Source: a virus
Length of the DNA: 64,000 bases
Direction: 5' to 3' (one strand)
Virus record (IMG/VR): IMGVR_UViG_3300031251_000967
Coordinates: 11,523-75,522 of that record
Position numbers and translations under genes: made by a program. The number at the start of each line of letters is the position of its first letter. Positions within the stretch are counted from its first letter, which is position 1. Below are positions 1 through 64,000 of the stretch, piece after piece. Under the pieces are notes generated by a model. It ran no database searches. It was not told the DNA's origin and worked only from the letters and a program-made list of their open reading frames with translations.

Positions 1-792
1 CTCGAGAAGGCAATAGAGAAGCCAGTCAAAGTTGGAGAAATTCCGGTTCTTGAAGATCGGCTTCACCGTGTTTCGGCCGTGATTCCCCGCCACACATGGC
101 ACGAAGACGCGTCCAAACTCATCGGCTAGCGCCGTCAACGCCCATATCAGCACGCCGAAAAGATCGAGGAGAACCGGCATGGTCGGCATCTCGTTGGTTT
201 CGCGCAGTTCCTGGTGCAAATCACCGCTGACAAGATCGCCGCCCAAGTTCACGACTATTCCGGGCATCGCCACGCCTGAGGCGTGCAGCCGCGCGAGATA
301 GATCGTCTTCTCGATGACCTTGCGAAGCCGACGTTGCGCGATGGCGATGCTGTATTCGTTGACGCCGTTCAATTGCGCCCCATCTACGACCTCGCCCCAA
401 TGGAGGTCGGAGAGGAACAGGCAGGGCGTCCCCACGCCGTCTGCCGAATGATGCTCGAGCAGCCAGCCCGGCGGCTCCGGCGTCATCTCCTTCAGCCCGA
501 GGATGTGCTTGCGGACCACGGCCGCCGTCAGGTTGTCGCGATGCACCGCGGCGAGTTGCGACCGCAGCTCGCGCACCTGATCGGAGAGTGATAGCTTGGT
601 CTGCTGCCACTCGGCGTTTTCCTCGATCGCCCCGGCGGCGATGCCCTCTCGTTCGGCTCGCTTCAGCCAGCCCTCATAGGTCTGGCGCTTCACGCCGAGT
701 TGGCTCGAGGCCACTTCGGTATTCGGCTCGATCGCAGCGAGGTTGACGGCGCGCTGCAATTCCGCTCGAGTGGCGGGAGAGCGGCGGGTCAC
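1..792 (-). CDS. HTH + calcineurin-like metallophosphoesterase, truncated by window edge (absent from ORF track)
   Basis: Manual translation from GTG at 792 (overlaps holin stop) is open to base 1; motifs SDLHWG, LGGDLVSG, GNHGR. Confidence 0.8.
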   Translation of the reverse strand, partial: MTRRSPATRAELQRAVNLAAIEPNTEVASSQLGVKRQTYEGWLKRAEREGIAAGAIEENAEWQQTKLSLSDQVRELRSQLAAVHRDNLTAAVVRKHILGLKEMTPEPPGWLLEHHSADGVGTPCLFLSDLHWGEVVDGAQLNGVNEYSIAIAQRRLRKVIEKTIYLARLHASGVAMPGIVVNLGGDLVSGDLHQELRETNEMPTMPVLLDLFGVLIWALTALADEFGRVFVPCVAGNHGRNTVKPIFKNRNFSNFDWLLYCLLE

Positions 793-1043
793 TTGCTCGC
801 CTCAATCTTCTTGGTCTGCGCCTCTACTTGCTTGAGTTGCGCTGCGATCAGCTTGTTATGGAGATACCGACCCCGAATTAGGAGCCAGAGCGCGATGATG
901 CCCCCTACCCCGGTCAAGGCATTCAGAGGCGAGCTTATGAACTGCTGCCACCAGGAGTAGGCGACCCCGCCGAGCGCTACCGCGACTTGGGCGAAGAACA
1001 CGCGAGGCTGCGACGAAGCGTAATGCACGAAGGTCTCAGCCAT
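789..1043 (-). CDS. Small two-TM membrane protein, holin-like
   Basis: 84 aa, two hydrophobic segments, charged C-terminus, downstream of tail genes. Confidence 0.5.
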   Translation of the reverse strand: MAETFVHYASSQPRVFFAQVAVALGGVAYSWWQQFISSPLNALTGVGGIIALWLLIRGRYLHNKLIAAQLKQVEAQTKKIEASK

Positions 1044-1284
1044 CGTTACCCACCCCTACGCGCGGGGTGGAGAAATCTGTTGCCTGTCGCATCGTTGCCA
1101 CACCCATATCCGGGCATGGTGAGGTATATCCGCTCTCTGGCGGAGGGAACGTGCTTGCCATGATGTTGCGTTCCTGTTGTAGGCGGCATGGGGAGTGCCG
1201 CTTGCCCGCCCGATTCAGCGAGCGTTGGCCGGTTGCAGCTTTTGTGCTACCCTGTTGATCTGATTTTATTTCTGGTCAGCAGCC

Positions 1285-1650
1285 ATGAAGATCGACGCGC
1301 AAGTCTACCCGGCGCTTTCCGCACCGGTTCACCTGAAGACCGTTATCGTGTCACAGGGCGATACAGCCTTCCCGCCGGGCGCCGAATGGTGCTACGCGAG
1401 CGCCCGAGACGTTTACGCTGACGAGCGTATCCCGCAGGGTAGCGAGCCGCAGCTTGGGCTTCTCGGCTATCTGTACCACTCGCCGCTTACCGGCCCGTGC
1501 TTTCTTCTCGAACTCGGCCCCGGCACTCCCGCCGAGGGGCTGGCGTCTCTGAAAAGCCGAGCGGACTTCGGGAAGTGTGAATACTTCGCCCCGCAAAGAT
1601 GGTTCGGAACGTACACGGCGGATGTTCATAACGTTGCGCTTCTATGCTAG
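1285..1650 (+). CDS. Hypothetical protein (moron)
   Basis: 121 aa, opposite strand to late operon. Confidence 0.5.
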   Translation: MKIDAQVYPALSAPVHLKTVIVSQGDTAFPPGAEWCYASARDVYADERIPQGSEPQLGLLGYLYHSPLTGPCFLLELGPGTPAEGLASLKSRADFGKCEYFAPQRWFGTYTADVHNVALLC

Positions 1651-1689
1651 ACTGTTGATCTTCTTGGATTGACAGGTCGGCAGGGCATA

Positions 1690-2028
1690 ATGAGCTTCGT
1701 AGCAACGCCAGAATTGCAAGAGCGGGTTTCTCGAATGATCGAGGGGCAAGCGGAAGCCAGTCCTCCGACGGCCAAATGGCTCGCGGAAGAAATCTTGAAG
1801 TTGGTCGAGAGCGTCGCCGCTTTTCAGGAATTGTTGGCCGACGACGATTTCCAGCAAACACGCGCCACGCTTCGATCGGCCACGATATTAGCTGGCGGCG
1901 AGATCCGCATCCCCGCCGATCACATGGCGCAAGCCCGCGCCGATGGTTGGGGAACCCGTATTGTCGTCAGCAAAGATCAAGGCACCGACGAAACAGTTGT
2001 GCGCGTTGAGCGGGCGGAGCAGCGGTAA
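1690..2028 (+). CDS. Hypothetical protein
   Basis: TAATG-coupled to next ORF. Confidence 0.55.
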   Translation: MSFVATPELQERVSRMIEGQAEASPPTAKWLAEEILKLVESVAAFQELLADDDFQQTRATLRSATILAGGEIRIPADHMAQARADGWGTRIVVSKDQGTDETVVRVERAEQR

Positions 2029-2315
2029 TGGACGAGAGGGAACCGATGACGCCGGAAGAGTCGGCCGCTGTCGAAGCGGTTAGGGCGCAAATCGAACAGG
2101 CGATTTCGGATTGCTTGGCTCAAGGGCCGCTCACCGCTGAAGAGTTGGCGGCCTCAGCACAGAAGCGGCTCGACGAGATTTTCCCGGTCAAATGGGAGGA
2201 TCACATCGACGTGTCGCAAGAGGGCAGCACGCTTAAGCTGACCCCGAAGACCGACTTCGGCCGACAGATGATGGTCGACGCTAGAATGCTGCCGCCGCCG
2301 CTGCCGATCGACTAG
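2028..2315 (+). CDS. Hypothetical protein
   Basis: 95 aa, coupled start. Confidence 0.55.
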   Translation: MDEREPMTPEESAAVEAVRAQIEQAISDCLAQGPLTAEELAASAQKRLDEIFPVKWEDHIDVSQEGSTLKLTPKTDFGRQMMVDARMLPPPLPID

Positions 2316-2382
2316 ACGATTACGATTTAGAGGGATGGCCGCTGATTCCTCCCTCCTCCTCTCTTCCCAAGGACATTCACCG

Positions 2383-2523
2383 ATGCAGACCGCGCTCGAC
2401 GAAAGAGCGATACGACAGCGCGAGAAAAAGTGGTTCTTTCTCGGAATCCTTATGGGGCTCAATATCGCGAATTACGCAGTTATCGCCATCGTCGTCGTGA
2501 AATACGGGCTTTTAGCCGAGTAG
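2383..2523 (+). CDS. Small membrane protein
   Basis: AAGGA RBS, one TM segment. Confidence 0.4.
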   Translation: MQTALDERAIRQREKKWFFLGILMGLNIANYAVIAIVVVKYGLLAE

Positions 2524-2543
2524 CACCGCCTCGTCATCCGCCG

Positions 2544-3026
2544 TCAGGGGATGGTGACGGAATCCGTCGGCCACGATCCTTGACCAGCCAGCGCAAGGCC
2601 GAGTTGGTACAGGTGATCGCGGACAGCCGAATACACGGCCTTGATCTGCGCTTCCGTGAACACCTTGGGCGCGCCGGTCGCGTCGGGGTACGCGAAGGTC
2701 GATCCGCCACCCGGAAAGCCAAGGCCGGCGCCGCAGTCCACCGCCAGTGCGCGGATCTGGTCGAGCGTCACCTTGTCCAGCGCATACGTTGCTGAGATGG
2801 ACGGCGATCCCGTAGAGGTGATCTGGAGTCCTGCCGCTATTGCCGTATCGTACTGCTGCTGCGGTGTTGGTCCGGATGCGGCGACGATCTCCGCCCATGT
2901 CGGCTTGGCCCGCGTATCGAACCAGTCGAGCGCGTCGTAAGCCGCTTCTGTATTGTCCGTCACCGACCCGAAATACTGCGCTCCGGGAACGAGTTGGTCG
3001 AGGACCGATGCAACGTCAATGGTCAT
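2544..3026 (-). CDS. Tail fibre assembly-type protein (DUF4376-like)
   Basis: Position after fibre; DWFDTRAKPTWAEI N-terminus. Confidence 0.6.
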   Translation of the reverse strand: MTIDVASVLDQLVPGAQYFGSVTDNTEAAYDALDWFDTRAKPTWAEIVAASGPTPQQQYDTAIAAGLQITSTGSPSISATYALDKVTLDQIRALAVDCGAGLGFPGGGSTFAYPDATGAPKVFTEAQIKAVYSAVRDHLYQLGLALAGQGSWPTDSVTIP

Positions 3027-3148
3027 GACGATTTCCTCTGAACGACGGCGTAACTTCCTGCCGTCAGCGTCATCTGGTTGGAGCCAAGCAATTCCCCTTC
3101 GCGATCCGGAAGTTGCGGAACGCTTTTGAGATCACGGGTGCGCCACAT
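3023..3148 (-). CDS. 41-aa mini-ORF resembling part of the tail fibre C-terminus
   Basis: MWRTRDLK...SNQMTLTAGSYAV vs fibre WRTRDLN...SNQFTLPAGQYLV; ATGA-coupled to next gene. Confidence 0.45.
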   Translation of the reverse strand: MWRTRDLKSVPQLPDREGELLGSNQMTLTAGSYAVVQRKSS

Positions 3149-3150
3149 GG

Positions 3151-3837
3151 CTATGCGATCTTCCTGATTCCGAGGTAGCTGTAGACTTCAGGGCCGAAGT
3201 TGCAGGCGAAGCCGAACCCGTTCCCGGTCTGCGAGGCCGTGCACTGGTGCTGGAGCTGGATCGTCTTGGTTCCGGTCAGTGTAAACGCCCCTTCGATCAC
3301 GGATGACGTCTGAATGAAATCAGTCGCACCGCTGCCGGACGCGTTCTCCGATGATCCCGAAACAAGAAGTGCACCATCCGTGACGTTCCAGAGCCGCGCC
3401 TGATGTGGATCAACGTTTACCGCCGGAGCCCTGCCAGTTACCAGATATTGCCCTGCTGGCAGCGTGAATTGATTTGAAGACAGCGTGCAGATACTTGCGG
3501 TATCGAGCACCTTCGTGTTCAAGTCTCGGGTGCGCCATGCTCCGGAGGAGAACGTTCCGCCCGCCGTGTTCTGTGTCTTCTGGTCCTGAAGAATAACCAG
3601 CGGTCGCACGTAAAGCTGATTCAGCGCCGCGAGAAGCTGGGCGCGATTTGTCTTGTCGAGAGCAATGCCCGCTTGGGCGATGACTGCGACAATCTCCTCC
3701 TGCACGGCGTTCGCCCAATCGGCGGTAACGATCGTCGGCGTGACGCCCGTGCCGTCTTGGAAGTACCCGCTTGTGGCGCCGAGCGCGGCGGGCGTCGGAA
3801 GGGATGCGGACACCCCAGAGCTATCGATGCGGAACAA
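3151..3837 (-). CDS. Short tail fibre protein (Mu-type N-terminus)
   Basis: TTG start after AAGGAG; ADWANAVQEEI...LDKTNRAQLLAAL baseplate-anchor motif. Confidence 0.8.
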   Translation of the reverse strand: MFRIDSSGVSASLPTPAALGATSGYFQDGTGVTPTIVTADWANAVQEEIVAVIAQAGIALDKTNRAQLLAALNQLYVRPLVILQDQKTQNTAGGTFSSGAWRTRDLNTKVLDTASICTLSSNQFTLPAGQYLVTGRAPAVNVDPHQARLWNVTDGALLVSGSSENASGSGATDFIQTSSVIEGAFTLTGTKTIQLQHQCTASQTGNGFGFACNFGPEVYSYLGIRKIA

Positions 3838-3848
3838 GGTTCTACTCC

Positions 3849-4445
3849 TTACGTGTAAGAGAATTTGACAGTGGTGTGCGCGGGAGCCCTGGCGTTGATC
3901 GAGCACTCCAGCGGAGCGTTGCCGAAGCTTGTGAGGGGATCGCCGACCGCTGAGACGCCGACGCGGAAAGACGTCACGGTCGTGAGCGGGGCATTGATCT
4001 GCCAGACGTGCGCCCAGCCCGCCCCATACAGGGGCTGACCAACGGCGAGCCGCCCGACTCTTGCCGGCGCGAACTGCGTGATCGTGATCGTGTAGCCGAG
4101 CTTCGCCGCTTGGGCGATGAACGATGCCGGCGTCGGAGAATCCGTCGCCGTCAGCCGGGCGACGACCTGTCCGCGCCGGCCTTGGAGAGTTTGCGCCGGC
4201 CCGGCACAGGGATCCGGAAGCCCGAGGGTCTTTTCCCACTCCGGCAGCAGTTCGTACGTCGTCGTCGGAAACGCGTCGACCAGCAGATAGTTGGCCCGGT
4301 CGTTCACCCGTGCGAAGGTGGGCGCGAACCCAGACAGCGTCTCCGTCTGGATTGCGTCGCTGTCCCGTGGCCAGATGCGGCCGATTGGGAACAGCCGCTG
4401 GAGCAGCGCGAGGTAATCCGCCGCTGAGAAAGACGGTGCCAGCAT
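3849..4445 (-). CDS. Baseplate wedge protein, Mu gp48/DUF2313 family
   Basis: LFPIGRIW, ELLPEWEKTLGLPDPC, LECSINARAPAHT. Confidence 0.9.
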   Translation of the reverse strand: MLAPSFSAADYLALLQRLFPIGRIWPRDSDAIQTETLSGFAPTFARVNDRANYLLVDAFPTTTYELLPEWEKTLGLPDPCAGPAQTLQGRRGQVVARLTATDSPTPASFIAQAAKLGYTITITQFAPARVGRLAVGQPLYGAGWAHVWQINAPLTTVTSFRVGVSAVGDPLTSFGNAPLECSINARAPAHTTVKFSYT

Positions 4446-4449
4446 CAAA

Positions 4450-5574
4450 TCATGTCCAAGTGATCGTGCCGAGTACTGGCAGCGACCCAACAGGAATTGA
4501 GATGTTGGCGTTAGGCACCGAAATCACGAAGCCTGCGGATCCCGGAACGGCACCTATGGCGCTTTCGATATAGGACAGATCGACGACACCGCCCTTGGCA
4601 GAGCCATATTGCAGGAGCACACCCGCTATGGCAGATGCCACCGCCGACTGAACCGCAGACCCAGCCGTCGAGAGTCCGCTGATCGTAAAGTTTATCGCCT
4701 GTGGCGTCGGTGCCGCCGCATAGACGAGCGCCGTGACCGGTTGCCGTGTGGGCGCAAAGAAATAGTTGGCGACGGTAAGTTGGTCCCCTGTGGCCGCCGT
4801 ATCTCGCGTCTCGCCCGTCGCTACGCCGAATGTCCCTTGCGGGAAGCCGTTATGCGCCGCCTGAGCAACGTCCATCATGAAGTACACGACGACCGTGCCC
4901 GGCCCCATGCCGTTGCGCACGCACCACGCGCGGGTGACGCCGGAGACCTCTAGCGCCCATTCCTCATAGTCGCTCGGCGCTCCACCCTGCGGCGGTTGCG
5001 CGTAAGCCTTCAGCGTGCGCGACCGCAGGCTGTCCATCGTCTCCAGATCGGCACCGCCGGTGAGTGCAGTCGTCGCGGTGCCGTTCGCCTGAATGCCCGC
5101 AATGGCCTGCGCCAGCGTCATCGCGGTTCCGGCGTTCGTGTTGCCGAGCGAACCCGCGGCGTCAGCAATGACGGAGACCACTACCGTTCCGCCGACGGAA
5201 ACCGTACCGTCGGCCGTCGTGGTGTAGCTCGCGCCGTCACCGCGGGCGATGGGGGTGCCGGCAGGAAGGACAGTCCCTGCTACGCCGTTGAAGGTCACGG
5301 CGTTTGTGCCGGACGCAGGGGTCGCCGGCTTCAGCGTAACGTTCTTAAGCGCTGCCCAGCCGAGCAGGTATTCGTCGGTAGCTGTCCAAGGAACCGCCTG
5401 CCGCGCGATCCAGTCGATGTAGCCGAACACGAGGTTGATGAGGTTCGCGAGAACCTTGCCGATGATGCCGAGGTTTGAGAACCGCAGCAGCGGATCAGAA
5501 CCCGGCAGCGCGGCCGAAATGTCCTGTGCGGTCTGTTGCTTGAGAACCTTCAGCGTCGGGCGAGCGAAAGGCAT
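4450..5574 (-). CDS. Baseplate J-like protein (Mu gp47)
   Basis: MPFARPTL, GGADLETMDSLRSR, PPQGGAPSDYEEWALEVSGVTRAW. Confidence 0.92.
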   Translation of the reverse strand: MPFARPTLKVLKQQTAQDISAALPGSDPLLRFSNLGIIGKVLANLINLVFGYIDWIARQAVPWTATDEYLLGWAALKNVTLKPATPASGTNAVTFNGVAGTVLPAGTPIARGDGASYTTTADGTVSVGGTVVVSVIADAAGSLGNTNAGTAMTLAQAIAGIQANGTATTALTGGADLETMDSLRSRTLKAYAQPPQGGAPSDYEEWALEVSGVTRAWCVRNGMGPGTVVVYFMMDVAQAAHNGFPQGTFGVATGETRDTAATGDQLTVANYFFAPTRQPVTALVYAAAPTPQAINFTISGLSTAGSAVQSAVASAIAGVLLQYGSAKGGVVDLSYIESAIGAVPGSAGFVISVPNANISIPVGSLPVLGTITWT

Positions 5575-5575
5575 T

Positions 5576-6175
5576 TCAGCGGATCCCCTGCCAAGCCCAA
5601 TCGAATTTCAGCGTGGATTGCGCGCCCTTTGCGGGCTGATACACGGTGATCCGCGCCCCGAGCATTCCGGGGCGCGTCCACTCGGCGTAGATGTCGATCG
5701 ACCCGGCGACGCCGTCGTCGATCATCCATTGCAGCGCTTCGGCCATGTATTCCTTGGCCCGCGCCAGCGTTTCGTCAGTCTGCTTCGCCCGATCCAGCAA
5801 CCAGAGCCGCGAGCCGATCGGGTAATCTTCGTCGAGATCGCCGAGCCAGCCGCGCCGGTCGTTGGTACCATCCGGAATGACATCGTCTGGAAGGGCGGAA
5901 CGGTCGGTAAAAAGCGAGATGAGAAGGGCGGTCGGCAGGTCGTTTCCGGCCGCCAGATCCGCTTCGTCCATCGCCCAATCGCCGCGGCCGTTGGCAACGT
6001 CCCAGATCGTCGCGATGTCGCTCTGCCGCCCCACGATAGAGAAGGACGGCGACGATGTCGGAGAACCGCCGCCTCCCACAACGACCGTGGTCGACGTGGT
6101 CGAAAAGTCGAGAATGAGGCGGTCGCCGCCCAGCGACAGGAAGTCGCCGGACGTGTCGAGAAGGTAATCCGCCAT
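5576..6175 (-). CDS. Mu gp46-like baseplate protein with N-terminal extension
   Basis: LISLFTDR, RRGWLGD, GSRLWLLDRAKQT, EALQWMIDDGVA. Confidence 0.9.
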   Translation of the reverse strand: MADYLLDTSGDFLSLGGDRLILDFSTTSTTVVVGGGGSPTSSPSFSIVGRQSDIATIWDVANGRGDWAMDEADLAAGNDLPTALLISLFTDRSALPDDVIPDGTNDRRGWLGDLDEDYPIGSRLWLLDRAKQTDETLARAKEYMAEALQWMIDDGVAGSIDIYAEWTRPGMLGARITVYQPAKGAQSTLKFDWAWQGIR

Positions 6176-8310
6176 CAGTGCCACACGCGGACGTAGTCAA
6201 CGTCCATCGGCCAGTTCGTATCGGTGCCGAGGATCACCGGCATGTGGTGGGCATCGCCGACCGAGTAGGTTCCGCCCTGCGACCACGTCGTCGTGCCGAT
6301 CAAGTTGCCGTCGAGGTAATACTTGACGTATCCCGAATTCGGCGTGGCCGTCGCCGGCTTCCACGCGGCGCCGAAGACGTGCCAGTTGCCATCGGAAGCC
6401 CCTTCGGCTGTATGCAGGTCCTGCGTGCCGCCGGGCCAATCGTGAGTGGTCGCTCCATACGCGGTCGCCGACCCGCCGAAGTTCCACATAAGGAACTCCA
6501 TGAAGTCGGACTCGAACCACCGCGTGCCGTTGCCCCCGAACAGGTGCTCCGCAGACATCGTCCAGAAGGACGGCCACCCTCCGGTGCTGCCGCGGGTCGA
6601 GGCGTTGAAGCGGATGCGCGCCTCGAAATACGCTCCTCCGCCTTGCGCGAAGCCCTGCCAGCTCGACCCGCTGGAGCCGACCGTCGCGATAGAGTAGTTC
6701 GGCCCCGTGCCATCGCATTTGATGGTGGCGTACCCGTTCTGAACGGAGACGCACGACCCGGAGAGCGCGGACCAGCCGAACGGCCGGTCGAAGTACCACT
6801 TGAAGCCAGCGGCGCGGGTGCCGTTGACATCGAAAGTGCTGATCGAATCCATCTCGTCGTCGAAGACGAGATTGGTGAAACCGGCCGCCACCGCAGCGGG
6901 CGGCGCGGTGATCGTCGAGGACGGCGGCGGGGACGTACTGCCACCGCCGCCGCTGCTCTTCAGCGCATTGCCGACGACACCGGCGATCTGGTCGCCGAGC
7001 CACGGATAACCCACCGTGTCGTTCGGGTGCAGGCCGTCCGCAAGGCCAGTTGACGACGGGAAGTTGCTGCTGTCGTCGACCAGATAGACGTGATAACTGG
7101 ACGAGGACCGCGCGGAGATGACTGAGCCGACGCCCGCGTTGAACCCGCTTTCGTCGACCGCCATGGATCCGGTGCGCGGCAGCAGGTTCGAGACGACGAT
7201 GTACGCGTTCGGTACCTTGCCGTGGATGGCGTCGAGGAGGACGCCCATCCGTGTCAGAAGTGCCGACGTGCCGCCGCTCGTGTAGCTGGCATAGGCCGGC
7301 GCGTTCTTGGCCCCTGAGTACCCGGAGTTGTCGTTCGTGCCGATCTCGACCACGACGACGTTCGGGTTGGACGCCAGGATGCTGGGAGAGGCGTTGACCT
7401 TGTCGATGAGGTCGTCGACGCCCTTGCCCGGATAGCCATCATGGCTGTAGGTGCCGTCGGATTGCGTCCCGACATACGTGACGGTGATGCCGGACTGCGC
7501 GAGCTTGGTCTTGAGTTCCGGGCGATAGCTCAGCCCCGCGCCGCCCTGCCCCGCGGTAATGCTGTCGCCAAGCCCGGCGACGGTAATCGAGGTTAGCGCG
7601 GGAGTCCCGGTGGCGTTGTTGGCGACGGTCAGGCTCAGCGGGGCGGACGCCGAATGCGTCGGCTGTTGGTCTGGCGAAGCGCCGCCGTTGATCCACGCCG
7701 CAACGTCCCACGCATTGACCGAGAGCGAGTTCGGGCCGTTCGGCAGACCGTTCGTGTCGTAGGAGAGCGTGACGAGGCCGCTCGTCCCGGCCGGCGCACC
7801 GCCCGCCAGCTTCTTGTTCGTCGAGTCCCATAGCTCGACGTTCAGCATCCCCGGCGCTTGCACCGAGAACTGCGTGATGCCGGTGACGGTCGCCCCGGAA
7901 GCGGGGGAGAGAACGGAAACCGTGTACTGGGCCGGGGCAGGCGTTGCGAGCGCGGTTCCAATGGTCGCGATCGGCGCCCACAGCCCAGGCGTGCCGGCCT
8001 GAACGTTCACCCACCCGAGAGGCGCACCGGTGGCCGGGCTTGAGTTGTAGATGATCGTCCCGACCGAGTACGTCCCGACCGACGGCGGCGCGGACATAGA
8101 GGGCGGAGCGAAATTTTGCCTGATCGACGAGAGCGGCGTCTGGACGAGCGTCTTGACGCCGCCGATCGTCTGCACCGTCAGAACGGTTTCCGTCCCCTGA
8201 AGCGCTGCGGCCTGATTCAGGTTCAGCACGGACGTGTCGGCGCGTGCCGTTACGTTCGCGCTCAGCGCGCACGCCAGCAGCGCCGCCAGACCAAGCAATC
8301 TGCGGATCAT
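6175..8310 (-). CDS. Signal peptide + Ig-like + SGNH/GDSL esterase + GH16/ConA-like protein
   Basis: GLGDSIT, GTND, DGLHPN (SGNH blocks); YFEARIRF, WPSFW, ESDFME, WHVFGAAW, DVDYVRVW (GH16-like). Confidence 0.8.
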   Translation of the reverse strand: MIRRLLGLAALLACALSANVTARADTSVLNLNQAAALQGTETVLTVQTIGGVKTLVQTPLSSIRQNFAPPSMSAPPSVGTYSVGTIIYNSSPATGAPLGWVNVQAGTPGLWAPIATIGTALATPAPAQYTVSVLSPASGATVTGITQFSVQAPGMLNVELWDSTNKKLAGGAPAGTSGLVTLSYDTNGLPNGPNSLSVNAWDVAAWINGGASPDQQPTHSASAPLSLTVANNATGTPALTSITVAGLGDSITAGQGGAGLSYRPELKTKLAQSGITVTYVGTQSDGTYSHDGYPGKGVDDLIDKVNASPSILASNPNVVVVEIGTNDNSGYSGAKNAPAYASYTSGGTSALLTRMGVLLDAIHGKVPNAYIVVSNLLPRTGSMAVDESGFNAGVGSVISARSSSSYHVYLVDDSSNFPSSTGLADGLHPNDTVGYPWLGDQIAGVVGNALKSSGGGGSTSPPPSSTITAPPAAVAAGFTNLVFDDEMDSISTFDVNGTRAAGFKWYFDRPFGWSALSGSCVSVQNGYATIKCDGTGPNYSIATVGSSGSSWQGFAQGGGAYFEARIRFNASTRGSTGGWPSFWTMSAEHLFGGNGTRWFESDFMEFLMWNFGGSATAYGATTHDWPGGTQDLHTAEGASDGNWHVFGAAWKPATATPNSGYVKYYLDGNLIGTTTWSQGGTYSVGDAHHMPVILGTDTNWPMDVDYVRVWH

Positions 8311-8334
8311 CGGTAGCCTCAAGGTTCGGTAGGG

Positions 8335-8895
8335 TTATTCTTGCTCGTTCGGCACTTCGGTATTGATCGTGCTGGAGCCGGTCTGGACGTTCTTCACCTG
8401 ATGGTGGTGCCCGTCGTAGATCGTCCTCATGCTCTGCATGCTGCGCGGCGTGGCCGCATCGCAGCGGTCGGTAATGTCGCCGGTGACGAACAGGTTCGCG
8501 GTCTCCATCCGGACACTCGGCGTATCCGTGATCTTGATCGGCAGGCCGCCCCCGTCGATTACGATGCCCGACCGCGTCAGGTGAACCTTTTGACCAAGGT
8601 CGTCATGGACTGCCGCCTCACCGTCGGCGAGGTGTAGCCGGTAGCGCTGGTCGCCGGTAGCGATGACGACGCCGCTCGACCGGTCTCCAGAGATGAATAG
8701 GGCGACGGCATCCGCGCCGGGGTGCGGGCGGGAGGTGAACCCGTACTCGGCAAGCCGCGGTGTGCCGTCCCGCACCTCGTCGGCACCAAGCCGAATCTGC
8801 ACGATCTGCACCGCGCCGGAATCGTCGGTCGTGGTGATCCGCCCGCGGCCGATCGCCATCATCAACCTTCGATAGATCCGGTCGACAATGTCCAT
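8335..8895 (-). CDS. Baseplate spike / assembly protein V (Mu gp45)
   Basis: EYGFTSRP, GEAAVHDDLGQ, C-terminal YDGHHH metal-binding tip. Confidence 0.9.
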   Translation of the reverse strand: MDIVDRIYRRLMMAIGRGRITTTDDSGAVQIVQIRLGADEVRDGTPRLAEYGFTSRPHPGADAVALFISGDRSSGVVIATGDQRYRLHLADGEAAVHDDLGQKVHLTRSGIVIDGGGLPIKITDTPSVRMETANLFVTGDITDRCDAATPRSMQSMRTIYDGHHHQVKNVQTGSSTINTEVPNEQE

Positions 8896-8935
8896 TAATC
8901 TTCGCCTTCTCAGTTCACTCGGTCAGGGGTTCCCG

Positions 8936-9634
8936 ATGCCGTCGAAACTCATCATCACCCTCGCAGCGGTGCTGGTCTGTGCGGGATGCGCGCCCGACCG
9001 TGAGGCGGCACGAGCGCAATACTTCGCGCAGCGTCAGGCCGAGGAGCGCGCCCGCGAAGAAGCCGGAGCAGCGCGGCGACATGCAGAAGAACAAGCTCGG
9101 CAGGATGCTCTTGCTGCTAACGAGCGGGCGGCGGCCGAGGAACGCGCGCGGCGCGTTATCCAAGACCAGCGCGAACAGGAGCAGCGCGAAGCCGATCAGC
9201 GGGCAACCGCCGAACAAAAGCTGGTCGCCGCCCGCGTGGAAAAAGAACGCGGTTACAAGCGGATGTCGCTTGGCGATTTTCTTGTCGACTGGCGCGACAT
9301 GCCGACTGGCACCCACGTTTCCGTCACTGCCCTACACACCTTTGCCGGATCAGTGAGCGTTCTATCCACGGGCGTGCTAGGGAACCCGATTGTCGTCTTG
9401 CTTACCGATGGACTCCCGCGCCAGAGCCGAAAGATGCTTTTGGACTGCCACGCCTACAATACGTGGTGTCGCATTCGCATCCGCGGTCGAACCGGATGTG
9501 CCGCGACCAGGGACGGTATTCCTTCAGGCGAGGCGTGCCTTATCGCTGAATCTGTTGCCGATAACGACGAGCCAAGCCCATATGCCCCGGCCCGGGTCCA
9601 CTACGATCTGCCGGACGGCAGGAGGAATCCTTAA
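8936..9634 (+). CDS. Putative lipoprotein moron with coiled coil
   Basis: Signal MPSKLIITLAAVLVCAG-C; antisense within baseplate operon. Confidence 0.65.
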   Translation: MPSKLIITLAAVLVCAGCAPDREAARAQYFAQRQAEERAREEAGAARRHAEEQARQDALAANERAAAEERARRVIQDQREQEQREADQRATAEQKLVAARVEKERGYKRMSLGDFLVDWRDMPTGTHVSVTALHTFAGSVSVLSTGVLGNPIVVLLTDGLPRQSRKMLLDCHAYNTWCRIRIRGRTGCAATRDGIPSGEACLIAESVADNDEPSPYAPARVHYDLPDGRRNP

Positions 9635-11016
9635 CTCGCGAGGGCGCGGAACGACGTCGGCATGAAGCCCGGATGCACCACGTCCGCTTCGGCAATCAGC
9701 TCATCCGCCCGCGAGGCGTCCTGATAGAGCTTCATGGCGATGAGCGGCGCCGGCAGCGGCGCGGCGAAAGAAACCGTGATGACGCGTGGAAGCCCGGCCC
9801 CGCGGGCATTCATGTCGGCGACCACCGCCGCCTTCAGCGCCCGGAAGGCTGAGAACACCGAGTCCTCTCCCTGATCGCCCGCCGTATCGATCTCGGCATC
9901 AAGGAGCGTCACCACCGCATCTCGTACCGTTGCCGCGTCATCCTGGCTTGCCGGCTGATAGGCTGCTGTCGCGCGTGCCAGCGCAGACACCGCCGCGCGC
10001 CGCCACAGGTCGGAAGTCGCGGATTGCGCGGTCGCGACCGATGCCGACCCCTGAGACACGAGCGGAACGAAGGTCGCGAGAACTTGAAAGATCCGAACCC
10101 GGTCGGCGGGATCCGATGTGGCGCTTCCGAGCGTCGCCATCACCGCCTGAGCCTTGGCCCCCAGATCGGCAGTCGTGCTGGCACTCAGCGACGCTGCCGA
10201 GGACTGCGCCGCTGATACAGCCGCCGTCGCATTCGCCCGCGACTGCGCGCCTGACGCGATCAGGTCGGATACCGTTTTCGGTGGCTTGCTTGTGGCGGAA
10301 CTATCCCCGGTCACGCCCAGAAGCGTCGCGGACGCACCATCGAAGAACCGCCCGAACTCTCCTGGAAGCGCCTGGACAGTCCGAAAGAGAGACGTGGCGT
10401 CCGCAACCAGCGAAAACGCCTGCCCGCCATATTGCTGAACCGTGCCTACCACGGACTGCACGACGGCAGCCCCTTGCTGAAGCGCTGCCGCTATGCGGCT
10501 GCCGAAGCTGTCTGCGGCTGCGCTATCGGCATCGTCGGCGGCGGCAAGCGTCTCCTGCGGGGTTGCGGTGATGGAAACCGGGTAGATGCGAGGCGTCGAG
10601 TTGACGAACGAGAATTCCAACTCGGCGAACCGGCCCTCGATCGTATGCGTGATCGCAAAATCAAGAAGTGAAAACCGGTTGCGGCCGAATTGAGGGTGGA
10701 CCAGTTCTCCGCCCTGGTCATCCGAATCCCGCTGCTGACATACCGCCGCCATGCGCTTCGACTGCGCAATGACGTCGTCGCCGAGCAGGAACCCGACGAT
10801 GTGGATGACCTGCCGTCCACGGCCGAGGTCTTCGACCCATGGCGCGTCGCGGTTCGGATAGTCGTGAACCACGTTCCGCCGGCCGAAGCGCGCCCGCGAG
10901 GTCGTGACGCCGAACGGCACGCCCTTCCATAACGCAGACTGAAGCTGCCCACGGTAGGACAGCCCAGCGGCGCCGAGAAGCGCGCTGACGTCGTTGATGA
11001 AGCTGCCGATCGTCAT
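9631..11016 (-). CDS. DNA circularisation protein (Mu gp43/N-like)
   Basis: WKGVPF, GRRNVVHDYPNRDAPWVEDLGR, GELVHP, LYQDASRADELI. Confidence 0.92.
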   Translation of the reverse strand: MTIGSFINDVSALLGAAGLSYRGQLQSALWKGVPFGVTTSRARFGRRNVVHDYPNRDAPWVEDLGRGRQVIHIVGFLLGDDVIAQSKRMAAVCQQRDSDDQGGELVHPQFGRNRFSLLDFAITHTIEGRFAELEFSFVNSTPRIYPVSITATPQETLAAADDADSAAADSFGSRIAAALQQGAAVVQSVVGTVQQYGGQAFSLVADATSLFRTVQALPGEFGRFFDGASATLLGVTGDSSATSKPPKTVSDLIASGAQSRANATAAVSAAQSSAASLSASTTADLGAKAQAVMATLGSATSDPADRVRIFQVLATFVPLVSQGSASVATAQSATSDLWRRAAVSALARATAAYQPASQDDAATVRDAVVTLLDAEIDTAGDQGEDSVFSAFRALKAAVVADMNARGAGLPRVITVSFAAPLPAPLIAMKLYQDASRADELIAEADVVHPGFMPTSFRALAS

Positions 11017-11017
11017 C

Positions 11018-12142
11018 TCAGTACGGCCCCGCGTTCAGGAGAGGCGTAATCGGCACGGGCAGCACATCGAACGCCGCCGCCGGCATAACGGTCAGCTCGG
11101 CCGCCGTTCCGCGCTCGTCACGGCGGAACATCACGGAGCCGATGACCCATTCCGTCTGGCTCGCCGCCGCGGCGTTGACCTTGAGCGTCGGGATCCGGAT
11201 CGGGATGATGGTGTTAGGCGTCCAGAGGTTTCCGGAGCCGTCCCGCCAGCTATCTACCGTGACGTGTATCTGCGTCGACCGGCCGAACCGCCGGCTCGCT
11301 TCCCACTCTCCGCGCGCCCGCGCGTAATCGTCACCCATGCCGGCCGGTGTTTCGGCAATGATGTATTTCGGTCGGAACCGTGGCACGCCGCCGTCTTGAA
11401 TCGTCGCGACGATGTCGCCTTCGGGGTTCGCCCCGCCGTCCGCGAACGGCGAGAACGTAAGCCGGCGCACCCGATATTGGCTGTAGCGGTCGTGCATGCT
11501 GTACTGCACGCTCGCTTGCTGGATGTTCGCGCCCTCGACGACACCCGTCGACATGCTCCCGTTTCCGACGCGAGACAGGACGAGGTTGCCGTTCGCGTCC
11601 TCATAGACGAGGAGAGCCGCAAACCGGGCAATGCGCTCGATCAGTTCATAGGGCGTCTCGCCCCACATGATGACGAGCTGCGGAACCACCCGCTCCTCTC
11701 CGCTCAATTGTGAGACGGAGATTCCGAAGGGCTTGGCGAGGCTCTGCGCGATCGTCAGAACCGACTGGTTGTTGAACTGCCCCGTGGACCAGACAGCGGA
11801 GCAATCAACGAGGTCCTGCCCCCTGCCCCGGCCGACGATGCGCAACGAGTGCTGTGACGCGCTCAACCCCGGCGTAACGCTATCGATGTAACCGGACACG
11901 ACAAGATCGCGGCCGAGCCCACGGGTGATGAACACTTGGCACGGATCGCCAGGGCGCACCGGAACGTCGATGGTCGCGCTCGGATACCGCTCCGTAGCCA
12001 CGATCTCGAAGACGGACGGGAAGAACTCGCACGACCGCTGAATGCGGACGCTCTCCCACCCGCCTAAGTCGTAGATACTTGACCGGTTGAGCGGGGTTTC
12101 CGTCTGGTACGGGCCCACCCGGATAACGACATCATCATCCAT
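11018..12142 (-). CDS. Baseplate hub / Mu gpP (gp44)-like tail protein
   Basis: GWESVRIQRS, GRGRGQDLVDCS, GETPYELIER, WRDGSGNLWTPN. Confidence 0.9.
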   Translation of the reverse strand: MDDDVVIRVGPYQTETPLNRSSIYDLGGWESVRIQRSCEFFPSVFEIVATERYPSATIDVPVRPGDPCQVFITRGLGRDLVVSGYIDSVTPGLSASQHSLRIVGRGRGQDLVDCSAVWSTGQFNNQSVLTIAQSLAKPFGISVSQLSGEERVVPQLVIMWGETPYELIERIARFAALLVYEDANGNLVLSRVGNGSMSTGVVEGANIQQASVQYSMHDRYSQYRVRRLTFSPFADGGANPEGDIVATIQDGGVPRFRPKYIIAETPAGMGDDYARARGEWEASRRFGRSTQIHVTVDSWRDGSGNLWTPNTIIPIRIPTLKVNAAAASQTEWVIGSVMFRRDERGTAAELTVMPAAAFDVLPVPITPLLNAGPY

Positions 12143-12151
12143 GATGGGCGC

Positions 12152-13714
12152 TTACGGGTTAACCGCGCCGGTCGGCATGCTGTAGTGAACGCGCACCGGA
12201 GCGAAGGGAGAACTGCTGTTCGCAGAGACCGAGGAACCGGCCGGGGTCGTCACATGCACGTCGACCCGCGCGTTCTGCCCCTGGCCGCCCGATCCACCCT
12301 CGGCCATCGCCGCCTTGATGGCCTGCGCATACTGCTCTGGCGTGAACGGCTGCTTTCCCTGCTCCTGCTTGACGATCGCCGAAAGGATCGAAGCGTTCGT
12401 TTCCTCGCTGCCGTCGATCGGCGCGTTCGGCAGGATGCCGGTTCGCTCGGAGACCTTGCGGATGTAGGCTTCGGTGTCGTTCTCGTTGGCGGGAGCCCAT
12501 CGGCCGACGATTCCCGAAACCGTGTTGATGCCGTGCTTCCGCTCGTAGGCGATCAGATTCCGCGCTGCCGCGTTCAGGCCGTCTTCCGGGCTGGCGTAGG
12601 TCTGGAACGCATTCTGCCCCGGCACGCGGAGATTGCCGGGGTTGTTCCGCTTGATCCCGCTCGCGCCGAGCAGATCGACGCTGGCGGCCGTTGCCGCGCC
12701 GGTGACACCGCCGACGATCGCGCCGCCGAGCGCACCCGGCCCGGCACCGATGCCGCCGAACAAAGCGCCGATGCCGGCCCCCGTAGCCGCGCCGGCCGCC
12801 GCGCCGCCAGCCGCACCACTGAGGATCACGCCAAGGTGAGCGAGTGGCCCAAGCGACTGCGTCGCCTTGTTCGCCCTCTCCGCCAGATCGCCGAGCCAGT
12901 CGACGATCTTCTTGAGACCGGGCGCTAGGATCAGTTCCGCGTTCTCCGCCGCGCCGGTCATGTTCTCGCCGAGCTTGGAGAGCGACTTGCCGAGAGATGA
13001 TCCGGCATCCGCCGCAGCCCCTGCGTTCGGGCGGAACTGCGCAGCCGAGTTCGTGAGCTGGTCCATATTCTCGACGAGCCGCCGGATATCCTCCGGCTGG
13101 CCAAGGGCGTTCAGGATGGCGTTCTTGCCCTGCACCGTCGGAGCGCGCTCAAGAGCCCGCGCCAGGTCGCGGTAAGCCGACGCCACGTCCGCTTGGCCGT
13201 TGGCGTCGTACTTGGCGCGGATGCCGAGCTGGGCGAAGTAGCCGGCCATCTGAGGATTGCGGCCCGACAGCACGTCGCCGATGTTCTTCGCCATCGCGGA
13301 CGCGCCCTGCGTCGCCGTCTCACCCGACAAGCCGCCAAGGCGAGCCGCCGACTGGAAGCGGGCAAGCTGGTCCGCGCCGATCCCGATCCGGTATGCTGTG
13401 TTCGTCGCCTGCAAGCCCATGTCCGCCCACTGCCGCGTGAGCGCGGCGAGACCAGACACGGTGCCGATACCGGCCAGCGATCCGGCAGCGCCGCTGACAG
13501 ATCCGAGCTTGTCCAACATCGCGTTTGCAGCGGTGCCGGCCGAACTCAGCGACTTCGCAACCTTATCGAGCCCGGTATCCTTGCCGATCTTGGACAGCAC
13601 GTCCTGCGTGTTGCGGATCGGCTTCGTGAACTTCTCAACCGCCGCGGTGACCTTGTTGATGATCGCCGACGCGTTGTCGGCGGCGGTGATGTTGATTGCA
13701 AAAGCGTTCGCCAT
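12152..13714 (-). CDS. Tape measure protein with C-terminal NNPGN-type lysozyme-like domain
   Basis: Ala/Gly-rich; RNNPGNLR...RWAPANENDTEAY; position. Confidence 0.8.
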   Translation of the reverse strand: MANAFAINITAADNASAIINKVTAAVEKFTKPIRNTQDVLSKIGKDTGLDKVAKSLSSAGTAANAMLDKLGSVSGAAGSLAGIGTVSGLAALTRQWADMGLQATNTAYRIGIGADQLARFQSAARLGGLSGETATQGASAMAKNIGDVLSGRNPQMAGYFAQLGIRAKYDANGQADVASAYRDLARALERAPTVQGKNAILNALGQPEDIRRLVENMDQLTNSAAQFRPNAGAAADAGSSLGKSLSKLGENMTGAAENAELILAPGLKKIVDWLGDLAERANKATQSLGPLAHLGVILSGAAGGAAAGAATGAGIGALFGGIGAGPGALGGAIVGGVTGAATAASVDLLGASGIKRNNPGNLRVPGQNAFQTYASPEDGLNAAARNLIAYERKHGINTVSGIVGRWAPANENDTEAYIRKVSERTGILPNAPIDGSEETNASILSAIVKQEQGKQPFTPEQYAQAIKAAMAEGGSGGQGQNARVDVHVTTPAGSSVSANSSSPFAPVRVHYSMPTGAVNP

Positions 13715-13869
13715 CACGCGCCGTCCTTACCGTTCATCCGCACCGCTTGAGCGGTCCACCACTGGATTTCCGACCACGTCAGAGACCAAGCGTCCTTTGG
13801 CCCCCACCCGTAGAACTTCGTCAGGTCTGCGACGGAGTCTCGCCAGTCTCGGGGGAGGCGTTCATAAAA
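13714..13869 (-). CDS. Tail chaperone frameshift extension (P2 E'/lambda GT-like)
   Basis: -1 frame reads ADLTKFYGWGPKDAWSLTWSEIQWW; stop overlaps TMP start. Confidence 0.7.
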   Translation of the reverse strand, partial: FYERLPRDWRDSVADLTKFYGWGPKDAWSLTWSEIQWWTAQAVRMNGKDGA

Positions 13870-14117
13870 GCCCCGAGATATTCCGACGCCGCGTTGAAGT
13901 CGCGCGCGCCGAGCTTTTCCAAGAAAGGCTTGTCGATGCCGGTGATGAGGTTGATCAGCAGCAGCGTCGCGGAGACGCCGCCGTCCCGCGCAATGGCTCG
14001 GGTGAACTTGTCCAGTTCGCCGGCCGTAGGCTCGCGGAGAGCGAGGCTCTGCACCTCGCCCTTTGCTGTCACCAGCGGCTTGCGGAGGGCGATCGTCAGT
14101 TCGTCCTTTAGGTCCAC
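13821..14117 (-). CDS. Tail assembly chaperone (Mu gp41/P2 gpE family)
   Basis: LALREPTAGEL, LGARDF. Confidence 0.85.
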   Translation of the reverse strand: MDLKDELTIALRKPLVTAKGEVQSLALREPTAGELDKFTRAIARDGGVSATLLLINLITGIDKPFLEKLGARDFNAASEYLGAFMNASPETGETPSQT

Positions 14118-14118
14118 G

Positions 14119-14496
14119 TCAGATCTCCGTCACGCGAGGCGCTTCCCACTTCACGTCAAGGGTCGCTTCGGCTGAATCCACGTCCTGCGCGTCGACGGTC
14201 CAGGCGCCGGAAGCCATTACCGTCTTGCCGTTCGCGAGTTGCAGCACGACAGTTTCATCGGTCATAGCATTCAGGGCCGCAACACTGAGTCCGCCCCCAT
14301 CACGCAGTGACGCCACGATGTTTCCAGGGACCGGCGTCTCCTTGAATCCATGGACGCCGTCCATGCCGACGACGGTCTCGCGCGTGACGGTCGAGACCCT
14401 GTACCCCGCCTTTCCGGCCACCTGATACGGCGTCCCATTAATCGACAGGTATGCGATGCCGGCGAGAAAGTTCGGCGTGCCGACTTGGCTGGTCAT
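14119..14496 (-). CDS. Tail tube protein (Mu gpM-like)
   Basis: RETVVGMDGVHGFKETP, LQLANGK. Confidence 0.9.
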   Translation of the reverse strand: MTSQVGTPNFLAGIAYLSINGTPYQVAGKAGYRVSTVTRETVVGMDGVHGFKETPVPGNIVASLRDGGGLSVAALNAMTDETVVLQLANGKTVMASGAWTVDAQDVDSAEATLDVKWEAPRVTEI

Positions 14497-14515
14497 GGCG
14501 AATTATCCTTCCGGC

Positions 14516-16321
14516 TTACGAGAGGCGGAACTGCGCGAGCAGGGCGAAGATATCAAGCTGCTCGATCAAGGTCGGTGGGAAGAGCACGTCCACGCGGTTC
14601 GGATTGGACGGGTTGATCTGCACGATCAGTGCCTGAGCAAATTCCTTGCTCTTCTGGACCTGCCCTTCCGCTTCGAGCTTCTGATACTCGGAGATGATGT
14701 CCGCCTTGATGATCTTCGGCGTGACGATGTTCGAGCCGGCCGCAAACTGCGTCCCATCTGCGGCCAGCTTCACCCGCGCATATTTGGTCGTGACCACGGA
14801 GGCGAGGCGCCGCAGGATGTACATCAACTGGTACATCGTGTTGACGCGCAAATAGCTGTCGTCCGGCTGCCCGAAGCTATTCTGCTGGTACGTGGTGATG
14901 AGCCGCTGAATGAGCACGTTCCCGGCGGCATCGACCTTGTATGTGGAAACGCCGCTGTAAAGGAGACTGTTCTCGCTTGACAGATTGAACCGCGACTGAA
15001 CGGGCGGTGCGAGAACGTCCTGAAGGACAACATCACGGATCGGGATGCCAGGGTCGGCGCGAACGCTGATCGCAGTCTGCGCAGCGATGGCCGAAGCCCA
15101 CTTCCATGAAGGTGTCGGCGAGTCATGGAAACCCATGTTCGACCCGTGCTGGTCGTTCCGGGTCGGGCCAAACGCCATCTGATTGGCGAGATTGCCGCGA
15201 TAGGCGTAGAAGAAACCGCCGTAGATTTGCGACGCCCACGACCACCGTCCCGACGTGTCGTTGAGGAACGCCTGGAGCGCATTCAGCGTGGTCGCATCGG
15301 TGTACGGGCATGCGATGAAGTCGAACGGCATGTCGCCGAGGTTCGCCAGCAGCGCCGCGATGCTCGGCGTGCCGGTGCCGCCCGACATCGGCACGATCGC
15401 AACCTGCATGCCGGTCGGAAGGGACTGCCCGCCGGCCGTTCCGAGGTAGTTCACCCGAAGGTCGATTTCGTTGCCAACCACGCCGCCGTTCTTGGCGGTG
15501 AGGGTGACGACGGCGCTTGCGGCCGAAGCGGTCACGGCCAGATCGTTGTTCGCGTTCACCGCTGCGGCAATGGCGCTCGCCACCTGAGACGTGGTCGCGC
15601 TCGCCGCGACGGTCACCGGGACGTAGATACCGCCCACGTACAGCGCCAGCGTCCCATTGGCGGTCGGCGGGTTGGTCACGGTAATCGTACCGGTCGCCTG
15701 AATAGCCGTCACGCCTCCCGAGAGCGTCGCGCCGGAAAGCGTGATCGCGGTCGATGACTTGGCGAGCGACAGACCGTTGCCGGCGCTGCCGCGCGTAACG
15801 GAAGTGATGTTCAACACCGAGCCGACGACGGCATAGGTGCACTTGACGATGTTCGTATCGGCCGAGGTCTGGAGGAAGCCCAGCAGGTTCGCCAGCGTCT
15901 GCGCCAGCGTGGATCCGATGAGAACCTGAAGTCCGCTCGGAGCGGACGAGACGAAGGTGACGGCCGTTCCAGCGATCGTCAGCGTGTCGTTGGCGGCCGG
16001 GTTCGCCGAGAAGGTCGCGGAGCCGGTGGCGGCAGTATTGTCGGACAGCGGGCCGTACCAGAACTCGCCGAACGTGTCGTTCCGGCGGTAGGCATAGGCC
16101 ATCTGCGCCAGGACGGATCCCTGACCGCACACGCTTTTGGCATCGGTCACGCCAGCGGAGATTACCGGGATATCCGGCGCCAGGGTTCCGGCGCTCGTGA
16201 TTTGCCCGATCAGCAAGGCGCGCTGATTGATCGTCGCCGTGTTCGCCTGACTCGGGTCGACTTCGGCGTAAAACAGGGGCACCCGGATGCCGGCCGGGAT
16301 GTTCTTGAATGCTAGCGTCAC
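14516..16321 (-). CDS. Tail sheath protein (Mu gpL-like) with extra inserted domain
   Basis: [40 protein letters not shown]. Confidence 0.95.
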
Positions 16322-16324
16322 GGG

Positions 16325-16969
16325 TCAGCCTCCGGTGAGGGGGATCTTCAAAAAGCCTTCGTCGCGTCCGTCCGGGCCGGCGGTGCGCGGTGCTGGCGTC
16401 GGCGTGCAGGCAGGATCGGTCGGCGCCGGATAAGTGCCTGTCCGATCAAAGACGTTCGTTGCGTCGACATGCGCGTCGACTTCGGTGAGTGGCGTGCCGA
16501 GAGGATTGCCGGCCGCATCTACGTTCGGCTCGAACACCTGATAGACTTCGATGCCGAAGGTGATCGCGACGACGCCGATATGCCCCTCTCCGGGGCTTTC
16601 GACCTTGATGTCGACGTCGGCCATCGACACGTTCTGAACTTGGTTCTCGTAGAGGAACCGGCCGTTGCGGAGGATCGCGCCCTCGATCTGCTGGCCGAGC
16701 GCTTCCGCTGCCTCTTCGGCGTCCTCTTCAGTGTTCCGCTCGATCTCGCCGACCACAGAGAGCATGATCGTGGAATTGAACTGCGGCGGCCCCATCAGAG
16801 CCGCGCCAAGCGGGGAGCGCTTCTCCTGCCGCGTCCGGACCACGATGAGCGGGGTTTTCGCTCCGGTGACAGGCCAATCTCGGGGCGAGAACACCCGGTC
16901 ATTCGCAAGCGTCTTGGCCTGCTTCAGAGCGTCCACCGCCGCCGCTCGGATTGCGACGCGGTTGATCAT
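16325..16969 (-). CDS. Tail completion/terminator protein
   Basis: Position before sheath; RVFSPRDWP. Confidence 0.65.
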   Translation of the reverse strand: MINRVAIRAAAVDALKQAKTLANDRVFSPRDWPVTGAKTPLIVVRTRQEKRSPLGAALMGPPQFNSTIMLSVVGEIERNTEEDAEEAAEALGQQIEGAILRNGRFLYENQVQNVSMADVDIKVESPGEGHIGVVAITFGIEVYQVFEPNVDAAGNPLGTPLTEVDAHVDATNVFDRTGTYPAPTDPACTPTPAPRTAGPDGRDEGFLKIPLTGG

Positions 16970-17295
16970 TCGTCCGCGCTCCGGAGGCGGTTCAGCATCA
17001 GCTTTGCTGCGCCGTGGCCGTCCGGGCGCACGTCCTTGACGACGTACACCCCGCCTTGGACGGTGAGTTGATCGCCCTGCTTAGGACCGATGGGGAACTG
17101 AGAAAGCCGGACGCCGAGAACGGGGAGCGTCGTATTGATCTGCGTTCCGTCCTCGGCGATATCGACTTCCGTGTATGCCCGGTCGAAGATGCCCGTCGTC
17201 TGGAACGGGCCATCATCGGCCGGCGCGTACGTGACGGGTTCGCCGAACACGCGCTGCGTCGGCCCGAGGACGAGCCTGTCCCAATCGACGGCCAT
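16966..17295 (-). CDS. Head-tail joining protein (lambda FII-like)
   Basis: FGEPVTY, PKQGD, VRPDGHG. Confidence 0.8.
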   Translation of the reverse strand: MAVDWDRLVLGPTQRVFGEPVTYAPADDGPFQTTGIFDRAYTEVDIAEDGTQINTTLPVLGVRLSQFPIGPKQGDQLTVQGGVYVVKDVRPDGHGAAKLMLNRLRSADE

Positions 17296-17300
17296 ATACC

Positions 17301-17576
17301 TCAGCCTCCGACCGAGATGCGGTTCGCCACCCCGTTGACGGTGACGCCCTCGTTGACCGGTTCGCCGGTCGGGAGGGCCGGCGCGATCTCGCCTTCCGCG
17401 ACGACGAGGAAGCCGAGCGCCTTGAGGCGCGTGACTTCCTCCGCCGGGAGGTCGACGAGTGAGCCGGGACCGAACGACTTGTCTTCGACGGTGATGGTGC
17501 GACCGCGCGCCACCACCGCCTTGACGAGCGCCACGGGCTCCGGCGCTGCCGCAGCAGACTTAGGAGCCGGAGGCAT
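17301..17576 (-). CDS. Small head-associated protein (FI position)
   Basis: Directly after capsid gene; FGPGSLVDLPAEEVTRLKALGF. Confidence 0.6.
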   Translation of the reverse strand: MPPAPKSAAAAPEPVALVKAVVARGRTITVEDKSFGPGSLVDLPAEEVTRLKALGFLVVAEGEIAPALPTGEPVNEGVTVNGVANRISVGG

Positions 17577-18655
17577 CAGCTAAGCACCGCAGCGCAGACC
17601 GTCGCCGCAAAGCAGGCGTTAACCCGCGAAGGAATGACGATCGGCGAGGACTGCATCATGATATACCGCTGCGCCGGATCCTTTTGGACCCAGGTCTTCG
17701 GCGCGAACGGCAGGTTCGCATAGCTGAACTCCGGATCCAGGATCTGGCCGAAGGCGCGGGTGCCCATCATGTCCGGGCCGCACAGGATGACGGTGCCGTC
17801 CGGGAGCATCGGCTTCTCGGTATTGTCGGCGTCGTCGACGTACCACTCGTTGTACAGCCAGAGCCGATACTGGCCCCAAATGCCCTTGAAAACCGCGCCC
17901 TTCTCGATCTGCGGGCCGGGGTTGATGACGTTGCTCGCCTCGCCGAGCCGCGGATAGTAGATCGCGCCCTGAACGCCGACGGCGTTGAGGAACAGCGTCC
18001 ACGGGGTAGTGGTGAACACGATGTCCGTCGTACGGGCGCCGGACTTCTTGAGGATGATGTTCTGCCACGTTTCCAGGTTCTTCGTCGGAACCGGGTCATG
18101 ACCAGCAGGGGTGAGGTTGCCGGAAACACCCCACTGATTGCTGCCGGACAGCGCGACCGTCAGCGCGGCGTCGCGGCCGAAATCAACGACCTGCGTCGGG
18201 AAGCCCTCGCCGGAGATCGTGACCGCGCCCGATTGGAGGACCTGCGCCGCCATCCATTCGAGCCGGCGGGTCAGCATGTCGATCTGATCCGTCATCTCGA
18301 ATTCGAGGTTGGCCATCTCGCGCTCGGCCGGCGTCATGTCTCCGCCGATCCGCTCGCCGATCATGCGGCGCACGGGGCGGCGCAGGTCGGGAACGCGCTT
18401 GTCCTTGATGTAAGCCGGCTTGAAGGTGTTGGTCTGGACCTTCCGGGCCTCGACCAGTTTGCCCTCGACGAGCGGGCTGACGAACGGCGACATCCGGCGC
18501 TTACCGACATCCACGTCGATCGAGACGTACTCGCTGTCCGACATGACGATGTTCGGGAAGAAGTTGTCCAGGAGGAACGACGACGCCGTCTTGAGGTTCG
18601 GCACCACCTGGATCAGGGTATTCGTATCGTAAATGAACGCGTTCTGTGCGACCAT
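17576..18655 (-). CDS. Major capsid protein (lambda gpE family)
   Basis: RMSPFVSPLVEG, FKPAYIKDK, RRLEWMAAQ, MMQSSP. Confidence 0.95.
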   Translation of the reverse strand: MVAQNAFIYDTNTLIQVVPNLKTASSFLLDNFFPNIVMSDSEYVSIDVDVGKRRMSPFVSPLVEGKLVEARKVQTNTFKPAYIKDKRVPDLRRPVRRMIGERIGGDMTPAEREMANLEFEMTDQIDMLTRRLEWMAAQVLQSGAVTISGEGFPTQVVDFGRDAALTVALSGSNQWGVSGNLTPAGHDPVPTKNLETWQNIILKKSGARTTDIVFTTTPWTLFLNAVGVQGAIYYPRLGEASNVINPGPQIEKGAVFKGIWGQYRLWLYNEWYVDDADNTEKPMLPDGTVILCGPDMMGTRAFGQILDPEFSYANLPFAPKTWVQKDPAQRYIMMQSSPIVIPSRVNACFAATVCAAVLS

Positions 18656-18718
18656 TTGCGGTCTCCAAAGAGAAGCCGCGCACTAGGCGGGGCTCTTGTC
18701 GGTTGCGTGAGGTGCCGA

Positions 18719-19396
18719 TTAGCTCGGGTCGGCGGCCGAAACAGAGGTCTTCAGGAAGATGCTGGACGACCGCAGTGCGGCCTTCGCCGCTGCCGCAGTG
18801 ATGCCGGCCCCGAAGGTGAGCGCGTTCGTGTTGAACTCTCCGGTCAAGTAGATGCCGCCGACCACGTCGCCGCCGGATGCATCGACGTCGTCAGCCAAGA
18901 TCGCCGCCGGAGTCTGGCTGCCGTCTGTCGCAGCGGCTGCGGCAAGCTTGTAGCTATTGCTCCCCGCCGCAACGGCGATCGTGATGCTGTCACCGGCCAC
19001 CATGGCGGTGCCGCCGGTCGCGAAGGTGAAGCTGATTTCGGCGTCCGAGTAGGCGCCGGCAGCCGTTCCGGCGACGAGTTCGACGCCGTTCGGATTGATC
19101 ACGTCGTAGGTCGTTGCCGACTTGAACTTGATCGTGTAGTTGCCGACCTTCGCCTTGCTGCCGAGAGCGACGCTTGAAACGGTGCCGTTGCCGGTGTTGC
19201 CGCCCGTGGCGGTCGGCGTGCCGGCCGCGCCGACGGTGACCTGACCGAGAACCGCTCCACGCTTCAGGGCGGCCCCGCCGGTGATCGTCACGGAGTCGGT
19301 GACGAGCTGGAACGGACCGGCAATGAGCTGGTCGGGAAGATAGACCTGAGAGGCAACGCCCGGAACCTGGGGATTGTCGGAAATGCTGAGAGCCAT
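18719..19396 (-). CDS. Head decoration protein (lambda gpD family) with insertion
   Basis: LKRGAVLG, DGSQTPAAILADDVDAS, GEFN. Confidence 0.9.
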   Translation of the reverse strand: MALSISDNPQVPGVASQVYLPDQLIAGPFQLVTDSVTITGGAALKRGAVLGQVTVGAAGTPTATGGNTGNGTVSSVALGSKAKVGNYTIKFKSATTYDVINPNGVELVAGTAAGAYSDAEISFTFATGGTAMVAGDSITIAVAAGSNSYKLAAAAATDGSQTPAAILADDVDASGGDVVGGIYLTGEFNTNALTFGAGITAAAAKAALRSSSIFLKTSVSAADPS

Positions 19397-19427
19397 TTGG
19401 TGAATTCCTTATGAGGATCAGGACGGA

Positions 19428-20060
19428 TCAGGCTTCGCCGCGGCGCTTCTTGCCGGCCGCGACGATCGCGGCGGCAACGGCCACCGGGTCGGTCGGGTCA
19501 AGCTTTGCGGTCGGCGCATCGGAGCCGGGGTTCGGGACGTTGACCGAAGCCATGCGGTCGGCGACGCCGCCGGTTGCCCGCTTGTCGCCGGCAACTGCGG
19601 CGCTGAAGAAGCGGACCGCTTCGTCAGCGCTCATGCTGGTGCCGAAAGCGAGTTCGGCGGCAAGGTCCGGACGCTTCCCGGCAGCCGGGCAACCGAAGAT
19701 GGCAGCGCCACGTGCGCGCTCCATCTCACGACCGGCCTTGATGCCGCGAGCTTCCGCCTTCTTGGCATCGTCCTTCTTCTTATCCTCGTCTTCTTCCTCC
19801 GCGCGCTTGGCGTCTTCTTCCTTTTTCTTCTCTTCCTCCGCGCGCTTCGCGTCCTCTTCTTTCTTCTTTTCTTCTTCGGCGCGCCTCGCCTCTTCCTCCT
19901 GCTCCTGCTCTTCGGCCTTGCGGGCCTGCTCTTCCTCGTCCTCGCGCTTCTTGCGCTCCTCATCGGTCTCCTCCGCACGGGCGGCGGCGACGGTCGAAGC
20001 ATTGGGGCGGCGCAGCAGATGGGCGAACGGCGCCGCGCCCGCGATTGCTCGCAGAGTCAT
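19428..20060 (-). CDS. Capsid scaffolding protein
   Basis: AGGAG RBS; E/K tandem repeats (EEDAKRAEEEKKK); ERARGAAIF. Confidence 0.7.
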   Translation of the reverse strand: MTLRAIAGAAPFAHLLRRPNASTVAAARAEETDEERKKREDEEEQARKAEEQEQEEEARRAEEEKKKEEDAKRAEEEKKKEEDAKRAEEEDEDKKKDDAKKAEARGIKAGREMERARGAAIFGCPAAGKRPDLAAELAFGTSMSADEAVRFFSAAVAGDKRATGGVADRMASVNVPNPGSDAPTAKLDPTDPVAVAAAIVAAGKKRRGEA

Positions 20061-20082
20061 AGTTTCTCCTGTCGTTACGAGA

Positions 20083-20964
20083 TCAGCCGAGCTTGTCGAG
20101 CAGGGCTGCAAAGGCGGCGTCTGGCGCCATCACCGCATCCGCAAGGCCAAGGGAAACCCCCTGTGCCCCGAGGAACGTTGCGGCTTCTGTGTCGCGGACC
20201 TTTTGGGCCGCGAGATTCCGGTTTCGGGCGACGGTCTCGACGAACAGTTCGCCCATGGTGTCGATATCCGCTTGGAAGCGCTTCAGCGCCTCCTTTTCGA
20301 GCGGTTTGTAGGGTTGGCCGTCAGCCTTACGGTCGCCGTACTGAATGACGGTGACCTTGATGCCGTCGGCGTCGAGCGCCTTGGACAGGTCGACGTGCAT
20401 GCAGATGACGCCGATCGAGCCCGTGCCGCCGGTGCGTGGCACGGTGAGGAAGTCAGCGGCGGAGGCGATGGCGTAGGCGGCCGAGTAGGCGCACTCGTTC
20501 AGGATCGCCCACACCGGCTTTTCGCCGCGCGCCTCATAGATCGTGTCAACCAAATCGAAGCAGCCCGCCACCTCTCCGCCCGGCGAGTCCACGTCGAGAA
20601 CGATCGCCTTCACTTCGGGGTCGGACAGCGCAACGAGAAAGTTCTGACGGATGCCGTCGTAACCCATCATCCCCGAGTAAGGGCGAAGCGTGCCGAGCTT
20701 CTGCACCAGGGTTCCCGAAACCGGGATTACCGCGACGCCCGCGACGAGGTCGTATCCGACGTCAGGCCGATCATTCCGACGCGCCGGCCTGTCGTAATCC
20801 TCATCGAACGCCATCGGTTGAAGCACGACCATGTCGCCGTTCGGCCGGAACAGCTTGGCGATGCCGAGCCGATCGGCGAGCGCCGCCATGATGACCTCTG
20901 CCTTGTGCTCCGTGATGGCGATTGGCGTATTGAAAAGCCGCTGGGCCAAGTGAGGGAAATTCAT
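20083..20964 (-). CDS. Prohead protease, S49 family (lambda gpC-like)
   Basis: LDVDSPGG, AYSAAYAIASAAD, GSIGV. Confidence 0.93.
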   Translation of the reverse strand: MNFPHLAQRLFNTPIAITEHKAEVIMAALADRLGIAKLFRPNGDMVVLQPMAFDEDYDRPARRNDRPDVGYDLVAGVAVIPVSGTLVQKLGTLRPYSGMMGYDGIRQNFLVALSDPEVKAIVLDVDSPGGEVAGCFDLVDTIYEARGEKPVWAILNECAYSAAYAIASAADFLTVPRTGGTGSIGVICMHVDLSKALDADGIKVTVIQYGDRKADGQPYKPLEKEALKRFQADIDTMGELFVETVARNRNLAAQKVRDTEAATFLGAQGVSLGLADAVMAPDAAFAALLDKLG

Positions 20965-22616
20965 CACGTCGGCTCCGGGTTCTGCGGTTTCTTCGCGGCT
21001 TCACGGGCGGGAACGGCATCTTGCGCCCAGCTCGGCAGGGCAATTCCGCGATCTTCGAACATCTTGATTTCGCGCGCCCGCTGATCGAGGACTTCTTCCA
21101 GCTCAAGCCCCTGCTCGGCGCACTCCATCTCCAGCGTCGACAACCCGGCGTCGATACCGAGGATCGCACCCGCCTTCTCGTCCACGGGGTCGATCCACCC
21201 GCGGCCCGGCCCCATCCATTTCACGCGACAGTATTCGGTGCGGCATTCGAGGTAGTCCGGAACCTGACCGCTCGGCATCGGGAGGTCGTCGACCTCCATC
21301 ACCTCTTCGAGGAATGCCCCATAGATCGGCGAGGCGAAATTCACGGCGAAGTCATTCCGGCGGCGCGCGAGCGTCTTCCAAGCCTCCAAGAGGGCCGCGC
21401 GAGCCGAAGAGTAGTTCGTGCGAGACCAGTCCTGGCTAAGCTGCTCCGCCGAGATGCCGAGAGCCGCGCTGACATTCCGAAGCGCTGCGTGCTCAAACTC
21501 GGCAAAATTGCTCGTCGGCCGCGCCGCGCTGACGGAGGTGATCCGCTCGCCCGGATACAGGATCGGCATTTTCGCGCCGCCCAGTACCGTCCGGTGCTCC
21601 TTGTGGAATGCCGCCCGGTCGGTTTGGTACTGCGGCAAGTTGCCGTCGTCGCCAAGCGCTTCGGCTACGAGGTTGTGATCGAACGGGCTCTCGATGTATG
21701 CGCCGAACACCGCGTTCAGGATCGCCGCGTCCAGTTCGACGGCGTCGTACTTGACCAGCATCTTGAGCCGCTGAAGAACGGGCGTCAGAACGCCGCCGGC
21801 TCCGCGGTGTTGCGGTGTGCGGTCCCGCTCGAAGTCATGGACGACGATCGGACGGCCCCACGACGTTTCGCGCTGGATGCGCTCCCACGTGACGCTTTGC
21901 GCTGCGCTGAACCAGTCGCCCTGGTGCGCCTTGCGGATCCAGTACGCGACCGCGACATCAAAGCGCGGATCGACCTCAACGCCGCCGCGCATCGTCTGCT
22001 GATCGAAGCGGAGTTGCGGGTTGGAGAGCCGGTCAGGGTCGATCAACTGGATGGACGTGCAATAGCGCGCACGGCCCATCCCAACCCGCTCCGGCAGCCA
22101 ATGCAGGACCGCCAGGGCATCGCCGTCAATGACCTTGTGCCGGTAGGCAAGGCGCAGCATCTGCGGAACGGTGAGTGACCGCTGCGCGTCGCAATACTTG
22201 GCCGGATCATCCGCCCAACGCCGCCAGCTCGCCTCGACCGCCCGGCCGAACTCGTCCGCCCAATCGGCGTCGAAACCCTTGTTCCCCGAGTAGAGGGCGA
22301 GCGAGCGATAGTCCGGCTTCGCCACCGGCCGGAACGTCGCACCGATGACGTTGTCGACGATCCGGGTAATACCGCCCGACGCCCACCCGTCGTTCCGCTC
22401 GATATCCCGGATCCGGGAGACGATGCGATCACGATAGATGTTCTTTTCGCCGTCGACCGACCAGAGATACGGCTGCCACGCCGCCATGTGGTCGCCGTAG
22501 TTGTCGGCCGCGTCGTACGGAACGTTGCTGTTGTTCGCCAGCGCCTTCGCCTTGCCCGGCTGAACCGGTGGGAACGGCGTCCCGTCCGGCTTCAGGATAG
22601 CCACGTCGCGCGACAT
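20964..22616 (-). CDS. Portal protein, lambda family
   Basis: RDIERND, NYSSARAALLE, GRGWIDPVDE. Confidence 0.95.
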   Translation of the reverse strand: MSRDVAILKPDGTPFPPVQPGKAKALANNSNVPYDAADNYGDHMAAWQPYLWSVDGEKNIYRDRIVSRIRDIERNDGWASGGITRIVDNVIGATFRPVAKPDYRSLALYSGNKGFDADWADEFGRAVEASWRRWADDPAKYCDAQRSLTVPQMLRLAYRHKVIDGDALAVLHWLPERVGMGRARYCTSIQLIDPDRLSNPQLRFDQQTMRGGVEVDPRFDVAVAYWIRKAHQGDWFSAAQSVTWERIQRETSWGRPIVVHDFERDRTPQHRGAGGVLTPVLQRLKMLVKYDAVELDAAILNAVFGAYIESPFDHNLVAEALGDDGNLPQYQTDRAAFHKEHRTVLGGAKMPILYPGERITSVSAARPTSNFAEFEHAALRNVSAALGISAEQLSQDWSRTNYSSARAALLEAWKTLARRRNDFAVNFASPIYGAFLEEVMEVDDLPMPSGQVPDYLECRTEYCRVKWMGPGRGWIDPVDEKAGAILGIDAGLSTLEMECAEQGLELEEVLDQRAREIKMFEDRGIALPSWAQDAVPAREAAKKPQNPEPT

Positions 22617-22879
22617 CAGCGGTACAGGAACCGGAGGGGGCGGCGGGCGCGGCAGACGATGCCGAGTTGCTGCTGAAGCTGACGGATCAGGGTCGTCAGC
22701 TTGGCAACGTCAGTCTGCGTGAAGGTTACCGAGCGCGCGCCGTCGCCCTGCGTGTATGACGCGGTAACTTCCTTTTCGCCGCTCGATAGAGCGATGTACG
22801 CCTGCTGAGCTGAGGAGAGCGCCGCCTGTAGGGCAGCCCTGTCCATTCCAGCGAAGAGGCTGGTCGAAGGATCGAACAA
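22616..22879 (-). CDS. Head completion protein gpW-like
   Basis: SYTQGDGARSVTFT; between terminase and portal. Confidence 0.85.
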   Translation of the reverse strand: MFDPSTSLFAGMDRAALQAALSSAQQAYIALSSGEKEVTASYTQGDGARSVTFTQTDVAKLTTLIRQLQQQLGIVCRARRPLRFLYR

Positions 22880-22890
22880 GGGCGTTTCTC

Positions 22891-24993
22891 CTAGTGTGCC
22901 AGAAGGCTGGCGAGCGATCGGCGCGGCGTGGGCGGTGCCGGCGGTACAGCCGACGTCATCTCAGGCGCCGTCACGATCCGCTCCGGCTGCGCCTCCGAGG
23001 CTCCGACCTCGTCAGCACGCTTGTTCAGTTTCAACCCGAAGTGCAGCAGGCCGCAGAGCGCTGCGTAGGCGTAGACACGACAGTCAAGGGCCTCGTTGGC
23101 CTTGCCGGCAGGGCATTCCCAGACCCGGAACCGCTGACCCGCGACTTCCTTGATCACGATCCGCTCGGCCGTAAGCTGCGCGTACCAGTTGATGTCCCGA
23201 GCGTCCGGGAAGTGCATGTATCCGGCACCCGGCCGCTCGATGTGCAGCCGCGCTCTGATCGTGTCCTTCGCCGCGTTGACGCCGATGATCACCGGCCGGA
23301 ACGACTGCTTCGTGCGGGATGTCGGGCGCTTGGTCGGCCACACCGGAGAGCGTTGCCCCGATCGCGCCGACTCACCCTTGATCGCCCACACCCGCCGCGC
23401 CAGCCGCGCCTTGGCGAATTCGTAGACCTTTTGGGTGTGATGGCCGCCTGAGTCGATGCACGCCGACATCACCTCGAACTCGCGTCCGTCCGCGCGCTTC
23501 CACTTCCGTTTCAGGAAGGCGTCGACCCGGTCCCAGAGCGCTGCGGTCTCCGGATCGCCCTCGAACACCTCTTGGGCGATCGACCAGCTTTCCTCGTTGC
23601 GGCCCCAGCCAACAACCTCAGCCTCTAGGCGATCGTCCTGCACGTCGATCCCGACAGTGACTACGGCGACGCCGTCAGGAACCTCGCCAGCCCAGACCTC
23701 TCCGCGGGCGGCGAGCGCTTCGAGGCGAAGTTCTTTGCCGGCATGCGGGCGATAGGGAAGACCCTGTTGCGTATTCCACCACGCCTGCTTCTTTTCCTCG
23801 TCGTCCTTCGCGGCCAGCCATTTTGTGGCTTGATCGGACGGCTTGTCCTTTTGCCACGGGCTGAACAGTTTCGACGCTTGGAAGCCAGCGTGTTCGTTAT
23901 CAACGGCCCACTTACCGCAGTCCGGGCACTTCGCCCGGTAGACGGCCCAGCGGTCGCCAGCCCACCAGTCCCACACCTTCGCGACCGGGTCGCCAGCCTC
24001 GTCCTCAGCGTCGCGCCACGCGCGCCCGTGGTCATCCAACGGGACGTGACGCTTGCCGCAGCACTCGAACGGCCGCGTCTGATGCCAGCGCACCGTCTTC
24101 AGCGACCGGAGGCGTTCGCCCTCCGACCAGCCGACCCCGCACGCCTCGCAGTAGATCCGCGCCGTCTTCGGCCTATGCTCGTTCCCCGTCTTCTCCCACT
24201 GCACGTGGGCGAAGAAATCGGGGAACTGCCTATGGAGACAGTGCGGGCACTCGACGGACGCCCGGCGCTGGTCCGACGCGGCATAGCTCGCTGCGATCCG
24301 GCTTTCGTCCTCCACCGTGGGAGAACACGCCCGAACCGACAGCCAGTTGACGCCGAAGGTAGCGGTGCGCTCCTCAGCGAGCGTGATCGGGTCGCCCTCT
24401 CGGGTGACCGGGTACTTGTCGACCTCGTCCGCCAGCAGAACGCGTATCGGCCGACGGGCGAGGTTGTCGGGGCTGCCGGCGCCGGCCAAGGCCAAGAACC
24501 CGCCGGGGAACGCCTTGTACAACAGCGTCTCGTCGGCGTTTCGCGTCTTGCTCGTTCCCACCAGCTTCCGCAGGACCGGCGTCACCTTGACCAGCGGCGC
24601 GATCCGCTCCTTCGAGAACTGCTGCGCCGCGTCTTCCTTCGGCTGCAATAGAAGCATTGGGCACGGATCGAGGTGCGCGAAGTAGCCGAAAACGTTTTCC
24701 AGCAAAGCCGTCTTCATGAGCTGCGTCGAGCACATGACCGTGATCACGTGAACGCCCGGCTCGGTGACCGCGAGCATCGGCCCGCGCGCTACCTCTACCG
24801 TCTCGGTGCGCCAGCGTCCGGAAGTTGACCCCGCTTCTGGCGCAAGCCTCCGATATCGATCCGCCCAAGCCGGGACGCTGATCCGCGGCGGCGGCGTCCA
24901 TCCCCGCTTCGCCGCGAGGCGGAGCCGGTCACGCTTCTCGGTCGGTGAACTCGACTTCGGGTTCGCCAAGCTCCTCAAGGTGCTTGTGGACAT
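22891..24993 (-). CDS. Terminase large subunit (lambda GpA family)
   Basis: STQLMKT, LADEVDKYP, SDQRR, GIDVQDDR, IDSGG, NEALDCRVY. Confidence 0.95.
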   Translation of the reverse strand: MSTSTLRSLANPKSSSPTEKRDRLRLAAKRGWTPPPRISVPAWADRYRRLAPEAGSTSGRWRTETVEVARGPMLAVTEPGVHVITVMCSTQLMKTALLENVFGYFAHLDPCPMLLLQPKEDAAQQFSKERIAPLVKVTPVLRKLVGTSKTRNADETLLYKAFPGGFLALAGAGSPDNLARRPIRVLLADEVDKYPVTREGDPITLAEERTATFGVNWLSVRACSPTVEDESRIAASYAASDQRRASVECPHCLHRQFPDFFAHVQWEKTGNEHRPKTARIYCEACGVGWSEGERLRSLKTVRWHQTRPFECCGKRHVPLDDHGRAWRDAEDEAGDPVAKVWDWWAGDRWAVYRAKCPDCGKWAVDNEHAGFQASKLFSPWQKDKPSDQATKWLAAKDDEEKKQAWWNTQQGLPYRPHAGKELRLEALAARGEVWAGEVPDGVAVVTVGIDVQDDRLEAEVVGWGRNEESWSIAQEVFEGDPETAALWDRVDAFLKRKWKRADGREFEVMSACIDSGGHHTQKVYEFAKARLARRVWAIKGESARSGQRSPVWPTKRPTSRTKQSFRPVIIGVNAAKDTIRARLHIERPGAGYMHFPDARDINWYAQLTAERIVIKEVAGQRFRVWECPAGKANEALDCRVYAYAALCGLLHFGLKLNKRADEVGASEAQPERIVTAPEMTSAVPPAPPTPRRSLASLLAH

Positions 24994-25537
24994 GCGTGGT
25001 CAGGGCCTCGGTCACCTTGTCGGCTTCTAGGCCGAGATCGGCCGCCAGCAGTGGACCCACCCGCGCCGGCCAGTTGAGCCACGAATCACGCGCGGCCCGG
25101 CTTACTTCGAACAACACCGTCGTTGCGGTCTCAATGTCGACCAGCGCTCCAGCCTTCTGCCGCGCGTCGAGCACGTGCTTCAGGGCAAGGGCGTTTTCCT
25201 TGACCCGCTCCGCTTCGAGGAGCGTTGCGAAGTCGCCGGCCAGAACCTTACCGATGAACTCGTCGAGACTTGCGACAACCGCGTCCGGGTCGGCATCAGC
25301 CGACGGAGTTACGGGCAGCGCGTTACCGCCCTTGTTACCAGCGGGTAACGGTACTGCGGCGGCCCCGGTAACATCCTTGAACCGCCCGACGCGCTTCTCT
25401 CGGAGCCGGGCGTCCGACGCCTCGACGTCGACCTTGTCCCCTGAGAAAACAAGGAGACCAGACTGTTTCCAGATCGTCGCCGTCTTCCGCGACACGCCGT
25501 GCAGCGCGGCGAACTCAGCCTGCGAAGCCAGCGCCAT
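24929..25537 (-). CDS. Terminase small subunit (Nu1-like)
   Basis: N-terminal wHTH SQAEFAALHGVSRKTATIWK; upstream of TerL. Confidence 0.85.
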   Translation of the reverse strand: MALASQAEFAALHGVSRKTATIWKQSGLLVFSGDKVDVEASDARLREKRVGRFKDVTGAAAVPLPAGNKGGNALPVTPSADADPDAVVASLDEFIGKVLAGDFATLLEAERVKENALALKHVLDARQKAGALVDIETATTVLFEVSRAARDSWLNWPARVGPLLAADLGLEADKVTEALTTHVHKHLEELGEPEVEFTDREA

Positions 25538-25596
25538 CTCAACTCCAGATCAAGCCGGTGTTACCCGGTTTTCAGACCCCATAGCTGGGCAAATAC

Positions 25597-25641
25597 CGGG
25601 GCGCGCAATGCCCCCGATGCAGGAGGGGCCAGGAAGGACCC
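25597..25641 (-). other. Candidate cos site (cosQ GGGTCCT + dyad cosN-like GGGGCATTGCGCGCCCC)
   Basis: Exact lambda cosQ heptamer about 20 nt before a dyad, immediately upstream of terS. Confidence 0.65.
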
Positions 25642-25675
25642 ACGACCCCACCCCGTCGGCCCCCGCGCGCGACGG

Positions 25676-26359
25676 TCACCGTGCCGTCTTCATCGCCGCG
25701 GCGAGCGCCTTGCTCATCTCGGCTTGGAACGTGTCCCTGACGATCTTCTCGGCGCGTTGGCGATAGTTCAGGTGCTGCTTCACCGGGAGGGCGTCGCCGA
25801 AGCGGATGAGGAGCTTAAGCCCGCCCTTCTGCTGCGGCTGCGCTCCTTTGCGTGGAGCGCCCTTGCGCGTTGCCTTCGCCACTCGTGGGCGCTGCCACAC
25901 GCCGTTGATCGCCTGCCCCTTCTTGGTGACGATCGTGCCGATGAAGATATCAGGGCGTCCTTTGAGCGATTGCAGCTTGCGGGCGGTCAGGTTGCCGTAC
26001 TGGTTGAGCCTGACGTTCTTCGGGTTAAGGAGCGTGCCGCCGCGCTTGCTCGGGTTCAGGTAGTGCTTGCCGCCCGTCTCGTAGGGTTCGAGGTACTTGG
26101 CGGCGATATCCTTGACGAAGACGGTTGCCGTGAGGTTGGACTTGCGAGCGCCCTTCACGCCGATGGACTTGAGGGTGAATGGCGTCGGGTTCTCGAAGGT
26201 CTCGGCGAGCGCCTTCGTCTCGGCTTCCTGCACCTTCATCGCTACCGCTGTCAGAGCCTGCGCCGTGGCGAACGGCACCTGACGCTTGGCGAAGTCGTCG
26301 AGAGAGCGGGTGAGCTTCTTGACGTCAGCCCTTACGTTGATGGAGATGAGACCGGCCAC
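25676..26359 (-). CDS. Phage minor tail/neck-type protein
   Basis: QVPFATAQALT, FENPTPFT; basic; typical pre-terminase gene. Confidence 0.7.
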   Translation of the reverse strand: MAGLISINVRADVKKLTRSLDDFAKRQVPFATAQALTAVAMKVQEAETKALAETFENPTPFTLKSIGVKGARKSNLTATVFVKDIAAKYLEPYETGGKHYLNPSKRGGTLLNPKNVRLNQYGNLTARKLQSLKGRPDIFIGTIVTKKGQAINGVWQRPRVAKATRKGAPRKGAQPQQKGGLKLLIRFGDALPVKQHLNYRQRAEKIVRDTFQAEMSKALAAAMKTAR

Positions 26360-26368
26360 GCTGCCGAC

Positions 26369-26536
26369 CTACATCCATCCGCAAAAATAGAACACCGCTC
26401 CCAGCGCGCCGCCTATGCACCATGCGGCGATGATAACCGTTCCGAACCGATCCGCGTCCTCTTGCGGCGTCCTGATGCGATCTTCCGGATTGGCTGAGGA
26501 AGCCTGTTCGCCGTGTGCTTGGGTTTGTTCGCTCAT
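26369..26536 (-). CDS. 55-aa single-TM protein (not in ORF track)
   Basis: Manual translation MSEQTQ...FGTVIIAAWCIGGALGAVFYFCGWM. Confidence 0.45.
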   Translation of the reverse strand: MSEQTQAHGEQASSANPEDRIRTPQEDADRFGTVIIAAWCIGGALGAVFYFCGWM

Positions 26537-26550
26537 GGTCGCCTTTTAGC

Positions 26551-27822
26551 TCACTCCGGCTGACTGCACCACACGTGACCGTACCCGGAGATGGTGCGGC
26601 CGTCGGAGGTGTGATAGGTCGCTTCGAGCAGATACTTGTTCCCGACAACCGGATTGTTTCCGATTCGCTGGTTCGTGAATGTCGTAGGCTTGCCGGTCAC
26701 CGGGTTGAAACCCGTCGTGACGTTCGGCAGGCCAATGATGCGAGCCGATGGGTTCGTGTCGAGCGTCGCCCCACCGCGTATCTTGGAGACGGTGCACGCC
26801 CAGGTGACGGATAGGACGGTGACGCCCTCGGGAACGTCGACCGTCAGCTCCAGCGTGAAGGTGTCGTCTTCCTCCGGCTCGATGTCGTCCCACTGCGCGT
26901 CGAATCTGCGCGGACGCTCCAGTGTGACGGTGCGCGCCGGGTTCGCGCTGAGCGGCGGTATCGTGGAGAGCGCGACCACATCGCCGTGCGTGTCGCTCGC
27001 CGCGTCGAACAGATCGGCGGAGTCAGACGCGACGTTGAAGGTGAGGAGAGCGAAATCTCCGGTCGTGTCCGATGCGGCATCGTTCGGCACGACGCGAGAG
27101 CCGGACGGGTCGTAAGCCGTCAGAATCGAGAGACCGCCGGTCGTGCTCGATGCCGCGTCGCCGATCGGCAGAGACAGGCGCGGATGATAGGTGAGGCCAG
27201 CGGCATCGGCGGCCGTCGCCGAAGACACGCCGGTTACGCTGAGGCTCGGCGGGATGTTGTAGGTAAGACTCGCGACATCTCCCGTCGGCTGGGAACTCGC
27301 GTTGTTGATGCCGAGCACCAGCGCGCCAGGGGCGTGCGGGGTGAGAGTAGCTACGTCGGTGACCGCATCGGACTCGGTGTCGTGCACCACCAGCGGAGTC
27401 GATGCAACCAGCGAGGCGACATCGGTTGCCGGCTGCGAGGATGCGTCGCTTACCGTTGCCGCGGGAGGACCATGCGGCGTCAATGCAACTATGTCCGTCG
27501 CCGGCTGAGACGAGGCGTCCGAGACGGTGGCCGAAACGTGCGTGGTTAGCGCGGCGACATCGCTGGTCGGCTGCGACGATGCCGAAACGACAGTCAGGTA
27601 CGGCGCGTACGGCTTTCCGGCAAAGGACGTCGTGCGCCGCGTGCCGTAACCAGCCGGGCCAAGCCGCGTTTTCGGCCCCGTCGCCGGAAGCGAGAGAGTG
27701 GCTACATCACCCGTCGGTGCAGACGACGCATCGACAACGGTGAGCAGCGGAACCTTGCCCGCAAAGCTCCCGGCTCTGCGGACGCCGTATCCGCCTAAAC
27801 CAAGCCGGGAAACAGCGGTCAT
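26551..27822 (-). CDS. Repeat-containing fibre-like structural protein with C-terminal adaptor domain
   Basis: About 9 DASSxxxxDVAxL repeats; two RLGxxGYGxRRxxSFAGK motifs. Confidence 0.7.
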   Translation of the reverse strand: MTAVSRLGLGGYGVRRAGSFAGKVPLLTVVDASSAPTGDVATLSLPATGPKTRLGPAGYGTRRTTSFAGKPYAPYLTVVSASSQPTSDVAALTTHVSATVSDASSQPATDIVALTPHGPPAATVSDASSQPATDVASLVASTPLVVHDTESDAVTDVATLTPHAPGALVLGINNASSQPTGDVASLTYNIPPSLSVTGVSSATAADAAGLTYHPRLSLPIGDAASSTTGGLSILTAYDPSGSRVVPNDAASDTTGDFALLTFNVASDSADLFDAASDTHGDVVALSTIPPLSANPARTVTLERPRRFDAQWDDIEPEEDDTFTLELTVDVPEGVTVLSVTWACTVSKIRGGATLDTNPSARIIGLPNVTTGFNPVTGKPTTFTNQRIGNNPVVGNKYLLEATYHTSDGRTISGYGHVWCSQPE

Positions 27823-27836
27823 CTATCGCTGTCCGT

Positions 27837-28598
27837 TCAGGTGATTGAGAACGTGTCCCCGGAGGCCGGGGCGGTGGTCAGAGCGGTAACCGTGAGCGTA
27901 CCGGAACCATTGGTCGCCGTGATGTCCGTCGACTGTGAGCGGAGCGCGGGCGTCGTGGTGTCCGCGTCGAACGTGATGATTTTCCCCTTGAACTGCGAGG
28001 CGACGCTGTCAGAGGGGGTAAGCGCGCTGGTCGGGATTGAGGTCGTTGTCGCACTCGCGCCGACCGTGCCGCGGCCGATGGCCCTGGTCGTCTTGGCGAG
28101 GTTCGCCGCTGCGGTCGCGTCACCGTTGACGGCACTTAGGTTGGACGCCACGCGGAGGTTGGAGTCGAGCGCGGGCAACCCGCCGTTCGCGCCGGCAGCC
28201 GCATTCGGGAGAGCGGTCGGGGCGCCGACACCCCGAATGGCATCGCTCAGCAGGACGAGGATCTTCTGAGGGGCGACATTGTTCGAGCCTGCGTCCTGAA
28301 CGCTGAACTCAACCCAATCCGCGCCCGCCGCCAGCGCGGCATTGGGCACGCCGAATTCGTAGAGCCCCTTGTCGTTGGTGGAGTCTTTCTCCGCGAAGCC
28401 GCCGGAGGACCACGTGCCGCGAGTACCGGACGAAAGCGTCACGGCCGTCGCGCCCGCATTCCCCTGATCGGGCCGCGAATAGGCGATGGTCACTGACCCG
28501 TTGGTCAGGCCGGTCTTGTACGCACCCGTGGTCGAGGACGTGTCCTTGATCGCGACGGGCAGGATGAAGGACGTTTTGCCCTGCGGGACAATAAACAT
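27837..28598 (-). CDS. Thr/Ala-rich structural-like protein
   Basis: 253 aa, coupled to upstream gene. Confidence 0.65.
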   Translation of the reverse strand: MFIVPQGKTSFILPVAIKDTSSTTGAYKTGLTNGSVTIAYSRPDQGNAGATAVTLSSGTRGTWSSGGFAEKDSTNDKGLYEFGVPNAALAAGADWVEFSVQDAGSNNVAPQKILVLLSDAIRGVGAPTALPNAAAGANGGLPALDSNLRVASNLSAVNGDATAAANLAKTTRAIGRGTVGASATTTSIPTSALTPSDSVASQFKGKIITFDADTTTPALRSQSTDITATNGSGTLTVTALTTAPASGDTFSIT

Positions 28599-29773
28599 TA
28601 GCTGAGACCCCCAATGTAGCCCGTCGGGGCAAAGAGACGTGCGGTCGAGCCGCCAGAACCGTCATCGAGCGCGGAAAGACGCACGCCGCCCCAGTACCGG
28701 CGCGTACTTGTCGTCACCGGCACAGCCGACGAACTGGTGCGGCTGGCGGCCACGAAATCACCGCCGCCGGGCAGAACGGTTGCGTGGGATGCGCTCGCGA
28801 TATCGGTATAGATCGCCGTGCAACCGGTGGTCGTGCCGTTCGTCGCGCGGAGCCCGACGTAATAGGCCGTGCCGGCCGCAAGTGTCTGCTCTGAGGGGAG
28901 CGGAACCACCCACGGCTTGGCCGAGTTCTGCGTATTGAAGTTGTTGCCGAGCGTAACCGAGGTGATTACCGCTCCAGTAGAGGCGTTGACCAACTCCGCT
29001 ACGGCGGTGGCGCCCGAGTTCATCGCCCAATTGCCCCAGAGCGCGTCGCACTTTGCCGTATACGGAAGCGTGAACTGCGCTCCGAAGCTGACCGGTGAGG
29101 ACGTAGCCCCGTATGCCGTCGAGCCGTTAGCAGACAAAACGAAACCGCCGTCCAACGTCCCAAACGTGCCGTCCGAGAACTCAATGACGACGTTCGGAAG
29201 GCCGAGGTTGGTCCATGTCGTGCCGTCTGGCGTGCTCTGCGTCGCGTTGAAGTGACCGGCGACCGTGCCCGTGATGACGTTCTCATAGCTGAGCGTCAGC
29301 ACGGCGCCGGTGCCAGCCGTGCTCCAATCCCACACCAGCGACAACAGATCGCCGAAATTGAACGTAGGCTGCGTACCGAAGCTCGTCCCCGACGGCGTCG
29401 TGAACCACCCGCTCGCCGTGACGCCGCTGTCCGTCATGTTGAACGTGTAGGTTGCGCCGCCGCTGCCGGCGATGTTGCCGTCCGGCGTCGCTGCTGAACC
29501 GCCCGCGACGCCCTGCACGGATACGCGGACCACCGCACCAGAGCCGGCCGTTATGGTCGACCCGAAGCGCCAATGTATCTTGGCGATCGTCTTCGATCCG
29601 CTTTTCGCGTCGAACCACAGACGGCCAAACATGGCGTGCTTAGCGCTCGCGTTCGCCGATACCATGGTAGTATTGCCCGAGTTGCCGGGCGTAAAACTCC
29701 CCGTGGTGACGTTCAACTCCCACGGCTCGCCCGGAACGTATAGATGCGCGCCTTTCGTGCTCTGAAACGCCAT
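28598..29773 (-). CDS. Beta-rich, Gly/Thr/Ser-rich structural or lectin-like protein
   Basis: 391 aa; composition and operon context. Confidence 0.65.
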   Translation of the reverse strand: MAFQSTKGAHLYVPGEPWELNVTTGSFTPGNSGNTTMVSANASAKHAMFGRLWFDAKSGSKTIAKIHWRFGSTITAGSGAVVRVSVQGVAGGSAATPDGNIAGSGGATYTFNMTDSGVTASGWFTTPSGTSFGTQPTFNFGDLLSLVWDWSTAGTGAVLTLSYENVITGTVAGHFNATQSTPDGTTWTNLGLPNVVIEFSDGTFGTLDGGFVLSANGSTAYGATSSPVSFGAQFTLPYTAKCDALWGNWAMNSGATAVAELVNASTGAVITSVTLGNNFNTQNSAKPWVVPLPSEQTLAAGTAYYVGLRATNGTTTGCTAIYTDIASASHATVLPGGGDFVAASRTSSSAVPVTTSTRRYWGGVRLSALDDGSGGSTARLFAPTGYIGGLS

Positions 29774-29779
29774 CTTTCG

Positions 29780-32700
29780 TTACCTCGGCTTGCAGGAATG
29801 CATCATGAAAGTCAGGTTGTTGGTGGCGATGATGTTGTCCGCATCGCACCAACTCTTGATCGTGCTGTAAGCCGCCTTGCAGGCCGAATAGCGGGCGGGA
29901 AGCGCCGACAGAGCCGCGATCCCCCACCGCCACGTCAGCGAGTATTCCGGGATCACCCCGCCGTTGTTCAGCCCGCCATGCGGCCACATGTGCACGACCT
30001 GCTGAGGACTGGTGACGGTCGCTGGACCGGAGAGGATCCAGTTCGTTCCCGTCCCCTGCGTATTCGCCGGCAGCGGATTGTTGTTCGGAAACGGAGCGAT
30101 GATCGTGGCCGTCACGGTATCCGTGATGCTCGATCCGCTCGCATTCGTCGCCGTGATCCGCGCCTCGCCCGCATAGATCCGCAGGCTGCTCGTCGATGAG
30201 AACGTGACGTTCGTCGTCATCGCCGCCGACGTGAACAACTGAAGCGTGTTTACGTCGACAACGTGTGCATAGTAGGTCGTCCGCGGGGCGAGGCTCGTCG
30301 GGAACGCGCCGTTGCTGCTGCTGACCCGAACCGGCTGGCCCTCGCTGTACCCGTGAGCCGTCAGCGTAACCGTTCCGGCTGAGGCATTGAGGACGGTGAT
30401 GTTCCGCTGCGTCCCGGCGATAAAGCCGGTGACGTGATCGGCGTAGAATACCGGCGTGTTGGCCTGGAACGTCACGGTGTTCCCGACCACCGTTGCGTCA
30501 CCACTCGCGATCGACAAAGAGGCAATCGGGCCGGGCGCGGTATAGGTCGCTTGGTTGGTGTCGGTGTTCCCGTTCGACGGGAAGTATTCGAGGAATGCCG
30601 ACCAGAGATCGGCCATCGACGTGACATAGCCGTAGCTGGCGCCGCCCTTGTGCACGAAGGGGAAGTTCGTCACGTACCCGAGGTAGCGGGCCTGAACGCC
30701 TGGATTCGCGAACGCCTGATAGAGAAGATCACCCAACCAGTCGAACAGCGCCTGCCCGTTCGTGTCGAGGAGTTCGTTCTCGTACAGGTTGCAGAACTGC
30801 TCGGCGTTGTAGGTGACCTGCCACATCACCGTGTTGTGGTTCGATCCCCACCAGTGGCAATCGCCCTTCTGAGCGGCCGTGATCCCGTATCCATCCGGCC
30901 CGGTGACGAGCGCGCTATACCCTTGCGACAGCCAGTTCGAAAGCAGCGTCCGCAGGCTCCCGCTCGGAGACGTGTCCATGACGATGCCCGAGGTGTACGG
31001 GCTGTCGGGAGCGTGGATGGTGGCGTGGATGAGATCGCGGAAGAACCAGGACACCTGCCGCGGCTGCGCCGTCGCATTGGCGCTCGGGCCCCAGCAGGAT
31101 CTGTTCAGGCCGTTCCCGTTGTTGTTCAGCAGAAGCCATCGCGCGGTGACGTTATGCTGAAGCGCCTCAAGGAATTTCAGGTCTCCAGTCAAAAGATATG
31201 TCAGCCGGCACTTCGCGTTGCTGTGCGCGATGTCGGTGTTCCACCAGGAGAAGTTGCCGTAGTAGTTGTCGACGCCGACAGCGCGCTGAGCATAGAACTG
31301 CGGGCTGAACGTCGGCTGCGGCCCGGTCGAACCGTTGGCGGCATAGTTCGTGCGGATGGCCGGATCCAGCGGCAGCCCGGTGTTCTCGTCCCTATGGAAG
31401 ATCGGCGAGGCGAAGATGGAATGCGCGCGATCGTGCGCGCTCCGCCACGCGTCCCATGTCCCGCTGATCAGCCAATAGAGTTCGAACGAGCTGTCGCTCC
31501 CGATGCCTGCATCGACACCCGACGTAGACTCGAACAGGAAGTACCCGAAGTGATTCCCATCCGGCCCGGTATAATAGAACGGGCTGTAATCGCGGCCGTC
31601 AGGACAAGTCGTCGGTGCGGAGATGCCCGGCAACCCATCGAGGGTGCCGCGCTGCGTCGTCGCGGTGCTCGCCGCAGTCGCCGCCGACGGTTCGTCGATC
31701 GCGTAGTTCTGGATAACCCTTGTCGAGACGAGATAGTAGTTGTCGAACGCCACGTAGTGCCGGGGCACCACGTTGTGCCACGTCCGCAGCGCCGGCAGAG
31801 TGAGCCGGGTTCGGTTCGGGATCACCAGCCCGAGGATCTTCCAGCCCGTCGAGGGAACGGTGATGCCGTAGGTGACGTCGATCAACGAGCTGAGCGCGCC
31901 CGACGGCCCTGCCTGCCCGCCATGGCCGACTTGGATGTTGGCCGGGTTCGATCCCGTGTAATTGATCGAGGAGATCGTTTCCCACTGATATGCAGAGTAG
32001 CTGTGCGCGTGCGCCGTCGGGCCGACGATCCCGGTTTCCGTGAACGATGCCCCGGTGTCCGTCCGGACGCCGTTGATCGTGAACGTCGCCCCGCTGTTGT
32101 CGCTCGCCGAGTAGAAGCGGACGGTTCGCCCGCCTTCCATGCGGACGTAGGCCACGCCTCCCGATACGCACTGCCCGTTCAGCGTCAGCGAACCGCCGGT
32201 CGGGCTCTGCGTCTTGCAGATGCTGGACAGTGTCTGCGGGCAGAACCCCGTGATGCCGGTGATGCCGGGCGAGACGTGCGCCAGAACCTGGGCGCCCGTT
32301 CCACCGCCGCCCGTGATCGACGGGGCGCCGCCGAGCTGGGTCGGCAGCGTCGGATAGACCGCGACGACCGACCCACCGCCGATCACCGCCGCAGCATTGC
32401 TGTTGCTGTTGGCGACCGTCGGGTTCGAGGTGAACCCGCTGCCGGCCGCCGTGACGACATAGCCGTCAGGGTTCTTGACGACGGCCGCCGCGCCGGTCCC
32501 GCCGCCCCCCGAGAACGAGATCGTGCCGACGGTCCCAGCCGCAGTCACCGTGACCGACTGGACACCGCCGCTCGCGACCGTTGCTGCGAGAACCGCCGTA
32601 CCGCCACTGTTTACCGTCGGTGCCGACGTGTAGCCGCTGCCCTTCGCGGTAACGACGATGGTCGGCTGATTGGCATCGCGAATGTAGATCAACTGCCCGT

Positions 32701-34141
32701 TGGCGTTGATCACCCTCCCCGCATGAGAGGGATCGAACGTGAACGTGCCACCCGTGACATAGGCCGAACAGAACTGCGTCGCCCAAGACGAACCGCTGAA
32801 TGCGCCGTAGGCGATGTTCAGCGCCGCATCCGATGTTACCGCCGTGCGGCTCCAGACGACCGCATTGCCCTGCTTGAGCGTGATGCTTTCGATCGGCACG
32901 CAGCCGTTTCCGACCGAGGCGACGTTGCCGTTCTCGATGTACGGATCCGTGCGGACGTCCTGGATCGTCCCGCCGGGATGGTAGACGCGGACGTGGAAGC
33001 CGGCGAGGAGGATGCGGTGCGGGGCGTGGCCCGACGTGGTCCACACCGGCATCGTTGCCACGAACTCGGTGCAGAGCGGGTTCTTCGTCCAGATGCCGCG
33101 GAAGCTGGGAGCGGTGTTGCTCCAGGTCGACGAGCCCGCAAGGGCCGTATTGGCGTCCGCCGTGTAGGCGACGCCGTCGATCGTCAGCGACCACGTGACG
33201 TTCCATCCATTGGCGGATGCCCAGGACTGGAACGCCGCTAGGGTGATACCGGTGTGCGTCTCCGATCCCGATACCGCCTTGACATCGAACAGCGCCGACG
33301 TGGGGTTGCCCATCGGATCGGTGAGCGAGGCCGTTCCGGGTAGGCTCGGAACCTGATAGTGCAGCGTCGCGTACTTCAGCGAACCGTCGGACCAGAACTT
33401 TTCGTGGTCGATCCCCTGCGCCGAAAGCTGCGAACCGCCGTGGGCAAAGACGCGCGGGACGAATCCCGCCGGGATATCGCCCTTCTTGAACGGCATCCCG
33501 TGGCTGACGAGCACGTTGCTCAAGGCCCCGCCGGAACCGGGATTGGACGGCGTCGAGAGGATGCCGAGCGACGTGACGGCGGTGAGGTTGTGGTCGTTGA
33601 CGCTGATCGTAACGGGCTGGTCGACCGACGTTCCGTTCTGCGTCGCGTGGATCGTGATCGACGGCGTGGACGCTCCTGCGGGAAGTGCCGCAGCAACTGT
33701 GACGTGTCCGGCTGCGTCGATCGCGAACTCGCTATTCGGGTTGATGGTCAAGGACAGCGTGCCAGCGAAGGGGCTTCCATCCGACATCGTGACAGTAGCA
33801 GTCCCGACGAGCGTTCCAACCGGCGCATTGTCGAGGACCGAGCCGCCTGAGAACGAGATCCCGGTCGGGACGGTCCCCGTGCCCGTCGCTGCGGCTAGCC
33901 CTTCCTGGACAAGGAAGTCACCGAGCGGATTCGGGATGGTGTAATTCGCGCCCGTCAGATACCGCGTCGTGCCTTCCAGCCAGTCCTGGCTCATCGTCAG
34001 GGCTGTCGACCCAGCCGGCGTTCCGGAGGCCCATCCCCGCTTGATCAGCCGATCGGCGATGGCGTCCGCGACCGTGTACGACTGGCCCGACGTGTACGTC
34101 GTCGCGCCGAGCCGGAACGTGCGTGTCGCGGTAATGAGCAT
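29780..34141 (-). CDS. 1453-aa mosaic protein: tandem small anchor domains, cadherin-like domain, Gly-rich repeats, PcRGLX/YetA-like lyase core
   Basis: HGMPFKKGDIP...WSDGSLKYA; DIAH...YLLTGDLKFLE...QPRQVSWFFRDL; GSGYTSAPTV repeats. Confidence 0.7.
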   Translation of the reverse strand: MLITATRTFRLGATTYTSGQSYTVADAIADRLIKRGWASGTPAGSTALTMSQDWLEGTTRYLTGANYTIPNPLGDFLVQEGLAAATGTGTVPTGISFSGGSVLDNAPVGTLVGTATVTMSDGSPFAGTLSLTINPNSEFAIDAAGHVTVAAALPAGASTPSITIHATQNGTSVDQPVTISVNDHNLTAVTSLGILSTPSNPGSGGALSNVLVSHGMPFKKGDIPAGFVPRVFAHGGSQLSAQGIDHEKFWSDGSLKYATLHYQVPSLPGTASLTDPMGNPTSALFDVKAVSGSETHTGITLAAFQSWASANGWNVTWSLTIDGVAYTADANTALAGSSTWSNTAPSFRGIWTKNPLCTEFVATMPVWTTSGHAPHRILLAGFHVRVYHPGGTIQDVRTDPYIENGNVASVGNGCVPIESITLKQGNAVVWSRTAVTSDAALNIAYGAFSGSSWATQFCSAYVTGGTFTFDPSHAGRVINANGQLIYIRDANQPTIVVTAKGSGYTSAPTVNSGGTAVLAATVASGGVQSVTVTAAGTVGTISFSGGGGTGAAAVVKNPDGYVVTAAGSGFTSNPTVANSNSNAAAVIGGGSVVAVYPTLPTQLGGAPSITGGGGTGAQVLAHVSPGITGITGFCPQTLSSICKTQSPTGGSLTLNGQCVSGGVAYVRMEGGRTVRFYSASDNSGATFTINGVRTDTGASFTETGIVGPTAHAHSYSAYQWETISSINYTGSNPANIQVGHGGQAGPSGALSSLIDVTYGITVPSTGWKILGLVIPNRTRLTLPALRTWHNVVPRHYVAFDNYYLVSTRVIQNYAIDEPSAATAASTATTQRGTLDGLPGISAPTTCPDGRDYSPFYYTGPDGNHFGYFLFESTSGVDAGIGSDSSFELYWLISGTWDAWRSAHDRAHSIFASPIFHRDENTGLPLDPAIRTNYAANGSTGPQPTFSPQFYAQRAVGVDNYYGNFSWWNTDIAHSNAKCRLTYLLTGDLKFLEALQHNVTARWLLLNNNGNGLNRSCWGPSANATAQPRQVSWFFRDLIHATIHAPDSPYTSGIVMDTSPSGSLRTLLSNWLSQGYSALVTGPDGYGITAAQKGDCHWWGSNHNTVMWQVTYNAEQFCNLYENELLDTNGQALFDWLGDLLYQAFANPGVQARYLGYVTNFPFVHKGGASYGYVTSMADLWSAFLEYFPSNGNTDTNQATYTAPGPIASLSIASGDATVVGNTVTFQANTPVFYADHVTGFIAGTQRNITVLNASAGTVTLTAHGYSEGQPVRVSSSNGAFPTSLAPRTTYYAHVVDVNTLQLFTSAAMTTNVTFSSTSSLRIYAGEARITATNASGSSITDTVTATIIAPFPNNNPLPANTQGTGTNWILSGPATVTSPQQVVHMWPHGGLNNGGVIPEYSLTWRWGIAALSALPARYSACKAAYSTIKSWCDADNIIATNNLTFMMHSCKPR

Positions 34142-34150
34142 GGAAAGTGC

Positions 34151-34438
34151 TTAGGCAGCCGAGGACAGAACGCCGGTCGTGCTGTCGTCGAACTGGATCA
34201 CTTCGCCCTCTTTCGGCGGATGGAACGTGAGGACGGCGATTTCCGCCTCCGCGCCCTGGCTCGCATCGGCCGTGACCGTAGAGAGGTCGCGCGCCCAGCC
34301 GGCCGCCACGAAATACGCCAACTCGTCGGTGTGGCGATGGCGGTACTCGGCCGGCGCGTCCGCCTCGTCTGTGAGGAGTGCCCCGGCTTCGAACCGCTCG
34401 GCCCCGTGCAGGAAGGTCGAGACGACCTGAACTCGCAT
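34151..34438 (-). CDS. Small protein related to the N-terminal repeats of the 1453-aa protein
   Basis: TFLHGAERFEAG...YFVAAGWA. Confidence 0.6.
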   Translation of the reverse strand: MRVQVVSTFLHGAERFEAGALLTDEADAPAEYRHRHTDELAYFVAAGWARDLSTVTADASQGAEAEIAVLTFHPPKEGEVIQFDDSTTGVLSSAA

Positions 34439-34818
34439 CAGACCGGGTCCTTGATCTGATACTTCGCCGAGGCCACATCGACCGTGCCGCCGGAGGTCAG
34501 GGCAGTGGACGAGGTCGCCAGCTCGTAGACGTAGGTCGAGGAGCCCGGCGCGCTGAACACGAGAACCGCGGCGGTGCCCGAGGTGCTGACGGGAATGCCG
34601 GTCTTGCCGTTGAAGGTCAGCTTGCGCCCGCCGCCGGACGAGGCGTCGGCAGCCGGGCCAGTGAAAAACGTGCTGTCGATCGTCGCGTGAGCGAGGCTCA
34701 AACCGGCGATGTTGCCGAAGTTCTTACCCGGCGAAGCCGAGCACACGTCGATCTGCGTCGGCGTGGTCTTGCAATAGGTCAAACCGCCGTCGAAGCCGGC
34801 GTCGGACATAGCAGGCAT
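34438..34818 (-). CDS. Conserved phage structural/fibre-associated protein
   Basis: VCSASP, GRKLT, SGTA, GGTVDV...IKDP pattern. Confidence 0.6.
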   Translation of the reverse strand: MPAMSDAGFDGGLTYCKTTPTQIDVCSASPGKNFGNIAGLSLAHATIDSTFFTGPAADASSGGGRKLTFNGKTGIPVSTSGTAAVLVFSAPGSSTYVYELATSSTALTSGGTVDVASAKYQIKDPV

Positions 34819-34976
34819 GGCCTACCCCTTTCAGGTGCGTACTGGTCGTTTGGGAGTGTCCGATTGCTTTACAGAGCGTCGGATCAGCGCTTGCCCGCGA
34901 GCCTGAAAGCCGCGGAATTCTTGCTATGGCACGTAGTTTGCGGCAGGCTTGGCATAGCCCAACTACCGGTTGGAAC

Positions 34977-35942
34977 ATGCGGAGCGCACGAGCCTTGATC
35001 CCTGCCCTGACCGGAATCCGCGGTGCCGCCGCGCTATGGGTGTTCCTGTTTCATCTGCCGCTCACCGCGAGCCTGCCGCTGATCCGCGACGGGTTCCTCG
35101 GTGTCGACGTGTTCTTTGTGCTGAGCGGCTTCGTCCTATCGCTGGCGTATGCGGGAAAACCGCCGTCCGGGCTTGATGGTTACTGGCGTTTCCTGGTGAC
35201 GAGAGCGGCCCGGATCTGGCCGCTCCATGCCGTCGCTCTGCTCGTCCTCGCCTGCCTCGTCTTCGCCCTTCCGGGCTTCGCCGACCGCTACAGCTCCGAC
35301 AAGTTCGCGTGGGGCGATCTGCCGGCGCATATCTCGCTGACGTACCTTTGGTCTGGCCACCACATCGCGTGGAACGTCCCGTCGTGGTCGCTCAGTGCAG
35401 AGGCGTTCGCCTACCTGCTGTTTCCGTTCTTGCTCTCCGGCATCACGCGATTGGTCCGCTCGCCTCGCCTCGCTCTGATTGGGGCGGTGCTGGCCTTGTC
35501 AGCGTGGCTTGCAGTCTTTGCCGTCATCGGATTCGACAAGATGGAGCGCCCGTCGCTCTGGATTCTCAGGCTAGCGCCGGAGTTCGTTGCCGGGTGCCTG
35601 CTCTACCGGGCCTATGCGCTCGGCGGCCTTGATCGCGTAGTGCGGCCTGCACCGCTCGTCGCTGCCGATCGATTCCTATCGTGGCGTCCGGTGTTCCTGC
35701 TCGGCGAGTATTCGTTCTCGCTGTACATGACGCACTGGACCGTGATCCAGGTCATGAACTGGCTGGCGCTTCCAAACGTCGCCGCTGAAGCCAGCATAAC
35801 GATTGCCGCCACAGCAGCCTTGACCCTCGCCGGATACCGCTTCATCGAGCAGCCCGGTCGGAAATTGGGGCGCCGCATCGCTCGGCGGGATACCCTTTCG
35901 TCTCCGTCAGGGAGTAAGCTCCGCGCCACTGTGGTCAGCTAG
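34977..35942 (+). CDS. Acyltransferase family 3 (OafA-like O-acyltransferase) moron
   Basis: LTGIRGAAALWVFLFH, GVDVFFVLSGF, WSLSAE, LGEYSFSLYMTH. Confidence 0.9.
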   Translation: MRSARALIPALTGIRGAAALWVFLFHLPLTASLPLIRDGFLGVDVFFVLSGFVLSLAYAGKPPSGLDGYWRFLVTRAARIWPLHAVALLVLACLVFALPGFADRYSSDKFAWGDLPAHISLTYLWSGHHIAWNVPSWSLSAEAFAYLLFPFLLSGITRLVRSPRLALIGAVLALSAWLAVFAVIGFDKMERPSLWILRLAPEFVAGCLLYRAYALGGLDRVVRPAPLVAADRFLSWRPVFLLGEYSFSLYMTHWTVIQVMNWLALPNVAAEASITIAATAALTLAGYRFIEQPGRKLGRRIARRDTLSSPSGSKLRATVVS

Positions 35943-35958
35943 CGCGAGTAGCACCCCT

Positions 35959-36111
35959 ATGCTTAATGACGTGAGCGCCGGATCCCTACTCATCCTCGTC
36001 GCGTCGCACGCTGCAGCTTTCGCAGCTGGATTCGGCATCCGTCACGCTATGTCGGTATCGAGACGACGCCGAGCACAGCGGCGGTACAGCGTGTTCCCGC
36101 ACGCCGATTAG
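35959..36111 (+). CDS. 50-aa membrane protein (not in track)
   Basis: Manual translation: TM then AGFGIRHAMSVSRRRR. Confidence 0.45.
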   Translation: MLNDVSAGSLLILVASHAAAFAAGFGIRHAMSVSRRRRAQRRYSVFPHAD

Positions 36112-36275
36112 GCTGCGATTCTAGGAACCCTACTTGCCCGCACGATCGCCGCCGCGTCCTGCTGCACCTTCTCCACGGCGATGCACTCCCAGTGTGAGGA
36201 GACATCCTCGTGGGAATAGGTGCGCCAGACGGCGTACATGTCGTCGTAGGAGCGCTGGCGGATCTCGGTTCGCAT
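36108..36275 (-). CDS. Hypothetical protein
   Basis: TGATG-coupled, 55 aa. Confidence 0.5.
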   Translation of the reverse strand: MRTEIRQRSYDDMYAVWRTYSHEDVSSHWECIAVEKVQQDAAAIVRASRVPRIAA

Positions 36276-36508
36276 CAGTCGGGTTCGACGCCGAGTTCGC
36301 GGAGACGGGCGTCGAGCACCTGAATGGCCTTCGCATTGAACTCGCGGTTCAGTGCGTTCAGCGCCTCCAGGTGCGCTTCGTACAGCGCAATGTACTCGTC
36401 GCCGCCCTGCCGAAGCCACCCGCGCGAGACCGTCTGATCCTTCTCCTGGAGATGGACATCCCGCAGGTTCTTGACGGTGCCGATCAGTTCGAGGTCGGAC
36501 AGCTTCAC
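36275..36508 (-). CDS. Hypothetical protein
   Basis: 77 aa, ends LRELGVEPD. Confidence 0.6.
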   Translation of the reverse strand: MKLSDLELIGTVKNLRDVHLQEKDQTVSRGWLRQGGDEYIALYEAHLEALNALNREFNAKAIQVLDARLRELGVEPD

Positions 36509-36511
36509 GGA

Positions 36512-36709
36512 TCAGGGCTCCGGTTCGGGTGTAGGTAACGGCGGTTCGGCCTGGAGCGCGCGTGTGGTAGCGGAATCAGATGATTGCTGACCGCGCCGGC
36601 CAGGAACCGCCGTATGGGATGAAACAACGTCGAAGTCGTACCTGAATCCGAGGCAACCTGAACGACGACACGCGCTATTTCCGCATGCCTTGATGTCGCC
36701 GGTGCACAT
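36512..36709 (-). CDS. Cys-rich small protein
   Basis: TAATG-coupled. Confidence 0.4.
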   Translation of the reverse strand: MCTGDIKACGNSACRRSGCLGFRYDFDVVSSHTAVPGRRGQQSSDSATTRALQAEPPLPTPEPEP

Positions 36710-36918
36710 TAGCGAACAGCGTTCAGTGAGCGCCGGTAGGAGTAACCGTTGCGGATCATCTCGCACGGCCGCGACCACGTGGAAGGCAGTCCGCGCCGCT
36801 TCCCTTCGGCAGTTGCGCGCAGTCGGCGCTTCCAGCGGGCCAGATACACCGAGTATTTCTTGCGGGGTGGCGGATGCGGAAACTCACGCAACGCCCCGTT
36901 TCGATCGAAACGGCGCAT
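36709..36918 (-). CDS. Basic small protein
   Basis: TAATG-coupled at both ends. Confidence 0.45.
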   Translation of the reverse strand: MRRFDRNGALREFPHPPPRKKYSVYLARWKRRLRATAEGKRRGLPSTWSRPCEMIRNGYSYRRSLNAVR

Positions 36919-37049
36919 TATCGGTGATGCTTTCCGGTGATCGCCGTCTTGTAGCCACGGTTCTTTCCGTGACGGCCTGGACGACGTACCTTCACCTTGA
37001 CGCGACGACCGGCGCCGATGCCGCCACCGGTTGCTTTCGGCTTGGCCAT
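36918..37049 (-). CDS. 43-aa very basic peptide (not in track)
   Basis: MAKPKATGGGIGAGRRVKVKVRRPGRHGKNRGYKTAITGKHHR; TAATG coupling. Confidence 0.5.
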   Translation of the reverse strand: MAKPKATGGGIGAGRRVKVKVRRPGRHGKNRGYKTAITGKHHR

Positions 37050-37175
37050 GTCGATGATCTCTTGATGTGCCGATCGGCTGATGGTGCGGCGCGGAGAGGT
37101 CGGCTACTCCGGGCGAGGGGTGTCGAGGTTAGGCTCGACAGGTCGTTCGTATAGGTATTGTCGGAATGACAATCC

Positions 37176-37379
37176 CTACGCGGCCTCCGTTCCTATGCGG
37201 AACTGTCCGGTGATCTTCCGCCCGGTGATGGGCTGCGGCTCGGTCCCGATGTGGCCGTGGCTCATCCAGAGGAGTTGCCGGGTCACGCGCTGCCCGGTAT
37301 CGGCCCGTATTCCCTGTATGACCGTCGCGCCGAAGATGCTCAGCAAGCGCCAGTCGTGGAGGAGAGGGGGACGGGACAT
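37176..37379 (-). CDS. Hypothetical protein
   Basis: 67 aa ORF. Confidence 0.4.
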   Translation of the reverse strand: MSRPPLLHDWRLLSIFGATVIQGIRADTGQRVTRQLLWMSHGHIGTEPQPITGRKITGQFRIGTEAA

Positions 37380-37382
37380 AAA

Positions 37383-37767
37383 ACGGCGGATTTCCTAGCG
37401 ATTCGGGATCGGCCGCGAAGCGCGGTTTTCGCCGCTTTCGTTTGCCCGGGAACCGCAGAAAACCGCCATTCTGCCGTACGATTCGGGCTACCGGGTGGAT
37501 GAAGCTGCGGGCCGCCAAGCGGCTAAGCTGTTCGCCAGACTTCTTCGGCGCTGGCTGCGCCATGGTCGGGAGAGCTGATCCCGCGCGTGTCACTCATCCA
37601 CGCCGCCGCAGCTTCATCCACCCGGAATCGCCATCGCCCGTCCTCGGAGAGATCCGGGGACGAGCGGAGAATGTTCTGTGGTCGTATTTCGTCGAGGGTC
37701 CGTGCGGACGCACCTCTACTGACACCTTAAGCCCGACCTCGCGGGGAGGTAACGGGCTTACGGTGTC
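37383..37767. ncRNA. Highly structured non-coding region (late leader or ncRNA)
   Basis: 20-bp perfect IR 37491-37510/37606-37625 plus several further hairpins. Confidence 0.5.
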
Positions 37768-37768
37768 C

Positions 37769-37797
37769 GTATTACCTCAGGTTGATGCGGGGCGCAA
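37769..37797 (-). promoter_or_regulatory. Candidate late promoter (pR'-like)
   Basis: TTGCGC-17 nt-TAATAC downstream of Q-position gene. Confidence 0.4.
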
Positions 37798-37805
37798 GCG
37801 GATTT

Positions 37806-37946
37806 TCATGCTAACGCACAGAAAAACCCCACGAATACGAAGAGGCACACCGCCCCTATCGCGCCCAACACGCTCGGAGCCCATACCGCGAGCGCCACAA
37901 AGGTTGCAAGAAGCGCGGTGATAACGAAAGCGGTCGGCCAGCCCAT
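37806..37946 (-). CDS. 46-aa hydrophobic membrane peptide
   Basis: TGATG-coupled; almost entirely hydrophobic. Confidence 0.5.
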   Translation of the reverse strand: MGWPTAFVITALLATFVALAVWAPSVLGAIGAVCLFVFVGFFCALA

Positions 37947-38500
37947 CACTCGATCCCCCGATGCTTGGCAAGCGTGTCCAGGCCAGCTCGCAGCGTCTGA
38001 AGCCATTGCCCCGGCGACTTGTCGAAGCACACTACGCCCTGAACGAGTCCGCCGACCGGCCCCATGGCGCGCATCGCCTTCAGGTAGCGGTTCATGGCTG
38101 CGTCCTCATAGTCGTCCATGGCGTAGCTGGCGTTGCTGTCCCCGCCGCCTCCCGATCGCGGGCCGAAATTGCACGTTCCGCTGTCCTGAAGCCCCGCGTC
38201 GTTAAAGGTCTCCCAGAGCCACGCCGCCGCCGTGTAGCGTCGGTCGGCTTCGTCCTCGCCTTCCTGTGCCGTTCGGAGCATCCCCTTCACGTACAGGCTG
38301 TCGATGAGCTTCTGTTCCGTCTCCCGCGCCCGGATGACACGCTGGCCGTCAGGATCAACGGTGAGGATTTCCTTGCCGTCTCGGGTGTAGCTGCGCTGCC
38401 GGCCCTCGATCACCACGCGGCCGTGGCGGTGCCGCATGGCTGAGCCCAGGTCGATGGCTGGGTCGATGCTCTGAACGTTCTTGCGCTTTGCTTTGGCCAT
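37946..38500 (-). CDS. Late transcription regulator, Q position (DUF6456-like)
   Basis: IDSLYVKGML...RRYTAAAWL...LRAGLDTLAKH; position. Confidence 0.6.
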   Translation of the reverse strand: MAKAKRKNVQSIDPAIDLGSAMRHRHGRVVIEGRQRSYTRDGKEILTVDPDGQRVIRARETEQKLIDSLYVKGMLRTAQEGEDEADRRYTAAAWLWETFNDAGLQDSGTCNFGPRSGGGGDSNASYAMDDYEDAAMNRYLKAMRAMGPVGGLVQGVVCFDKSPGQWLQTLRAGLDTLAKHRGIE

Positions 38501-38541
38501 TTGGGGGACTGGCTCCGGTTGGCAGAAAGTGCGGGAGGGGA

Positions 38542-38781
38542 TTATTCTTCGCGCACGTGCACGAGAGCACGAGCGTCGAAAGTCGCGGTCCATGTCGGCG
38601 AGCCCTTGCGGCGGGCGTCGAATTCGACCTTCGCCATAAGCGATGCGCGGCGACCCATGGGGGTGAAGGTGTGCTTCACCGTGCCCACGCGGTGTCGCAC
38701 CTTATCGCGGACGACGGCAACGTAGTCTTCGGGCTCCTTCACGCGCACCCGATCGCCGACCTTGATGGCTTCGTCTGTCAT
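38542..38781 (-). CDS. SH3/KOW-like small protein
   Basis: IKVGDRVRV. Confidence 0.55.
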   Translation of the reverse strand: MTDEAIKVGDRVRVKEPEDYVAVVRDKVRHRVGTVKHTFTPMGRRASLMAKVEFDARRKGSPTWTATFDARALVHVREE

Positions 38782-38885
38782 TGGCGTTCTCTTCTCAGCA
38801 GGGGCCCGGCACCAGCACGGGAGATTGTGGGGACCGGAGCGACCTTTGCCGCCGCAGGACCAGCAGGGAGAGGACTTGGCAGGAT

Positions 38886-39407
38886 TCATTGTGGCGCCTG
38901 CCCTCCGGGCACCCGGCTCTCGTGCTCCGCGCTCAGCCCCGCCTGCGGCGTGTCTTCGCCCTTCGGGCTTCGATCCGATGGCGCAAGGGCGTAACCCTCT
39001 GGCGGAGTCCAAGAGCCTTGGCCCCAGACGCCGCGCATGTCGGGAAATCGCGCGTAGACGGCATTCTCGGCAGACCGGCGGGCGGCTATCGCCGCGTCTA
39101 CCGCTACGGTCTTTTCTTCTCGCAGCGGGCGCAGCACGGCCATAAGCCTTTCGTTTTCTCGCTCGCGCAGGCTCTGCAACTCGCGAATCTGCCGGTCGAT
39201 GTCTTCGATGGCGCGGCTCTTGGCGTCCCACGCTTCCTCACAAGCCTTCACGGCGTCATCGCGCGCCCGCTCAGCATCAACGACATCTGCCGCGCCCGTC
39301 GCCGCCTCCATAGCGGCGGTAAATTCCTTGCGCCTCTGATCGTAGAGCTTCTGCTTGGCCTTCTTGGCTTCGCGGCGCTGCGCCTTTTGTTCCTCTGTCA
39401 GCCGCAT
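38886..39407 (-). CDS. Coiled-coil hypothetical protein (cargo of cassette A)
   Basis: AGGAGA RBS; C-terminus encoded by hairpin element. Confidence 0.7.
   Translation of the reverse strand: MRLTEEQKAQRREAKKAKQKLYDQRRKEFTAAMEAATGAADVVDAERARDDAVKACEEAWDAKSRAIEDIDRQIRELQSLRERENERLMAVLRPLREEKTVAVDAAIAARRSAENAVYARFPDMRGVWGQGSWTPPEGYALAPSDRSPKGEDTPQAGLSAEHESRVPGGQAPQ
38894..38984 (-). repeat. Four-hairpin element, cassette A downstream copy
   Basis: GCGCC..GGATCGAAGCCCGAAGGGCGAAGAC..GAGAGCC..GGCGC. Confidence 0.85.
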
Positions 39408-39420
39408 GTGCGTGTCTCCT

Positions 39421-39514
39421 GCGATATGCGATCGTTACCGAAGGCCGAGACCGCTTGCGGGCTCGGGGAGCGCCGAAGGCGCGAGTAGAGCGCGGTGCGC
39501 GGTAGCGCAATCGC
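39421..39514 (+). repeat. Four-hairpin element, cassette A upstream copy
   Basis: GCGAT..GGCCGAGACCGCTTGCGGGCTCGGG..ATCGC; 25 nt identical to cassette C upstream copy. Confidence 0.85.
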
Positions 39515-39519
39515 CATAA

Positions 39520-39804
39520 TCAACCATCAGTTGTCTCTCCTCGTGCGGGTGCAGGCGCGGGACAGGCGGGAGGATCGATACGGACGATTTTGAGCCCAGC
39601 CGATTTGAGGTAATCCATCAATGCGGCGGTTAGCTGTTTCGGCATTCGGCCGTTCTGCCGGAGGTCGGCGCAGATGCCCTCAAGGTACTGATCAATGACC
39701 GTGTCCACGATCCGTGGCATGGCAGCGTCGAGCCCCGTCTTGACGCCGCTCGCGACGCCTTCGCCGATAGCGCTGTCCATGTCCTTGCGAAACAGTCCGA
39801 ACAT
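39520..39804 (-). CDS. Hypothetical protein
   Basis: 94 aa, purine-rich RBS. Confidence 0.55.
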   Translation of the reverse strand: MFGLFRKDMDSAIGEGVASGVKTGLDAAMPRIVDTVIDQYLEGICADLRQNGRMPKQLTAALMDYLKSAGLKIVRIDPPACPAPAPARGETTDG

Positions 39805-40211
39805 TGTTGCTCTACCCCCCTCTCCCCTGACGCGCTGCGGAACCCGTTCGGAGTACTGTTTGACGCTTTTCGGAGGAGCGGCCAGTGGTCGCGGAAAAGC
39901 GCTTTCAGCCCTTCCGGTGCCGGCGGTGGGTTGTCGATGATTTCCATGAAGCGGTCGAAAGCGTCTGGCGAGGCGCAGAACGTCGTTTGATCCTCGGAAC
40001 CATCTCGCGCCCGTTCCGAACCCTTCCCTGCATCACAGCCCCGTGAAACAGGCGTTTCACGCGATCCTGGCGGCAGGAGGTCAGCCGGCAGTGCAACTCC
40101 GAGCGCGAGAAGCCCGTTCAGCACGACGTCCACTCGTTCCAGCGATCCATGGATGGCCGGGAACCCGTCGTGGTCGGCCAGTTGCTTGGCGAGGTGATGG
40201 CGGCGGGTCAT
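39630..40211 (-). CDS. Protein containing DUF1778 (TacA-like) C-terminal motif
   Basis: PDAFDRFMEIIDNPPPAPEGLKALF; ATGA-coupled start. Confidence 0.45.
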   Translation of the reverse strand: MTRRHHLAKQLADHDGFPAIHGSLERVDVVLNGLLALGVALPADLLPPGSRETPVSRGCDAGKGSERARDGSEDQTTFCASPDAFDRFMEIIDNPPPAPEGLKALFRDHWPLLRKASNSTPNGFRSASGERGVEQQCSDCFARTWTALSAKASRAASRRGSTLPCHGSWTRSLISTLRASAPTSGRTAECRNS

Positions 40212-40609
40212 GAGGGAGCACGCCCAGCGAATTCGATGCGGATGACCCACGGCGGAGAGCGCGTCTCGTCGCGCTCAATCGCGACCGACTTAACCTTGCG
40301 GCCGTTCCACTTCCTGCCGGGCCTCGCGATCGGCCGGACCCGATACCAGCAATCGGGTTCCTCCCCTTCGACGTAGTCGTCGGGATGCTCCCACTGCACG
40401 CGAAGGTGAAGATCGAAAGGGGCTTCTTTGCCGAACAGGTATTCCAGCACCGAGGCGCGGTCGCGGACCTCCTCCTTGCCGTTCCAGCGCAATCCGGTCC
40501 ACGCCGGGCTGTCCGGCGTCACGCGATAGCCGAGCACCGTGCATGTCGTCGGATCGACGGGGAACAATTCGCGATAGGGATCGCGTTGGATGCGCGGGTC
40601 AATGGTCAT
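40208..40609 (-). CDS. Hypothetical protein
   Basis: ATGA-coupled, 133 aa. Confidence 0.6.
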   Translation of the reverse strand: MTIDPRIQRDPYRELFPVDPTTCTVLGYRVTPDSPAWTGLRWNGKEEVRDRASVLEYLFGKEAPFDLHLRVQWEHPDDYVEGEEPDCWYRVRPIARPGRKWNGRKVKSVAIERDETRSPPWVIRIEFAGRAPS

Positions 40610-40824
40610 GAGGGGACATCCGAGATGAGGCGATAGTGCTTGCTGCGGAACAAATGCGTTCCGAGCGGCAGGCGCGCTCCGATCAGCCGCGGCACTGGAT
40701 GCATGAGCACGTCGCACATCGCGACACCTGGGCGAAGGTCCGCGATCCTGTAACGAGAGACGGCGTTGCGCCGCCGATCGTCCATCTCCCACACCTGCCC
40801 CACCCGTACCTCTGGGGCGATCAC
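40606..40824 (-). CDS. Hypothetical protein
   Basis: VRVGQVWEMDDRR; coupled. Confidence 0.6.
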   Translation of the reverse strand: MIAPEVRVGQVWEMDDRRRNAVSRYRIADLRPGVAMCDVLMHPVPRLIGARLPLGTHLFRSKHYRLISDVPS

Positions 40825-41273
40825 GAGGCACCGCCGACGACAGAGGAAGGGTTTAGCGCATCGGCGTTGCCGACCGGGCTCTCGTCTCCGACCGAGCCCC
40901 TATGGGTCTCGGCCCTCCGGGCTTCGATCCCTTGCGCGTCCAGCGCTTCCAGCCCGTTCGCGAACACGTAGCAGAGCACCGCGAATGATCCGGTGGCGTC
41001 GTTCGGCGGCTGCTGAAAGATGCTCATGACGCCGTCGGCGTAGCAGCGTTCCAGCGCCATCATGTCCGGAGCTTCCGGGTCGGTTATCAGGCGCAAGATC
41101 GCCATCGCCCGCGCGGCGGCGTCGTTGACGTGGCCGTTGAACACCGCCATGTGCACGTCGGGGAACGCGATAGGGATCGCAGCCGAATGGCCAAGACCCG
41201 AAGGGGCTTGGTGCGGAGCACAAGAGCCCGGGCCGAAGGCATCGCCGTTATCTAAGTTGTTGGTTTCGTTCAC
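40821..41273 (-). CDS. Hypothetical protein (cargo of cassette B), reads through both elements
   Basis: GTG after GAGG; DAFGPG..SGLGHSAAIPIA and QGIEARRAET. Confidence 0.6.
   Translation of the reverse strand: MNETNNLDNGDAFGPGSCAPHQAPSGLGHSAAIPIAFPDVHMAVFNGHVNDAAARAMAILRLITDPEAPDMMALERCYADGVMSIFQQPPNDATGSFAVLCYVFANGLEALDAQGIEARRAETHRGSVGDESPVGNADALNPSSVVGGAS
40856..40937 (-). repeat. Four-hairpin element, cassette B downstream copy
   Basis: 27 nt (CGCGCAAGGGATCGAAGCCCGGAGGGC) identical to cassette C downstream copy. Confidence 0.9.
41167..41245 (+). repeat. Four-hairpin element, cassette B upstream copy
   Basis: GCGATAGGGATCGCAGCCGAATGGCCAAGAC..AGAGCCCGGGCCGAAGGCATCGC. Confidence 0.9.
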
Positions 41274-41304
41274 TGTCCTCGTCTCCCCTGTTTCCTCAGG
41301 CCGA

Positions 41305-41670
41305 TCACTCTGCCGCCATCTTCCGGTCGTACTTGTCGCCGTCGATGCGCTCGGCAGCGGGAGGCGCCCATCCTCGCGGCGAGAGGGCCTTCGCCTTTTC
41401 GGCCATCTCCCCGACGGCGGCATGGAACCGGCTGACGAGAATCTTGCGCTCGCGCTCGGCGATGGCCCGCTCCGCGTCGGTCAAGTCATTGGCCCGGATC
41501 TGCCGCCAGTTCGGGCGCACCATGTCGCGCGGCGCCCACGGCGGCTGCACGTACTGCTCACGCTTCGGCCGGCCGTGCATGGCGAAAATGACGCGCTCGG
41601 CCTCGCGGTCGTAATCCGCGTCGAGCCATTCCTGCATCGGGTCGGCGGGGCTCGGAAGCTGAAGCCCCAT
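41305..41670 (-). CDS. Hypothetical protein after replication initiator
   Basis: GGAG RBS; start uncertain. Confidence 0.45.
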   Translation of the reverse strand: MGLQLPSPADPMQEWLDADYDREAERVIFAMHGRPKREQYVQPPWAPRDMVRPNWRQIRANDLTDAERAIAERERKILVSRFHAAVGEMAEKAKALSPRGWAPPAAERIDGDKYDRKMAAE

Positions 41671-41722
41671 GCTCCGCCGCCATGCGCGATCGTAAGCGTG
41701 CCAGCGCCACGTCTGCGGGGTG

Positions 41723-42502
41723 TCAAGCCTCTGACCTGATCCACGTTTTTGGCGGAGGTGCAGAAGGTCGTTCGCGCTGAACGGGGAGTGATAGGATGTC
41801 GGCGGGTTGTCTTGCATTTGGTTCGCCTCGGGCGTTCAGAGCCCAATTAATCCAGGTACGATGCCAATCGGCTTTTCGGCCCTTCGCCGCGGACTGCGAG
41901 AGCCAGTGGTTCGTGAACTTGATGACCTCAGCCTCCAAGTTCGCCCTCGGCAGCGAGACTTTCTCCCGCGCCTTGCGGGCGTCCTCGATCCACTCCTCTG
42001 GCATGACGAAATCCGAAGGCAATCGAGAACCGCGTTCTTCGCTCCCCCGCTTGCGGGGGGGCTTAAGGGGGGATTCTTCTTCTTGGTTATGGGGATGGGG
42101 ATGGGTAGGTTCTTTCTGGGTTGCCTGGAAAGAACCTACCGGGTTTTCTGTTTCGTTTGTTTTCTGAGACTTAGGCCGCCCACCTTGTGCGCCGTTCGCG
42201 CGGCTGTTCGCTGCGCGTTCTTCGACAAATTTCCACTCTTTTTCGAGCCTTTCGTTCCGCCATGTGCCGGCGGACAGGTCGAAGAACTCGGCAATCACCG
42301 GTCGCAGCTTGTCGGTCCAGCGCGCCACGGTGACGCCGAGCATGCGGGCAATGCGCTTGTCATCGTCCGGAAGCGCTTGCCCGGCGTTCCGCCACGTGAT
42401 CATCAGCAGCTTGAGGTACGCGCCATGCTCCTCAAGCGACAAATGCATGGTGTCGCCGAGATAGTCGCCGCAGAATAGGGGCATGGCAGGGGCTTGGCTC
42501 AC
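41723..42502 (-). CDS. Replication initiator, DUF1376/YdaU family
   Basis: MPLFCGDYLGDTMHLSLEEHGAYLKLL; KADWHRTWINW. Confidence 0.85.
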   Translation of the reverse strand: MSQAPAMPLFCGDYLGDTMHLSLEEHGAYLKLLMITWRNAGQALPDDDKRIARMLGVTVARWTDKLRPVIAEFFDLSAGTWRNERLEKEWKFVEERAANSRANGAQGGRPKSQKTNETENPVGSFQATQKEPTHPHPHNQEEESPLKPPRKRGSEERGSRLPSDFVMPEEWIEDARKAREKVSLPRANLEAEVIKFTNHWLSQSAAKGRKADWHRTWINWALNARGEPNARQPADILSLPVQRERPSAPPPKTWIRSEA

Positions 42503-42726
42503 CGCTTCACCTTCACCGCGAGATACCAGCGGGCGTAGTTCTCAGGCGTCGGCCGGCGGCTCCCCGCCTCCCAGCAGGACAGGGCTTGTGGACTGACGCC
42601 GATCTGCCGGGCTACCGTCTTCGCGAGAACGCCGCGCTCCTCACGCAGCCGCCGCAGTTCGGCCGCGCTGACGACGTACTCGGCAAGCGGGTTCTCGCAG
42701 CCGCAATGACGGCACCTACCGGTCAT
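42499..42726 (-). CDS. XRE-family HTH protein
   Basis: VARQIGVSPQALSCWEAGSRRP. Confidence 0.8.
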   Translation of the reverse strand: MTGRCRHCGCENPLAEYVVSAAELRRLREERGVLAKTVARQIGVSPQALSCWEAGSRRPTPENYARWYLAVKVKR

Positions 42727-42777
42727 TCCGGTCTCCCTGGATAGGAGATAGACAGGGGGAGAGGAGAGGAGGTCACG

Positions 42778-43608
42778 CTAGACACCGCAGAATCCTCCGC
42801 AAGCGTTGTTGAACATGCTGAGCTGGTCGCGCTTCAGGTGCGGCGGCTTGGGGACGAACTTCACTTCGCTCAACGGCTTGCGGCTTTCGTGCAGGTACGG
42901 CACGGCGCGGAACTCCGTCGATTGGGCGTATGCGGCTTGGAGTTCGAGTTCCTTGGCGGCGGCGTCGGCACGCTCGGCCGGCGTAAGCTCAAGCCACGCG
43001 TCGTCGTCCTTGAAGGGGCAGAAGGTGCAGGCAGATCGCGGCGGCTCCGGATAGCCCCGCTTCTGCATCCAGGCGAAGCAGTCGGCGCGCGTCATGTCCT
43101 GCTCGATCAGCGGCCACCGAGTTTCAATCCAGTCCTTCCTACTAGGAGCCATACGAGATGCTTCGTCGGTGCTGATGCCGATCCACATCTCGACAAGCGC
43201 ACCGTGCCTCTTCGTCACCCGCTTCATGCCAAGCAGTTCACGGCACTTGCGCGTGACTGGATCGATCTTAAAATCCTGCGTGCACTGGCGCTTGCCCAAG
43301 CCCTTCGCGAGGCCGTCAAGCGTATAAACGGGAATAGCTGTCTGGACGTATGTCCGTTGGCCGTCCCGTGTGCGTCGTACGCGCGTTGCCGACTGCCAGA
43401 GATTGCCGCGCGATACCCGATATACCGGGAACGAAAGGACGCTCTCCAGCCAATCCAGATGGCGATACACCTTCTCCGGCTCGCCCTCAGTGTCTGAGAA
43501 GATGGCGCAATCCGGTTTCGGCCCGACCTCGCCATGTTCGGCCATCAAAGCGAGCGTCGTGCTTTGCACGCCCGCCCCGAGCGATATCGCCCGCAGCCTG
43601 ACGCTCAT
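42778..43608 (-). CDS. PAPS-reductase-like (PP-loop) phage protein
   Basis: SLGAGVQST, IFSDTEGEP, RQCT, IGISTDE, RSACTFCPF, CGGFCGV. Confidence 0.8.
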   Translation of the reverse strand: MSVRLRAISLGAGVQSTTLALMAEHGEVGPKPDCAIFSDTEGEPEKVYRHLDWLESVLSFPVYRVSRGNLWQSATRVRRTRDGQRTYVQTAIPVYTLDGLAKGLGKRQCTQDFKIDPVTRKCRELLGMKRVTKRHGALVEMWIGISTDEASRMAPSRKDWIETRWPLIEQDMTRADCFAWMQKRGYPEPPRSACTFCPFKDDDAWLELTPAERADAAAKELELQAAYAQSTEFRAVPYLHESRKPLSEVKFVPKPPHLKRDQLSMFNNACGGFCGV

Positions 43609-43663
43609 GCCGTCCCCCGTCTTTTGCGATCGACGAGGACAAGGGTTTTCCTGGCAGGGGCCA

Positions 43664-45322
43664 TCAGAGCAAAGCCTCTTGCTGATCGCTGGAGAGCGAT
43701 TGGAACAGGGGGGAGTCGAGACCTTGCATGCGGTCGAGACGGCGCTTGATATCGGCTACGTACTCGGCTTCCCGCTCGATCAGGATCGCGTCGAAACCTT
43801 CCCGCATGCAGGCCGCGCCCGTGGTACCGGAGCCGGCGAAGGGATCAAGCACGGTGCCACCCGGCGGGGTGACGAGGCGCACGAGCCAGCGCATGAGCGC
43901 GATCGGCTTTACGGTCGGGTGCTTGCTGTCGCAGCGATCGTCGGCGTCGGCCTTGGCGGAGAAGAAGAAACGGGCGGCAGAGCCTGTTTCACTCTCAATG
44001 GCACCGATGGGCGATCCGGCCGCCGTACTGCCATAACCCGGCGCGCGCACCGTGCCGCCGCGGGTCCCGTGCGTCTGTCGCTCTCCGAACTGCGCGAAGG
44101 CTTCCAGCACCTCGTCAGAGCCGTCGTGGACGAGGTTAGCGGGCCAGCGGCCGAGCGCTTCGCCCGGTCGCTGCTCGGCAAAGCGTTCGGGAGTCGTGCG
44201 ATCGGTAATCGTGTGACCGTATTCACCGGGCGTGCCCGAAGGCGCGTAGCCGCGGCGTGCGACGCTCGGGTTCTCGCCCGCCACCCGGCACGCATCGACG
44301 TTCAACGCCCCGGTGCCGTGCAACAGCACGTTCGCAGCAACGGTGCCGTCGAGAGGCTTACGGGCAAGGACGATCGGCTCCCAGGCGGGCTTTAGGGCGG
44401 TTCCTATTCCGTCAGGAACAATCGGTTTGCCGCACCTTCCGCAATCCGGCCATGCTCCGCCATCTTGTGGCTCCGGTTGTCCGGCCACAGTTCCAGATTG
44501 CTCGGATCGTTGTTCAGCGGCTTGTGATCCCCGTGGTGAACCACTTCCACCCGCAGCAACGGACGGCCGATCCGCTTCGCCATTACTAACCGATGTTCCA
44601 TCACATAGCCGTCCGCACGCGCCATGCTGATGAACTCCGGCGGGCATCTGACATACCGAACCGAGACATAGTTTCCGTGTCTCTTCCGGTAGGTTACGCC
44701 GCCCTTCCAAGCCCAGTTGGCAGCACCCTTCGGCGGGGGCGGCGCATTGCAGTGCTTCAGCGGATGCGCCTTGTTCCGGCAGGCACGGGAACAATACCTG
44801 CCGCTGCCCGCTCGCAACTGATGAGGCCGCCGATACATCGGCGTCGTGCACAACACGCAAGTTGTATTCGGGCGACGGTTCGGGGTGCTCACAGTCGCAG
44901 ATTTTACCATCTAACGCCTTGTTTATGCTATGACTTTTCGGAAATCCGGCACCATAGCACCAAGCCAATTGGTCACGGATCTCGAAACCGGCATCCTCGA
45001 TAGCGCAGGCGAGCCGGTGATAGGTGCGCGTGCCGCTGAAGGCGATCAGATGCGCGCCCGGCTTCAAGACGCGGTAGACTTCACGCCACCAGTCAGGATC
45101 GAACGCGGTCTCCCCAGTGTCCCATTGCTGGCCCATGAATCCAGCCGATGCCCGCTTGTAGAGGCCGTCCCGGTCCTTGGCTGGCGCGCTGCCGGGCTTG
45201 CCGAAACGCTTCTGGATGCTGACGAGCGAGTACGGCGGATCTGTCACGCATGCGTCTATGCTGCCGTCTGCGAAAGTGCGCGCGACGTCGCGGCAATCGC
45301 CGTGCTCGACGCGAATGTTCAT
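43664..45322 (-). CDS. DNA methyltransferase, N6/N4 beta class, with about 170-aa insertion
   Basis: TDPPY, GFPKSH, GTALKPAWEPI, HPTVKP, LDPFAGSGTTG. Confidence 0.92.
   Translation of the reverse strand: MNIRVEHGDCRDVARTFADGSIDACVTDPPYSLVSIQKRFGKPGSAPAKDRDGLYKRASAGFMGQQWDTGETAFDPDWWREVYRVLKPGAHLIAFSGTRTYHRLACAIEDAGFEIRDQLAWCYGAGFPKSHSINKALDGKICDCEHPEPSPEYNLRVVHDADVSAASSVASGQRQVLFPCLPEQGASAEALQCAAPAEGCCQLGLEGRRNLPEETRKLCLGSVCQMPAGVHQHGACGRLCDGTSVSNGEADRPSVAAGGSGSPRGSQAAEQRSEQSGTVAGQPEPQDGGAWPDCGRCGKPIVPDGIGTALKPAWEPIVLARKPLDGTVAANVLLHGTGALNVDACRVAGENPSVARRGYAPSGTPGEYGHTITDRTTPERFAEQRPGEALGRWPANLVHDGSDEVLEAFAQFGERQTHGTRGGTVRAPGYGSTAAGSPIGAIESETGSAARFFFSAKADADDRCDSKHPTVKPIALMRWLVRLVTPPGGTVLDPFAGSGTTGAACMREGFDAILIEREAEYVADIKRRLDRMQGLDSPLFQSLSSDQQEALL
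44404..44910 (-). CDS. HNH endonuclease nested out of frame within the MTase
   Basis: CxxC..YCSRAC zinc finger, WKGG, YVMEHRLVM...EVVHHGDHKPLNNDPSNLELW. Confidence 0.85.
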   Translation of the reverse strand: MVKSATVSTPNRRPNTTCVLCTTPMYRRPHQLRAGSGRYCSRACRNKAHPLKHCNAPPPPKGAANWAWKGGVTYRKRHGNYVSVRYVRCPPEFISMARADGYVMEHRLVMAKRIGRPLLRVEVVHHGDHKPLNNDPSNLELWPDNRSHKMAEHGRIAEGAANRLFLTE

Positions 45323-45795
45323 GTGAGCACCTGCGGCCCTGACATACGGATCTCAAATCCGTAAATTGCTTCGACGACGGCGCGACGGAGACGAGACACT
45401 GAGTCGTCTATCCCCTTGTGCTCCTCGACCACGAACCGGCCGTTCTTTTCGCGGTAGGTGAAGTCGGCGGTGTAGACGGCCGTGCGACCGTTCGGATACC
45501 GCTCGGAGCGGATGACGACTTGGCGTTCGCCGATCTTCAGGACGAACCGGACTTGGCGGCTGAGGTGGGTGATCTGCCCTGCCCGCTCCATCAGCTTCAG
45601 TTCGCACCAGCGGTCGTACTCGGACTGGCTGTCGAAGCGCACGCCGTCCACGATGACGGGCTTGGCCTTCCACTTCGAGGGCAAGGGATCGCGCGCCGGC
45701 TTCTGTTGCGCGATCTGCTCCGCAAGCAGTTTGGCTGCTACCTGTTCGCGCGCGGCCGGGCCGAGGGAGAGGATGGAGAATGTGCGCTTCGACAC
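45319..45795 (-). CDS. DUF1064 family PD-(D/E)XK nuclease
   Basis: VDGVRFDSQSE, YTADFTY, VVEEHKG. Confidence 0.85.
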   Translation of the reverse strand: MSKRTFSILSLGPAAREQVAAKLLAEQIAQQKPARDPLPSKWKAKPVIVDGVRFDSQSEYDRWCELKLMERAGQITHLSRQVRFVLKIGERQVVIRSERYPNGRTAVYTADFTYREKNGRFVVEEHKGIDDSVSRLRRAVVEAIYGFEIRMSGPQVLT

Positions 45796-45806
45796 GATGG
45801 ATCGCC

Positions 45807-46046
45807 CTACTCCGCGGCCTCGCGCAGGGGCGCCCCGAAATACTGGCGGCGTCGGCGGGCTTTCTCTCGCCCGCCTTGGTGCGGCATGTATCTTGACGAA
45901 CCGCGTACCGCGCGAAGCTTGCGGTCGCATGTGCCTGGATGGACCAGCGTCGGCCGCAAGCGCCAGTTCTCCCTGATGATCGCGAAGGTGATGTGGCGAT
46001 TGGTGGTGGCGAAGCCGCGGGCGAAAGGATTGCTCTTCCGCATCAC
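45807..46046 (-). CDS. Hypothetical basic protein
   Basis: Coupled start; ends EAAE. Confidence 0.45.
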
Positions 46047-46348
46047 GCATCCTCCTGCTCATCGGAGGACAGATCCGGGATCATCCCCAGAGCCCGCTTG
46101 TAGACATCAAGAAGCGCTTCTTCTTCGTCGATTTCGTCGGGATCTTTGCCGCGAAGTGCTATAATGCGCTTCAGGATCTTGGTATCGAACCCGGAGCCTT
46201 TGGCCTCCGAGTAGACTTCCTTGATATCCTCGCTGAGCGCCTTCTTTTCCGCTTCAAGGCGTTCGATCCTCTCCACAAAGGAGCGGAGTTGATTTGCAGC
46301 GACGCCGTCCACGTCATTGCTCGGCAGGGAATCGCTTTGTTCGCTCAT
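46043..46348 (-). CDS. gapR: GapR/DUF2312 nucleoid-associated protein homologue
   Basis: [38 protein letters not shown]. Confidence 0.9.
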
Positions 46349-46526
46349 GGTAATGTGCTCCTGAAGGTAAGGTTCGGATCAGTTCTGTTCCTGCCGCCAC
46401 TCGCGGATGTGTTGGTGGCATTGGTCGGTGCAGTGGAAATACCGGGCCGCGTAGCCCATCAGAAAGCAGGCGAGACACGCACCAAACCACGCGAGGTATT
46501 CCATGCTGTCCTCCTGTAAGGGGCGA

Positions 46527-47315
46527 TCAGACCCGACCGTCTTTGCCGGTGCGGGGGCGAACGGGAGTCGGTCCCAAGGCGTCGTTCTTCACGGTGTAGT
46601 GAGGGGCGCGGGCTCGAACGGCATCGACGCCGCCGGCCGCGGCAAGCCACTCCTCGATGCTGTCCGTGACGATCGCGGGGCGGGTGAACTCAGCGGGCGG
46701 AAGACCTATCTTCTCATCCTCACGGGCGCGCTGAAGCCGCTGAGTGGGCGCGCCGTGACGCGATGCTGTTACCCTTGCCCCCGCCCTTCCGCCGTCGGCA
46801 CAGCGAGACCGCCGGCACTTCATGGCGCCGCACGTCCGGCCGGTGTGGGTGTAGGTCGCCTCGCAGACCGGGCAGATACGCTTGGCATTCTCCCGCATCG
46901 CCCGCGCAGCCATCTGGCAGGCGGCATCCCGGCAGTAATGGCGTCTCTCGAATGTCTTCTGGCTTTCGCGGGACTTATCGCGGACGAGGACTTCGTTGCA
47001 GGCGAGGCAGCGGCGCGCGTTGGCGGCGATGTGCGCCTGCCGGCACGCCTCGTTGCAGTACTTCCGCTTCTCCCACTGAGCGCGGCTGAGAGCACCCTTC
47101 ACCAAGGGCTTTCCGCACCCGGGAAAGGCGCAGATCTTCACATCCGAAGAAGCCGGCGCTCCGCACCCGTTCATATCAGCCGGCGAGGCGGATTGATGCG
47201 GAGCGCCGCAGGTAGCGGTGGGCGAGACCGCTCGGGAGGGAAGCCCGCGGGGACTCTCCCCGCCTTCGGACGCCGCAACACTCAACAGCGCCGGAAGAGA
47301 TGAACCGGAGAGCAT
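46527..47315 (-). CDS. Multi-zinc-finger protein
   Basis: Repeated C..C...RKYCxxxC units. Confidence 0.6.
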   Translation of the reverse strand: MLSGSSLPALLSVAASEGGESPRGLPSRAVSPTATCGAPHQSASPADMNGCGAPASSDVKICAFPGCGKPLVKGALSRAQWEKRKYCNEACRQAHIAANARRCLACNEVLVRDKSRESQKTFERRHYCRDAACQMAARAMRENAKRICPVCEATYTHTGRTCGAMKCRRSRCADGGRAGARVTASRHGAPTQRLQRAREDEKIGLPPAEFTRPAIVTDSIEEWLAAAGGVDAVRARAPHYTVKNDALGPTPVRPRTGKDGRV

Positions 47316-47443
47316 TACTTGCACCCTCCGGCGATCCACAAACTCCCGACGGTAATCGCGTGGGAGATGATCAGCGGATAGAGATACGGGAGCATGAGTG
47401 CGGTGAATGCCGCGCGGTAGGGGGCGAAGGGATCGAGGATCAT
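47315..47443 (-). CDS. 42-aa hydrophobic peptide
   Basis: Coupled at both ends. Confidence 0.4.
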   Translation of the reverse strand: MILDPFAPYRAAFTALMLPYLYPLIISHAITVGSLWIAGGCK

Positions 47444-47718
47444 GACTGAATGCCCAGCCGCGTCATCAGCGCTTCGACGCCGTCCTTCGCGTCCTTGAGC
47501 GAAAGGCCCGCAAGGGAGCGCGCCAACTTGATCGCCTCGATTTTGGAGATGCCGGCCCGAAGCTGGCGCTCCACTTGGTCGGCCCAGCACACGCCGCGAA
47601 AGGTCTCGACGAGGGTTCGCGGGTCGCGCCGTGCGATGGCGTAGACGAGCGCGCGATAATCGAGTTCGCCGGCAAGAACGGCGATGGCCTCTGCGTGCCA
47701 GTTGACTTGGTCGCTCAC
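47440..47718 (-). CDS. Protein with ribosomal bL12 (L7/L12) C-terminal-like domain
   Basis: KIEAIKLARSLAGLSLKDAKDGVE. Confidence 0.7.
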   Translation of the reverse strand: MSDQVNWHAEAIAVLAGELDYRALVYAIARRDPRTLVETFRGVCWADQVERQLRAGISKIEAIKLARSLAGLSLKDAKDGVEALMTRLGIQS

Positions 47719-48524
47719 GCCGTCACCTCGTCCACCGGGACAGCGGAACGACGGCGCTTGGGGAACTGGAGGACGCCTTGCCCTCCGACGACGCCATTGT
47801 GTTCGAGCACCCATTCGTTGCCGAACTCGACCATGCAGGCGTTCGCGAAGTCGATCGGGAACAGCCATTTGGCGGAGTGCGGGCAGCGGCGGAGCGCCAC
47901 GCCCTTCAACAAGGCTCTCTCGCGCATCGCGTAGTAGAGCCGGGCCTGGAGGCTGCGGCGCTTGCGAGATACGGCCTTGGCGCGGTCAAGGATGGCGCGC
48001 ACGGAGATGTATTCGGCGACGGCGATACGGGCGTCCGCCGCCAGCATCAGCGCATCGACCCTGTTCCTAAGCTCCGTAACGGTGTCTCGCAGGGCGGCAA
48101 CGTCTTCGTGAACACCCTCGAAACGCGGGCTGACGACGCTCTTGACGATGCCGCCGAACTGACCGGCCGGGAACTCGTACGCCGGCTGAGGCTTGCCGAC
48201 CATCCGCTCGCGGACAACCTCGTTTACCCAGGCATGGAACTCGGGCGACAGGTACTTCGCATAGGCAAGTCCAACCTGCCAATGCGCCCACGTCGAGCCA
48301 TTACGGCCGCGCTCACCCACGATAATGTCGCCCTGGCGGACATTTTGCGCCGAGGCGACGTATTCAACGAATTCGCGCGTCGCGTCGATTTCCAGCCATT
48401 TCGACGGCCGCCGGCTGTCGTCGGCACCGGCTGCGCGCCACATATCCGTGAGGTTCAGCCGCTCGCCGCGATCGCGGACAATCTCGCCATTGAAGGAGAG
48501 CGCCGGAAGGTTCTTGTCATTCAT
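47715..48524 (-). CDS. KilA-N domain protein (antirepressor-like)
   Basis: LNLTDMWRAAG, TWAHWQVGLAYAKYLSPEFH. Confidence 0.9.
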   Translation of the reverse strand: MNDKNLPALSFNGEIVRDRGERLNLTDMWRAAGADDSRRPSKWLEIDATREFVEYVASAQNVRQGDIIVGERGRNGSTWAHWQVGLAYAKYLSPEFHAWVNEVVRERMVGKPQPAYEFPAGQFGGIVKSVVSPRFEGVHEDVAALRDTVTELRNRVDALMLAADARIAVAEYISVRAILDRAKAVSRKRRSLQARLYYAMRERALLKGVALRRCPHSAKWLFPIDFANACMVEFGNEWVLEHNGVVGGQGVLQFPKRRRSAVPVDEVTA

Positions 48525-48790
48525 AATGAACTAGTCCTGGTGAAATTAGCCTCGCCGTACATCTTGATCGCGCCGACTAACCGGCCGCTGATCTCATGCA
48601 TGGCGTCGAGCATCCCTGGCGTGCCGGGCTTGCCCATCTCGATCTCACCGATTTCGACGGTGAGTTCATGCATCATTTCGTGCGCGAGGTCGTACAGACG
48701 CTTGGTTCGCGCTGCGGTAGCGGAACCCTTGGAATGTTCAGGACGTTGTTCCCCGTTGAGGGCGGAATGTGCGTGCGACCCGTCCGGCAT
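48521..48790 (-). CDS. Hypothetical protein
   Basis: ATGA-coupled to KilA-N. Confidence 0.5.
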   Translation of the reverse strand: MPDGSHAHSALNGEQRPEHSKGSATAARTKRLYDLAHEMMHELTVEIGEIEMGKPGTPGMLDAMHEISGRLVGAIKMYGEANFTRTSSL

Positions 48791-48792
48791 GA

Positions 48793-48948
48793 TTACCCCC
48801 GTCTGTCCTGGTTGCTGTTGCCGCCGCTTCCGCTGCGCCCCCATCGGACCAGCGCGACACCGAGGCGAGCGACGGCGGCACCGGCATCGCCAAAGGTTCG
48901 TCCAAGGGCGACCAGCGCCCGACCCGCATAGACCGCGAGGGTTTTCAT
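48793..48948 (-). CDS. Hypothetical peptide
   Basis: ATGA-coupled. Confidence 0.4.
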   Translation of the reverse strand: MKTLAVYAGRALVALGRTFGDAGAAVARLGVALVRWGRSGSGGNSNQDRRG

Positions 48949-49193
48949 CCGTTGTCGTCTTCCAGTTCCCCGCGGATCAGGGCGATCTCGCGCCGACGCA
49001 ATTCCAACTCTCTCAGCCCAACGTCGATCGTGCGGGCGAGTTCTTCGCGGCGGCTCTGCGGCACGCCTTCGATGAGCCAATTACGCGCCGTGGCCCAAGC
49101 GATCCCAAACTGTCGCGCTGTCCACTTCGCAGTGTCGCGCGGGGCGAGCTTGTAGAGGATCGCGGGCGATATCCGTTCGACGCGCGCGGTCAT
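48945..49193 (-). CDS. HTH protein at CII position
   Basis: TAKWTARQFGIAWATARNWL. Confidence 0.6.
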   Translation of the reverse strand: MTARVERISPAILYKLAPRDTAKWTARQFGIAWATARNWLIEGVPQSRREELARTIDVGLRELELRRREIALIRGELEDDNG

Positions 49194-49759
49194 TCGTCTA
49201 CCCCTTTTGGGTAGATGCATCTTGCTTCTGTGCATTGAGGGCTTCCCACGGCAATGTCTTGTCCGTGATGACCAGCAAGCACGTTCATACCATCCGGGAA
49301 ATTGAGGCGCGCGAACTCGCCGAACCATTGCTTGGCGGCGCGGTCGTAGGCGGTAGCGGCCTCGATCTCGGTGTCGTAAATACCGATGAATACGCGGTTC
49401 GCCCCACATTTCAGTGCGGCGTGGTACTTCCTATAAACCTTGCTCACGCCCTTGAAGCCGGTGCGAGCGGAGCGTCTGTTCCGATTGTTTTCAGTTTTCG
49501 AGCAGAGACGGAGATTGGCGCGGCGGTTATCAAGACCGTCGCCATTAATGTGATCAACCAACAAGCCCGGCGGCGCGTCGAGGATGAAGCGATGCATCCA
49601 TACGTGGGTGATCCGCTTACCGTCCCGCACGCCACGGCTCGCATATCTGCGGTCACTCGGGTAAAGGCGCGCCTGCCACCGGAACGCCAGAACGCGGTCT
49701 GCGTCGGCGTCGTCGACGATCGCTTCCAGCCCTTTTGTCAAAGGAACGCGCGCAACCAT
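49190..49759 (-). CDS. HNH-AP2 endonuclease
   Basis: MHRFIL..VDHINGDGLDNRRANLR; AATAYDRAAKQWFGEFARLNF. Confidence 0.92.
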   Translation of the reverse strand: MVARVPLTKGLEAIVDDADADRVLAFRWQARLYPSDRRYASRGVRDGKRITHVWMHRFILDAPPGLLVDHINGDGLDNRRANLRLCSKTENNRNRRSARTGFKGVSKVYRKYHAALKCGANRVFIGIYDTEIEAATAYDRAAKQWFGEFARLNFPDGMNVLAGHHGQDIAVGSPQCTEARCIYPKGVDE

Positions 49760-49910
49760 GTCACGCACTCCTGACCGGCAAGCGCTCGCCAAGGGCGGCG
49801 GCGGTGAGAAGAGAGTTTTGCTCCGGGAGGCGGGAGCGGAGAGCGGCCGGGACCAGCGCGGGGGTGCTGGACCGGCCGTTTCCTCGTGCACGTGCACGAG
49901 CGGACGGCTG

Positions 49911-50048
49911 ATGACGGCCGAGAGCTATCTCGAAGCCGCCGCCAAGCTGAGACGGGAAGCGGATAGCCTGCCCGACAATATGCGGCAGGCATGGCTGCGC
50001 GGGGCCGAGCGCTTCGAAGCCATCGCGGCCGAAATCGACACCGATTAA
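49911..50048 (+). CDS. Small hypothetical protein
   Basis: 45 aa, helical, antisense to early-right operon. Confidence 0.4.
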   Translation: MTAESYLEAAAKLRREADSLPDNMRQAWLRGAERFEAIAAEIDTD

Positions 50049-50332
50049 CCGAAAATCAACTTCTCGTCCGGCAGCGCAGTCCGTTAGGCACCCTAAGATT
50101 GAGGGTCCGAACGGACTGATTTCTTTGCTGGCAGGGCCGAGCGGCATGGGGGTGCCTGAGTGGGGTTTAGGTCGGGGGAAGGCGCAGGCGTGCTAGGCGG
50201 TTACGATCGGCCTACGCGTGTACGTGCATGTGCGGGAGCCGGCGGGCCCCTGGTGGAAGGGGCCAATCCGCCCGCCGGGCCGCTCCACGGCGCTCTCCGA
50301 ACGGCCGAAGGAAAGAGCGCTGCGGAAGAGGG

Positions 50333-50578
50333 TCATCGCGTGATGGCGTCCTTAGAGTCTTTCGCGCACGCTTCCGTGTGCGCGGATAGCCATGCTTGAT
50401 TGAAGTCGTTCGCCGTGACGTGGCCGTCCGTAACCGCTTCGATCTTCGCTATGATTTCAGGACGAGGCCGCCGGATGCCGCGCTCGTAGCGGCTCATGGA
50501 GACCTCGGTTACGCCAACCCTCGCGGCGATTTCCGCTAGGGTAACGTTCGCGCTGTTTCGATATTCACTGAGCTGCAT
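50333..50578 (-). CDS. cro: Cro-like repressor
   Basis: HTH TLAEIAARVGVTEVSMSRYERG; TDGHVTANDF; divergent from cI. Confidence 0.85.
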   Translation of the reverse strand: MQLSEYRNSANVTLAEIAARVGVTEVSMSRYERGIRRPRPEIIAKIEAVTDGHVTANDFNQAWLSAHTEACAKDSKDAITR

Positions 50579-50584
50579 GCGCCC

Positions 50585-50613
50585 ACACTAACCGCACCGG
50601 TAAGAGATGTCAA
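50585..50613 (-). promoter_or_regulatory. pR promoter
   Basis: TTGACA-17 nt-TAGTGT, 6 nt before cro ATG. Confidence 0.8.
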
Positions 50614-50650
50614 CCGAAACGGAAAGTGACTTACCTTACCAAAACGGTAA
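50589..50650. promoter_or_regulatory. oR: three 15-bp operators (50589, 50611, 50636)
   Basis: TAACCGCACCGGTAA, CAACCGAAACGGAAA, TTACCAAAACGGTAA. Confidence 0.8.
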
Positions 50651-50693
50651 GACTCCTGGCATATGGACTTTTGGTCAGAGAGGCGAGCGGCGC

Positions 50694-51359
50694 ATGAACA
50701 ATTTGCGCGCAATTAGAGAGATGCGGGGCCTTACACAAAAAGAATTGGCCGATCGCATAAATACGACCGATGTATCGGTTTCGCGGTATGAGAGCCAAGA
50801 TAGCAGACTGAACCTGCCACTTCTCCGCCAATTGGCGAACGTCCTTAATGTATCGGTCGGGCAGATCGTGGGCGAAAGGCCCTTGCCTTCCGAAGTGGAG
50901 AAAGTAAGGATACCTACCGGTCAGAAGATAAGGGTGGATGATACCAATCCGGTCCCCCTTCTCCGCTGGGAGGAAATCGAACCTTGGTTGGGCTTGACAC
51001 CGTCCGAGCGTCGCGCGAAACAAAGCGAGAACATTTGGACGGACCAGTCCGTGGATGAAAACACCTTCGCTATCCGGCTCGTCGATACCAGCAACGCGCC
51101 AGAGTTTAATCCTGAGGAAGTAATTATCTTCAAGGTTATGACACCACGTCCCGGCGACATGGTCTTGGCGAAGCGCAAGGGCGCAATTGATTGCGTTTTC
51201 CGCAAATATCGCCCGCTTGGCCCGTGCTCTGCCACTGGACCTGTCGTATGCGATCTCGTCCCCCTTAATCCGGACTGGCCGACTATCCGGCTTGACGGCG
51301 AGCATCTTGGCGTCATCCACGCGGTGATGATTGAGCATCGCCGCTACAGGAAGCCGTGA
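50694..51359 (+). CDS. cI: CI-like repressor (XRE HTH + S24 domain)
   Basis: LTQKELADRINTTDVSVSRYE; SNAPEF, FRKY, LVPLNPDWP. Confidence 0.9.
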   Translation: MNNLRAIREMRGLTQKELADRINTTDVSVSRYESQDSRLNLPLLRQLANVLNVSVGQIVGERPLPSEVEKVRIPTGQKIRVDDTNPVPLLRWEEIEPWLGLTPSERRAKQSENIWTDQSVDENTFAIRLVDTSNAPEFNPEEVIIFKVMTPRPGDMVLAKRKGAIDCVFRKYRPLGPCSATGPVVCDLVPLNPDWPTIRLDGEHLGVIHAVMIEHRRYRKP

Positions 51360-51390
51360 ACCGCACCGCTCCCACTTAATACGGCATCGC

Positions 51391-51441
51391 CTACCGTTAC
51401 GGTAATTTCTGCTGGACACTGACTTACCGATACGGTAGATA
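51391..51441 (+). promoter_or_regulatory. oL operators (51391, 51424) and pL
   Basis: CTACCGTTACGGTAA, TTACCGATACGGTAG; TGGACA-17 nt-TAGATA. Confidence 0.75.
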
Positions 51442-51490
51442 TGATCTCCATCAGCGCCGCTCACCCGGCGAGACGCGATGGAGCCAGACA

Positions 51491-51841
51491 GTGTCAGCAG
51501 ACGGACAGAACAAGCCCCAGACGCCCTGGTCCGCTGGTAAGTACCTCATCGGTCCGAACGTCGAGCAGATCCGGGCGCAAGCGACGCGAGTGATCCGCGG
51601 GCGCATCCCGCAGCAGGTGCGCCGCGAATTGATGGCAGCCGTAAAAGCGGGCGCGCTCGGTCACCTCAAGAAGGACGGCTTGAAGCCGGAAATCTTCTTC
51701 CACCCCGACCACGAGAACGGCGCGATTGAGCGGCAGAAGCGCGAGGCCGCCTACTCCATCGAGTGCATCGCCACGGTGATTGCGCCGACTCCGGTGTCGG
51801 AGCGCATCGACGCCGCTCTCTCCAAGGCAGGTGTCTCGTGA
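51491..51841 (+). CDS. Hypothetical protein
   Basis: GGAG RBS, first early-left gene. Confidence 0.65.
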   Translation: MSADGQNKPQTPWSAGKYLIGPNVEQIRAQATRVIRGRIPQQVRRELMAAVKAGALGHLKKDGLKPEIFFHPDHENGAIERQKREAAYSIECIATVIAPTPVSERIDAALSKAGVS

Positions 51842-51864
51842 CGGCGCAGCGGGAGAGCGAGGCG

Positions 51865-52233
51865 ATGACGCCGGCAGAGATCCTGCGGGAGGCGATGGAG
51901 AACATGACTTCTCCGACGCCATGGTCGACTTGGATGCAGGATGATCTTGTCGTCATCACCGACGCGGACGGCGAGTTGGTCTGCGATCTCGGTAGCGACA
52001 ATCTCGACGCTGAAGACCCGGAAGAGGCGCCGATCAAGGCCCGCCTTCACGCCGACGCTGACCTGATCGTCACCGCAGTCAACAGCCACATCTCCTTGCT
52101 GGCGGCAGCAAAAGCGTCGCTTGAAGAACTCGAATGCTTCAACCGCATGCCAATGGCGAGCGGAACGCTTGATGACGTGATCTCCCGGCTACGTGCCGCC
52201 ATTTCCCTCGCCGAGCAGGGAGACGCACCGTGA
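51865..52233 (+). CDS. Hypothetical phage protein (TPW...ADLIVTAVN type)
   Basis: Motif and RBS. Confidence 0.65.
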   Translation: MTPAEILREAMENMTSPTPWSTWMQDDLVVITDADGELVCDLGSDNLDAEDPEEAPIKARLHADADLIVTAVNSHISLLAAAKASLEELECFNRMPMASGTLDDVISRLRAAISLAEQGDAP

Positions 52234-52427
52234 GCGACACCTATCGGTACCGCAACTCATGGATTTACCTCCGCCCTGGCCACTCCGGCTGGTGGCTCTG
52301 GACGGTGGAATTTCCTGAAGGAACGCCGGAGCCGGAGTCCCTGCCAGACAACCGAGCAGCATCGAAGAGCAATGCGCACGCTGCCGCCCTCCAGTTCATC
52401 GACGCTACTCTCGGAGCCGCACCGTGA
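52230..52427 (+). CDS. Hypothetical protein
   Basis: GTGA-coupled. Confidence 0.55.
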   Translation: MSDTYRYRNSWIYLRPGHSGWWLWTVEFPEGTPEPESLPDNRAASKSNAHAAALQFIDATLGAAP

Positions 52428-52795
52428 GCACGGCATCAGTCATCACGATCGACGACATCGAGCGCCGCCGCCGGGAGATCGAGGCGCTGTCAGACGCCGA
52501 TCTTCAGGCTCGCGTTCTCGAAGACCGCGCCCAATACGTCTTCGGCACGCTCGCCGAAGCGGAGTTCGAGCGCCGCAACTCACCCCGTCCCCGCATCGAA
52601 ACGCTGCGCCGGGATCTTCAGGAGTTCGAAAGCTGGGTGCGCGAGGCACGCGACCGGATCGCCGCCGACGAGAACGACAAGCTCGCCCGCGCCGACCTGA
52701 CGAACGCGATGCTCCTGGTCGCCAACCAGCTCACGGAAATCGCCAAGGAAGAAGTGCGGCTCGGGATGCATGCCCTTCAGCAAGCGGCGGAGTGA
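52424..52795 (+). CDS. Hypothetical protein
   Basis: GTGA-coupled. Confidence 0.65.
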   Translation: MSTASVITIDDIERRRREIEALSDADLQARVLEDRAQYVFGTLAEAEFERRNSPRPRIETLRRDLQEFESWVREARDRIAADENDKLARADLTNAMLLVANQLTEIAKEEVRLGMHALQQAAE

Positions 52796-52797
52796 CC

Positions 52798-52986
52798 ATG
52801 CGCAACGGACCTCCCGAAAGCGACTTCAACCGCTGGTACTTCGCGCCGCGGAGTGCGGCACCGGCAGCCTTCTTCATCGCGGCGGCTTGGCCCCATCTCG
52901 GCGATTCCGAACGGATGCATGCCCTGCACCGCCAGTATTTCGGTGCCGCGATGGAGCGGCCGGCGGCTCAGGCAGCGGCGGAGTAG
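52798..52986 (+). CDS. Hypothetical protein
   Basis: GGAG RBS. Confidence 0.5.
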   Translation: MRNGPPESDFNRWYFAPRSAAPAAFFIAAAWPHLGDSERMHALHRQYFGAAMERPAAQAAAE

Positions 52987-52991
52987 AGACG

Positions 52992-53462
52992 ATGCCCCGC
53001 ATTCGCAAAGCATGGCACGTGCGCCCGACATGGTCGGATGATCCGATCGGCGATCTGGTCTACGCCGAGACCGCTGGCAAGGCCCGTTACAAGTCATGGC
53101 TGGACGCTCTCGACGTCTTCCCAGAAATGCGGATCACCGAACTAGAGGTTCGCCGCGCCAAGCATCTCGACGCCGTCCTTCCCGATGAGCACCGTCTTGT
53201 CGCCGATCTCACGGCAGAACAGCGGCACATGGTCGCGCACGCCTTCGGCCGCGATCGGCGGGGCAACGGCTATCGGGAGCACTTCTGCACCGCGCCGGGC
53301 GACATGAACGCGCTTCGCCTCGCTTGGGAGTTCGGGATCTTCTCCGGGCCGCATGGCGAACGCGAATACGGCAACACGCCGGGTTGGTCAGGGGCCTTCT
53401 TCTACCTGACCGAACTCGGCAAGGAAGTCGCCCGGTCAATGCTCCCGACCTATGCCACTTAG
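52992..53462 (+). CDS. Hypothetical protein
   Basis: VYAETAGKARY motif; RBS. Confidence 0.65.
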   Translation: MPRIRKAWHVRPTWSDDPIGDLVYAETAGKARYKSWLDALDVFPEMRITELEVRRAKHLDAVLPDEHRLVADLTAEQRHMVAHAFGRDRRGNGYREHFCTAPGDMNALRLAWEFGIFSGPHGEREYGNTPGWSGAFFYLTELGKEVARSMLPTYAT

Positions 53463-53505
53463 CTCTCCCCCTCCGTCCTGTCACCCCCAAAACAGGAGAT
53501 CCAGC

Positions 53506-53874
53506 ATGCCCAACAGAATCTTAGACCCTGCGACGCTGCACGGCATCTCGGATGCCGAGACGGCGATCCAGAGGGCATGCGACGAGCTTGACCAGCGGAT
53601 CAGGGCGAAGGGGTACCAGTGCGAGCCGACGAAGGTGTTCCGCACCGCCAACAAGGTCGGGACCGAGGTATGGCGCGTCGTCGTCAACATCACAAACGCC
53701 AAACCGTTCGAAGCATTCCTTCAGCAGGACAACCGAGGGAATTCGGTCCACGACAGGCAGTCTCTGCGCGCCGCTGTAGAGGATGCGGCGAAAGCAGTTC
53801 GCCGACTTCCAGCCCTCGACACAGACAGCACCGGCACGGACACGGCGTCCTCCTTCAAGGCGGTGTGCCTGTGA
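53506..53874 (+). CDS. Hypothetical protein
   Basis: AGGAG RBS. Confidence 0.6.
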   Translation: MPNRILDPATLHGISDAETAIQRACDELDQRIRAKGYQCEPTKVFRTANKVGTEVWRVVVNITNAKPFEAFLQQDNRGNSVHDRQSLRAAVEDAAKAVRRLPALDTDSTGTDTASSFKAVCL

Positions 53875-54065
53875 GCGACGTGAGCCTGATCAAGCCCCCG
53901 CGCGACATTGCCGGCGCATTCCCTTGGCTGGCCGGCGCCCTCGAAGCGTGCGCCGACGTCTTGGCTATGCACATCGGCGATGATCCGAAGGCCGCCGAAG
54001 CGCTCCGCATCGTCTTTGACGCCCGCGTTCGGATGGGCGGATTGGAGAACCTGAAAAATGGTTGA
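53871..54065 (+). CDS. Hypothetical protein
   Basis: GTGA-coupled. Confidence 0.5.
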   Translation: MSDVSLIKPPRDIAGAFPWLAGALEACADVLAMHIGDDPKAAEALRIVFDARVRMGGLENLKNG

Positions 54066-54297
54066 CACGACGCATTCCGATCTTGCCGCGCGCGAGCGAG
54101 CCAATCGCACCGGGTTCAGCCCGAAGATCCTGGCTCACGCGATCCGCTCTGCCGAGCCCGATCGCTACGACTTCGAATCCTCCGTCGGGCTGGACACGTT
54201 CGAGCGCGTCGCCTTGATCATCCTGCAAGCGGTCTCGGTGATCGGTCTCGTCTCCTTCCTCGGTTATCTGGCGTATCTGTTCGGGCCGGGGATGTGA
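54058..54297 (+). CDS. Small membrane protein
   Basis: C-terminal TM. Confidence 0.55.
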   Translation: MVDTTHSDLAARERANRTGFSPKILAHAIRSAEPDRYDFESSVGLDTFERVALIILQAVSVIGLVSFLGYLAYLFGPGM

Positions 54298-54812
54298 TGA
54301 GCGGGAAATCCTCATCCGTCCTTAAGGTCGGCGACGAGGTCGCCGCAGCGGTGAAGATCCGGGAAGCGCTGCGCGAGCACGCCGACGACCCGGCGCTGAT
54401 CCTCGATACCATTGAGGGCGAGACTGACCTGTTTGAAGCGCTTGCCGCCGTCGATCGCGAAATCGTCGAGAACGAGATCGTGATTGAGGGGTGCAAGGCT
54501 GTCGAGAAGGAAGTCGCCGGCCGCCGCGCCCGCCACGAACGCGCGAACGAGACGTTGCGGGGCGTGATCCTGATGGCGATGGAGAAGGCGCAGATTCAGA
54601 CCGTCAAGACGGCGACGGGGACGATTACGGCGCGTGCCGTGCCGCCGAAACTGGAAGTCGTCACCGAACACGAAATCCCGGCCCGCTTTTGGAAGCAGCC
54701 GGATCCGGTGCTCGACAAGAAGGCCTTGAATGCCGCGCACAAGGACGGCGAAGAGATCCCCGGAACCCGCCTCACCAACGGCGGCATTTCCCTCACCATA
54801 CGACGGGACTGA
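54294..54812 (+). CDS. Siphovirus Gp157 family protein
   Basis: DTIEGETD, IPARFWKQPDPVLDKKAL, IPGTRL. Confidence 0.85.
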   Translation: MMSGKSSSVLKVGDEVAAAVKIREALREHADDPALILDTIEGETDLFEALAAVDREIVENEIVIEGCKAVEKEVAGRRARHERANETLRGVILMAMEKAQIQTVKTATGTITARAVPPKLEVVTEHEIPARFWKQPDPVLDKKALNAAHKDGEEIPGTRLTNGGISLTIRRD

Positions 54813-54815
54813 ACC

Positions 54816-55940
54816 ATGTCGCAGATGACGGTCTACGCACCGCAGCGTCAGCTACGCCACTACGACGGCACTCAGCTTGAATTGATCAAGCGCACCGTCG
54901 CCAAGGACACTACACAAGACGAATTCAGCATGTTCGTCGAGGTCTGCAAGCGCGTCGGGCTCGACCCGTTCCGCCGGCAGATCTATTGCCTCGTCTACAG
55001 CGCGGACAAGCCCGACAAGCGGCAGTGCGTGTTTATCACCGGCATCGACGGGTTCCGCGCCGTGGCGCAGCGGAATGGCGATTACCGGCCGGATGAGGAC
55101 GAGCCGATTTTCGTCTTCGACGAAGAAGCGAAGGACGCGGTGACGAACCCGCTCGGTCTCGTGAAGGCCACGGTGTACGCCTACAAGCGCGACCAAGCCG
55201 GGCAGTGGTTCCGCATCGCTGGCGTCGCTTACTGGCAAGAGTTTGCCCCGATCGAAGACGAGTGGGCGTGGGTTGATGACCCGTCCACGGGCAAGCGTGC
55301 CCGCCGCCCGACCGGCAAGAAGAAGCTGTCCGGAAAGTGGACGACGATGCCGCAGCTCATGCTGGCGAAATGCGCGGAGGCGCAGGCGCTGCGCAAGGGT
55401 TGGCCGGAAGACCTTTCCGCTCTGTACGCGCCGGAAGAGATGGCGCGAGCGAACCTCGTCGAGACCACGGCGGCCGAAGCCTTAGAGCAGCACCAGCAGC
55501 AGGCGCGACTCGCCGCGGTCAAGTCTTCGCTGTCCATCCCGATCCAGTGGGCGCCGGGCGAACCGATCGAGTTCGTTGCCGACGGTCAGGTGATGGACCG
55601 CGCACTTGCCTTCATCCGCGAGGCCCATCCGCTTCAGGTCAACGCTTGGGCCGAGATCAATGCCGGCGGACTCCGGGAGTTCTGGGCACGGCACAAGGCC
55701 GATGCGCTCGCGCTCAAGAAGGCGATCGAGGCCAAGGCGAAGGAGATCGATGGCGATGTCGGAGCAGATGGACCTTCTGGCGTCGGCACCGGACCCGGAA
55801 CACGAGAAGTGGAAGGCAGAGGCAACGCGGCTGCTGCGGAGCATTCGGGCCGCGCCGCATATGACGGCCTTCGAACTGCACATGCGGGTGATCGCCCCAA
55901 GGCTGGAAGCGCTGGGCCGCTATTCGGCAAAGGCTCGTGA
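54816..55940 (+). CDS. bet: Single-strand annealing recombinase Bet/RecT
   Basis: GLDPFRRQIY, TGIDGFRAVA, WTTMPQLMLAKCAEAQALRKGWPE. Confidence 0.92.
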   Translation: MSQMTVYAPQRQLRHYDGTQLELIKRTVAKDTTQDEFSMFVEVCKRVGLDPFRRQIYCLVYSADKPDKRQCVFITGIDGFRAVAQRNGDYRPDEDEPIFVFDEEAKDAVTNPLGLVKATVYAYKRDQAGQWFRIAGVAYWQEFAPIEDEWAWVDDPSTGKRARRPTGKKKLSGKWTTMPQLMLAKCAEAQALRKGWPEDLSALYAPEEMARANLVETTAAEALEQHQQQARLAAVKSSLSIPIQWAPGEPIEFVADGQVMDRALAFIREAHPLQVNAWAEINAGGLREFWARHKADALALKKAIEAKAKEIDGDVGADGPSGVGTGPGTREVEGRGNAAAAEHSGRAAYDGLRTAHAGDRPKAGSAGPLFGKGS

Positions 55941-55995
55941 CCACCTTCTCGCTCAAGCGGAACTGAAGCGCCAAGCCCTTTCAGAAACGAAATAG
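55750..55995 (+). CDS. Hypothetical protein overlapping bet 3' end
   Basis: AAGGAG RBS; ends 3 nt before next start. Confidence 0.55.
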   Translation: MAMSEQMDLLASAPDPEHEKWKAEATRLLRSIRAAPHMTAFELHMRVIAPRLEALGRYSAKARDHLLAQAELKRQALSETK

Positions 55996-55998
55996 AAC

Positions 55999-56436
55999 AT
56001 GGCACTCGGCAGCGGGAAGCGTCCCAAGGTGCGCCTGATCGACGACAGCGCATTCCTGATCCAGCGGGAGAAGCCGCACGAGGAGAAGCCGCGCCCGCAG
56101 TTCCGGTCAGGGCGACACAAGGCATGGATCCGCTCGCTGCCGTGCTGCGCGATCCACAGCCCAGCTCACGAGGGGCTTGTCCAGGCCGCACATTACCGGA
56201 TCGGGACGGACGGCGGCGGCGGGCTTGAGCCTTCAGATTTCTTCTGCAACCCGCTGTGCGAGCGGTGCCATCTCAGGGTTCAGCACCGCATCGGCGAGCG
56301 GTCGTTCCACCGGCTCTTCACGCAGTACGCGGATCCGGCACGGGAAGCCCTGTTGCTCGCCTTGCAGTCTCCCTGCCCTCGCACCGTCGCGGCGGCAAGG
56401 GAAGAGTTCGAGAGGAGATACGGAAGCAATGGCTGA
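55999..56436 (+). CDS. DUF968/Ref-like HNH-fold nuclease
   Basis: WIRSLPCC, AAHYRIG, PLCERCH..QHRIGE. Confidence 0.75.
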   Translation: MALGSGKRPKVRLIDDSAFLIQREKPHEEKPRPQFRSGRHKAWIRSLPCCAIHSPAHEGLVQAAHYRIGTDGGGGLEPSDFFCNPLCERCHLRVQHRIGERSFHRLFTQYADPAREALLLALQSPCPRTVAAAREEFERRYGSNG

Positions 56437-56650
56437 GCGAGACGAAGTGCTCGTGTTCCTTCAGGCTCTGATGAAGTTCGGCGAGCCGCAACGGCTGACG
56501 CGGAAACATCTGCCGCCCGCCACACACGAGCAGGACAAGGCCCGCCAGCATTCCCGCCGCGCCGGATGGGCGAGCTATTGGGATAGCGGATGGACGATCA
56601 CCGCTGCTGGGCAGGAAGAGCTTGCGCGCCGGGAGGCGGCGAATGCCTGA
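56429..56650 (+). CDS. Hypothetical protein
   Basis: AGGAG RBS; WTITAAG. Confidence 0.55.
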   Translation: MAERDEVLVFLQALMKFGEPQRLTRKHLPPATHEQDKARQHSRRAGWASYWDSGWTITAAGQEELARREAANA

Positions 56651-57158
56651 CACCCCGCCTCCGATGGCCTTCGTCTGGAAGGATGGAGCAATGGTCCCGC
56701 TTCATCGCCGGCTTGCCGAGAAGCATTTCGGCGAGGGGGAAATTGTCACGCTGGAAGTGCGGGAAGATCGTTCGGCCGCATCCCACCGTCATTACTTCGC
56801 CTGCATCGCGGAGGCGCACGCCAACCTGCCGGAGGAAATCGCCGAGCGGCTTCCGACACCGGACCATTTACGCAAATTCGCACTGATCCGGAGCGGCTAT
56901 CGCGACGAACGGTCCATGCCGTGCTCATCAAAGGCTGAGGCGCGGAAGCTGGCCGCCTTCGTGAAGCCGATAGACGAGTTCGCGATCGTAGCCGTGCATG
57001 AGGCGACCGTCACCATCTGGACGGCGAAATCACAATCCGTCAGGGCGATGGGGAAAGCCGAATTCCAGAAGAGCAAGGATGACGTTCTGTCCTTCGTCGC
57101 CTCTCTGATCGGCACCGATTCCGCCACCCTGCAACAACATACCAATGAAGCCGCGTGA
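56643..57158 (+). CDS. NinB/DUF1367-like protein
   Basis: RSAASHRHYFA, AKSQSVRAMGKAEF. Confidence 0.7.
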   Translation: MPDTPPPMAFVWKDGAMVPLHRRLAEKHFGEGEIVTLEVREDRSAASHRHYFACIAEAHANLPEEIAERLPTPDHLRKFALIRSGYRDERSMPCSSKAEARKLAAFVKPIDEFAIVAVHEATVTIWTAKSQSVRAMGKAEFQKSKDDVLSFVASLIGTDSATLQQHTNEAA

Positions 57159-57168
57159 GGAGAACCTT

Positions 57169-57495
57169 ATGCCTGACCTATCGAACGTCAAGACCGGCGA
57201 CAAGCTCTACGTGCCCGGCCGGTTTGAGGGCGGCAGCATCCTGACCGTTCAGCGGATCACCCCGACGGGACGCATCGTCACTGAGAACGGCACCTTTATG
57301 CCGAACGGCCGATTGGTAGGAGCGAGTGGCTGGGATGTGACGCATGGCCGCCCCGCCACGCCAGAGGACATTGAGAATGTCCGGCAATCAAAGATTCTCC
57401 ACCGCCTGAAGGCCACAAAGTGGGCTGAGGTTTCACCGGAAACGCGCGATGCGATCGTGCAACTACTGAATAGCGCGAAGGCGCAGAAGTCATGA
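57169..57495 (+). CDS. Hypothetical beta-barrel protein
   Basis: VKTGDK...VQRITPTGRI. Confidence 0.6.
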   Translation: MPDLSNVKTGDKLYVPGRFEGGSILTVQRITPTGRIVTENGTFMPNGRLVGASGWDVTHGRPATPEDIENVRQSKILHRLKATKWAEVSPETRDAIVQLLNSAKAQKS

Positions 57496-58520
57496 CCTCG
57501 TCCTCACCGACACCGCCCCTCACGGCGGAAGAGATACCGCCACCGCTCGATGTCGAGAAGCTGAAGGAGATCGCGAGCGCCGCGTCTCAAGGCGATTGGA
57601 TGGCGTGCGGCCCCTACGCCTACAAGAGCGATGGCGGCCGTGAAACGTATCGGATCGAGGCTCCCGGCGAACTCGTCGCGATGGTGATGGCTCACCATGA
57701 GCTTGGCGAAAAGAACGCCGAGTTCCTGGTCGCCGCACAGCCCGCGACCTTCCTCCGCCTCCTCTCCGCCCTCGCCGAGCACCAAGAAACCATCGCGGGT
57801 GTAATCCGAGTCCTTTCCGGCATCGGCAATTTCGAGGGCCGATCGCTCGGTGAGGCCTTGGAAGACGTGATCGACGAGAAGGATCGGCGCATCGCCGAGC
57901 TGGAGCGCGCGGCCAAGATCTCGGACGACGTGACCCGCCGGCTTCAAGAGCATGCCGAAGCACTCGCCCGCCAGCGCGACCACTACTACGACATGGCCTA
58001 CGCCGAGTGCCCTGACGAGCATGGCTTTCCAGGTGAGACGTGGCAATCCCGCGCCACAGCCGAGAAGGCCCGCGCGGACGCGGCGGTGGAGCGAGAGAGG
58101 GTGCTGCGGGATGTGATTGGCAACCTCTCCGCGAAGGCCATGCTCGGCAAGCAAATCTGCCAGGACGATCACCCCAAGATCGCCGAAGGCTTCCAAGTCA
58201 TCGCAGACTATGCCGACGCCGCCCTGTCCTCCCCCGCACCAGGGAGCGGGGAGGCGGACCCGCGCTTGCGCGACTTGGCGAGACCTGACCACGGCTTTCG
58301 TGTCGGAGATCGCGTCCGGATCGCATCTACCGCGCCGTACGCCGCCGACTGGCAAGGCGTTGAACTCACCGTCGTCGGCATGCGCCTCACTCCGTCCGGC
58401 AAAATGACCTTCCACGTGTCGGAGAACTGGCCGGCGGATGGCGGGTTCGATGACGTGCCGCCAGAAGATCTCGTCCATTGGTCTCCCGCCGCCGGGAGTG
58501 AGGAGCAAGAACATGGCTGA
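57492..58520 (+). CDS. Ead/Ea22-like mosaic protein
   Basis: LKEIASAASQGDW...NAEFLVAAQPATFLRLL. Confidence 0.7.
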   Translation: MTSSSPTPPLTAEEIPPPLDVEKLKEIASAASQGDWMACGPYAYKSDGGRETYRIEAPGELVAMVMAHHELGEKNAEFLVAAQPATFLRLLSALAEHQETIAGVIRVLSGIGNFEGRSLGEALEDVIDEKDRRIAELERAAKISDDVTRRLQEHAEALARQRDHYYDMAYAECPDEHGFPGETWQSRATAEKARADAAVERERVLRDVIGNLSAKAMLGKQICQDDHPKIAEGFQVIADYADAALSSPAPGSGEADPRLRDLARPDHGFRVGDRVRIASTAPYAADWQGVELTVVGMRLTPSGKMTFHVSENWPADGGFDDVPPEDLVHWSPAAGSEEQEHG

Positions 58521-59634
58521 GCACGATCAGCGTTTCGACACCTTCCAGCAATGGGTAAACAAGGCATCGTCCTGGCTTACCCGGCGCGGTGAGCACGTGA
58601 AGGTCATTTGCTTTGACCAGAAAGGCCGGCTCGTCAGCAACGGCGGCGACATGATGCGCGCCCGCGACGAAGGCGCTTTCCCGGTCGAGTGGGTCTGGCC
58701 GGAGCAGGCCGTCGAAGCCGTCATGAAGGCTCGGTCGACCCCTACCCCCGCGTCTCCTCCGGCGACGGCAGCGGAGAGCGTGACGCTGCTCGAAGAGGTG
58801 CGCGACGTGCTCACCTGGGCCGCTACGGTGATCCGCCCCGGCTCGGACCTCCGAACGTCGATGGACGCGGTGACGGCAAAGATTGTCGCCGCCCTCACCG
58901 CCGCCGGGCAGGCGACGCCGGACCCGCGAGACGAGTTGATCGCTGATTTGCGCGGGCAACTCGCGACGTTGCAGGCGAACTATCGCAACGTTGCGTCCGC
59001 CGCCGGGAAGGCCGCGCCGATCCCGATGATCCTGCATTGTCCGAAGTGCGGCGAGCAACACATCGACGAGCCGGACGAGCGTACGCCCGGATGGACCAAC
59101 CCGCCCCATCGGAGCCACCTCTGTCATGGCTGCCAGACCATCTGGCGGCCGGCGGACGTGCCGACCGTTGGCGTGCGGTCGATCGAGACGCGCGGCAAGG
59201 CGGACACATGGGCCGCCGGGCAGGCCGCGACACCATCTGCCGCGCTAAACCAGCTGTTGCTCGAATGCGAGGCCGTTGCCCGGCTGGCGAGCTTCGAGAC
59301 GATCAAGCGCCAGGGCGGGATCATCCACATCGGCCTGTCGGCACAGGACATCGAAGCGGTCATCGCGCATTTAGGCGGACAGGCCGCGACACCGAGCGAG
59401 CCGGCCGATGCATGGCGGCCGATCGAGACCGCGCCTGACCATGGCTTCATTCAGGTCTGGTGTCCAGAAGATGATTCTGCCCGCGAGGCATACCGCAATC
59501 TTCATGACCCGTGGTGGCGCAATCCTTACTCTGGGGCGGCATTAGAGCCCGCGCCGGTAGTGTGGAAGCCTTTTGAAAAGGCTCCCCTTCGCATGGTCGG
59601 CCCCTCCTCACAGGGAGCGCCGATCGATGAGTGA
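58513..59634 (+). CDS. Mosaic protein with repeated linkers and DUF551-like C-terminus
   Basis: CPKCGEQHID...HRSHLCHGC; WRPIETAP. Confidence 0.7.
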   Translation: MAEHDQRFDTFQQWVNKASSWLTRRGEHVKVICFDQKGRLVSNGGDMMRARDEGAFPVEWVWPEQAVEAVMKARSTPTPASPPATAAESVTLLEEVRDVLTWAATVIRPGSDLRTSMDAVTAKIVAALTAAGQATPDPRDELIADLRGQLATLQANYRNVASAAGKAAPIPMILHCPKCGEQHIDEPDERTPGWTNPPHRSHLCHGCQTIWRPADVPTVGVRSIETRGKADTWAAGQAATPSAALNQLLLECEAVARLASFETIKRQGGIIHIGLSAQDIEAVIAHLGGQAATPSEPADAWRPIETAPDHGFIQVWCPEDDSAREAYRNLHDPWWRNPYSGAALEPAPVVWKPFEKAPLRMVGPSSQGAPIDE

Positions 59635-59836
59635 CTACGGCACCGTGATCGACCGCTGCCGGGACTGCGGCTGCCTCAGCCATGTCGGCTATCCGTCGTT
59701 GCTCTGCCGCGACTGCTACCGCGAAGGGGAGCGCAGCGGCGAAATCCCGGTCGACGATCCCGACCCTGACGACGTGCTCGAAGATCCCGACTGGAAGCCA
59801 TGGGACATGCGCACGGAGCCCTCCGATGCCGAATGA
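59627..59836 (+). CDS. Small zinc-finger protein
   Basis: CRDCG...CRDC. Confidence 0.55.
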   Translation: MSDYGTVIDRCRDCGCLSHVGYPSLLCRDCYREGERSGEIPVDDPDPDDVLEDPDWKPWDMRTEPSDAE

Positions 59837-60281
59837 CCCCGCCGCTCTCCTCCCCCTCGCAGAGGCATGCGGACGGGCCCAGGTGGAGGACGAACTTCGC
59901 CTGCTGCGGCGGATTATCCCGACGCTCGTACAGGCCGGCTTGCTGTCGTGGACAGACGGCAACGACGCCGAGAACATCTGCCTGCATGTCGCAAACGGTG
60001 TGCTTCCGCGCTCCTGCCTCCTCGGCGCGGCGATGATGCTAAAGCCGGCCGAATACAGGTGCGGGTTCGAAGAGGCGGACGGGCTGGATGCGGACCAGCG
60101 GGCCGAAGCGTGGTGCTGGCCCGACGACCGGTCGTGGGAGCCGGACTGGCGCGAGGGCAACGAAGGGTATCGCGGCCATCCGCACGGCTCACGATCGGCG
60201 GCCGTGACGCCGGCCCTTGCCATGACCGGTGCGTTCCTCCGCGCCCACCACACCGCCGCCGCGGATGACGGAGGCAAGTGA
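59826..60281 (+). CDS. Hypothetical protein
   Basis: TPALAM..AFLRA motif. Confidence 0.6.
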   Translation: MPNDPAALLPLAEACGRAQVEDELRLLRRIIPTLVQAGLLSWTDGNDAENICLHVANGVLPRSCLLGAAMMLKPAEYRCGFEEADGLDADQRAEAWCWPDDRSWEPDWREGNEGYRGHPHGSRSAAVTPALAMTGAFLRAHHTAAADDGGK

Positions 60282-60415
60282 TGCTTTGGATTGTGGTGGC
60301 GGCACTGGCGGCCGTGTCCCCTGTGGTACTCGCCGCCCTCCTGCCGTCCATCGTGGCGGCCCGGCAAGATCGAATCCTGAAAAGGGCCGCGGATGACGGG
60401 GAGGCGGGACGGTGA
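60281..60415 (+). CDS. 44-aa membrane peptide (not in track)
   Basis: TGATG-coupled at both ends. Confidence 0.5.
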   Translation: MLWIVVAALAAVSPVVLAALLPSIVAARQDRILKRAADDGEAGR

Positions 60416-60606
60416 TGCGAGATCTGACGCCGGAAGAGGAGCGTGCCATCGCATCGCTGGAGCGGATCGCGAAGAGATGGCCGCAGACGCTCAAACTCTT
60501 TTCGTGGTCCGGCTCGCTCTACGTGATGGATGCGGCGGTTCAGCCCGGCGCCGACGCGATTCTCGCGAGTATCTGCAACATTCCGAACGATGGCGGCGAC
60601 CCGTGA
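60415..60606 (+). CDS. Hypothetical protein
   Basis: RWPQTLKLFSWSG...IPNDGGD. Confidence 0.6.
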   Translation: MRDLTPEEERAIASLERIAKRWPQTLKLFSWSGSLYVMDAAVQPGADAILASICNIPNDGGDP

Positions 60607-60666
60607 ACGCCACCCCACCCACCCCCGCCGCAGGATCGCCCGCGCAAGAGACGAAGGAGTAAGGAC

Positions 60667-60816
60667 GTGGACGATTTCGATGATGACGTGTTCGGCGAGG
60701 ATCCGGACGAGGTCGATGCGATGCTGAGCTGCGGCCGGACGGATGACGGGCTCTGCATGCTTGCCGGCACCGAGCACTGCGATTTCGAGTGCCCGTATCG
60801 GGATGCACTCCGGTGA
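60667..60816 (+). CDS. Acidic Cys-rich peptide (not in track)
   Basis: AAGGA RBS; CG..DGLCMLAGTEHCDFECPY. Confidence 0.55.
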   Translation: MDDFDDDVFGEDPDEVDAMLSCGRTDDGLCMLAGTEHCDFECPYRDALR

Positions 60817-61400
60817 CCGTCGCCTCATCCCGCCCCGCCGGAGCGGACCGCCACGACAGCGGCTGCAAGGTGAAGATGCCGCTCCCGCCCGGCGTGACGG
60901 GAAGCGCGATCTTCCGCGGCGAGAGAGACGAACACCGGCTCGTTCTGGAGCGTCGGTTCGCTGACCTCACCATCAGCGCCGACCCGGAAGCCTTCGCGCT
61001 CTGGCTGGGCATGAACCCGTCCGGTGCTGAGGCGGATGTGAACGATCTCACGATCGTGAAAGAGTGCACCTGGACCAAGCGGCTTGGCTTCCGACGCTAC
61101 GTCAAGGGCAACGCCGGAACCTACCGCTGGACGGACAGCACGACCTTGAACGCCTCGCGATGCGTTCTCTCGCACCCGGACAACCTGCCGGTGCTCCGTG
61201 CGCTGGCGGCTGAGGCCGGCATAATCGTGCTCGCCACGGGAAAACCGCCGGAACGGCTTTTACCCGATGTCGCGGCGCTGTTCGATGCCCTGAAGAGCGA
61301 CGGACGCACGGTCCATTGCCTCGGCACGACTAAAGACGGGTGGCCGAAGCATTCGAGCCGGCTCGGCTACGGCACGCCGTTCGTGGAGTACCAGCTATGA
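60813..61400 (+). CDS. DUF1643 family protein
   Basis: WLGMNPSGAEADVNDLTI, CLGTTKDGWPKH. Confidence 0.8.
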   Translation: MTVASSRPAGADRHDSGCKVKMPLPPGVTGSAIFRGERDEHRLVLERRFADLTISADPEAFALWLGMNPSGAEADVNDLTIVKECTWTKRLGFRRYVKGNAGTYRWTDSTTLNASRCVLSHPDNLPVLRALAAEAGIIVLATGKPPERLLPDVAALFDALKSDGRTVHCLGTTKDGWPKHSSRLGYGTPFVEYQL

Positions 61401-61678
61401 GCCGCCCCGCCGGAGCGGAGACACCGGAGGAGATCGCTGAGCGGGTCTTCAGGTCTGTGCCGGGCGGCCGTTTTTACGAACGGCGACTTGAAGAAGCCTT
61501 CGCCGCCGCCCTCCGCGCCGAAGGCGAGCGGAGAGCCGCCGAGATGCGGGAAAGGGCCACCGATTATCTGATCAGCTTGGCGACCAGCATGTGCGATTCG
61601 AGCGAGCTTGCCGAATTCGTCCGTGCCCTCCCCCTCTCCCCTCCCGCTCAGGACGGCGGGAGCGATACGCAACCATGA
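61397..61678 (+). CDS. Hypothetical protein
   Basis: ATGA-coupled. Confidence 0.6.
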   Translation: MSRPAGAETPEEIAERVFRSVPGGRFYERRLEEAFAAALRAEGERRAAEMRERATDYLISLATSMCDSSELAEFVRALPLSPPAQDGGSDTQP

Positions 61679-61683
61679 GTTTA

Positions 61684-61765
61684 GCGATGCCTTCGGCCCG
61701 GGCTGTCGGTCCTTCGGACCCGAGCCCGCAAGCGGTCTCGGCCATTCGGCTTCCATCCCTATCGC
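61684..61765 (-). repeat. Four-hairpin element, cassette C upstream copy
   Basis: Reverse complement GCGATAGGGATGGAAGCCGAATGGCCGAGAC..AGCCCGGGCCGAAGGCATCGC. Confidence 0.9.
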
Positions 61766-61778
61766 ATTGGAGAAGCAC

Positions 61779-62183
61779 ATGACGACGCGGACGATTCTCA
61801 AACGAGTGAGCATGACCCTCGCCGAGAACGAGATCTGGATGGACCCGACTGAAATCGTTCTCGTCCACCATCCGAAGTACGGCTTCAACCGGCACACGGT
61901 CGAGGACGTGATCGAGGTCATTGCAGCCGAAGAGGATGATGTCGACATCCTCAACAACGGTTACAGCGACGACAACGGCCCTGTCGATCCCGGCGACCTG
62001 TGCGGCGACTCCTTCTGCATTACCGCTCAGAACGCCCGCGCGCTCGGCGAAGCGCTGATCCGCGCCGCGCAAGGGATCGAAGCCCGGAGGGCGGAGACTG
62101 CGCAAGCAGGCTCCGTCGCAGACGAGAGCCCGACCCCGCAGGGGATGCGCCCAACCACTGATTGCGGGGAGCCCTCGTCATGA
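61779..62183 (+). CDS. Acidic hypothetical protein (cargo of cassette C)
   Basis: GGAGA RBS; C-terminus QGIEARRAET encoded by element. Confidence 0.7.
   Translation: MTTRTILKRVSMTLAENEIWMDPTEIVLVHHPKYGFNRHTVEDVIEVIAAEEDDVDILNNGYSDDNGPVDPGDLCGDSFCITAQNARALGEALIRAAQGIEARRAETAQAGSVADESPTPQGMRPTTDCGEPSS
62067..62150 (+). repeat. Four-hairpin element, cassette C downstream copy
   Basis: GCGCAAGGGATCGAAGCCCGGAGGGCGGAGAC..GAGAGCC..TGCGC. Confidence 0.9.
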
Positions 62184-62440
62184 CGCGGGAGGAGCTACGC
62201 AGGCAAGTTGTCCGCGCGATCGGAAGCGGAGCGGCGGCTGATCGCGCCATCCCCATCGTCCTGAAGGCGGCGGCAGAGGTGGCGGATGCGTTCGACACGA
62301 AGTCGGCAAAGCACGTGACGCTATACATGAAAGCCCAGGAGGCGGCCGGTCAGGAGATCAAGGAACGCATCCTCGCGCTCTCGCCCGAACAAACCTCTGG
62401 TGTCGTCACCCCCGGCAGCGCGGGCGGAGGAGAAGGATGA
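62180..62440 (+). CDS. Hypothetical protein
   Basis: ATGA-coupled. Confidence 0.55.
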   Translation: MTREELRRQVVRAIGSGAAADRAIPIVLKAAAEVADAFDTKSAKHVTLYMKAQEAAGQEIKERILALSPEQTSGVVTPGSAGGGEG

Positions 62441-62649
62441 TCGGCGAACCTTACGTCACGGTCACGTGCGACTGCTGCCACAGCGCGCACGACTTCAGCC
62501 TGACCGCGACCACGCGCGGCGGCTATGACGAGCGTGACTTGGAGAACGAGATGGCGGCGCAAGGCTGGGTGATTGACGGCGATCTCACATACTGCTGCCA
62601 GGAATGCGCTGACGAATCAACCTCTGGTCTCGCGGGCGGGGGACGCTAG
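62437..62649 (+). CDS. Small zinc-ribbon protein
   Basis: CDCC...GW...CCQEC. Confidence 0.6.
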   Translation: MIGEPYVTVTCDCCHSAHDFSLTATTRGGYDERDLENEMAAQGWVIDGDLTYCCQECADESTSGLAGGGR

Positions 62650-62654
62650 GCACG

Positions 62655-62978
62655 ATGTCGACCGTATCGGACCCGGAGCGTATCCGCATACGCCGGGCCG
62701 CAGAGATAACCGGGATGCCGGTGCGGACGCTTCAGCAACTCGCACCGCACATCCCCGGCTCGGCGAAGCTCGGCGAGCGGTGGACGTTCAACTTGATTGC
62801 GCTTCGTGCATGGGTGCGCGAGCGTGAGGTGGCGACCAAGCAAAAGGCCGCTGCGGAGATTAGGGCGGGATGGCGAAAAGCATCTACAAGCGCGGCGGCA
62901 TCTGGTGGGGCCGGAAGCAGGTCGATGGCCGAGTTCACCGACGAAGCCTACGCACGCGCGATCGGGCTGAGGCGCTAA
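62655..62978 (+). CDS. xis: Excisionase-like HTH protein
   Basis: AAEITGMPVRTL..IPGSAKLGERWTF; overlaps int start. Confidence 0.75.
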   Translation: MSTVSDPERIRIRRAAEITGMPVRTLQQLAPHIPGSAKLGERWTFNLIALRAWVREREVATKQKAAAEIRAGWRKASTSAAASGGAGSRSMAEFTDEAYARAIGLRR

Positions 62979-64000
62979 AGCGGTACAATGGCTGGGTTGA
63001 AGACCTCACCGCGGCGGTTCACTTCGGCGAAAGCCGGATGCTCTGGCAGGACGCCGTGCTGAAGTGGGTCCAAGACGTCATGCCCGGATCGGTGAGCAAG
63101 CGCACCGCCGATCGTTATGTCCTGTCGCTGCGCAACCTGCACCCGCTCCTCGTCGGCAAGCCGATCGACAGCATCACCCGCGCAACCGTAGCTGAGGTTG
63201 TCGCGAAGCGGAAGCGCGGCGGCTACAAGGTCACGCCGGAGCGACCGCCGCTGAAGCCGGTAACGAACGCGACCATCCGGCGCGACCTCACCGCCGCATC
63301 GCAGGTCATGCAAGCGGCGATATCGTGGGAAGCCGCTGAGGCGAACCCGTTTCTGAACTACGACAAGCGGCAGGTCAGGGAGCGACGGGAGCCGATCCGC
63401 CCGCCGGCCGCAGAGGACGTGGCGTTTGTAATCGGGCTTGCCAGCTCACAGGGGTTCGCGGACCTGCTGCGGTTCCTCGACCAGACCGGCGCCCGCGAGA
63501 ACGAAGGCGCGCAACTGGAGTGGCGCGACATCGATTTCGAGCGCGGACAGGTGACGCTCTACAAGACGAAGCGGCAGCGCGCACGCCGCATCCGTCTGAC
63601 GCCGGAAACGATCGCCATGCTGTCCGCACGCCCCCGCGCGCTGGGATCGCCCTACGTGTTCTGGCACGGCACCGGAGAGCCGTTCCGGAACGCCGCGTCA
63701 AACTTCGGCCGGCTGATGCGGCGAGCACAAAAACAAGCACAGTCCGAGACACGCGAATTCCGCCGATTCCGGGCGCACGATCTGCGCCATGGCTACGCCA
63801 TCCGCGAGCTGCTGAACGGGCGGGATATCTACGATCTGAGCCGCCATCTGGGGCACACATCGGTGAAGACGACGGAGATGCACTACCTCGCGTGGCTGGA
63901 CACGGCGGCGGGTTCTGAGGAGCGCGCGGACAAGCACAAAAACGGTCACAGGAGCATCGGTTCTGCTGACGACGAACACGGCAGTTTCGCCGGCAAGTGA
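62870..64000 (+). CDS. int: Tyrosine integrase
   Basis: TGAR, KTK, HDLRH, LGHT...HY catalytic set. Confidence 0.95.
   Translation: MAKSIYKRGGIWWGRKQVDGRVHRRSLRTRDRAEALKRYNGWVEDLTAAVHFGESRMLWQDAVLKWVQDVMPGSVSKRTADRYVLSLRNLHPLLVGKPIDSITRATVAEVVAKRKRGGYKVTPERPPLKPVTNATIRRDLTAASQVMQAAISWEAAEANPFLNYDKRQVRERREPIRPPAAEDVAFVIGLASSQGFADLLRFLDQTGARENEGAQLEWRDIDFERGQVTLYKTKRQRARRIRLTPETIAMLSARPRALGSPYVFWHGTGEPFRNAASNFGRLMRRAQKQAQSETREFRRFRAHDLRHGYAIRELLNGRDIYDLSRHLGHTSVKTTEMHYLAWLDTAAGSEERADKHKNGHRSIGSADDEHGSFAGK

Follow-up and report, generated by a model that had tools for sequence, protein, structure and literature searches.

Phage G4 initiates its minus strand at oric, which is recognised by DnaG, and the minus-strand origin of phiX174 is the primosome assembly site n'. 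Both are multi-hairpin single-stranded DNA (ssDNA) sites of the packaged strand, which in Microviridae is the coding-sense strand, and both occupy an intergenic position beside the major capsid gene; they are active on one strand and are served by host replication proteins. In the oriV of plasmid RSF1010, two structured priming signals, ssiA and ssiB, lie on opposite strands; they are 40-nt hairpins used by the plasmid primase at this single origin. The Rickettsia palindromic elements (Ogata et al. 2000), scattered within chromosomal genes, are structured repeats that reportedly lie in frame in protein-coding genes and are translated. STAXI is a repeated structured motif near anti-restriction, SSB, and integrase genes, and is suspected of acting as ssDNA. 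The STAXI motif was presented by Weinberg et al. 2010 (PMC2864571), and the phiX174 hairpin is covered in PMC9865509, where a minus-strand-initiation hairpin is expected in every microvirus. The leading regions of F-like plasmids contain the Frpo/ssi single-strand promoters (Masai and Arai 1997, cited in PMC11541004), Frpo being a hairpin of roughly 300 nt with mimics of the -35 and -10 boxes. Anti-defence genes in leading regions face the direction that lets them be transcribed from the transferred strand (PMC11541004).

Here we describe a widespread element of 70 to 100 bases, called E, which folds on one DNA strand and has not previously been filed as a family. The window, a stretch of 64,000 nucleotides of the IMG/VR virus record IMGVR_UViG_3300031251_000967, carries six copies (Table 1). 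An earlier note, made from the letters of this DNA, had listed six repeats there, and all of them are genuine: R1, a covariance model seeded with 32 IMG/VR copies and five window copies (c2 was outside the seed), recovers exactly these six. R1 found no seventh copy in the window (the next-ranked match had an E value of 0.14), and a motif scan of the entire 75.5-kb provirus gave six copies and no more. IMG/VR contigs, alphaproteobacterial genomes, and plasmids hold more than 190 additional copies, a single phage carrying as many as 12 and a single genome as many as 14. The window copies are mosaic, with segments shared between copies, and the subtype of c2 is also present in Bradyrhizobium nitroreducens (copies L230 and L231). 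The earlier note had not recognised the element as attC, REP, or a named RNA family. This agrees with the search of Rfam (in which we take STAXI to be included), where no family matched, and with the attC and REP features that were checked, which the element lacks. No printed occurrence of its core motif was found in the literature searched.

Table 1. Element copies and associated features in the window, and element copies in Microviridae
Feature	Position	Strand	Description	R1 match
c1	38894..38984	-	3' end of cassette A; loop strand = sense strand of gene; P2 of CGG/CCG type; P3 = tandem G.A variant	42.1 bits, E=9e-7
c2	39421..39514	+	5' end of cassette A; loop strand antisense to gene; P2 = divergent GCG/CGC; H3 long	29.4 bits, E=4.7e-4
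c3	40856..40937	-	3' end of cassette B	82.8 bits, E=1.8e-15
c4	41167..41245	+	5' end of cassette B	64.8 bits, E=1.3e-11
c5	61684..61765	-	5' end of cassette C; loop strand antisense to gene; pair C13-G69 changed to G-C	67.5 bits, E=3.3e-12
c6	62067..62150	+	3' end of cassette C	75.5 bits, E=6.6e-14
Cargo A ORF	38886..39407	-	173 aa, coiled-coil-like (ORF listing and translation)	
Leader ORF of cassette A	39398..39523	-	41 aa (ORF listing, sequence)	
Cassette B ORF	40821..41273	-	Frame open across both c3 and c4 (translation)	
Leader ORF of cassette C	61675..61782	+	35 aa (sequence)	
Cargo C ORF	61779..62183	+	134 aa (translation)	
Deletion scar	40571..40584	+	14 nt, GCGATAGGGATCGC, = first 14 nt of c4	
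E in KT264808.1	Between VP1 and VP2	Coding		65.4 bits
E in MH572438.1	Intergenic	Coding		46.5 bits
E in IMG/VR contigs L052 and L072	Intergenic	Coding	Both with Phage_F capsid and Rep genes	

The two copies of each window pair lie in inverted orientation and turn the 5' end of the loop strand toward the gene, and the three cargos are unrelated (14 to 17% identity, no family in common), both as the earlier note had said. Cargo A has no Pfam or PHROG match, and cargo C found only itself, and no other homologue, in a set of 5.8 billion proteins. The frame of cargo A continues through c1 to a stop in an ATGA overlap 4 nt beyond the element, and that of cargo C continues past c6 to an ATGA overlap with the following gene. 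Upstream, the leader ORF of cassette A starts in a TGATG overlap with the preceding gene, crosses rc(c2), and stops 8 nt beyond the cargo ATG. That of cassette C starts in an ATGA overlap with the preceding gene, crosses rc(c5), and stops within an ATGA shared with the cargo start codon at 61779. The cassette B ORF has two candidate starts, GTG at 41273 (with a GGAGA Shine-Dalgarno site) and ATG at 41150, and it stops within a GTGA shared with the following gene. The exact 14-nt sequence of the scar occurs at 40571 and 41167 only (chance expectation, 8e-4). It sits 22 nt after the ATG of the next gene there (ATGA overlap at 40606-40609), in the position and orientation of an upstream copy, and is what would be expected to remain of a c4-like copy after deletion between its two ATCGC repeats.

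Four hairpins joined by conserved linkers had been described for the element. The hairpins are paired and the linkers are conserved, but the linkers are not single-stranded and the hairpins are not four free ones: the linkers pair with one another, as P2 (GGGAUCG with CGAGAGCCC, G.A pairs included) and P3 (CGAG with CUCG), so the structure is a nested one with two junctions: P1, then P2 around H1, P3-H2, and an optional H3, with H4 also optional. The terminal stems were read correctly: all three upstream copies have GCGAT/ATCGC, and downstream ones have GCGCA or GCGCC. Across 140 distinct copies, pairing was kept in 96.5% of cells versus 73.6% in shuffles, and compensatory changes occurred at 19 of the 23 pairs (656 cells). 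None of 500 shuffles reached the pairing and compensatory values of the real alignment, and slid controls gave 33 to 46%. P2 covaries among GGG/CCC, GCG/CGC, CGG/CCG, and AGG/CCU, a concerted change links AUCG..GAGAG and AUGG..GACAG, and some members have Watson-Crick pairs in place of the G.A loop. Folding of single sequences gives modest z-scores (-0.5 to -3.2); support for the fold comes from covariation.

The two strands differ markedly. GNA triloops number 284 on the loop strand and 6 on the opposite strand, and with DNA parameters the loop strand folds better than its complement in all six window copies, the minimum-energy fold being that of the covariation model for c2, c5, and c6. G-U makes up only about 1% of the pairs. 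Loop-strand features are common to upstream and downstream phage copies, although the two kinds are oppositely oriented with respect to the mRNA. Conservation of unpaired nucleotides and G.A pairs is strong, distant carriers included, and among related contigs the element is 87 to 91% conserved, compared with 67 to 76% for its flanks. The structured nucleic-acid site of the earlier note is supported as folded ssDNA, over duplex DNA or an mRNA element.

The rc(E)-gene-E arrangement is general in temperate phages, where it accounts for 38 of the 52 neighbour pairs of copies less than 900 bp apart (P = 5e-13). Inverted pairs around variable, unrelated genes occur in many phages. In conjugative elements most copies stand alone or point the same way, and microviruses have a single copy. 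Cargo in the other phage cassettes is unrelated and includes Lar and a C5 methylase, and genes nearby encode ERF, Rad52, YqaJ, NinB, SSB, and integrase; the window phage encodes RecT. The operons that hold the cassettes are tightly coupled, with ATGA overlaps on both sides, and the phage genes are translated through 22 of 23 downstream copies (P = 2e-4) and all 23 upstream ones (P = 1e-3), the upstream copy beginning 16 to 20 nt past the start codon in many of them. The loop strand is at the 3' end of each cassette strand, the two ends of one cassette are of different subtypes, and the gene may face either way relative to them. One cargo family has zero, one, or two copies of the element, which together with the deletion scar shows gain and loss of single copies at gene ends, and the cassette position is not the same in related contigs L053, L064, and L085.

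In conjugative elements, the element lies upstream of ardC, ParB-like, and DUF736 genes, on their template strand. It was found 300 to 1000 nt upstream of 6 of the 12 ardC genes of five genomes, and the first gene behind it encodes ArdC at 8 loci, a ParB-like protein at 5, and DUF736 at 3, with trbI within about 20 kb. Two other conserved hairpin modules precede it in Bradyrhizobium, where we infer the transferred strand from gene orientation, and 12 of the 14 copies of B. nitroreducens are on one strand. Contig L016 is an exception that reverses the arrangement seen at ardC: the element precedes SLT and FtsK-like genes there, but on the coding strand. Four Microviridae genomes (4.2 to 4.8 kb) have the element once each, between genes and on the coding strand.

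The Microviridae and ardC contexts, invisible to the earlier reader, change the reading of the element. A function as ssDNA is suggested by its packaged-strand position in microviruses, its template-strand position before ardC, ParB-like, and DUF736 genes, and the strand features kept in phage pairs. We regard it as a strand-specific element working as folded ssDNA and most likely, with about an even chance of being right, as a putative host-recognised single-strand initiation signal of the kind of G4 oric, phiX174 n', and Frpo. A host primase, primosome, or RNA polymerase would start complementary-strand or primer-RNA synthesis at the element on exposed ssDNA, and recognition by a host factor would be the reason why unrelated mobile elements have it in common. 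Its role in microviruses would be that of the minus-strand origin, and in conjugative elements it would act on the transferred strand ahead of establishment genes. In this temperate phage, each accessory gene, with one copy per strand, 3' end outward, would present a correctly oriented site whichever strand became single-stranded, and synthesis would run into the gene; exonuclease/RecT recombination, strand displacement, and lagging-strand exposure are possible sources of ssDNA. The copies would be held within the first and last codons, and kept open for translation, because these operons have no intergenic space. A priming role by itself explains neither why copies lie exactly at gene termini, abutting the conserved cargo core, nor why dsDNA temperate phages need several sites.

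These features might instead point to a selfish palindromic repeat like the Rickettsia elements, REPINs, or MITEs, spreading among mobile elements without a function for the carrier and surviving at gene ends only as in-frame, stop-free copies. The high copy numbers, the presence at both ends, one end, or neither of one cargo family, the deletion scar in the window, the translation through nearly all copies, and the mosaic sharing of segments would all fit, and yet we consider this unlikely. Useless DNA would be costly in the small microvirus genomes, which keep one intergenic copy, and selfish spread accounts poorly for the fixed position and orientation before ardC, ParB-like, and DUF736 genes, the conservation of unpaired nucleotides and G.A pairs, and the excess of conservation over the flanks. 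Neither a target-site duplication (at symmetric offsets of 0 to 30 nt in 31 cassettes) nor a Y1 transposase of the HUH class (in the provirus and in the 14-copy B. nitroreducens genome) was found, in line with the earlier note, which had seen no duplication and no transposase. The same results weigh on its own model, quite unlikely in our view, of non-autonomous cassettes excised and inserted as units by a structure-specific recombinase or HUH nuclease acting on ssDNA. The generality of rc(E)-gene-E around unrelated cargo, end subtypes that differ like left and right transposon ends with the gene in either direction, and the loop strand at both 3' ends speak for such cassettes. Movement as units nevertheless found no support, since no pair of empty and filled sites with breakpoints at the GCG termini was found, each end of one gene family gains and loses single copies on its own, and the copies outside phages are mostly solitary or direct in conjugative elements and single in microviruses; the phage integrase and RecT of the provirus are not linked to the element.

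Exchange of accessory genes could also use the element as a conserved linker for homologous or single-strand-annealing recombination (ERF, RecT, Rad52-type), its hairpins stalling forks or exposing ssDNA. Cassettes adjoining annealing-protein, exonuclease, SSB, and NinB genes, their shifting position in related contigs, and variable cargo between ends more conserved than the flanks are consistent with this. We judge it very unlikely: homology needs no fold, yet selection on one strand maintains fold, loops, and G.A pairs; the microvirus copy and the fixed position before ardC are left unexplained; and recombination between partner ends would invert the cargo, not exchange it, because these ends are inverted. 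Least of all do we favour a role in mRNA, which is highly improbable, whether copies pair and loop out the cargo for processing, as the earlier note had offered, or each acts as a stabiliser or translation regulator. Both copies are transcribed and translated in the coupled operons, and the spacing of upstream copies from the start codon in many phage genes would suit such a role. Partners are, however, no more similar or complementary (0.703) than non-partners (0.706), and their P1 and hairpins are not the same. The GNA loops and purine-purine pairs of upstream copies are on the antisense strand, G-U pairs are nearly absent, and before ardC it is the template strand that carries the loops. 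From microvirus genomes alone an RNA role may be possible, because the virion strand there has the same sense as the mRNA.

Among known systems, integron attC sites resemble the element in folding as ssDNA, in conserving structure over sequence, and in lying beside variable cassettes. An attC site is a single imperfect hairpin with R and L boxes, present once per cassette in direct orientation and used by IntI, and none of these specific features is shared. With STAXI, the element has in common a repeated structured motif near anti-restriction, SSB, and integrase genes and a suspected action as ssDNA; fold and sequence differ. Like the Rickettsia palindromic elements, it is a structured alphaproteobacterial repeat translated in frame within genes, but it occupies gene termini of mobile elements in a defined orientation, plus fixed non-coding positions. 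Frpo/ssi are likewise folded, on the transferred strand, and before early establishment and anti-restriction genes; the element is shorter (70 to 100 nt), GC-rich, and multi-branched, and no promoter-like -35/-10 mimic was found in its sequence, and it is therefore not Frpo-like in detail. Phage pairs recall ssiA and ssiB of RSF1010 as structured, here putative, priming signals on opposite strands, but there are many per genome, each around an accessory gene. The likeness to G4 oric and phiX174 n' is one of structure and position: a multi-hairpin ssDNA site of the packaged strand, in the intergenic gap by the major capsid gene, with one-strand activity, priming, and recognition by host replication proteins that are putative for the element. 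Unlike those origins, it is found in conjugative elements too, and dsDNA temperate phages carry it within their genes, many times over and in either orientation.

The covariance model of E (R1), the 70- to 100-base structured element, was built from 37 copies and scored at every position of the window. It recovered all six copies where the earlier note had placed them (E values of 1.8e-15 to 4.7e-4), including c2, a divergent copy outside the seed, and none besides, the next match having an E value of 0.14. A motif scan over the entire 75.5-kb record, a provirus according to IMG/VR and 100% complete according to CheckV, gave no additional copies. A degenerate pattern of the 5' half of E retrieved 89 IMG/VR stretches, most of which contain the whole element, and R1 identified 163 copies in these loci and 33 more in 80 bacterial-genome loci. 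The bacterial carriers belong to Bradyrhizobium, Rhodoplanes, Azospirillum, Iodidimonas, Rhodovulum, Rhodospira, and Sphingorhabdus, and numerous alphaproteobacterial MAGs carry E as well. With E and the Bradyrhizobium upstream composite (described below) as the query, blastn matched 17 plasmids, 14 of them from Bradyrhizobium. No Rfam 15 family reached its gathering threshold when the window was searched together with 18 genomic loci, 4 IMG/VR loci, and 2 GenBank microviruses, and permissive Rfam scans yielded only chance-level matches. The E core motif returned nothing beyond chance primer matches in a full-text literature search, and blastn of the window's cassette regions against GenBank phages gave no match.

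Copies of E and other features located in the window, in phage genomes, and in compared loci
Feature	Sequence	Coordinates	Strand	Description
E copy c1	window	38894-38984	-	cassette A
E copy c2	window	39421-39514	+	cassette A
E copy c3	window	40856-40937	-	cassette B
E copy c4	window	41167-41245	+	cassette B
E copy c5	window	61684-61765	-	cassette C
E copy c6	window	62067-62150	+	cassette C
14-nt string	window	40571-40584		equal to first 14 nt of c4; expected by chance, 8e-4
O-antigen acetyltransferase-like gene	window	34926-35942	+	phrog_3333, phrog_6705; between late and early regions
E	Gokushovirus WZ-2015a, KT264808.1	1603-1675	+	within 103-nt VP1-VP2 gap; 65.4 bits
E	Microviridae sp., MH572438.1	2708-2776	+	gap before Rep gene; 46.5 bits
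E, one copy	IMG/VR contig L052		coding	4526 nt, terminal overlap; Phage_F capsid and Rep
E, one copy	IMG/VR contig L072		coding	4536 nt; Phage_F capsid and Rep
E	MT839809.1 (L244)	2238-2330		38.8 bits; unverified 4-kb "Bacteriophage sp.," faecal metagenome
Flank outside upstream copy	L004	1047-1098		98% identical to L049 flank
Flank outside upstream copy	L049	8838-8890		98% identical to L004 flank
Tandem modules upstream of E	L155	1960-2230	-	about 90 nt each
E	IMG/VR contig L016	6690-6757	coding	upstream of operon; 46% GC
E, short, without H4	L007	596-663	template	upstream of DUF932; 47% GC

The earlier note had described conserved linkers between separate hairpins. These stretches are conserved, but RNAalifold and our own reading show that they pair with each other instead of separating independent hairpins. 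In this fold, P1 is the terminal stem, with an optional hairpin H4 before its 3' strand; P2 is formed by GGGAUCG pairing with CGAGAGCCC, with A.G and G.A pairs included; and inside P2 lie, in order, H1, P3 (CGAG with CUCG) capped by H2, and an optional H3. Among 140 distinct copies, pairing is kept in 96.5% of cells versus 73.6% in shuffles, and two-sided changes occur at 19 of the 23 pairs (656 cells), which was matched by 0 of 500 shuffles. Sliding the 3' partners as a control gave 33 to 46% pairing. The outer triplet of P2 covaries (GGG/CCC, GCG/CGC, CGG/CCG, and AGG/CCU), covariation switches link AUCG..GAGAG with AUGG..GACAG and GAAG..CGAGAG with GAAA..UGAGAG, and the purine-rich internal loop is swapped for Watson-Crick pairs in two members.

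G-U pairs make up about 1% of the stems, which are otherwise nearly all Watson-Crick, and this near-absence is unusual for RNA. The hairpins are dominated by C(GNA)G triloops, which form very stable DNA mini-hairpins: 284 are found on the strand bearing them, which we call the loop strand, against 6 would-be GNA loops on the opposite strand. With DNA folding parameters, the loop strand was favored in all six window copies, by about 3 kcal/mol, and the minimum-energy DNA fold equals the covariation model for c2, c5, and c6. Relative to the mRNA, the loop strand of a copy at a gene's 5' end is antisense and that of a 3'-end copy is sense, and the copies at both ends share identical loop-strand features; the selected fold therefore cannot be the mRNA fold at both gene ends. 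The functional form of E is probably folded ssDNA of the loop strand. A tRNA-like reading was rejected; ARAGORN found no tRNA in the window.

The inverted pairing around genes seen in the window extends to other temperate phages. Of 52 pairs of neighboring copies separated by under 900 bp in IMG/VR loci, 38 have the order rc(E)...E, where rc(E) is the reverse complement (binomial test; P = 5e-13), with spacings of 130 to 854 bp, the size of one small gene. The order E...rc(E) accounts for 11 of the 52, four of them only 54 to 98 bp apart, as in back-to-back cassettes, and complete phage contigs carry 7 to 12 copies each. The typical bracketed gene starts 16 to 20 nt ahead of rc(E), and its start often overlaps the upstream stop as ATGA. 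It remains open through both copies and stops 15 to 45 nt past E, where a further ATGA overlap, preceded by CCAAGGAG, joins it to the next gene. Upstream copies are read through in 23 of 23 cases and downstream copies in 22 of 23, where the share of stop-free frames predicts 0.74 (P = 1e-3) and 0.61 (P = 2e-4), respectively. The frame across E varies between copies, which argues for selection on the openness of E and not on the peptide. In the window, cassette B is open through both copies; in A and C, a short leader ORF is followed by the cargo's own Shine-Dalgarno site and ATG. The phage arrangement consists of inverted pairs that lie inside accessory genes, e.g., those for Lar and orphan methylases, within the first and last codons, and we know of no described counterpart. 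Translated pairs that are gained and lost at gene ends could explain how accessory genes are plugged into tightly coupled operons. About 50 nt outside the upstream copy, with the motif TCCGGCCCGGAAAGGTAGTGTGATGGAA, are nearly the same in two otherwise unrelated contigs (L004 and L049, see the table), which indicates that the conserved unit extends past E to the ribosome-binding site and start codon in some lineages. A conserved CCA follows the terminal stem in phage copies, where a Shine-Dalgarno site comes next; its reading as a tRNA-like end or primase start was dropped, as it is absent from conjugative-element copies.

The cargo genes are indeed unrelated, encoding across cassettes small proteins mostly without family. 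One is Lar-like (a restriction-alleviation protein), a C5 DNA methylase is the cargo in one case with an upstream copy only, and cargo C has no homolog beyond itself. Genes near cassettes encode integrases (10), ERF (8), Rad52-like proteins (3), YqaJ (3), NinB (3), and SSB (2), as well as methylases and Lar. The window phage encodes RecT, a repressor, an integrase, and a large terminase, and ArdC is absent from the provirus. Its O-antigen acetyltransferase-like gene is likely a lysogenic-conversion moron.

When E was searched against GenBank phages by blastn, only small ssDNA phages were matched. KT264808.1 is circular (4812 nt), with every gene on the plus strand. The packaged strand of Microviridae is the coding-sense strand, and once inside the cell they begin with synthesis of the minus strand, which host enzymes start at a hairpin region. 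Minus-strand synthesis starts at such a region in phiX174, and a structure of this kind is expected in every microvirus (PMC9865509).

In bacterial genomes, E is mostly single or in direct orientation. Bradyrhizobium copies form the 3' part of a composite of about 300 nt, behind two tandem hairpin modules, and the composite folded as ssDNA has a z score of -4.1. The modules were found at L155 and at seven more loci of Bradyrhizobium and relatives (L146, L129, L139, L163, L149, L116, and L156). Each module is closed by a GGCAC/GUGCC stem and holds a small hairpin, the invariant string GCAGUGAUAGCG, and a long GAA-loop hairpin. Nothing in Rfam matches the modules, and their invariant TAGCG may resemble the CS-6 box of ssoA origins. 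In B. nitroreducens, 12 of the 14 copies lie on the same strand, and 3 of the 4 trbI genes are within about 20 kb of E copies. Across five genomes, E lies 300 to 1000 nt upstream of 6 of the 12 ardC genes, its loop strand being the ardC template strand in all of them. The first gene behind E encodes ArdC at 8 loci, a ParB-like protein at 5, and DUF736 at 3, with ParE and a subtilase also found. Leading-region anti-defense genes are oriented for transcription off the transferred strand, and Frpo/ssi structures act as ssDNA promoters in leading regions (PMC11541004). Following this orientation rule, we infer that the loop strand is the transferred strand in conjugative elements. Neither E nor the composite preceding ardC was found to contain an Frpo-like promoter mimic.

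The DUF736 genes (bacterial genome loci L154, L100, and L099) lie behind E on the template strand, and this family may likewise belong to the establishment or leading-region genes of conjugative elements in Alphaproteobacteria. In the IMG/VR contigs L016 and L054 (both 46% GC), E precedes an operon for an SLT transglycosylase, a GNAT acetyltransferase, and a 1384-aa FtsK-gamma protein, on the coding strand, the reverse of the ardC loci. The short form without H4 occurs in L007 and L028 (4.8- to 5.7-kb contigs of 47% GC), on the template strand upstream of DUF932, a family common on conjugative elements.

Partner copies of one cassette belong to different subtypes, and their likeness does not exceed that of non-partners (0.703 versus 0.706). 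One cargo family of 44 homologs (core identity to the query of 40 to 92%) includes every state of E, with E-encoded tails at both ends, at the N terminus only, at the C terminus only, or at neither, the last including a homolog whose core is 92% identical. In the DNA of the same family, both copies are present in L236 and L238, only the upstream one in L239, and none in L240 and L241, and nothing separates the inner end of E from the conserved core. The 14-nt string shared with c4 lies 22 nt past an ATGA-coupled start, placed and oriented as upstream copies are; it is what a c4-like copy would be expected to leave behind after a deletion between its two ATCGC repeats and looks like the scar of a lost copy. 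In related contigs, E is 87 to 91% conserved versus 67 to 76% for its surroundings. The idea that cassettes move as units fared differently: an all-against-all comparison of flanks among loci revealed no empty/filled site pair, most matches being other copies of E. Searches with flanking proteins (IMG/VR and metagenomes) found only relatives of 28 to 50% identity to the provirus, too distant for an empty-site comparison. A target-site duplication is lacking, as first noted, with no 3- to 6-nt direct repeat at symmetric offsets of 0 to 30 nt in 31 cassettes; for transposases, the same holds as far as Y1_Tnp, absent from the provirus and from the B. nitroreducens genome with 14 copies. The only joint, from 39467 to 41225 (contigs of four rhizosphere metagenomes against 37500-42500), proved to be cross-mapping of c5 onto c2 and c4 and speaks neither for nor against excision.

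Three contexts of E have to be accounted for. In ssDNA phages it is on the packaged strand; ahead of conjugative establishment genes, on the presumed transferred strand; and around temperate-phage accessory genes, on both strands, where the 3' ends point outward and the carriers have single-strand-annealing recombination modules. The replication and transfer enzymes of these carriers are unrelated, which points to recognition by a host factor, and this factor would recognize E in all three carrier kinds. The most economical reading is that E is a candidate single-strand initiation signal, to which we give about an even chance. A purely selfish palindromic repeat, weighed with the presence and absence of single copies at gene ends on one side and the strand placement in these contexts on the other, is unlikely. 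The view that a pair forms the ends of a cassette moved by a recombinase or HUH enzyme draws on the inverted pairs and faces the missing duplications, Y1_Tnp, and empty sites; we consider it quite improbable. Slightly less probable again is a recombination linker, for which the annealing modules of the phages speak and the solitary copies of microviruses do not. An action in the mRNA, for which the translated phage copies speak, is highly improbable, given the opposite sense of the two gene ends.

If E is a host-recognized initiation signal, it would be the first candidate minus-strand origin for the gokushovirus-like microviruses bearing it, none having been proposed earlier to our knowledge. 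It would also be an alphaproteobacterial counterpart of Frpo/ssi controlling early anti-restriction genes in conjugative elements, and one structured DNA signal common to unrelated ssDNA phages, ICEs/plasmids, and temperate tailed phages. More doubtfully, E-bounded units may be exchangeable accessory-gene cassettes with a complementary-strand origin at each end, a self-priming ssDNA gene-cassette system moving anti-defense genes among microviruses, conjugative elements, and temperate phages of Alphaproteobacteria. Either strand, when exposed through conjugation, replication, or the phage's exonuclease and annealing protein, could then become duplex by synthesis from its own 3' end and undergo recombination. 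The R1 model is a ready annotation tool for E and also flags candidate anti-defense genes.

E was compared with several known systems. The proposed self-priming cassettes would functionally recall parvoviral ITRs. Integron attC sites are single imperfect palindromes with R''/L'' and L'/R' boxes, whereas E has a multi-junction fold with GCG...CGC ends; attC cassettes lie in direct orientation with intI and attI nearby, unlike the inverted pairs of E, and the sole integrase of the provirus is of phage type (phrog_1). REP/REPIN elements with RAYT and IS200/IS605 combine short hairpins with a Y1 HUH transposase, missing from the two E carriers checked, and both IS200/IS605 ends are on the same strand, while those of an E cassette are on opposite strands. 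DDE-type transposons and MITEs have terminal inverted repeats and a target-site duplication, the latter not seen for E. Rickettsia palindromic elements are in-frame, translated insertions in ORFs; read-through of E is significant, and its copies are at gene termini. The Frpo-type ssDNA promoter is a long hairpin with -35 and -10 hexamers, whereas E has only short GC-rich helices. The single-strand initiation signals (G4 oric, phiX174 n', ssi, sso, and Frpo) share with E a strand-specific folded structure on a strand that is single-stranded in the life cycle, which for E is the coding strand in four microviruses and the template strand before ardC, ParB-like, and DUF736 genes, the presumed transferred strand according to PMC11541004. 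The closest analogues of E in our analysis are G4 oric, the phiX174 n' site, the M13 minus origin, and Frpo/ssi and sso elements; within this class, the sequence, fold, and host group of E are all new, and its inverted, translated, gene-bracketing arrangement is a new variant.

Follow-up and report, generated by a model that had tools for sequence, protein, structure and literature searches.

The window analysed here, a 64,000-nucleotide stretch of viral DNA, carries on its minus strand a continuous open reading frame (ORF) of 552 amino acids (43664–45322) for a predicted beta-class DNA methyltransferase (MTase) of the N6-adenine/N4-cytosine type. Nested within it, on the same strand and in the +1 frame, lies a second ORF of 168 amino acids (44404–44910) for a predicted HNH endonuclease. 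An earlier sequence-only reading of the locus had proposed a zinc-finger and HNH ORF of this length on the MTase strand in another frame, and we find it at these positions. Its start codon (ATG, 44908–44910) begins with the second base of codon D138 of the MTase, whereas the stop codon (TAG, 44404–44406) overlaps codons G305 and I306; the first codon position of the HNH frame is the second codon position of the MTase frame. As had been suggested, the nested ORF fills the MTase linker between the blocks GFPKSHSINKALD and GIGTALKPAWEP. An AT-richer stretch had also been noticed around 44900–44940; the 5′ junction and the HNH start indeed lie in a patch (44850–44999) with a GC content of 0.51, compared to 0.59–0.72 in the flanking sequence. 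Both insert junctions are bridged, with identical sequence, by contigs from other rhizosphere samples, which indicates that the insert is not an assembly chimera.

As judged from sequence profiles and a predicted structure, the product of the nested ORF is an HNH/His-Me finger endonuclease with a predicted nuclease role. Its best PHROG match is phrog_20891, annotated 'HNH endonuclease' (E 1.2e-16), and ten PHROG HNH families match; the Pfam match to HNH_3 (PF13392; E 3.9e-5, 23.6 bits) lies just below the cut-off of 24.8. The N-terminal part contains a putative FCS/MYM-like zinc finger (C18, C21, C40 and C44; 44779–44859, minus strand); among 57 HNH sequences three of these cysteines (C18, C21 and C40) never vary, and C44 hardly does. 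The resemblance to a MYM zinc finger is weak (E 0.022); it was the only hit when an initial alignment of three HNH sequences was run as a profile against PDB sequences. An FCS finger was matched to the HNH model with a Z score of 2.2 (VIA-align). The predicted catalytic core (D100...H106...H125/H126, H129, N134, N138, N145 and H148; 44467–44613, minus strand) is built from residues that are invariant or nearly so across the 57-sequence alignment. The AF2 model of the protein has a mean pLDDT of 82, rising to 94–98 across residues 91–150. VIA-align ranked the homing enzyme I-HmuI first (Z 5.7, rmsd 3.3 Å over 74 residues) and placed other HNH nucleases after it; a Foldseek search of the PDB with the HNH model gave no significant match, and its best HNH row was again I-HmuI (E 1.8). 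The invariance of the zinc-finger and catalytic residues, together with the confident model, indicates that the HNH ORF is under selection.

The surrounding ORF is, by motifs and fold, a PF01555 beta-class DNA methyltransferase (E 3.6e-28 in Pfam; phrog_67 in PHROG, E 4.9e-72), and its role as an enzyme is predicted on that basis. Motif IV (DPPY, residues 28–31) is N-terminal and the SAM-binding motif I (FxGxG, in DPFAGSGTTG, residues 493–502) is C-terminal, and D28, P29, P30, Y31, F495, G497 and G499 occupy invariant columns of the MTase alignment. The core was modelled with a pLDDT above 90 and matched the folds of CcrM, M.RsrI and M.BceJIV at E values of 1e-8 to 1e-10, with CcrM (6pbd, E 3.6e-10) at the top. 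The GFPKS and GTALKP motifs are separated by 176 residues in the window compared to 7–73 residues in insert-less homologues, relative to which the window's MTase carries an insertion.

Read in the MTase frame, the insert (codons 139–304; 44411–44908, minus strand) encodes a 'shadow' peptide and contains no stop codon, as had been stated before. The same reading had cautioned that a frame of this kind is naturally poor in stops when GC is high at third codon positions. That caveat does not hold: when the synonymous codons of the window's HNH gene were shuffled, the MTase frame acquired 6.4 stops on average and stayed open in 0 of 2,000 trials, and the third frame over the HNH gene contains nine stops. 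Free-standing HNH relatives (L063 and others) likewise carry 1–6 stops in the frame equivalent to that of the MTase, and these observations together rule out an open frame by chance.

The open frame is a general property of the lineage. A genome-contig search with the single HNH protein returned only two loci, and an alignment query was used for the remaining collections. The HNH alone served as bait for 108 loci, so that this sample is unbiased with respect to the host frame. In 98 of them the HNH lies in the +1 frame inside a PF01555 MTase whose own frame is stop-free over the insert. These nested loci form 77 clusters at 90% nucleotide identity, with GC contents of 37–69%. Every cluster representative (77/77) is open, whereas shuffles predict between 1.4 and 13 host-frame stops, and the median shuffle probability is below 1 in 2,000. 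The opposite picture, in which the MTase frame is usually broken wherever the HNH is present, was thus contradicted by 98 intact loci out of 108. Dual coding, the central proposal of the sequence-only reading, is supported by these stop-free host frames and by the residues that are invariant among the 57 HNH sequences. The codon statistics support the view that selection keeps the MTase frame stop-free for read-through, and, considered with the structural model, suggest that the MTase is most likely translated straight through the insert.

What the insert contributes to the MTase appears to be an unstructured loop. Residues 151–289 of the MTase model have no secondary structure and a pLDDT of 29–44, in keeping with the disordered-looking segment that had been suspected from the letters. 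The loop is bounded, as had been described, by two pairs of cysteines in the MTase frame, which we locate at C142 and C144 on the N-terminal side (CDC; 44891–44899, minus strand) and at C294 and C297 on the C-terminal side (CGRC, followed by GKPIVPDG; 44432–44443, minus strand). Among 61 anchored cluster representatives, the N-side pair is present as CxC or CxxC in 49, with a variable middle residue, and the C-side CxxC in 46, its codons being both TGC and TGT. The pairs tend to occur together: 45 representatives have both, 11 have neither and 5 have a single one. The 11 that lack both are mostly low in GC and evidently cope without a clasp. The cysteine codons wobble at the third position, and at the C-side pair the constraint changes from the HNH frame to the MTase frame. 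Of 41 insert-less homologues, 40 are without the N-side pair, and the pairs are lacking in all but P0116, a decayed remnant that has retained the clasp and lost most of the HNH. Residues 291–300, which include the C-side pair, reach a pLDDT of 85 within a loop that otherwise scores 29–44. The check on whether the flanking cysteines are conserved therefore came out positive: the pairs are conserved, they arrive with the insert, and the C-side segment is modelled with local confidence. The two pairs may pin the loop shut, probably by binding one zinc ion and thereby joining the loop ends so that the enzyme can fold.

The probable translation start of the nuclease consists of an AAGG motif (44917–44920), a 6-nt spacer and the ATG (44908–44920 in total, minus strand). 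The HNH frame contains a TAA and a TAG directly upstream, the TAG immediately preceding the ATG. In 60 representatives a start codon follows the GFPKS motif at a distance of 1–67 nt, in many cases right behind a stop in the HNH frame, and 23 of the 60 have a Shine–Dalgarno-like motif. The start region is not measurably less structured than its shuffles (z −0.34), and no internal promoter or terminator was found on the gene's strand. The weak Shine–Dalgarno motif and the lack of a visible internal promoter, along with a +1 offset that is constant across the family, would be compatible with a nuclease made by programmed +1 frameshifting or coupled re-initiation, possibly fused to the N-terminal part of the MTase. 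We consider this improbable: the TAA and TAG directly 5′ of the ATG block an upstream fusion and make an N-terminal frameshift product in particular unlikely, many relatives have an HNH-frame stop just ahead of the start codon, and no slippery motif is conserved.

The insert is patchily distributed among related MTases. On the MTase tree its state changes at least 14 times, with 9 changes forced by starred branches, and the tree does not separate gain from loss. In the pairs P0001/P0064 and P0006/P0053 the flanks are 95–99% identical at the protein level, one member has the insert and the other does not, and the differences crowd beside the site (IFYCYG versus IGWCFG/IGWAYG; ALEP/AVEP versus AWEP). 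Near-identical MTases with and without the insert, differing mainly beside the site, fit homing. HNH and MTase identities are almost uncorrelated (Spearman 0.16); in one pair of loci the HNHs are 81% identical and the MTases 43%. The homing-type mobility that had been proposed for the element is thus corroborated by the patchy tree, the near-identical pairs, the changes beside the site and the decoupling of nuclease and host.

Only 2 of 80 viral MTase loci collected with the C-terminal MTase part of the window contain the insert, and none of the 80 represents an empty-site allele of the window prophage's own MTase; the nearest viral relative, with 80% identity over the N part and 62% over the C part, lacks the insert. 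No joint skipping the insert was found in contigs of four DNA runs, whose cover was low and patchy. The lineage is large: at least 507 metagenome stretches match it, and its members include Alphaproteobacteria and Deinococcota MAG contigs. The HNH clade also occurs free-standing (L063), split-gene examples exist in the same MTase family (L160 and L082), and the related loci L016–L019 carry the same HNH out of frame within a genuine intein of this family.

This MTase family is the target of several distinct HNH genes, hidden or adjacent, and the window's HNH clade is tightly tied to PF01555 MTases (98 of 108 loci). Such an association could reflect a functional pair, in which the HNH cuts DNA left unmethylated by its host and the two inseparable genes act like a restriction–modification or addiction module. 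This seems to us very improbable, as the HNH clade also includes the free-standing L063, and 78 of the 80 close MTase relative loci work without the insert. Patchiness, conversion tracts in the flanks and a decayed remnant make up a homing element's life cycle, and the closest fold match of the HNH is a homing enzyme.

Splicing would offer another way of sparing the host. Group I introns are a common home of phage homing HNH genes, which lends some appeal to the idea that the insert is removed from the mRNA by an RNA element, self-splicing or dependent on the host, that has escaped recognition. HNH homing genes in phage group I introns are discussed in PMC11855218. A look-up of sequencing runs containing the stretch listed no RNA run. 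We hold RNA splicing to be highly unlikely. No Rfam intron matched positions 43000–46500 at E ≤ 10, a search that still leaves room for an undescribed ribozyme, but the HNH ORF takes up the whole insert and a ribozyme core would not fit. Removal from the mRNA would also lift selection on host-frame stops, yet all 77 clusters are stop-free where 1.4–13 stops are expected, and the cysteine codons within the insert are conserved in the host frame. Group I and group II introns were rejected on these grounds.

Excision from the protein, by an atypical intein-like or protease-dependent reaction in which the cysteines take part in the chemistry instead of binding zinc, is just as hard to credit. It would draw on the conserved cysteines close to both insert ends and on the loci with the same HNH out of frame in a genuine intein. 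However, Pfam detects no Hint or intein domain, and the insert ends in the MTase frame (...ALDGKICDC... and ...GKPIVPDG, followed by IGT) show neither a conserved Cys, Ser or Thr at the start nor a His-Asn at the end. The shadow peptide is predicted to be unstructured, with no Hint fold, and the cysteines are wholly missing in 11 of 61 lineages. An intein was rejected because the domain and the terminal residues are absent and the loop is predicted to be unstructured. The statement that the insert has no intein ends and no obvious intron therefore stands, with no intron match in Rfam, no intein domain in Pfam and the His-Asn absent.

We propose instead that an HNH cassette has settled in a prophage's beta-class MTase, in the variable linker between the GFPKS and GTALKP blocks, and that its length and codon choice hold the MTase frame open. 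The nuclease would probably be translated on its own from the internal ATG with its weak Shine–Dalgarno motif. The MTase, as selection and the structural model suggest, would be read through and bear about 165 meaningless shadow residues as a floppy surface loop. In the MTase frame the cassette supplies a CxC at its start and a CxxC at its end, with one zinc probably tying the ends together. The nuclease would presumably cut insert-less alleles near the linker, and repair would copy the cassette with short flanking tracts. We regard the account as a whole, namely a mobile homing-type HNH cassette in the +1 frame, a read-through MTase, a cysteine clasp and a sister relationship to the ShiLan domain discussed below, as likely.

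A bolder reading, which we offer tentatively and consider rather less likely to be true than false, is that the cassette represents a third way, beside introns and inteins, to inhabit a conserved gene: a 'structural splice' by a host-frame Cys4 zinc clasp, with L016–L019 as a bridge from the intein-borne to the splice-free state. If this reading is true, a clasp that closes the nonsense loop makes RNA or protein splicing needless. How a protein can tolerate a large nonsense insertion may follow a simple rule, to which the conserved cysteine clasp points and which may be of use in protein engineering. There are also consequences for annotation. Gene callers annotate the long MTase ORF only, so that nested nucleases are invisible in databases, and MTase entries include a non-protein shadow stretch of about 170 residues.

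Hidden, out-of-frame HNH insertions in phage DNA methylases are already defined as a kind (PMC11855218). The founding example is the ShiLan domain in the mycobacteriophage methylase gp65 (Gosselin 2023, PMC9957025; Arsenault, Gosselin & Gogarten 2025, PMC11855218). The window has the features named there, with an insertion, a stop-free host frame, a complete HNH ORF that fills the insertion in an alternate frame, no detected intron or intein machinery and a patchy spread. In both ShiLan and the window, a stop-free in-frame insertion in a phage PF01555-type methylase encodes a zinc-finger/HNH protein in another frame. ShiLan likewise lacks intron and intein signatures, has a patchy, homing-like distribution, and has a shadow peptide predicted to form a loop. 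ShiLan gp65 aligns to the window MTase with an E value of 4e-24 and belongs to the same MTase family. The two HNH proteins are homologous, as their sequences indicate, but distant and from different clades (33% identity, E 1e-6; up to 36%, E 3e-9, for relatives; 76% of the query).

The systems differ in several respects. The ShiLan insert follows GWGTALKPSYEPVCVAVKP, whereas the window insert lies before GTALKP, in the GFPKS–GTALKP linker, and the ShiLan HNH is in the +2 frame whereas that of the window is in the +1 frame. The ShiLan HNH has 195 residues and a second, C-terminal zinc finger; the window HNH has 168 and lacks that finger. In site and frame the window insert does not fit the ShiLan domain proper, which is placed after the TALKPxxEP...KP block with its HNH in the third frame. 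The ShiLan shadow peptide lacks the flanking CxC/CxxC pairs, both of which are present in the window, and host-frame cysteines or zinc are unmentioned in either ShiLan paper (PMC9957025, PMC11855218). Published ShiLan cases are from actinophages, in contrast to a window lineage that spans 37–69% GC and includes the Alphaproteobacteria and Deinococcota contigs. The sequence comparison identifies the window lineage as a widespread sister of the ShiLan-domain hidden HNH at another MTase site. An arrangement described in 2025 from a few mycobacteriophages thus becomes a large, old family in several bacterial phyla, and the stop-avoidance statistics provide the proof of host-frame selection that was missing from the published work. 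The MTase linker emerges as a hot spot where selfish elements sit side by side, with a hidden HNH, a split gene, an intein and the ShiLan site.

Pacc40 gp60 contains a second hidden HNH-like ORF (PMC11855218). It too has a nuclease-like ORF out of frame in a stop-free phage-methylase insertion, but it belongs to a helicase–methylase fusion family, uses another site, and encodes an AP2/HNH-like protein of uncertain assignment, which had no sequence match to the window HNH in a phage search. The free-standing homing endonuclease gene mobE splits its host gene nrdA in Aeromonas phage Aeh1. Elements of this type share with the window an HNH gene that lies inside a conserved phage gene, has no intron or intein and spreads by homing; their host gene becomes two ORFs whose products reassemble as subunits, whereas the MTase ORF of the window is unbroken. 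Inteins and group I introns follow the same logic, placing a nuclease gene at a conserved site of a conserved gene and leaving the host unharmed, but they do so by splicing, whereas the window's cassette has no splicing apparatus and appears to rely on frame-compatible coding and a structural clasp.

The 552-aa DNA methyltransferase (MTase) ORF on the minus strand (43664-45322; PF01555, E 3.6e-28) encloses a 168-aa zinc-finger/HNH ORF on the same strand (44404-44910), which matches Pfam HNH_3 (E 3.9e-5, slightly short of the curated threshold) and ten PHROG HNH families (top E 1.2e-16). With its ATG starting on the second base of MTase codon D138 and its TAG sharing bases with codons G305/I306, the HNH is in the +1 frame. 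These coordinates bear out the sequence-only reading that the HNH exactly fills the stretch between the MTase blocks GFPKSHSINKALD and GIGTALKPAWEP. The CDC (C142-C144) and CGRC (C294-C297) pairs that it described are present in the MTase frame, as is the AT-richer patch (GC 0.51 at 44850-44999). The HNH is single-copy in the 75.5-kb IMG/VR provirus record, which derives from a rhizosphere metagenome. Both junctions are crossed, with identical sequence, by contigs of other samples, which rules out an assembly artefact. The MTase lies in a phage replication and modification module whose other members are a primosomal-like DUF1376 protein, a small HTH regulator, a DUF2312-like protein and, on the minus strand, a downstream PAPS-reductase-like gene (42778-43608; phrog_424, without a Pfam match) and an upstream DUF1064/resolvase-like gene (45319-46062). 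The stop of the latter overlaps the MTase start; the shared 4 nt (ATGA) suggest translational coupling.

Identity among 57 HNH protein sequences is 46-66%. The zinc-finger cysteines C18, C21 and C40 are invariant and C44 is almost invariant. Conservation extends to the motifs W68-x-G70-G71, D100-G-Y and E105-H106 and to H125/H126, H129, N134, N138, N145 and H148. Its AlphaFold model (mean pLDDT 82, core 94-98) has the homing enzyme I-HmuI as closest structural match (Z 5.7, rmsd 3.3 Å over 74 residues), with other HNH nucleases ranking next; Foldseek on its own returned no significant match for the model.

An open MTase frame across the HNH could be a by-product of high GC3, as the sequence-only reading had cautioned. 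This explanation fails. When the synonymous codons of the window HNH were permuted with its protein sequence and codon usage held, the MTase frame acquired a mean of 6.4 stops and was open in 0 of 2000 trials; the remaining frame of the native gene contains 9 stops. To guard against ascertainment through a long ORF, relatives were collected by searching with the HNH itself: genomes yielded 2 loci, viral contigs 26, and the best 80 were taken from 507 confirmed metagenome stretches. At 96 of these loci the HNH lies within a PF01555 MTase, always in the +1 frame, and the host frame is stop-free across the insert. Two apparent exceptions proved on inspection to be likewise stop-free there. L060 carries a frameshift ~100 nt upstream of the insert. 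L082 (231-2485) has the hidden +1 HNH in an open frame; downstream of the insert, a different, free-standing zinc-finger/HNH gene (1372-1956) interrupts its MTase, whose C-terminal part continues in another frame. Clustering of the nested loci and the window at 90% nucleotide identity gives 77 clusters, which span 37% to 69% GC; for the low-GC clusters, shuffles predict 9-13 stops in the MTase frame. Free-standing HNH relatives at nine further loci provide a natural negative control, with 1-6 stops in the equivalent frame; the last of the fetched loci, L021, has a +2 element of the ShiLan type described below. A same-clade free-standing copy flanked by unrelated genes (L063, 1101-1616; 172 aa, 56% identity) has 4 stops in the frame that nested copies keep open. 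The open MTase frame over the insert exceeds chance.

Removal of the insert from the RNA would spare the MTase by another route, but selection against host-frame stops would then be pointless; we consider this the most telling argument against splicing. An Rfam scan of the locus gave no intron match at E<=10, and the insert, wholly occupied by the HNH ORF, contains neither an intein domain (Pfam) nor intein terminal residues, in agreement with the earlier reading. The MTase is thus probably translated straight through the insert from unspliced RNA. Production of the HNH as a fusion initiated upstream is excluded in the window by a TAA and a TAG in the HNH frame directly before its ATG. A 6-nt spacer separates this ATG from an upstream AAGG. 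Across 60 relatives a start codon is present 1-67 nt past the conserved GFPKS block, often right behind an HNH-frame stop, and 23 of the 60 have an SD-like motif. No internal promoter for the HNH was found in the window's gene, nor does the start region stand out as unstructured. Internal initiation on the MTase mRNA would be the simplest reading.

In the predicted structure of the full 552-aa protein, the MTase core (pLDDT above 90) matches CcrM, M.RsrI and M.BceJIV. Residues 151-289 have pLDDT 29-44 and no secondary structure, agreeing with the disordered-looking loop proposed from sequence; residues 291-300, which hold CGRC, reach pLDDT 85. The seemingly conserved LEGR and GRLxDG in the middle of the insert are shadows of the HNH motifs WKGG and DGYxxEH. 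Of 61 anchored representatives, 49 have CxC or CxxC after the GFPKS block and 46 have CxxC before the GTALKP block, with variable inter-cysteine residues; both pairs occur in 45 and neither in 11, counts that are phylogenetically non-independent. The flanking cysteines are therefore conserved in most representatives. Where the C-side pair occupies the same position as in the window, its codons include both TGC and TGT, and conserved codon positions shift there from an HNH-frame to an MTase-frame pattern. At both insert ends the constraint appears to be the reverse of that on the mid-insert shadows, with the MTase-frame cysteines being kept. Of 41 homologues examined, the 40 that are genuinely insert-less all lack the pairs. 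The 41st, P0116, retains both cysteine pairs, with CLC, 3' shadow sequence and CRRCGKPIIPDGL in an 84-aa linker from which most of the HNH is deleted; it looks like a remnant allele of a decaying element. This distribution indicates that the cysteine pairs, a putative zinc clasp, travel with the element.

Several observations point to mobility. On an MTase tree of 118 rows, built with insert columns removed, without three proteins that lack the anchor motifs and with five proteins of intermediate insert length unscored, insert presence requires at least 14 changes (gains or losses), of which well-supported branches force 9. Two protein pairs differ in the insert and are nearly identical in the flanks (P0001/P0064, 95-98%; P0006/P0053, 95-99%). 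Nearly all differences in both pairs sit within ~20 residues of the insertion site: the filled alleles both have IFYCYGSGFPKSHN where the empty ones have IGWCFG or IGWAYG, and ALEP or AVEP contrasts with AWEP. Such clustering is the pattern expected from co-conversion during homing. The native linkers replaced, 7 and 73 aa, are unequal in length, which suggests that the cassette uses the conserved blocks on either side for recombination. HNH and host MTase identities are nearly uncorrelated (Spearman 0.16, 990 pairs), one pair sharing 81% and 43%, respectively. A search with the C-terminal part of the window's MTase gave 80 viral loci, of which just two (one sequence) have the insert.

Related MTases carry other inserts. 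In four viral contigs (L016, 533-2700; L017, 1708-3800; L018, 1792-3344; L019, 1585-4360), a same-clade HNH (42-58% identity) lies out of frame inside a genuine MTase intein with an open frame, which starts CL(D/S)E(A/D)TE after YG, continues ...SRNHR...VWC(L/I)RVP(T/S)GAFVA(V/R)RNG... and ends TGN before SGFPK. By sequence, these inteins have their homing nuclease in a frame other than their own. At L160 (1475-3307), a different nuclease-like ORF (1720-2400) in the GFPKS-GTALKP linker interrupts the MTase, leaving two ORFs and 4 host-frame stops; this is a split-gene solution at the linker where the window uses dual coding. The 681-aa MTase of L184 (1193-3238) is open across an 819-nt insertion after ...EPIVLARKPL. 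This insertion conceals an out-of-frame ORF of 174 aa (1942-2466) that has CxxC pairs and a DH...CWNCN motif and apparently belongs to a different HNH family. Six insert-less relatives (L137, L145, L151, L157, L163 and L187) have open ~370-400-nt linkers between the MTase N and C parts, without a match to the window HNH.

The closest known system is the 'ShiLan domain' of mycobacteriophage methylases (Gosselin et al. 2023, PMC9957025), a stop-free insertion without intron or intein features that hides an out-of-frame HNH, for which read-through and leaderless initiation have been proposed (Arsenault, Gosselin and Gogarten 2025, PMC11855218). The window HNH retrieves ShiLan-type phages (33-36% identity, E 1e-6 to 3e-9), and ShiLan gp65 belongs to the same MTase family as the window MTase (E 4e-24). 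By these matches, the window element shares the ShiLan principle and both its genes are homologous to those of ShiLan. The ShiLan element follows GWGTALKPSYEPVCVAVKP, whereas that of the window precedes GTALKP; the ShiLan HNH is in the +2 frame and has 195 aa with a second zinc finger, compared to +1 and 168 aa; and the ShiLan element lacks the flanking cysteine pairs. Neither paper mentions host-frame cysteines or zinc, and the GFPKS-GTALKP linker is not among their three mapped insertion sites (PMC9957025, PMC11855218). At the ShiLan site, after GWGTALKPALETVTFASKP, the MTase of L019 has another stop-free insertion, and its gene thus holds both an intein with a hidden HNH and a ShiLan-type insert. 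A ShiLan-type hidden HNH in the +2 frame, with a second C-terminal zinc finger, follows ...KPSHEEILYARKP in an IMG/VR contig (L021, 370-2457) whose open MTase frame spans 696 aa; this suggests that the type is not limited to cultured actinophages. Compared to ShiLan, the window element is a distinct lineage, inserted at a fourth site, with a putative clasp and a distribution far beyond actinophages.
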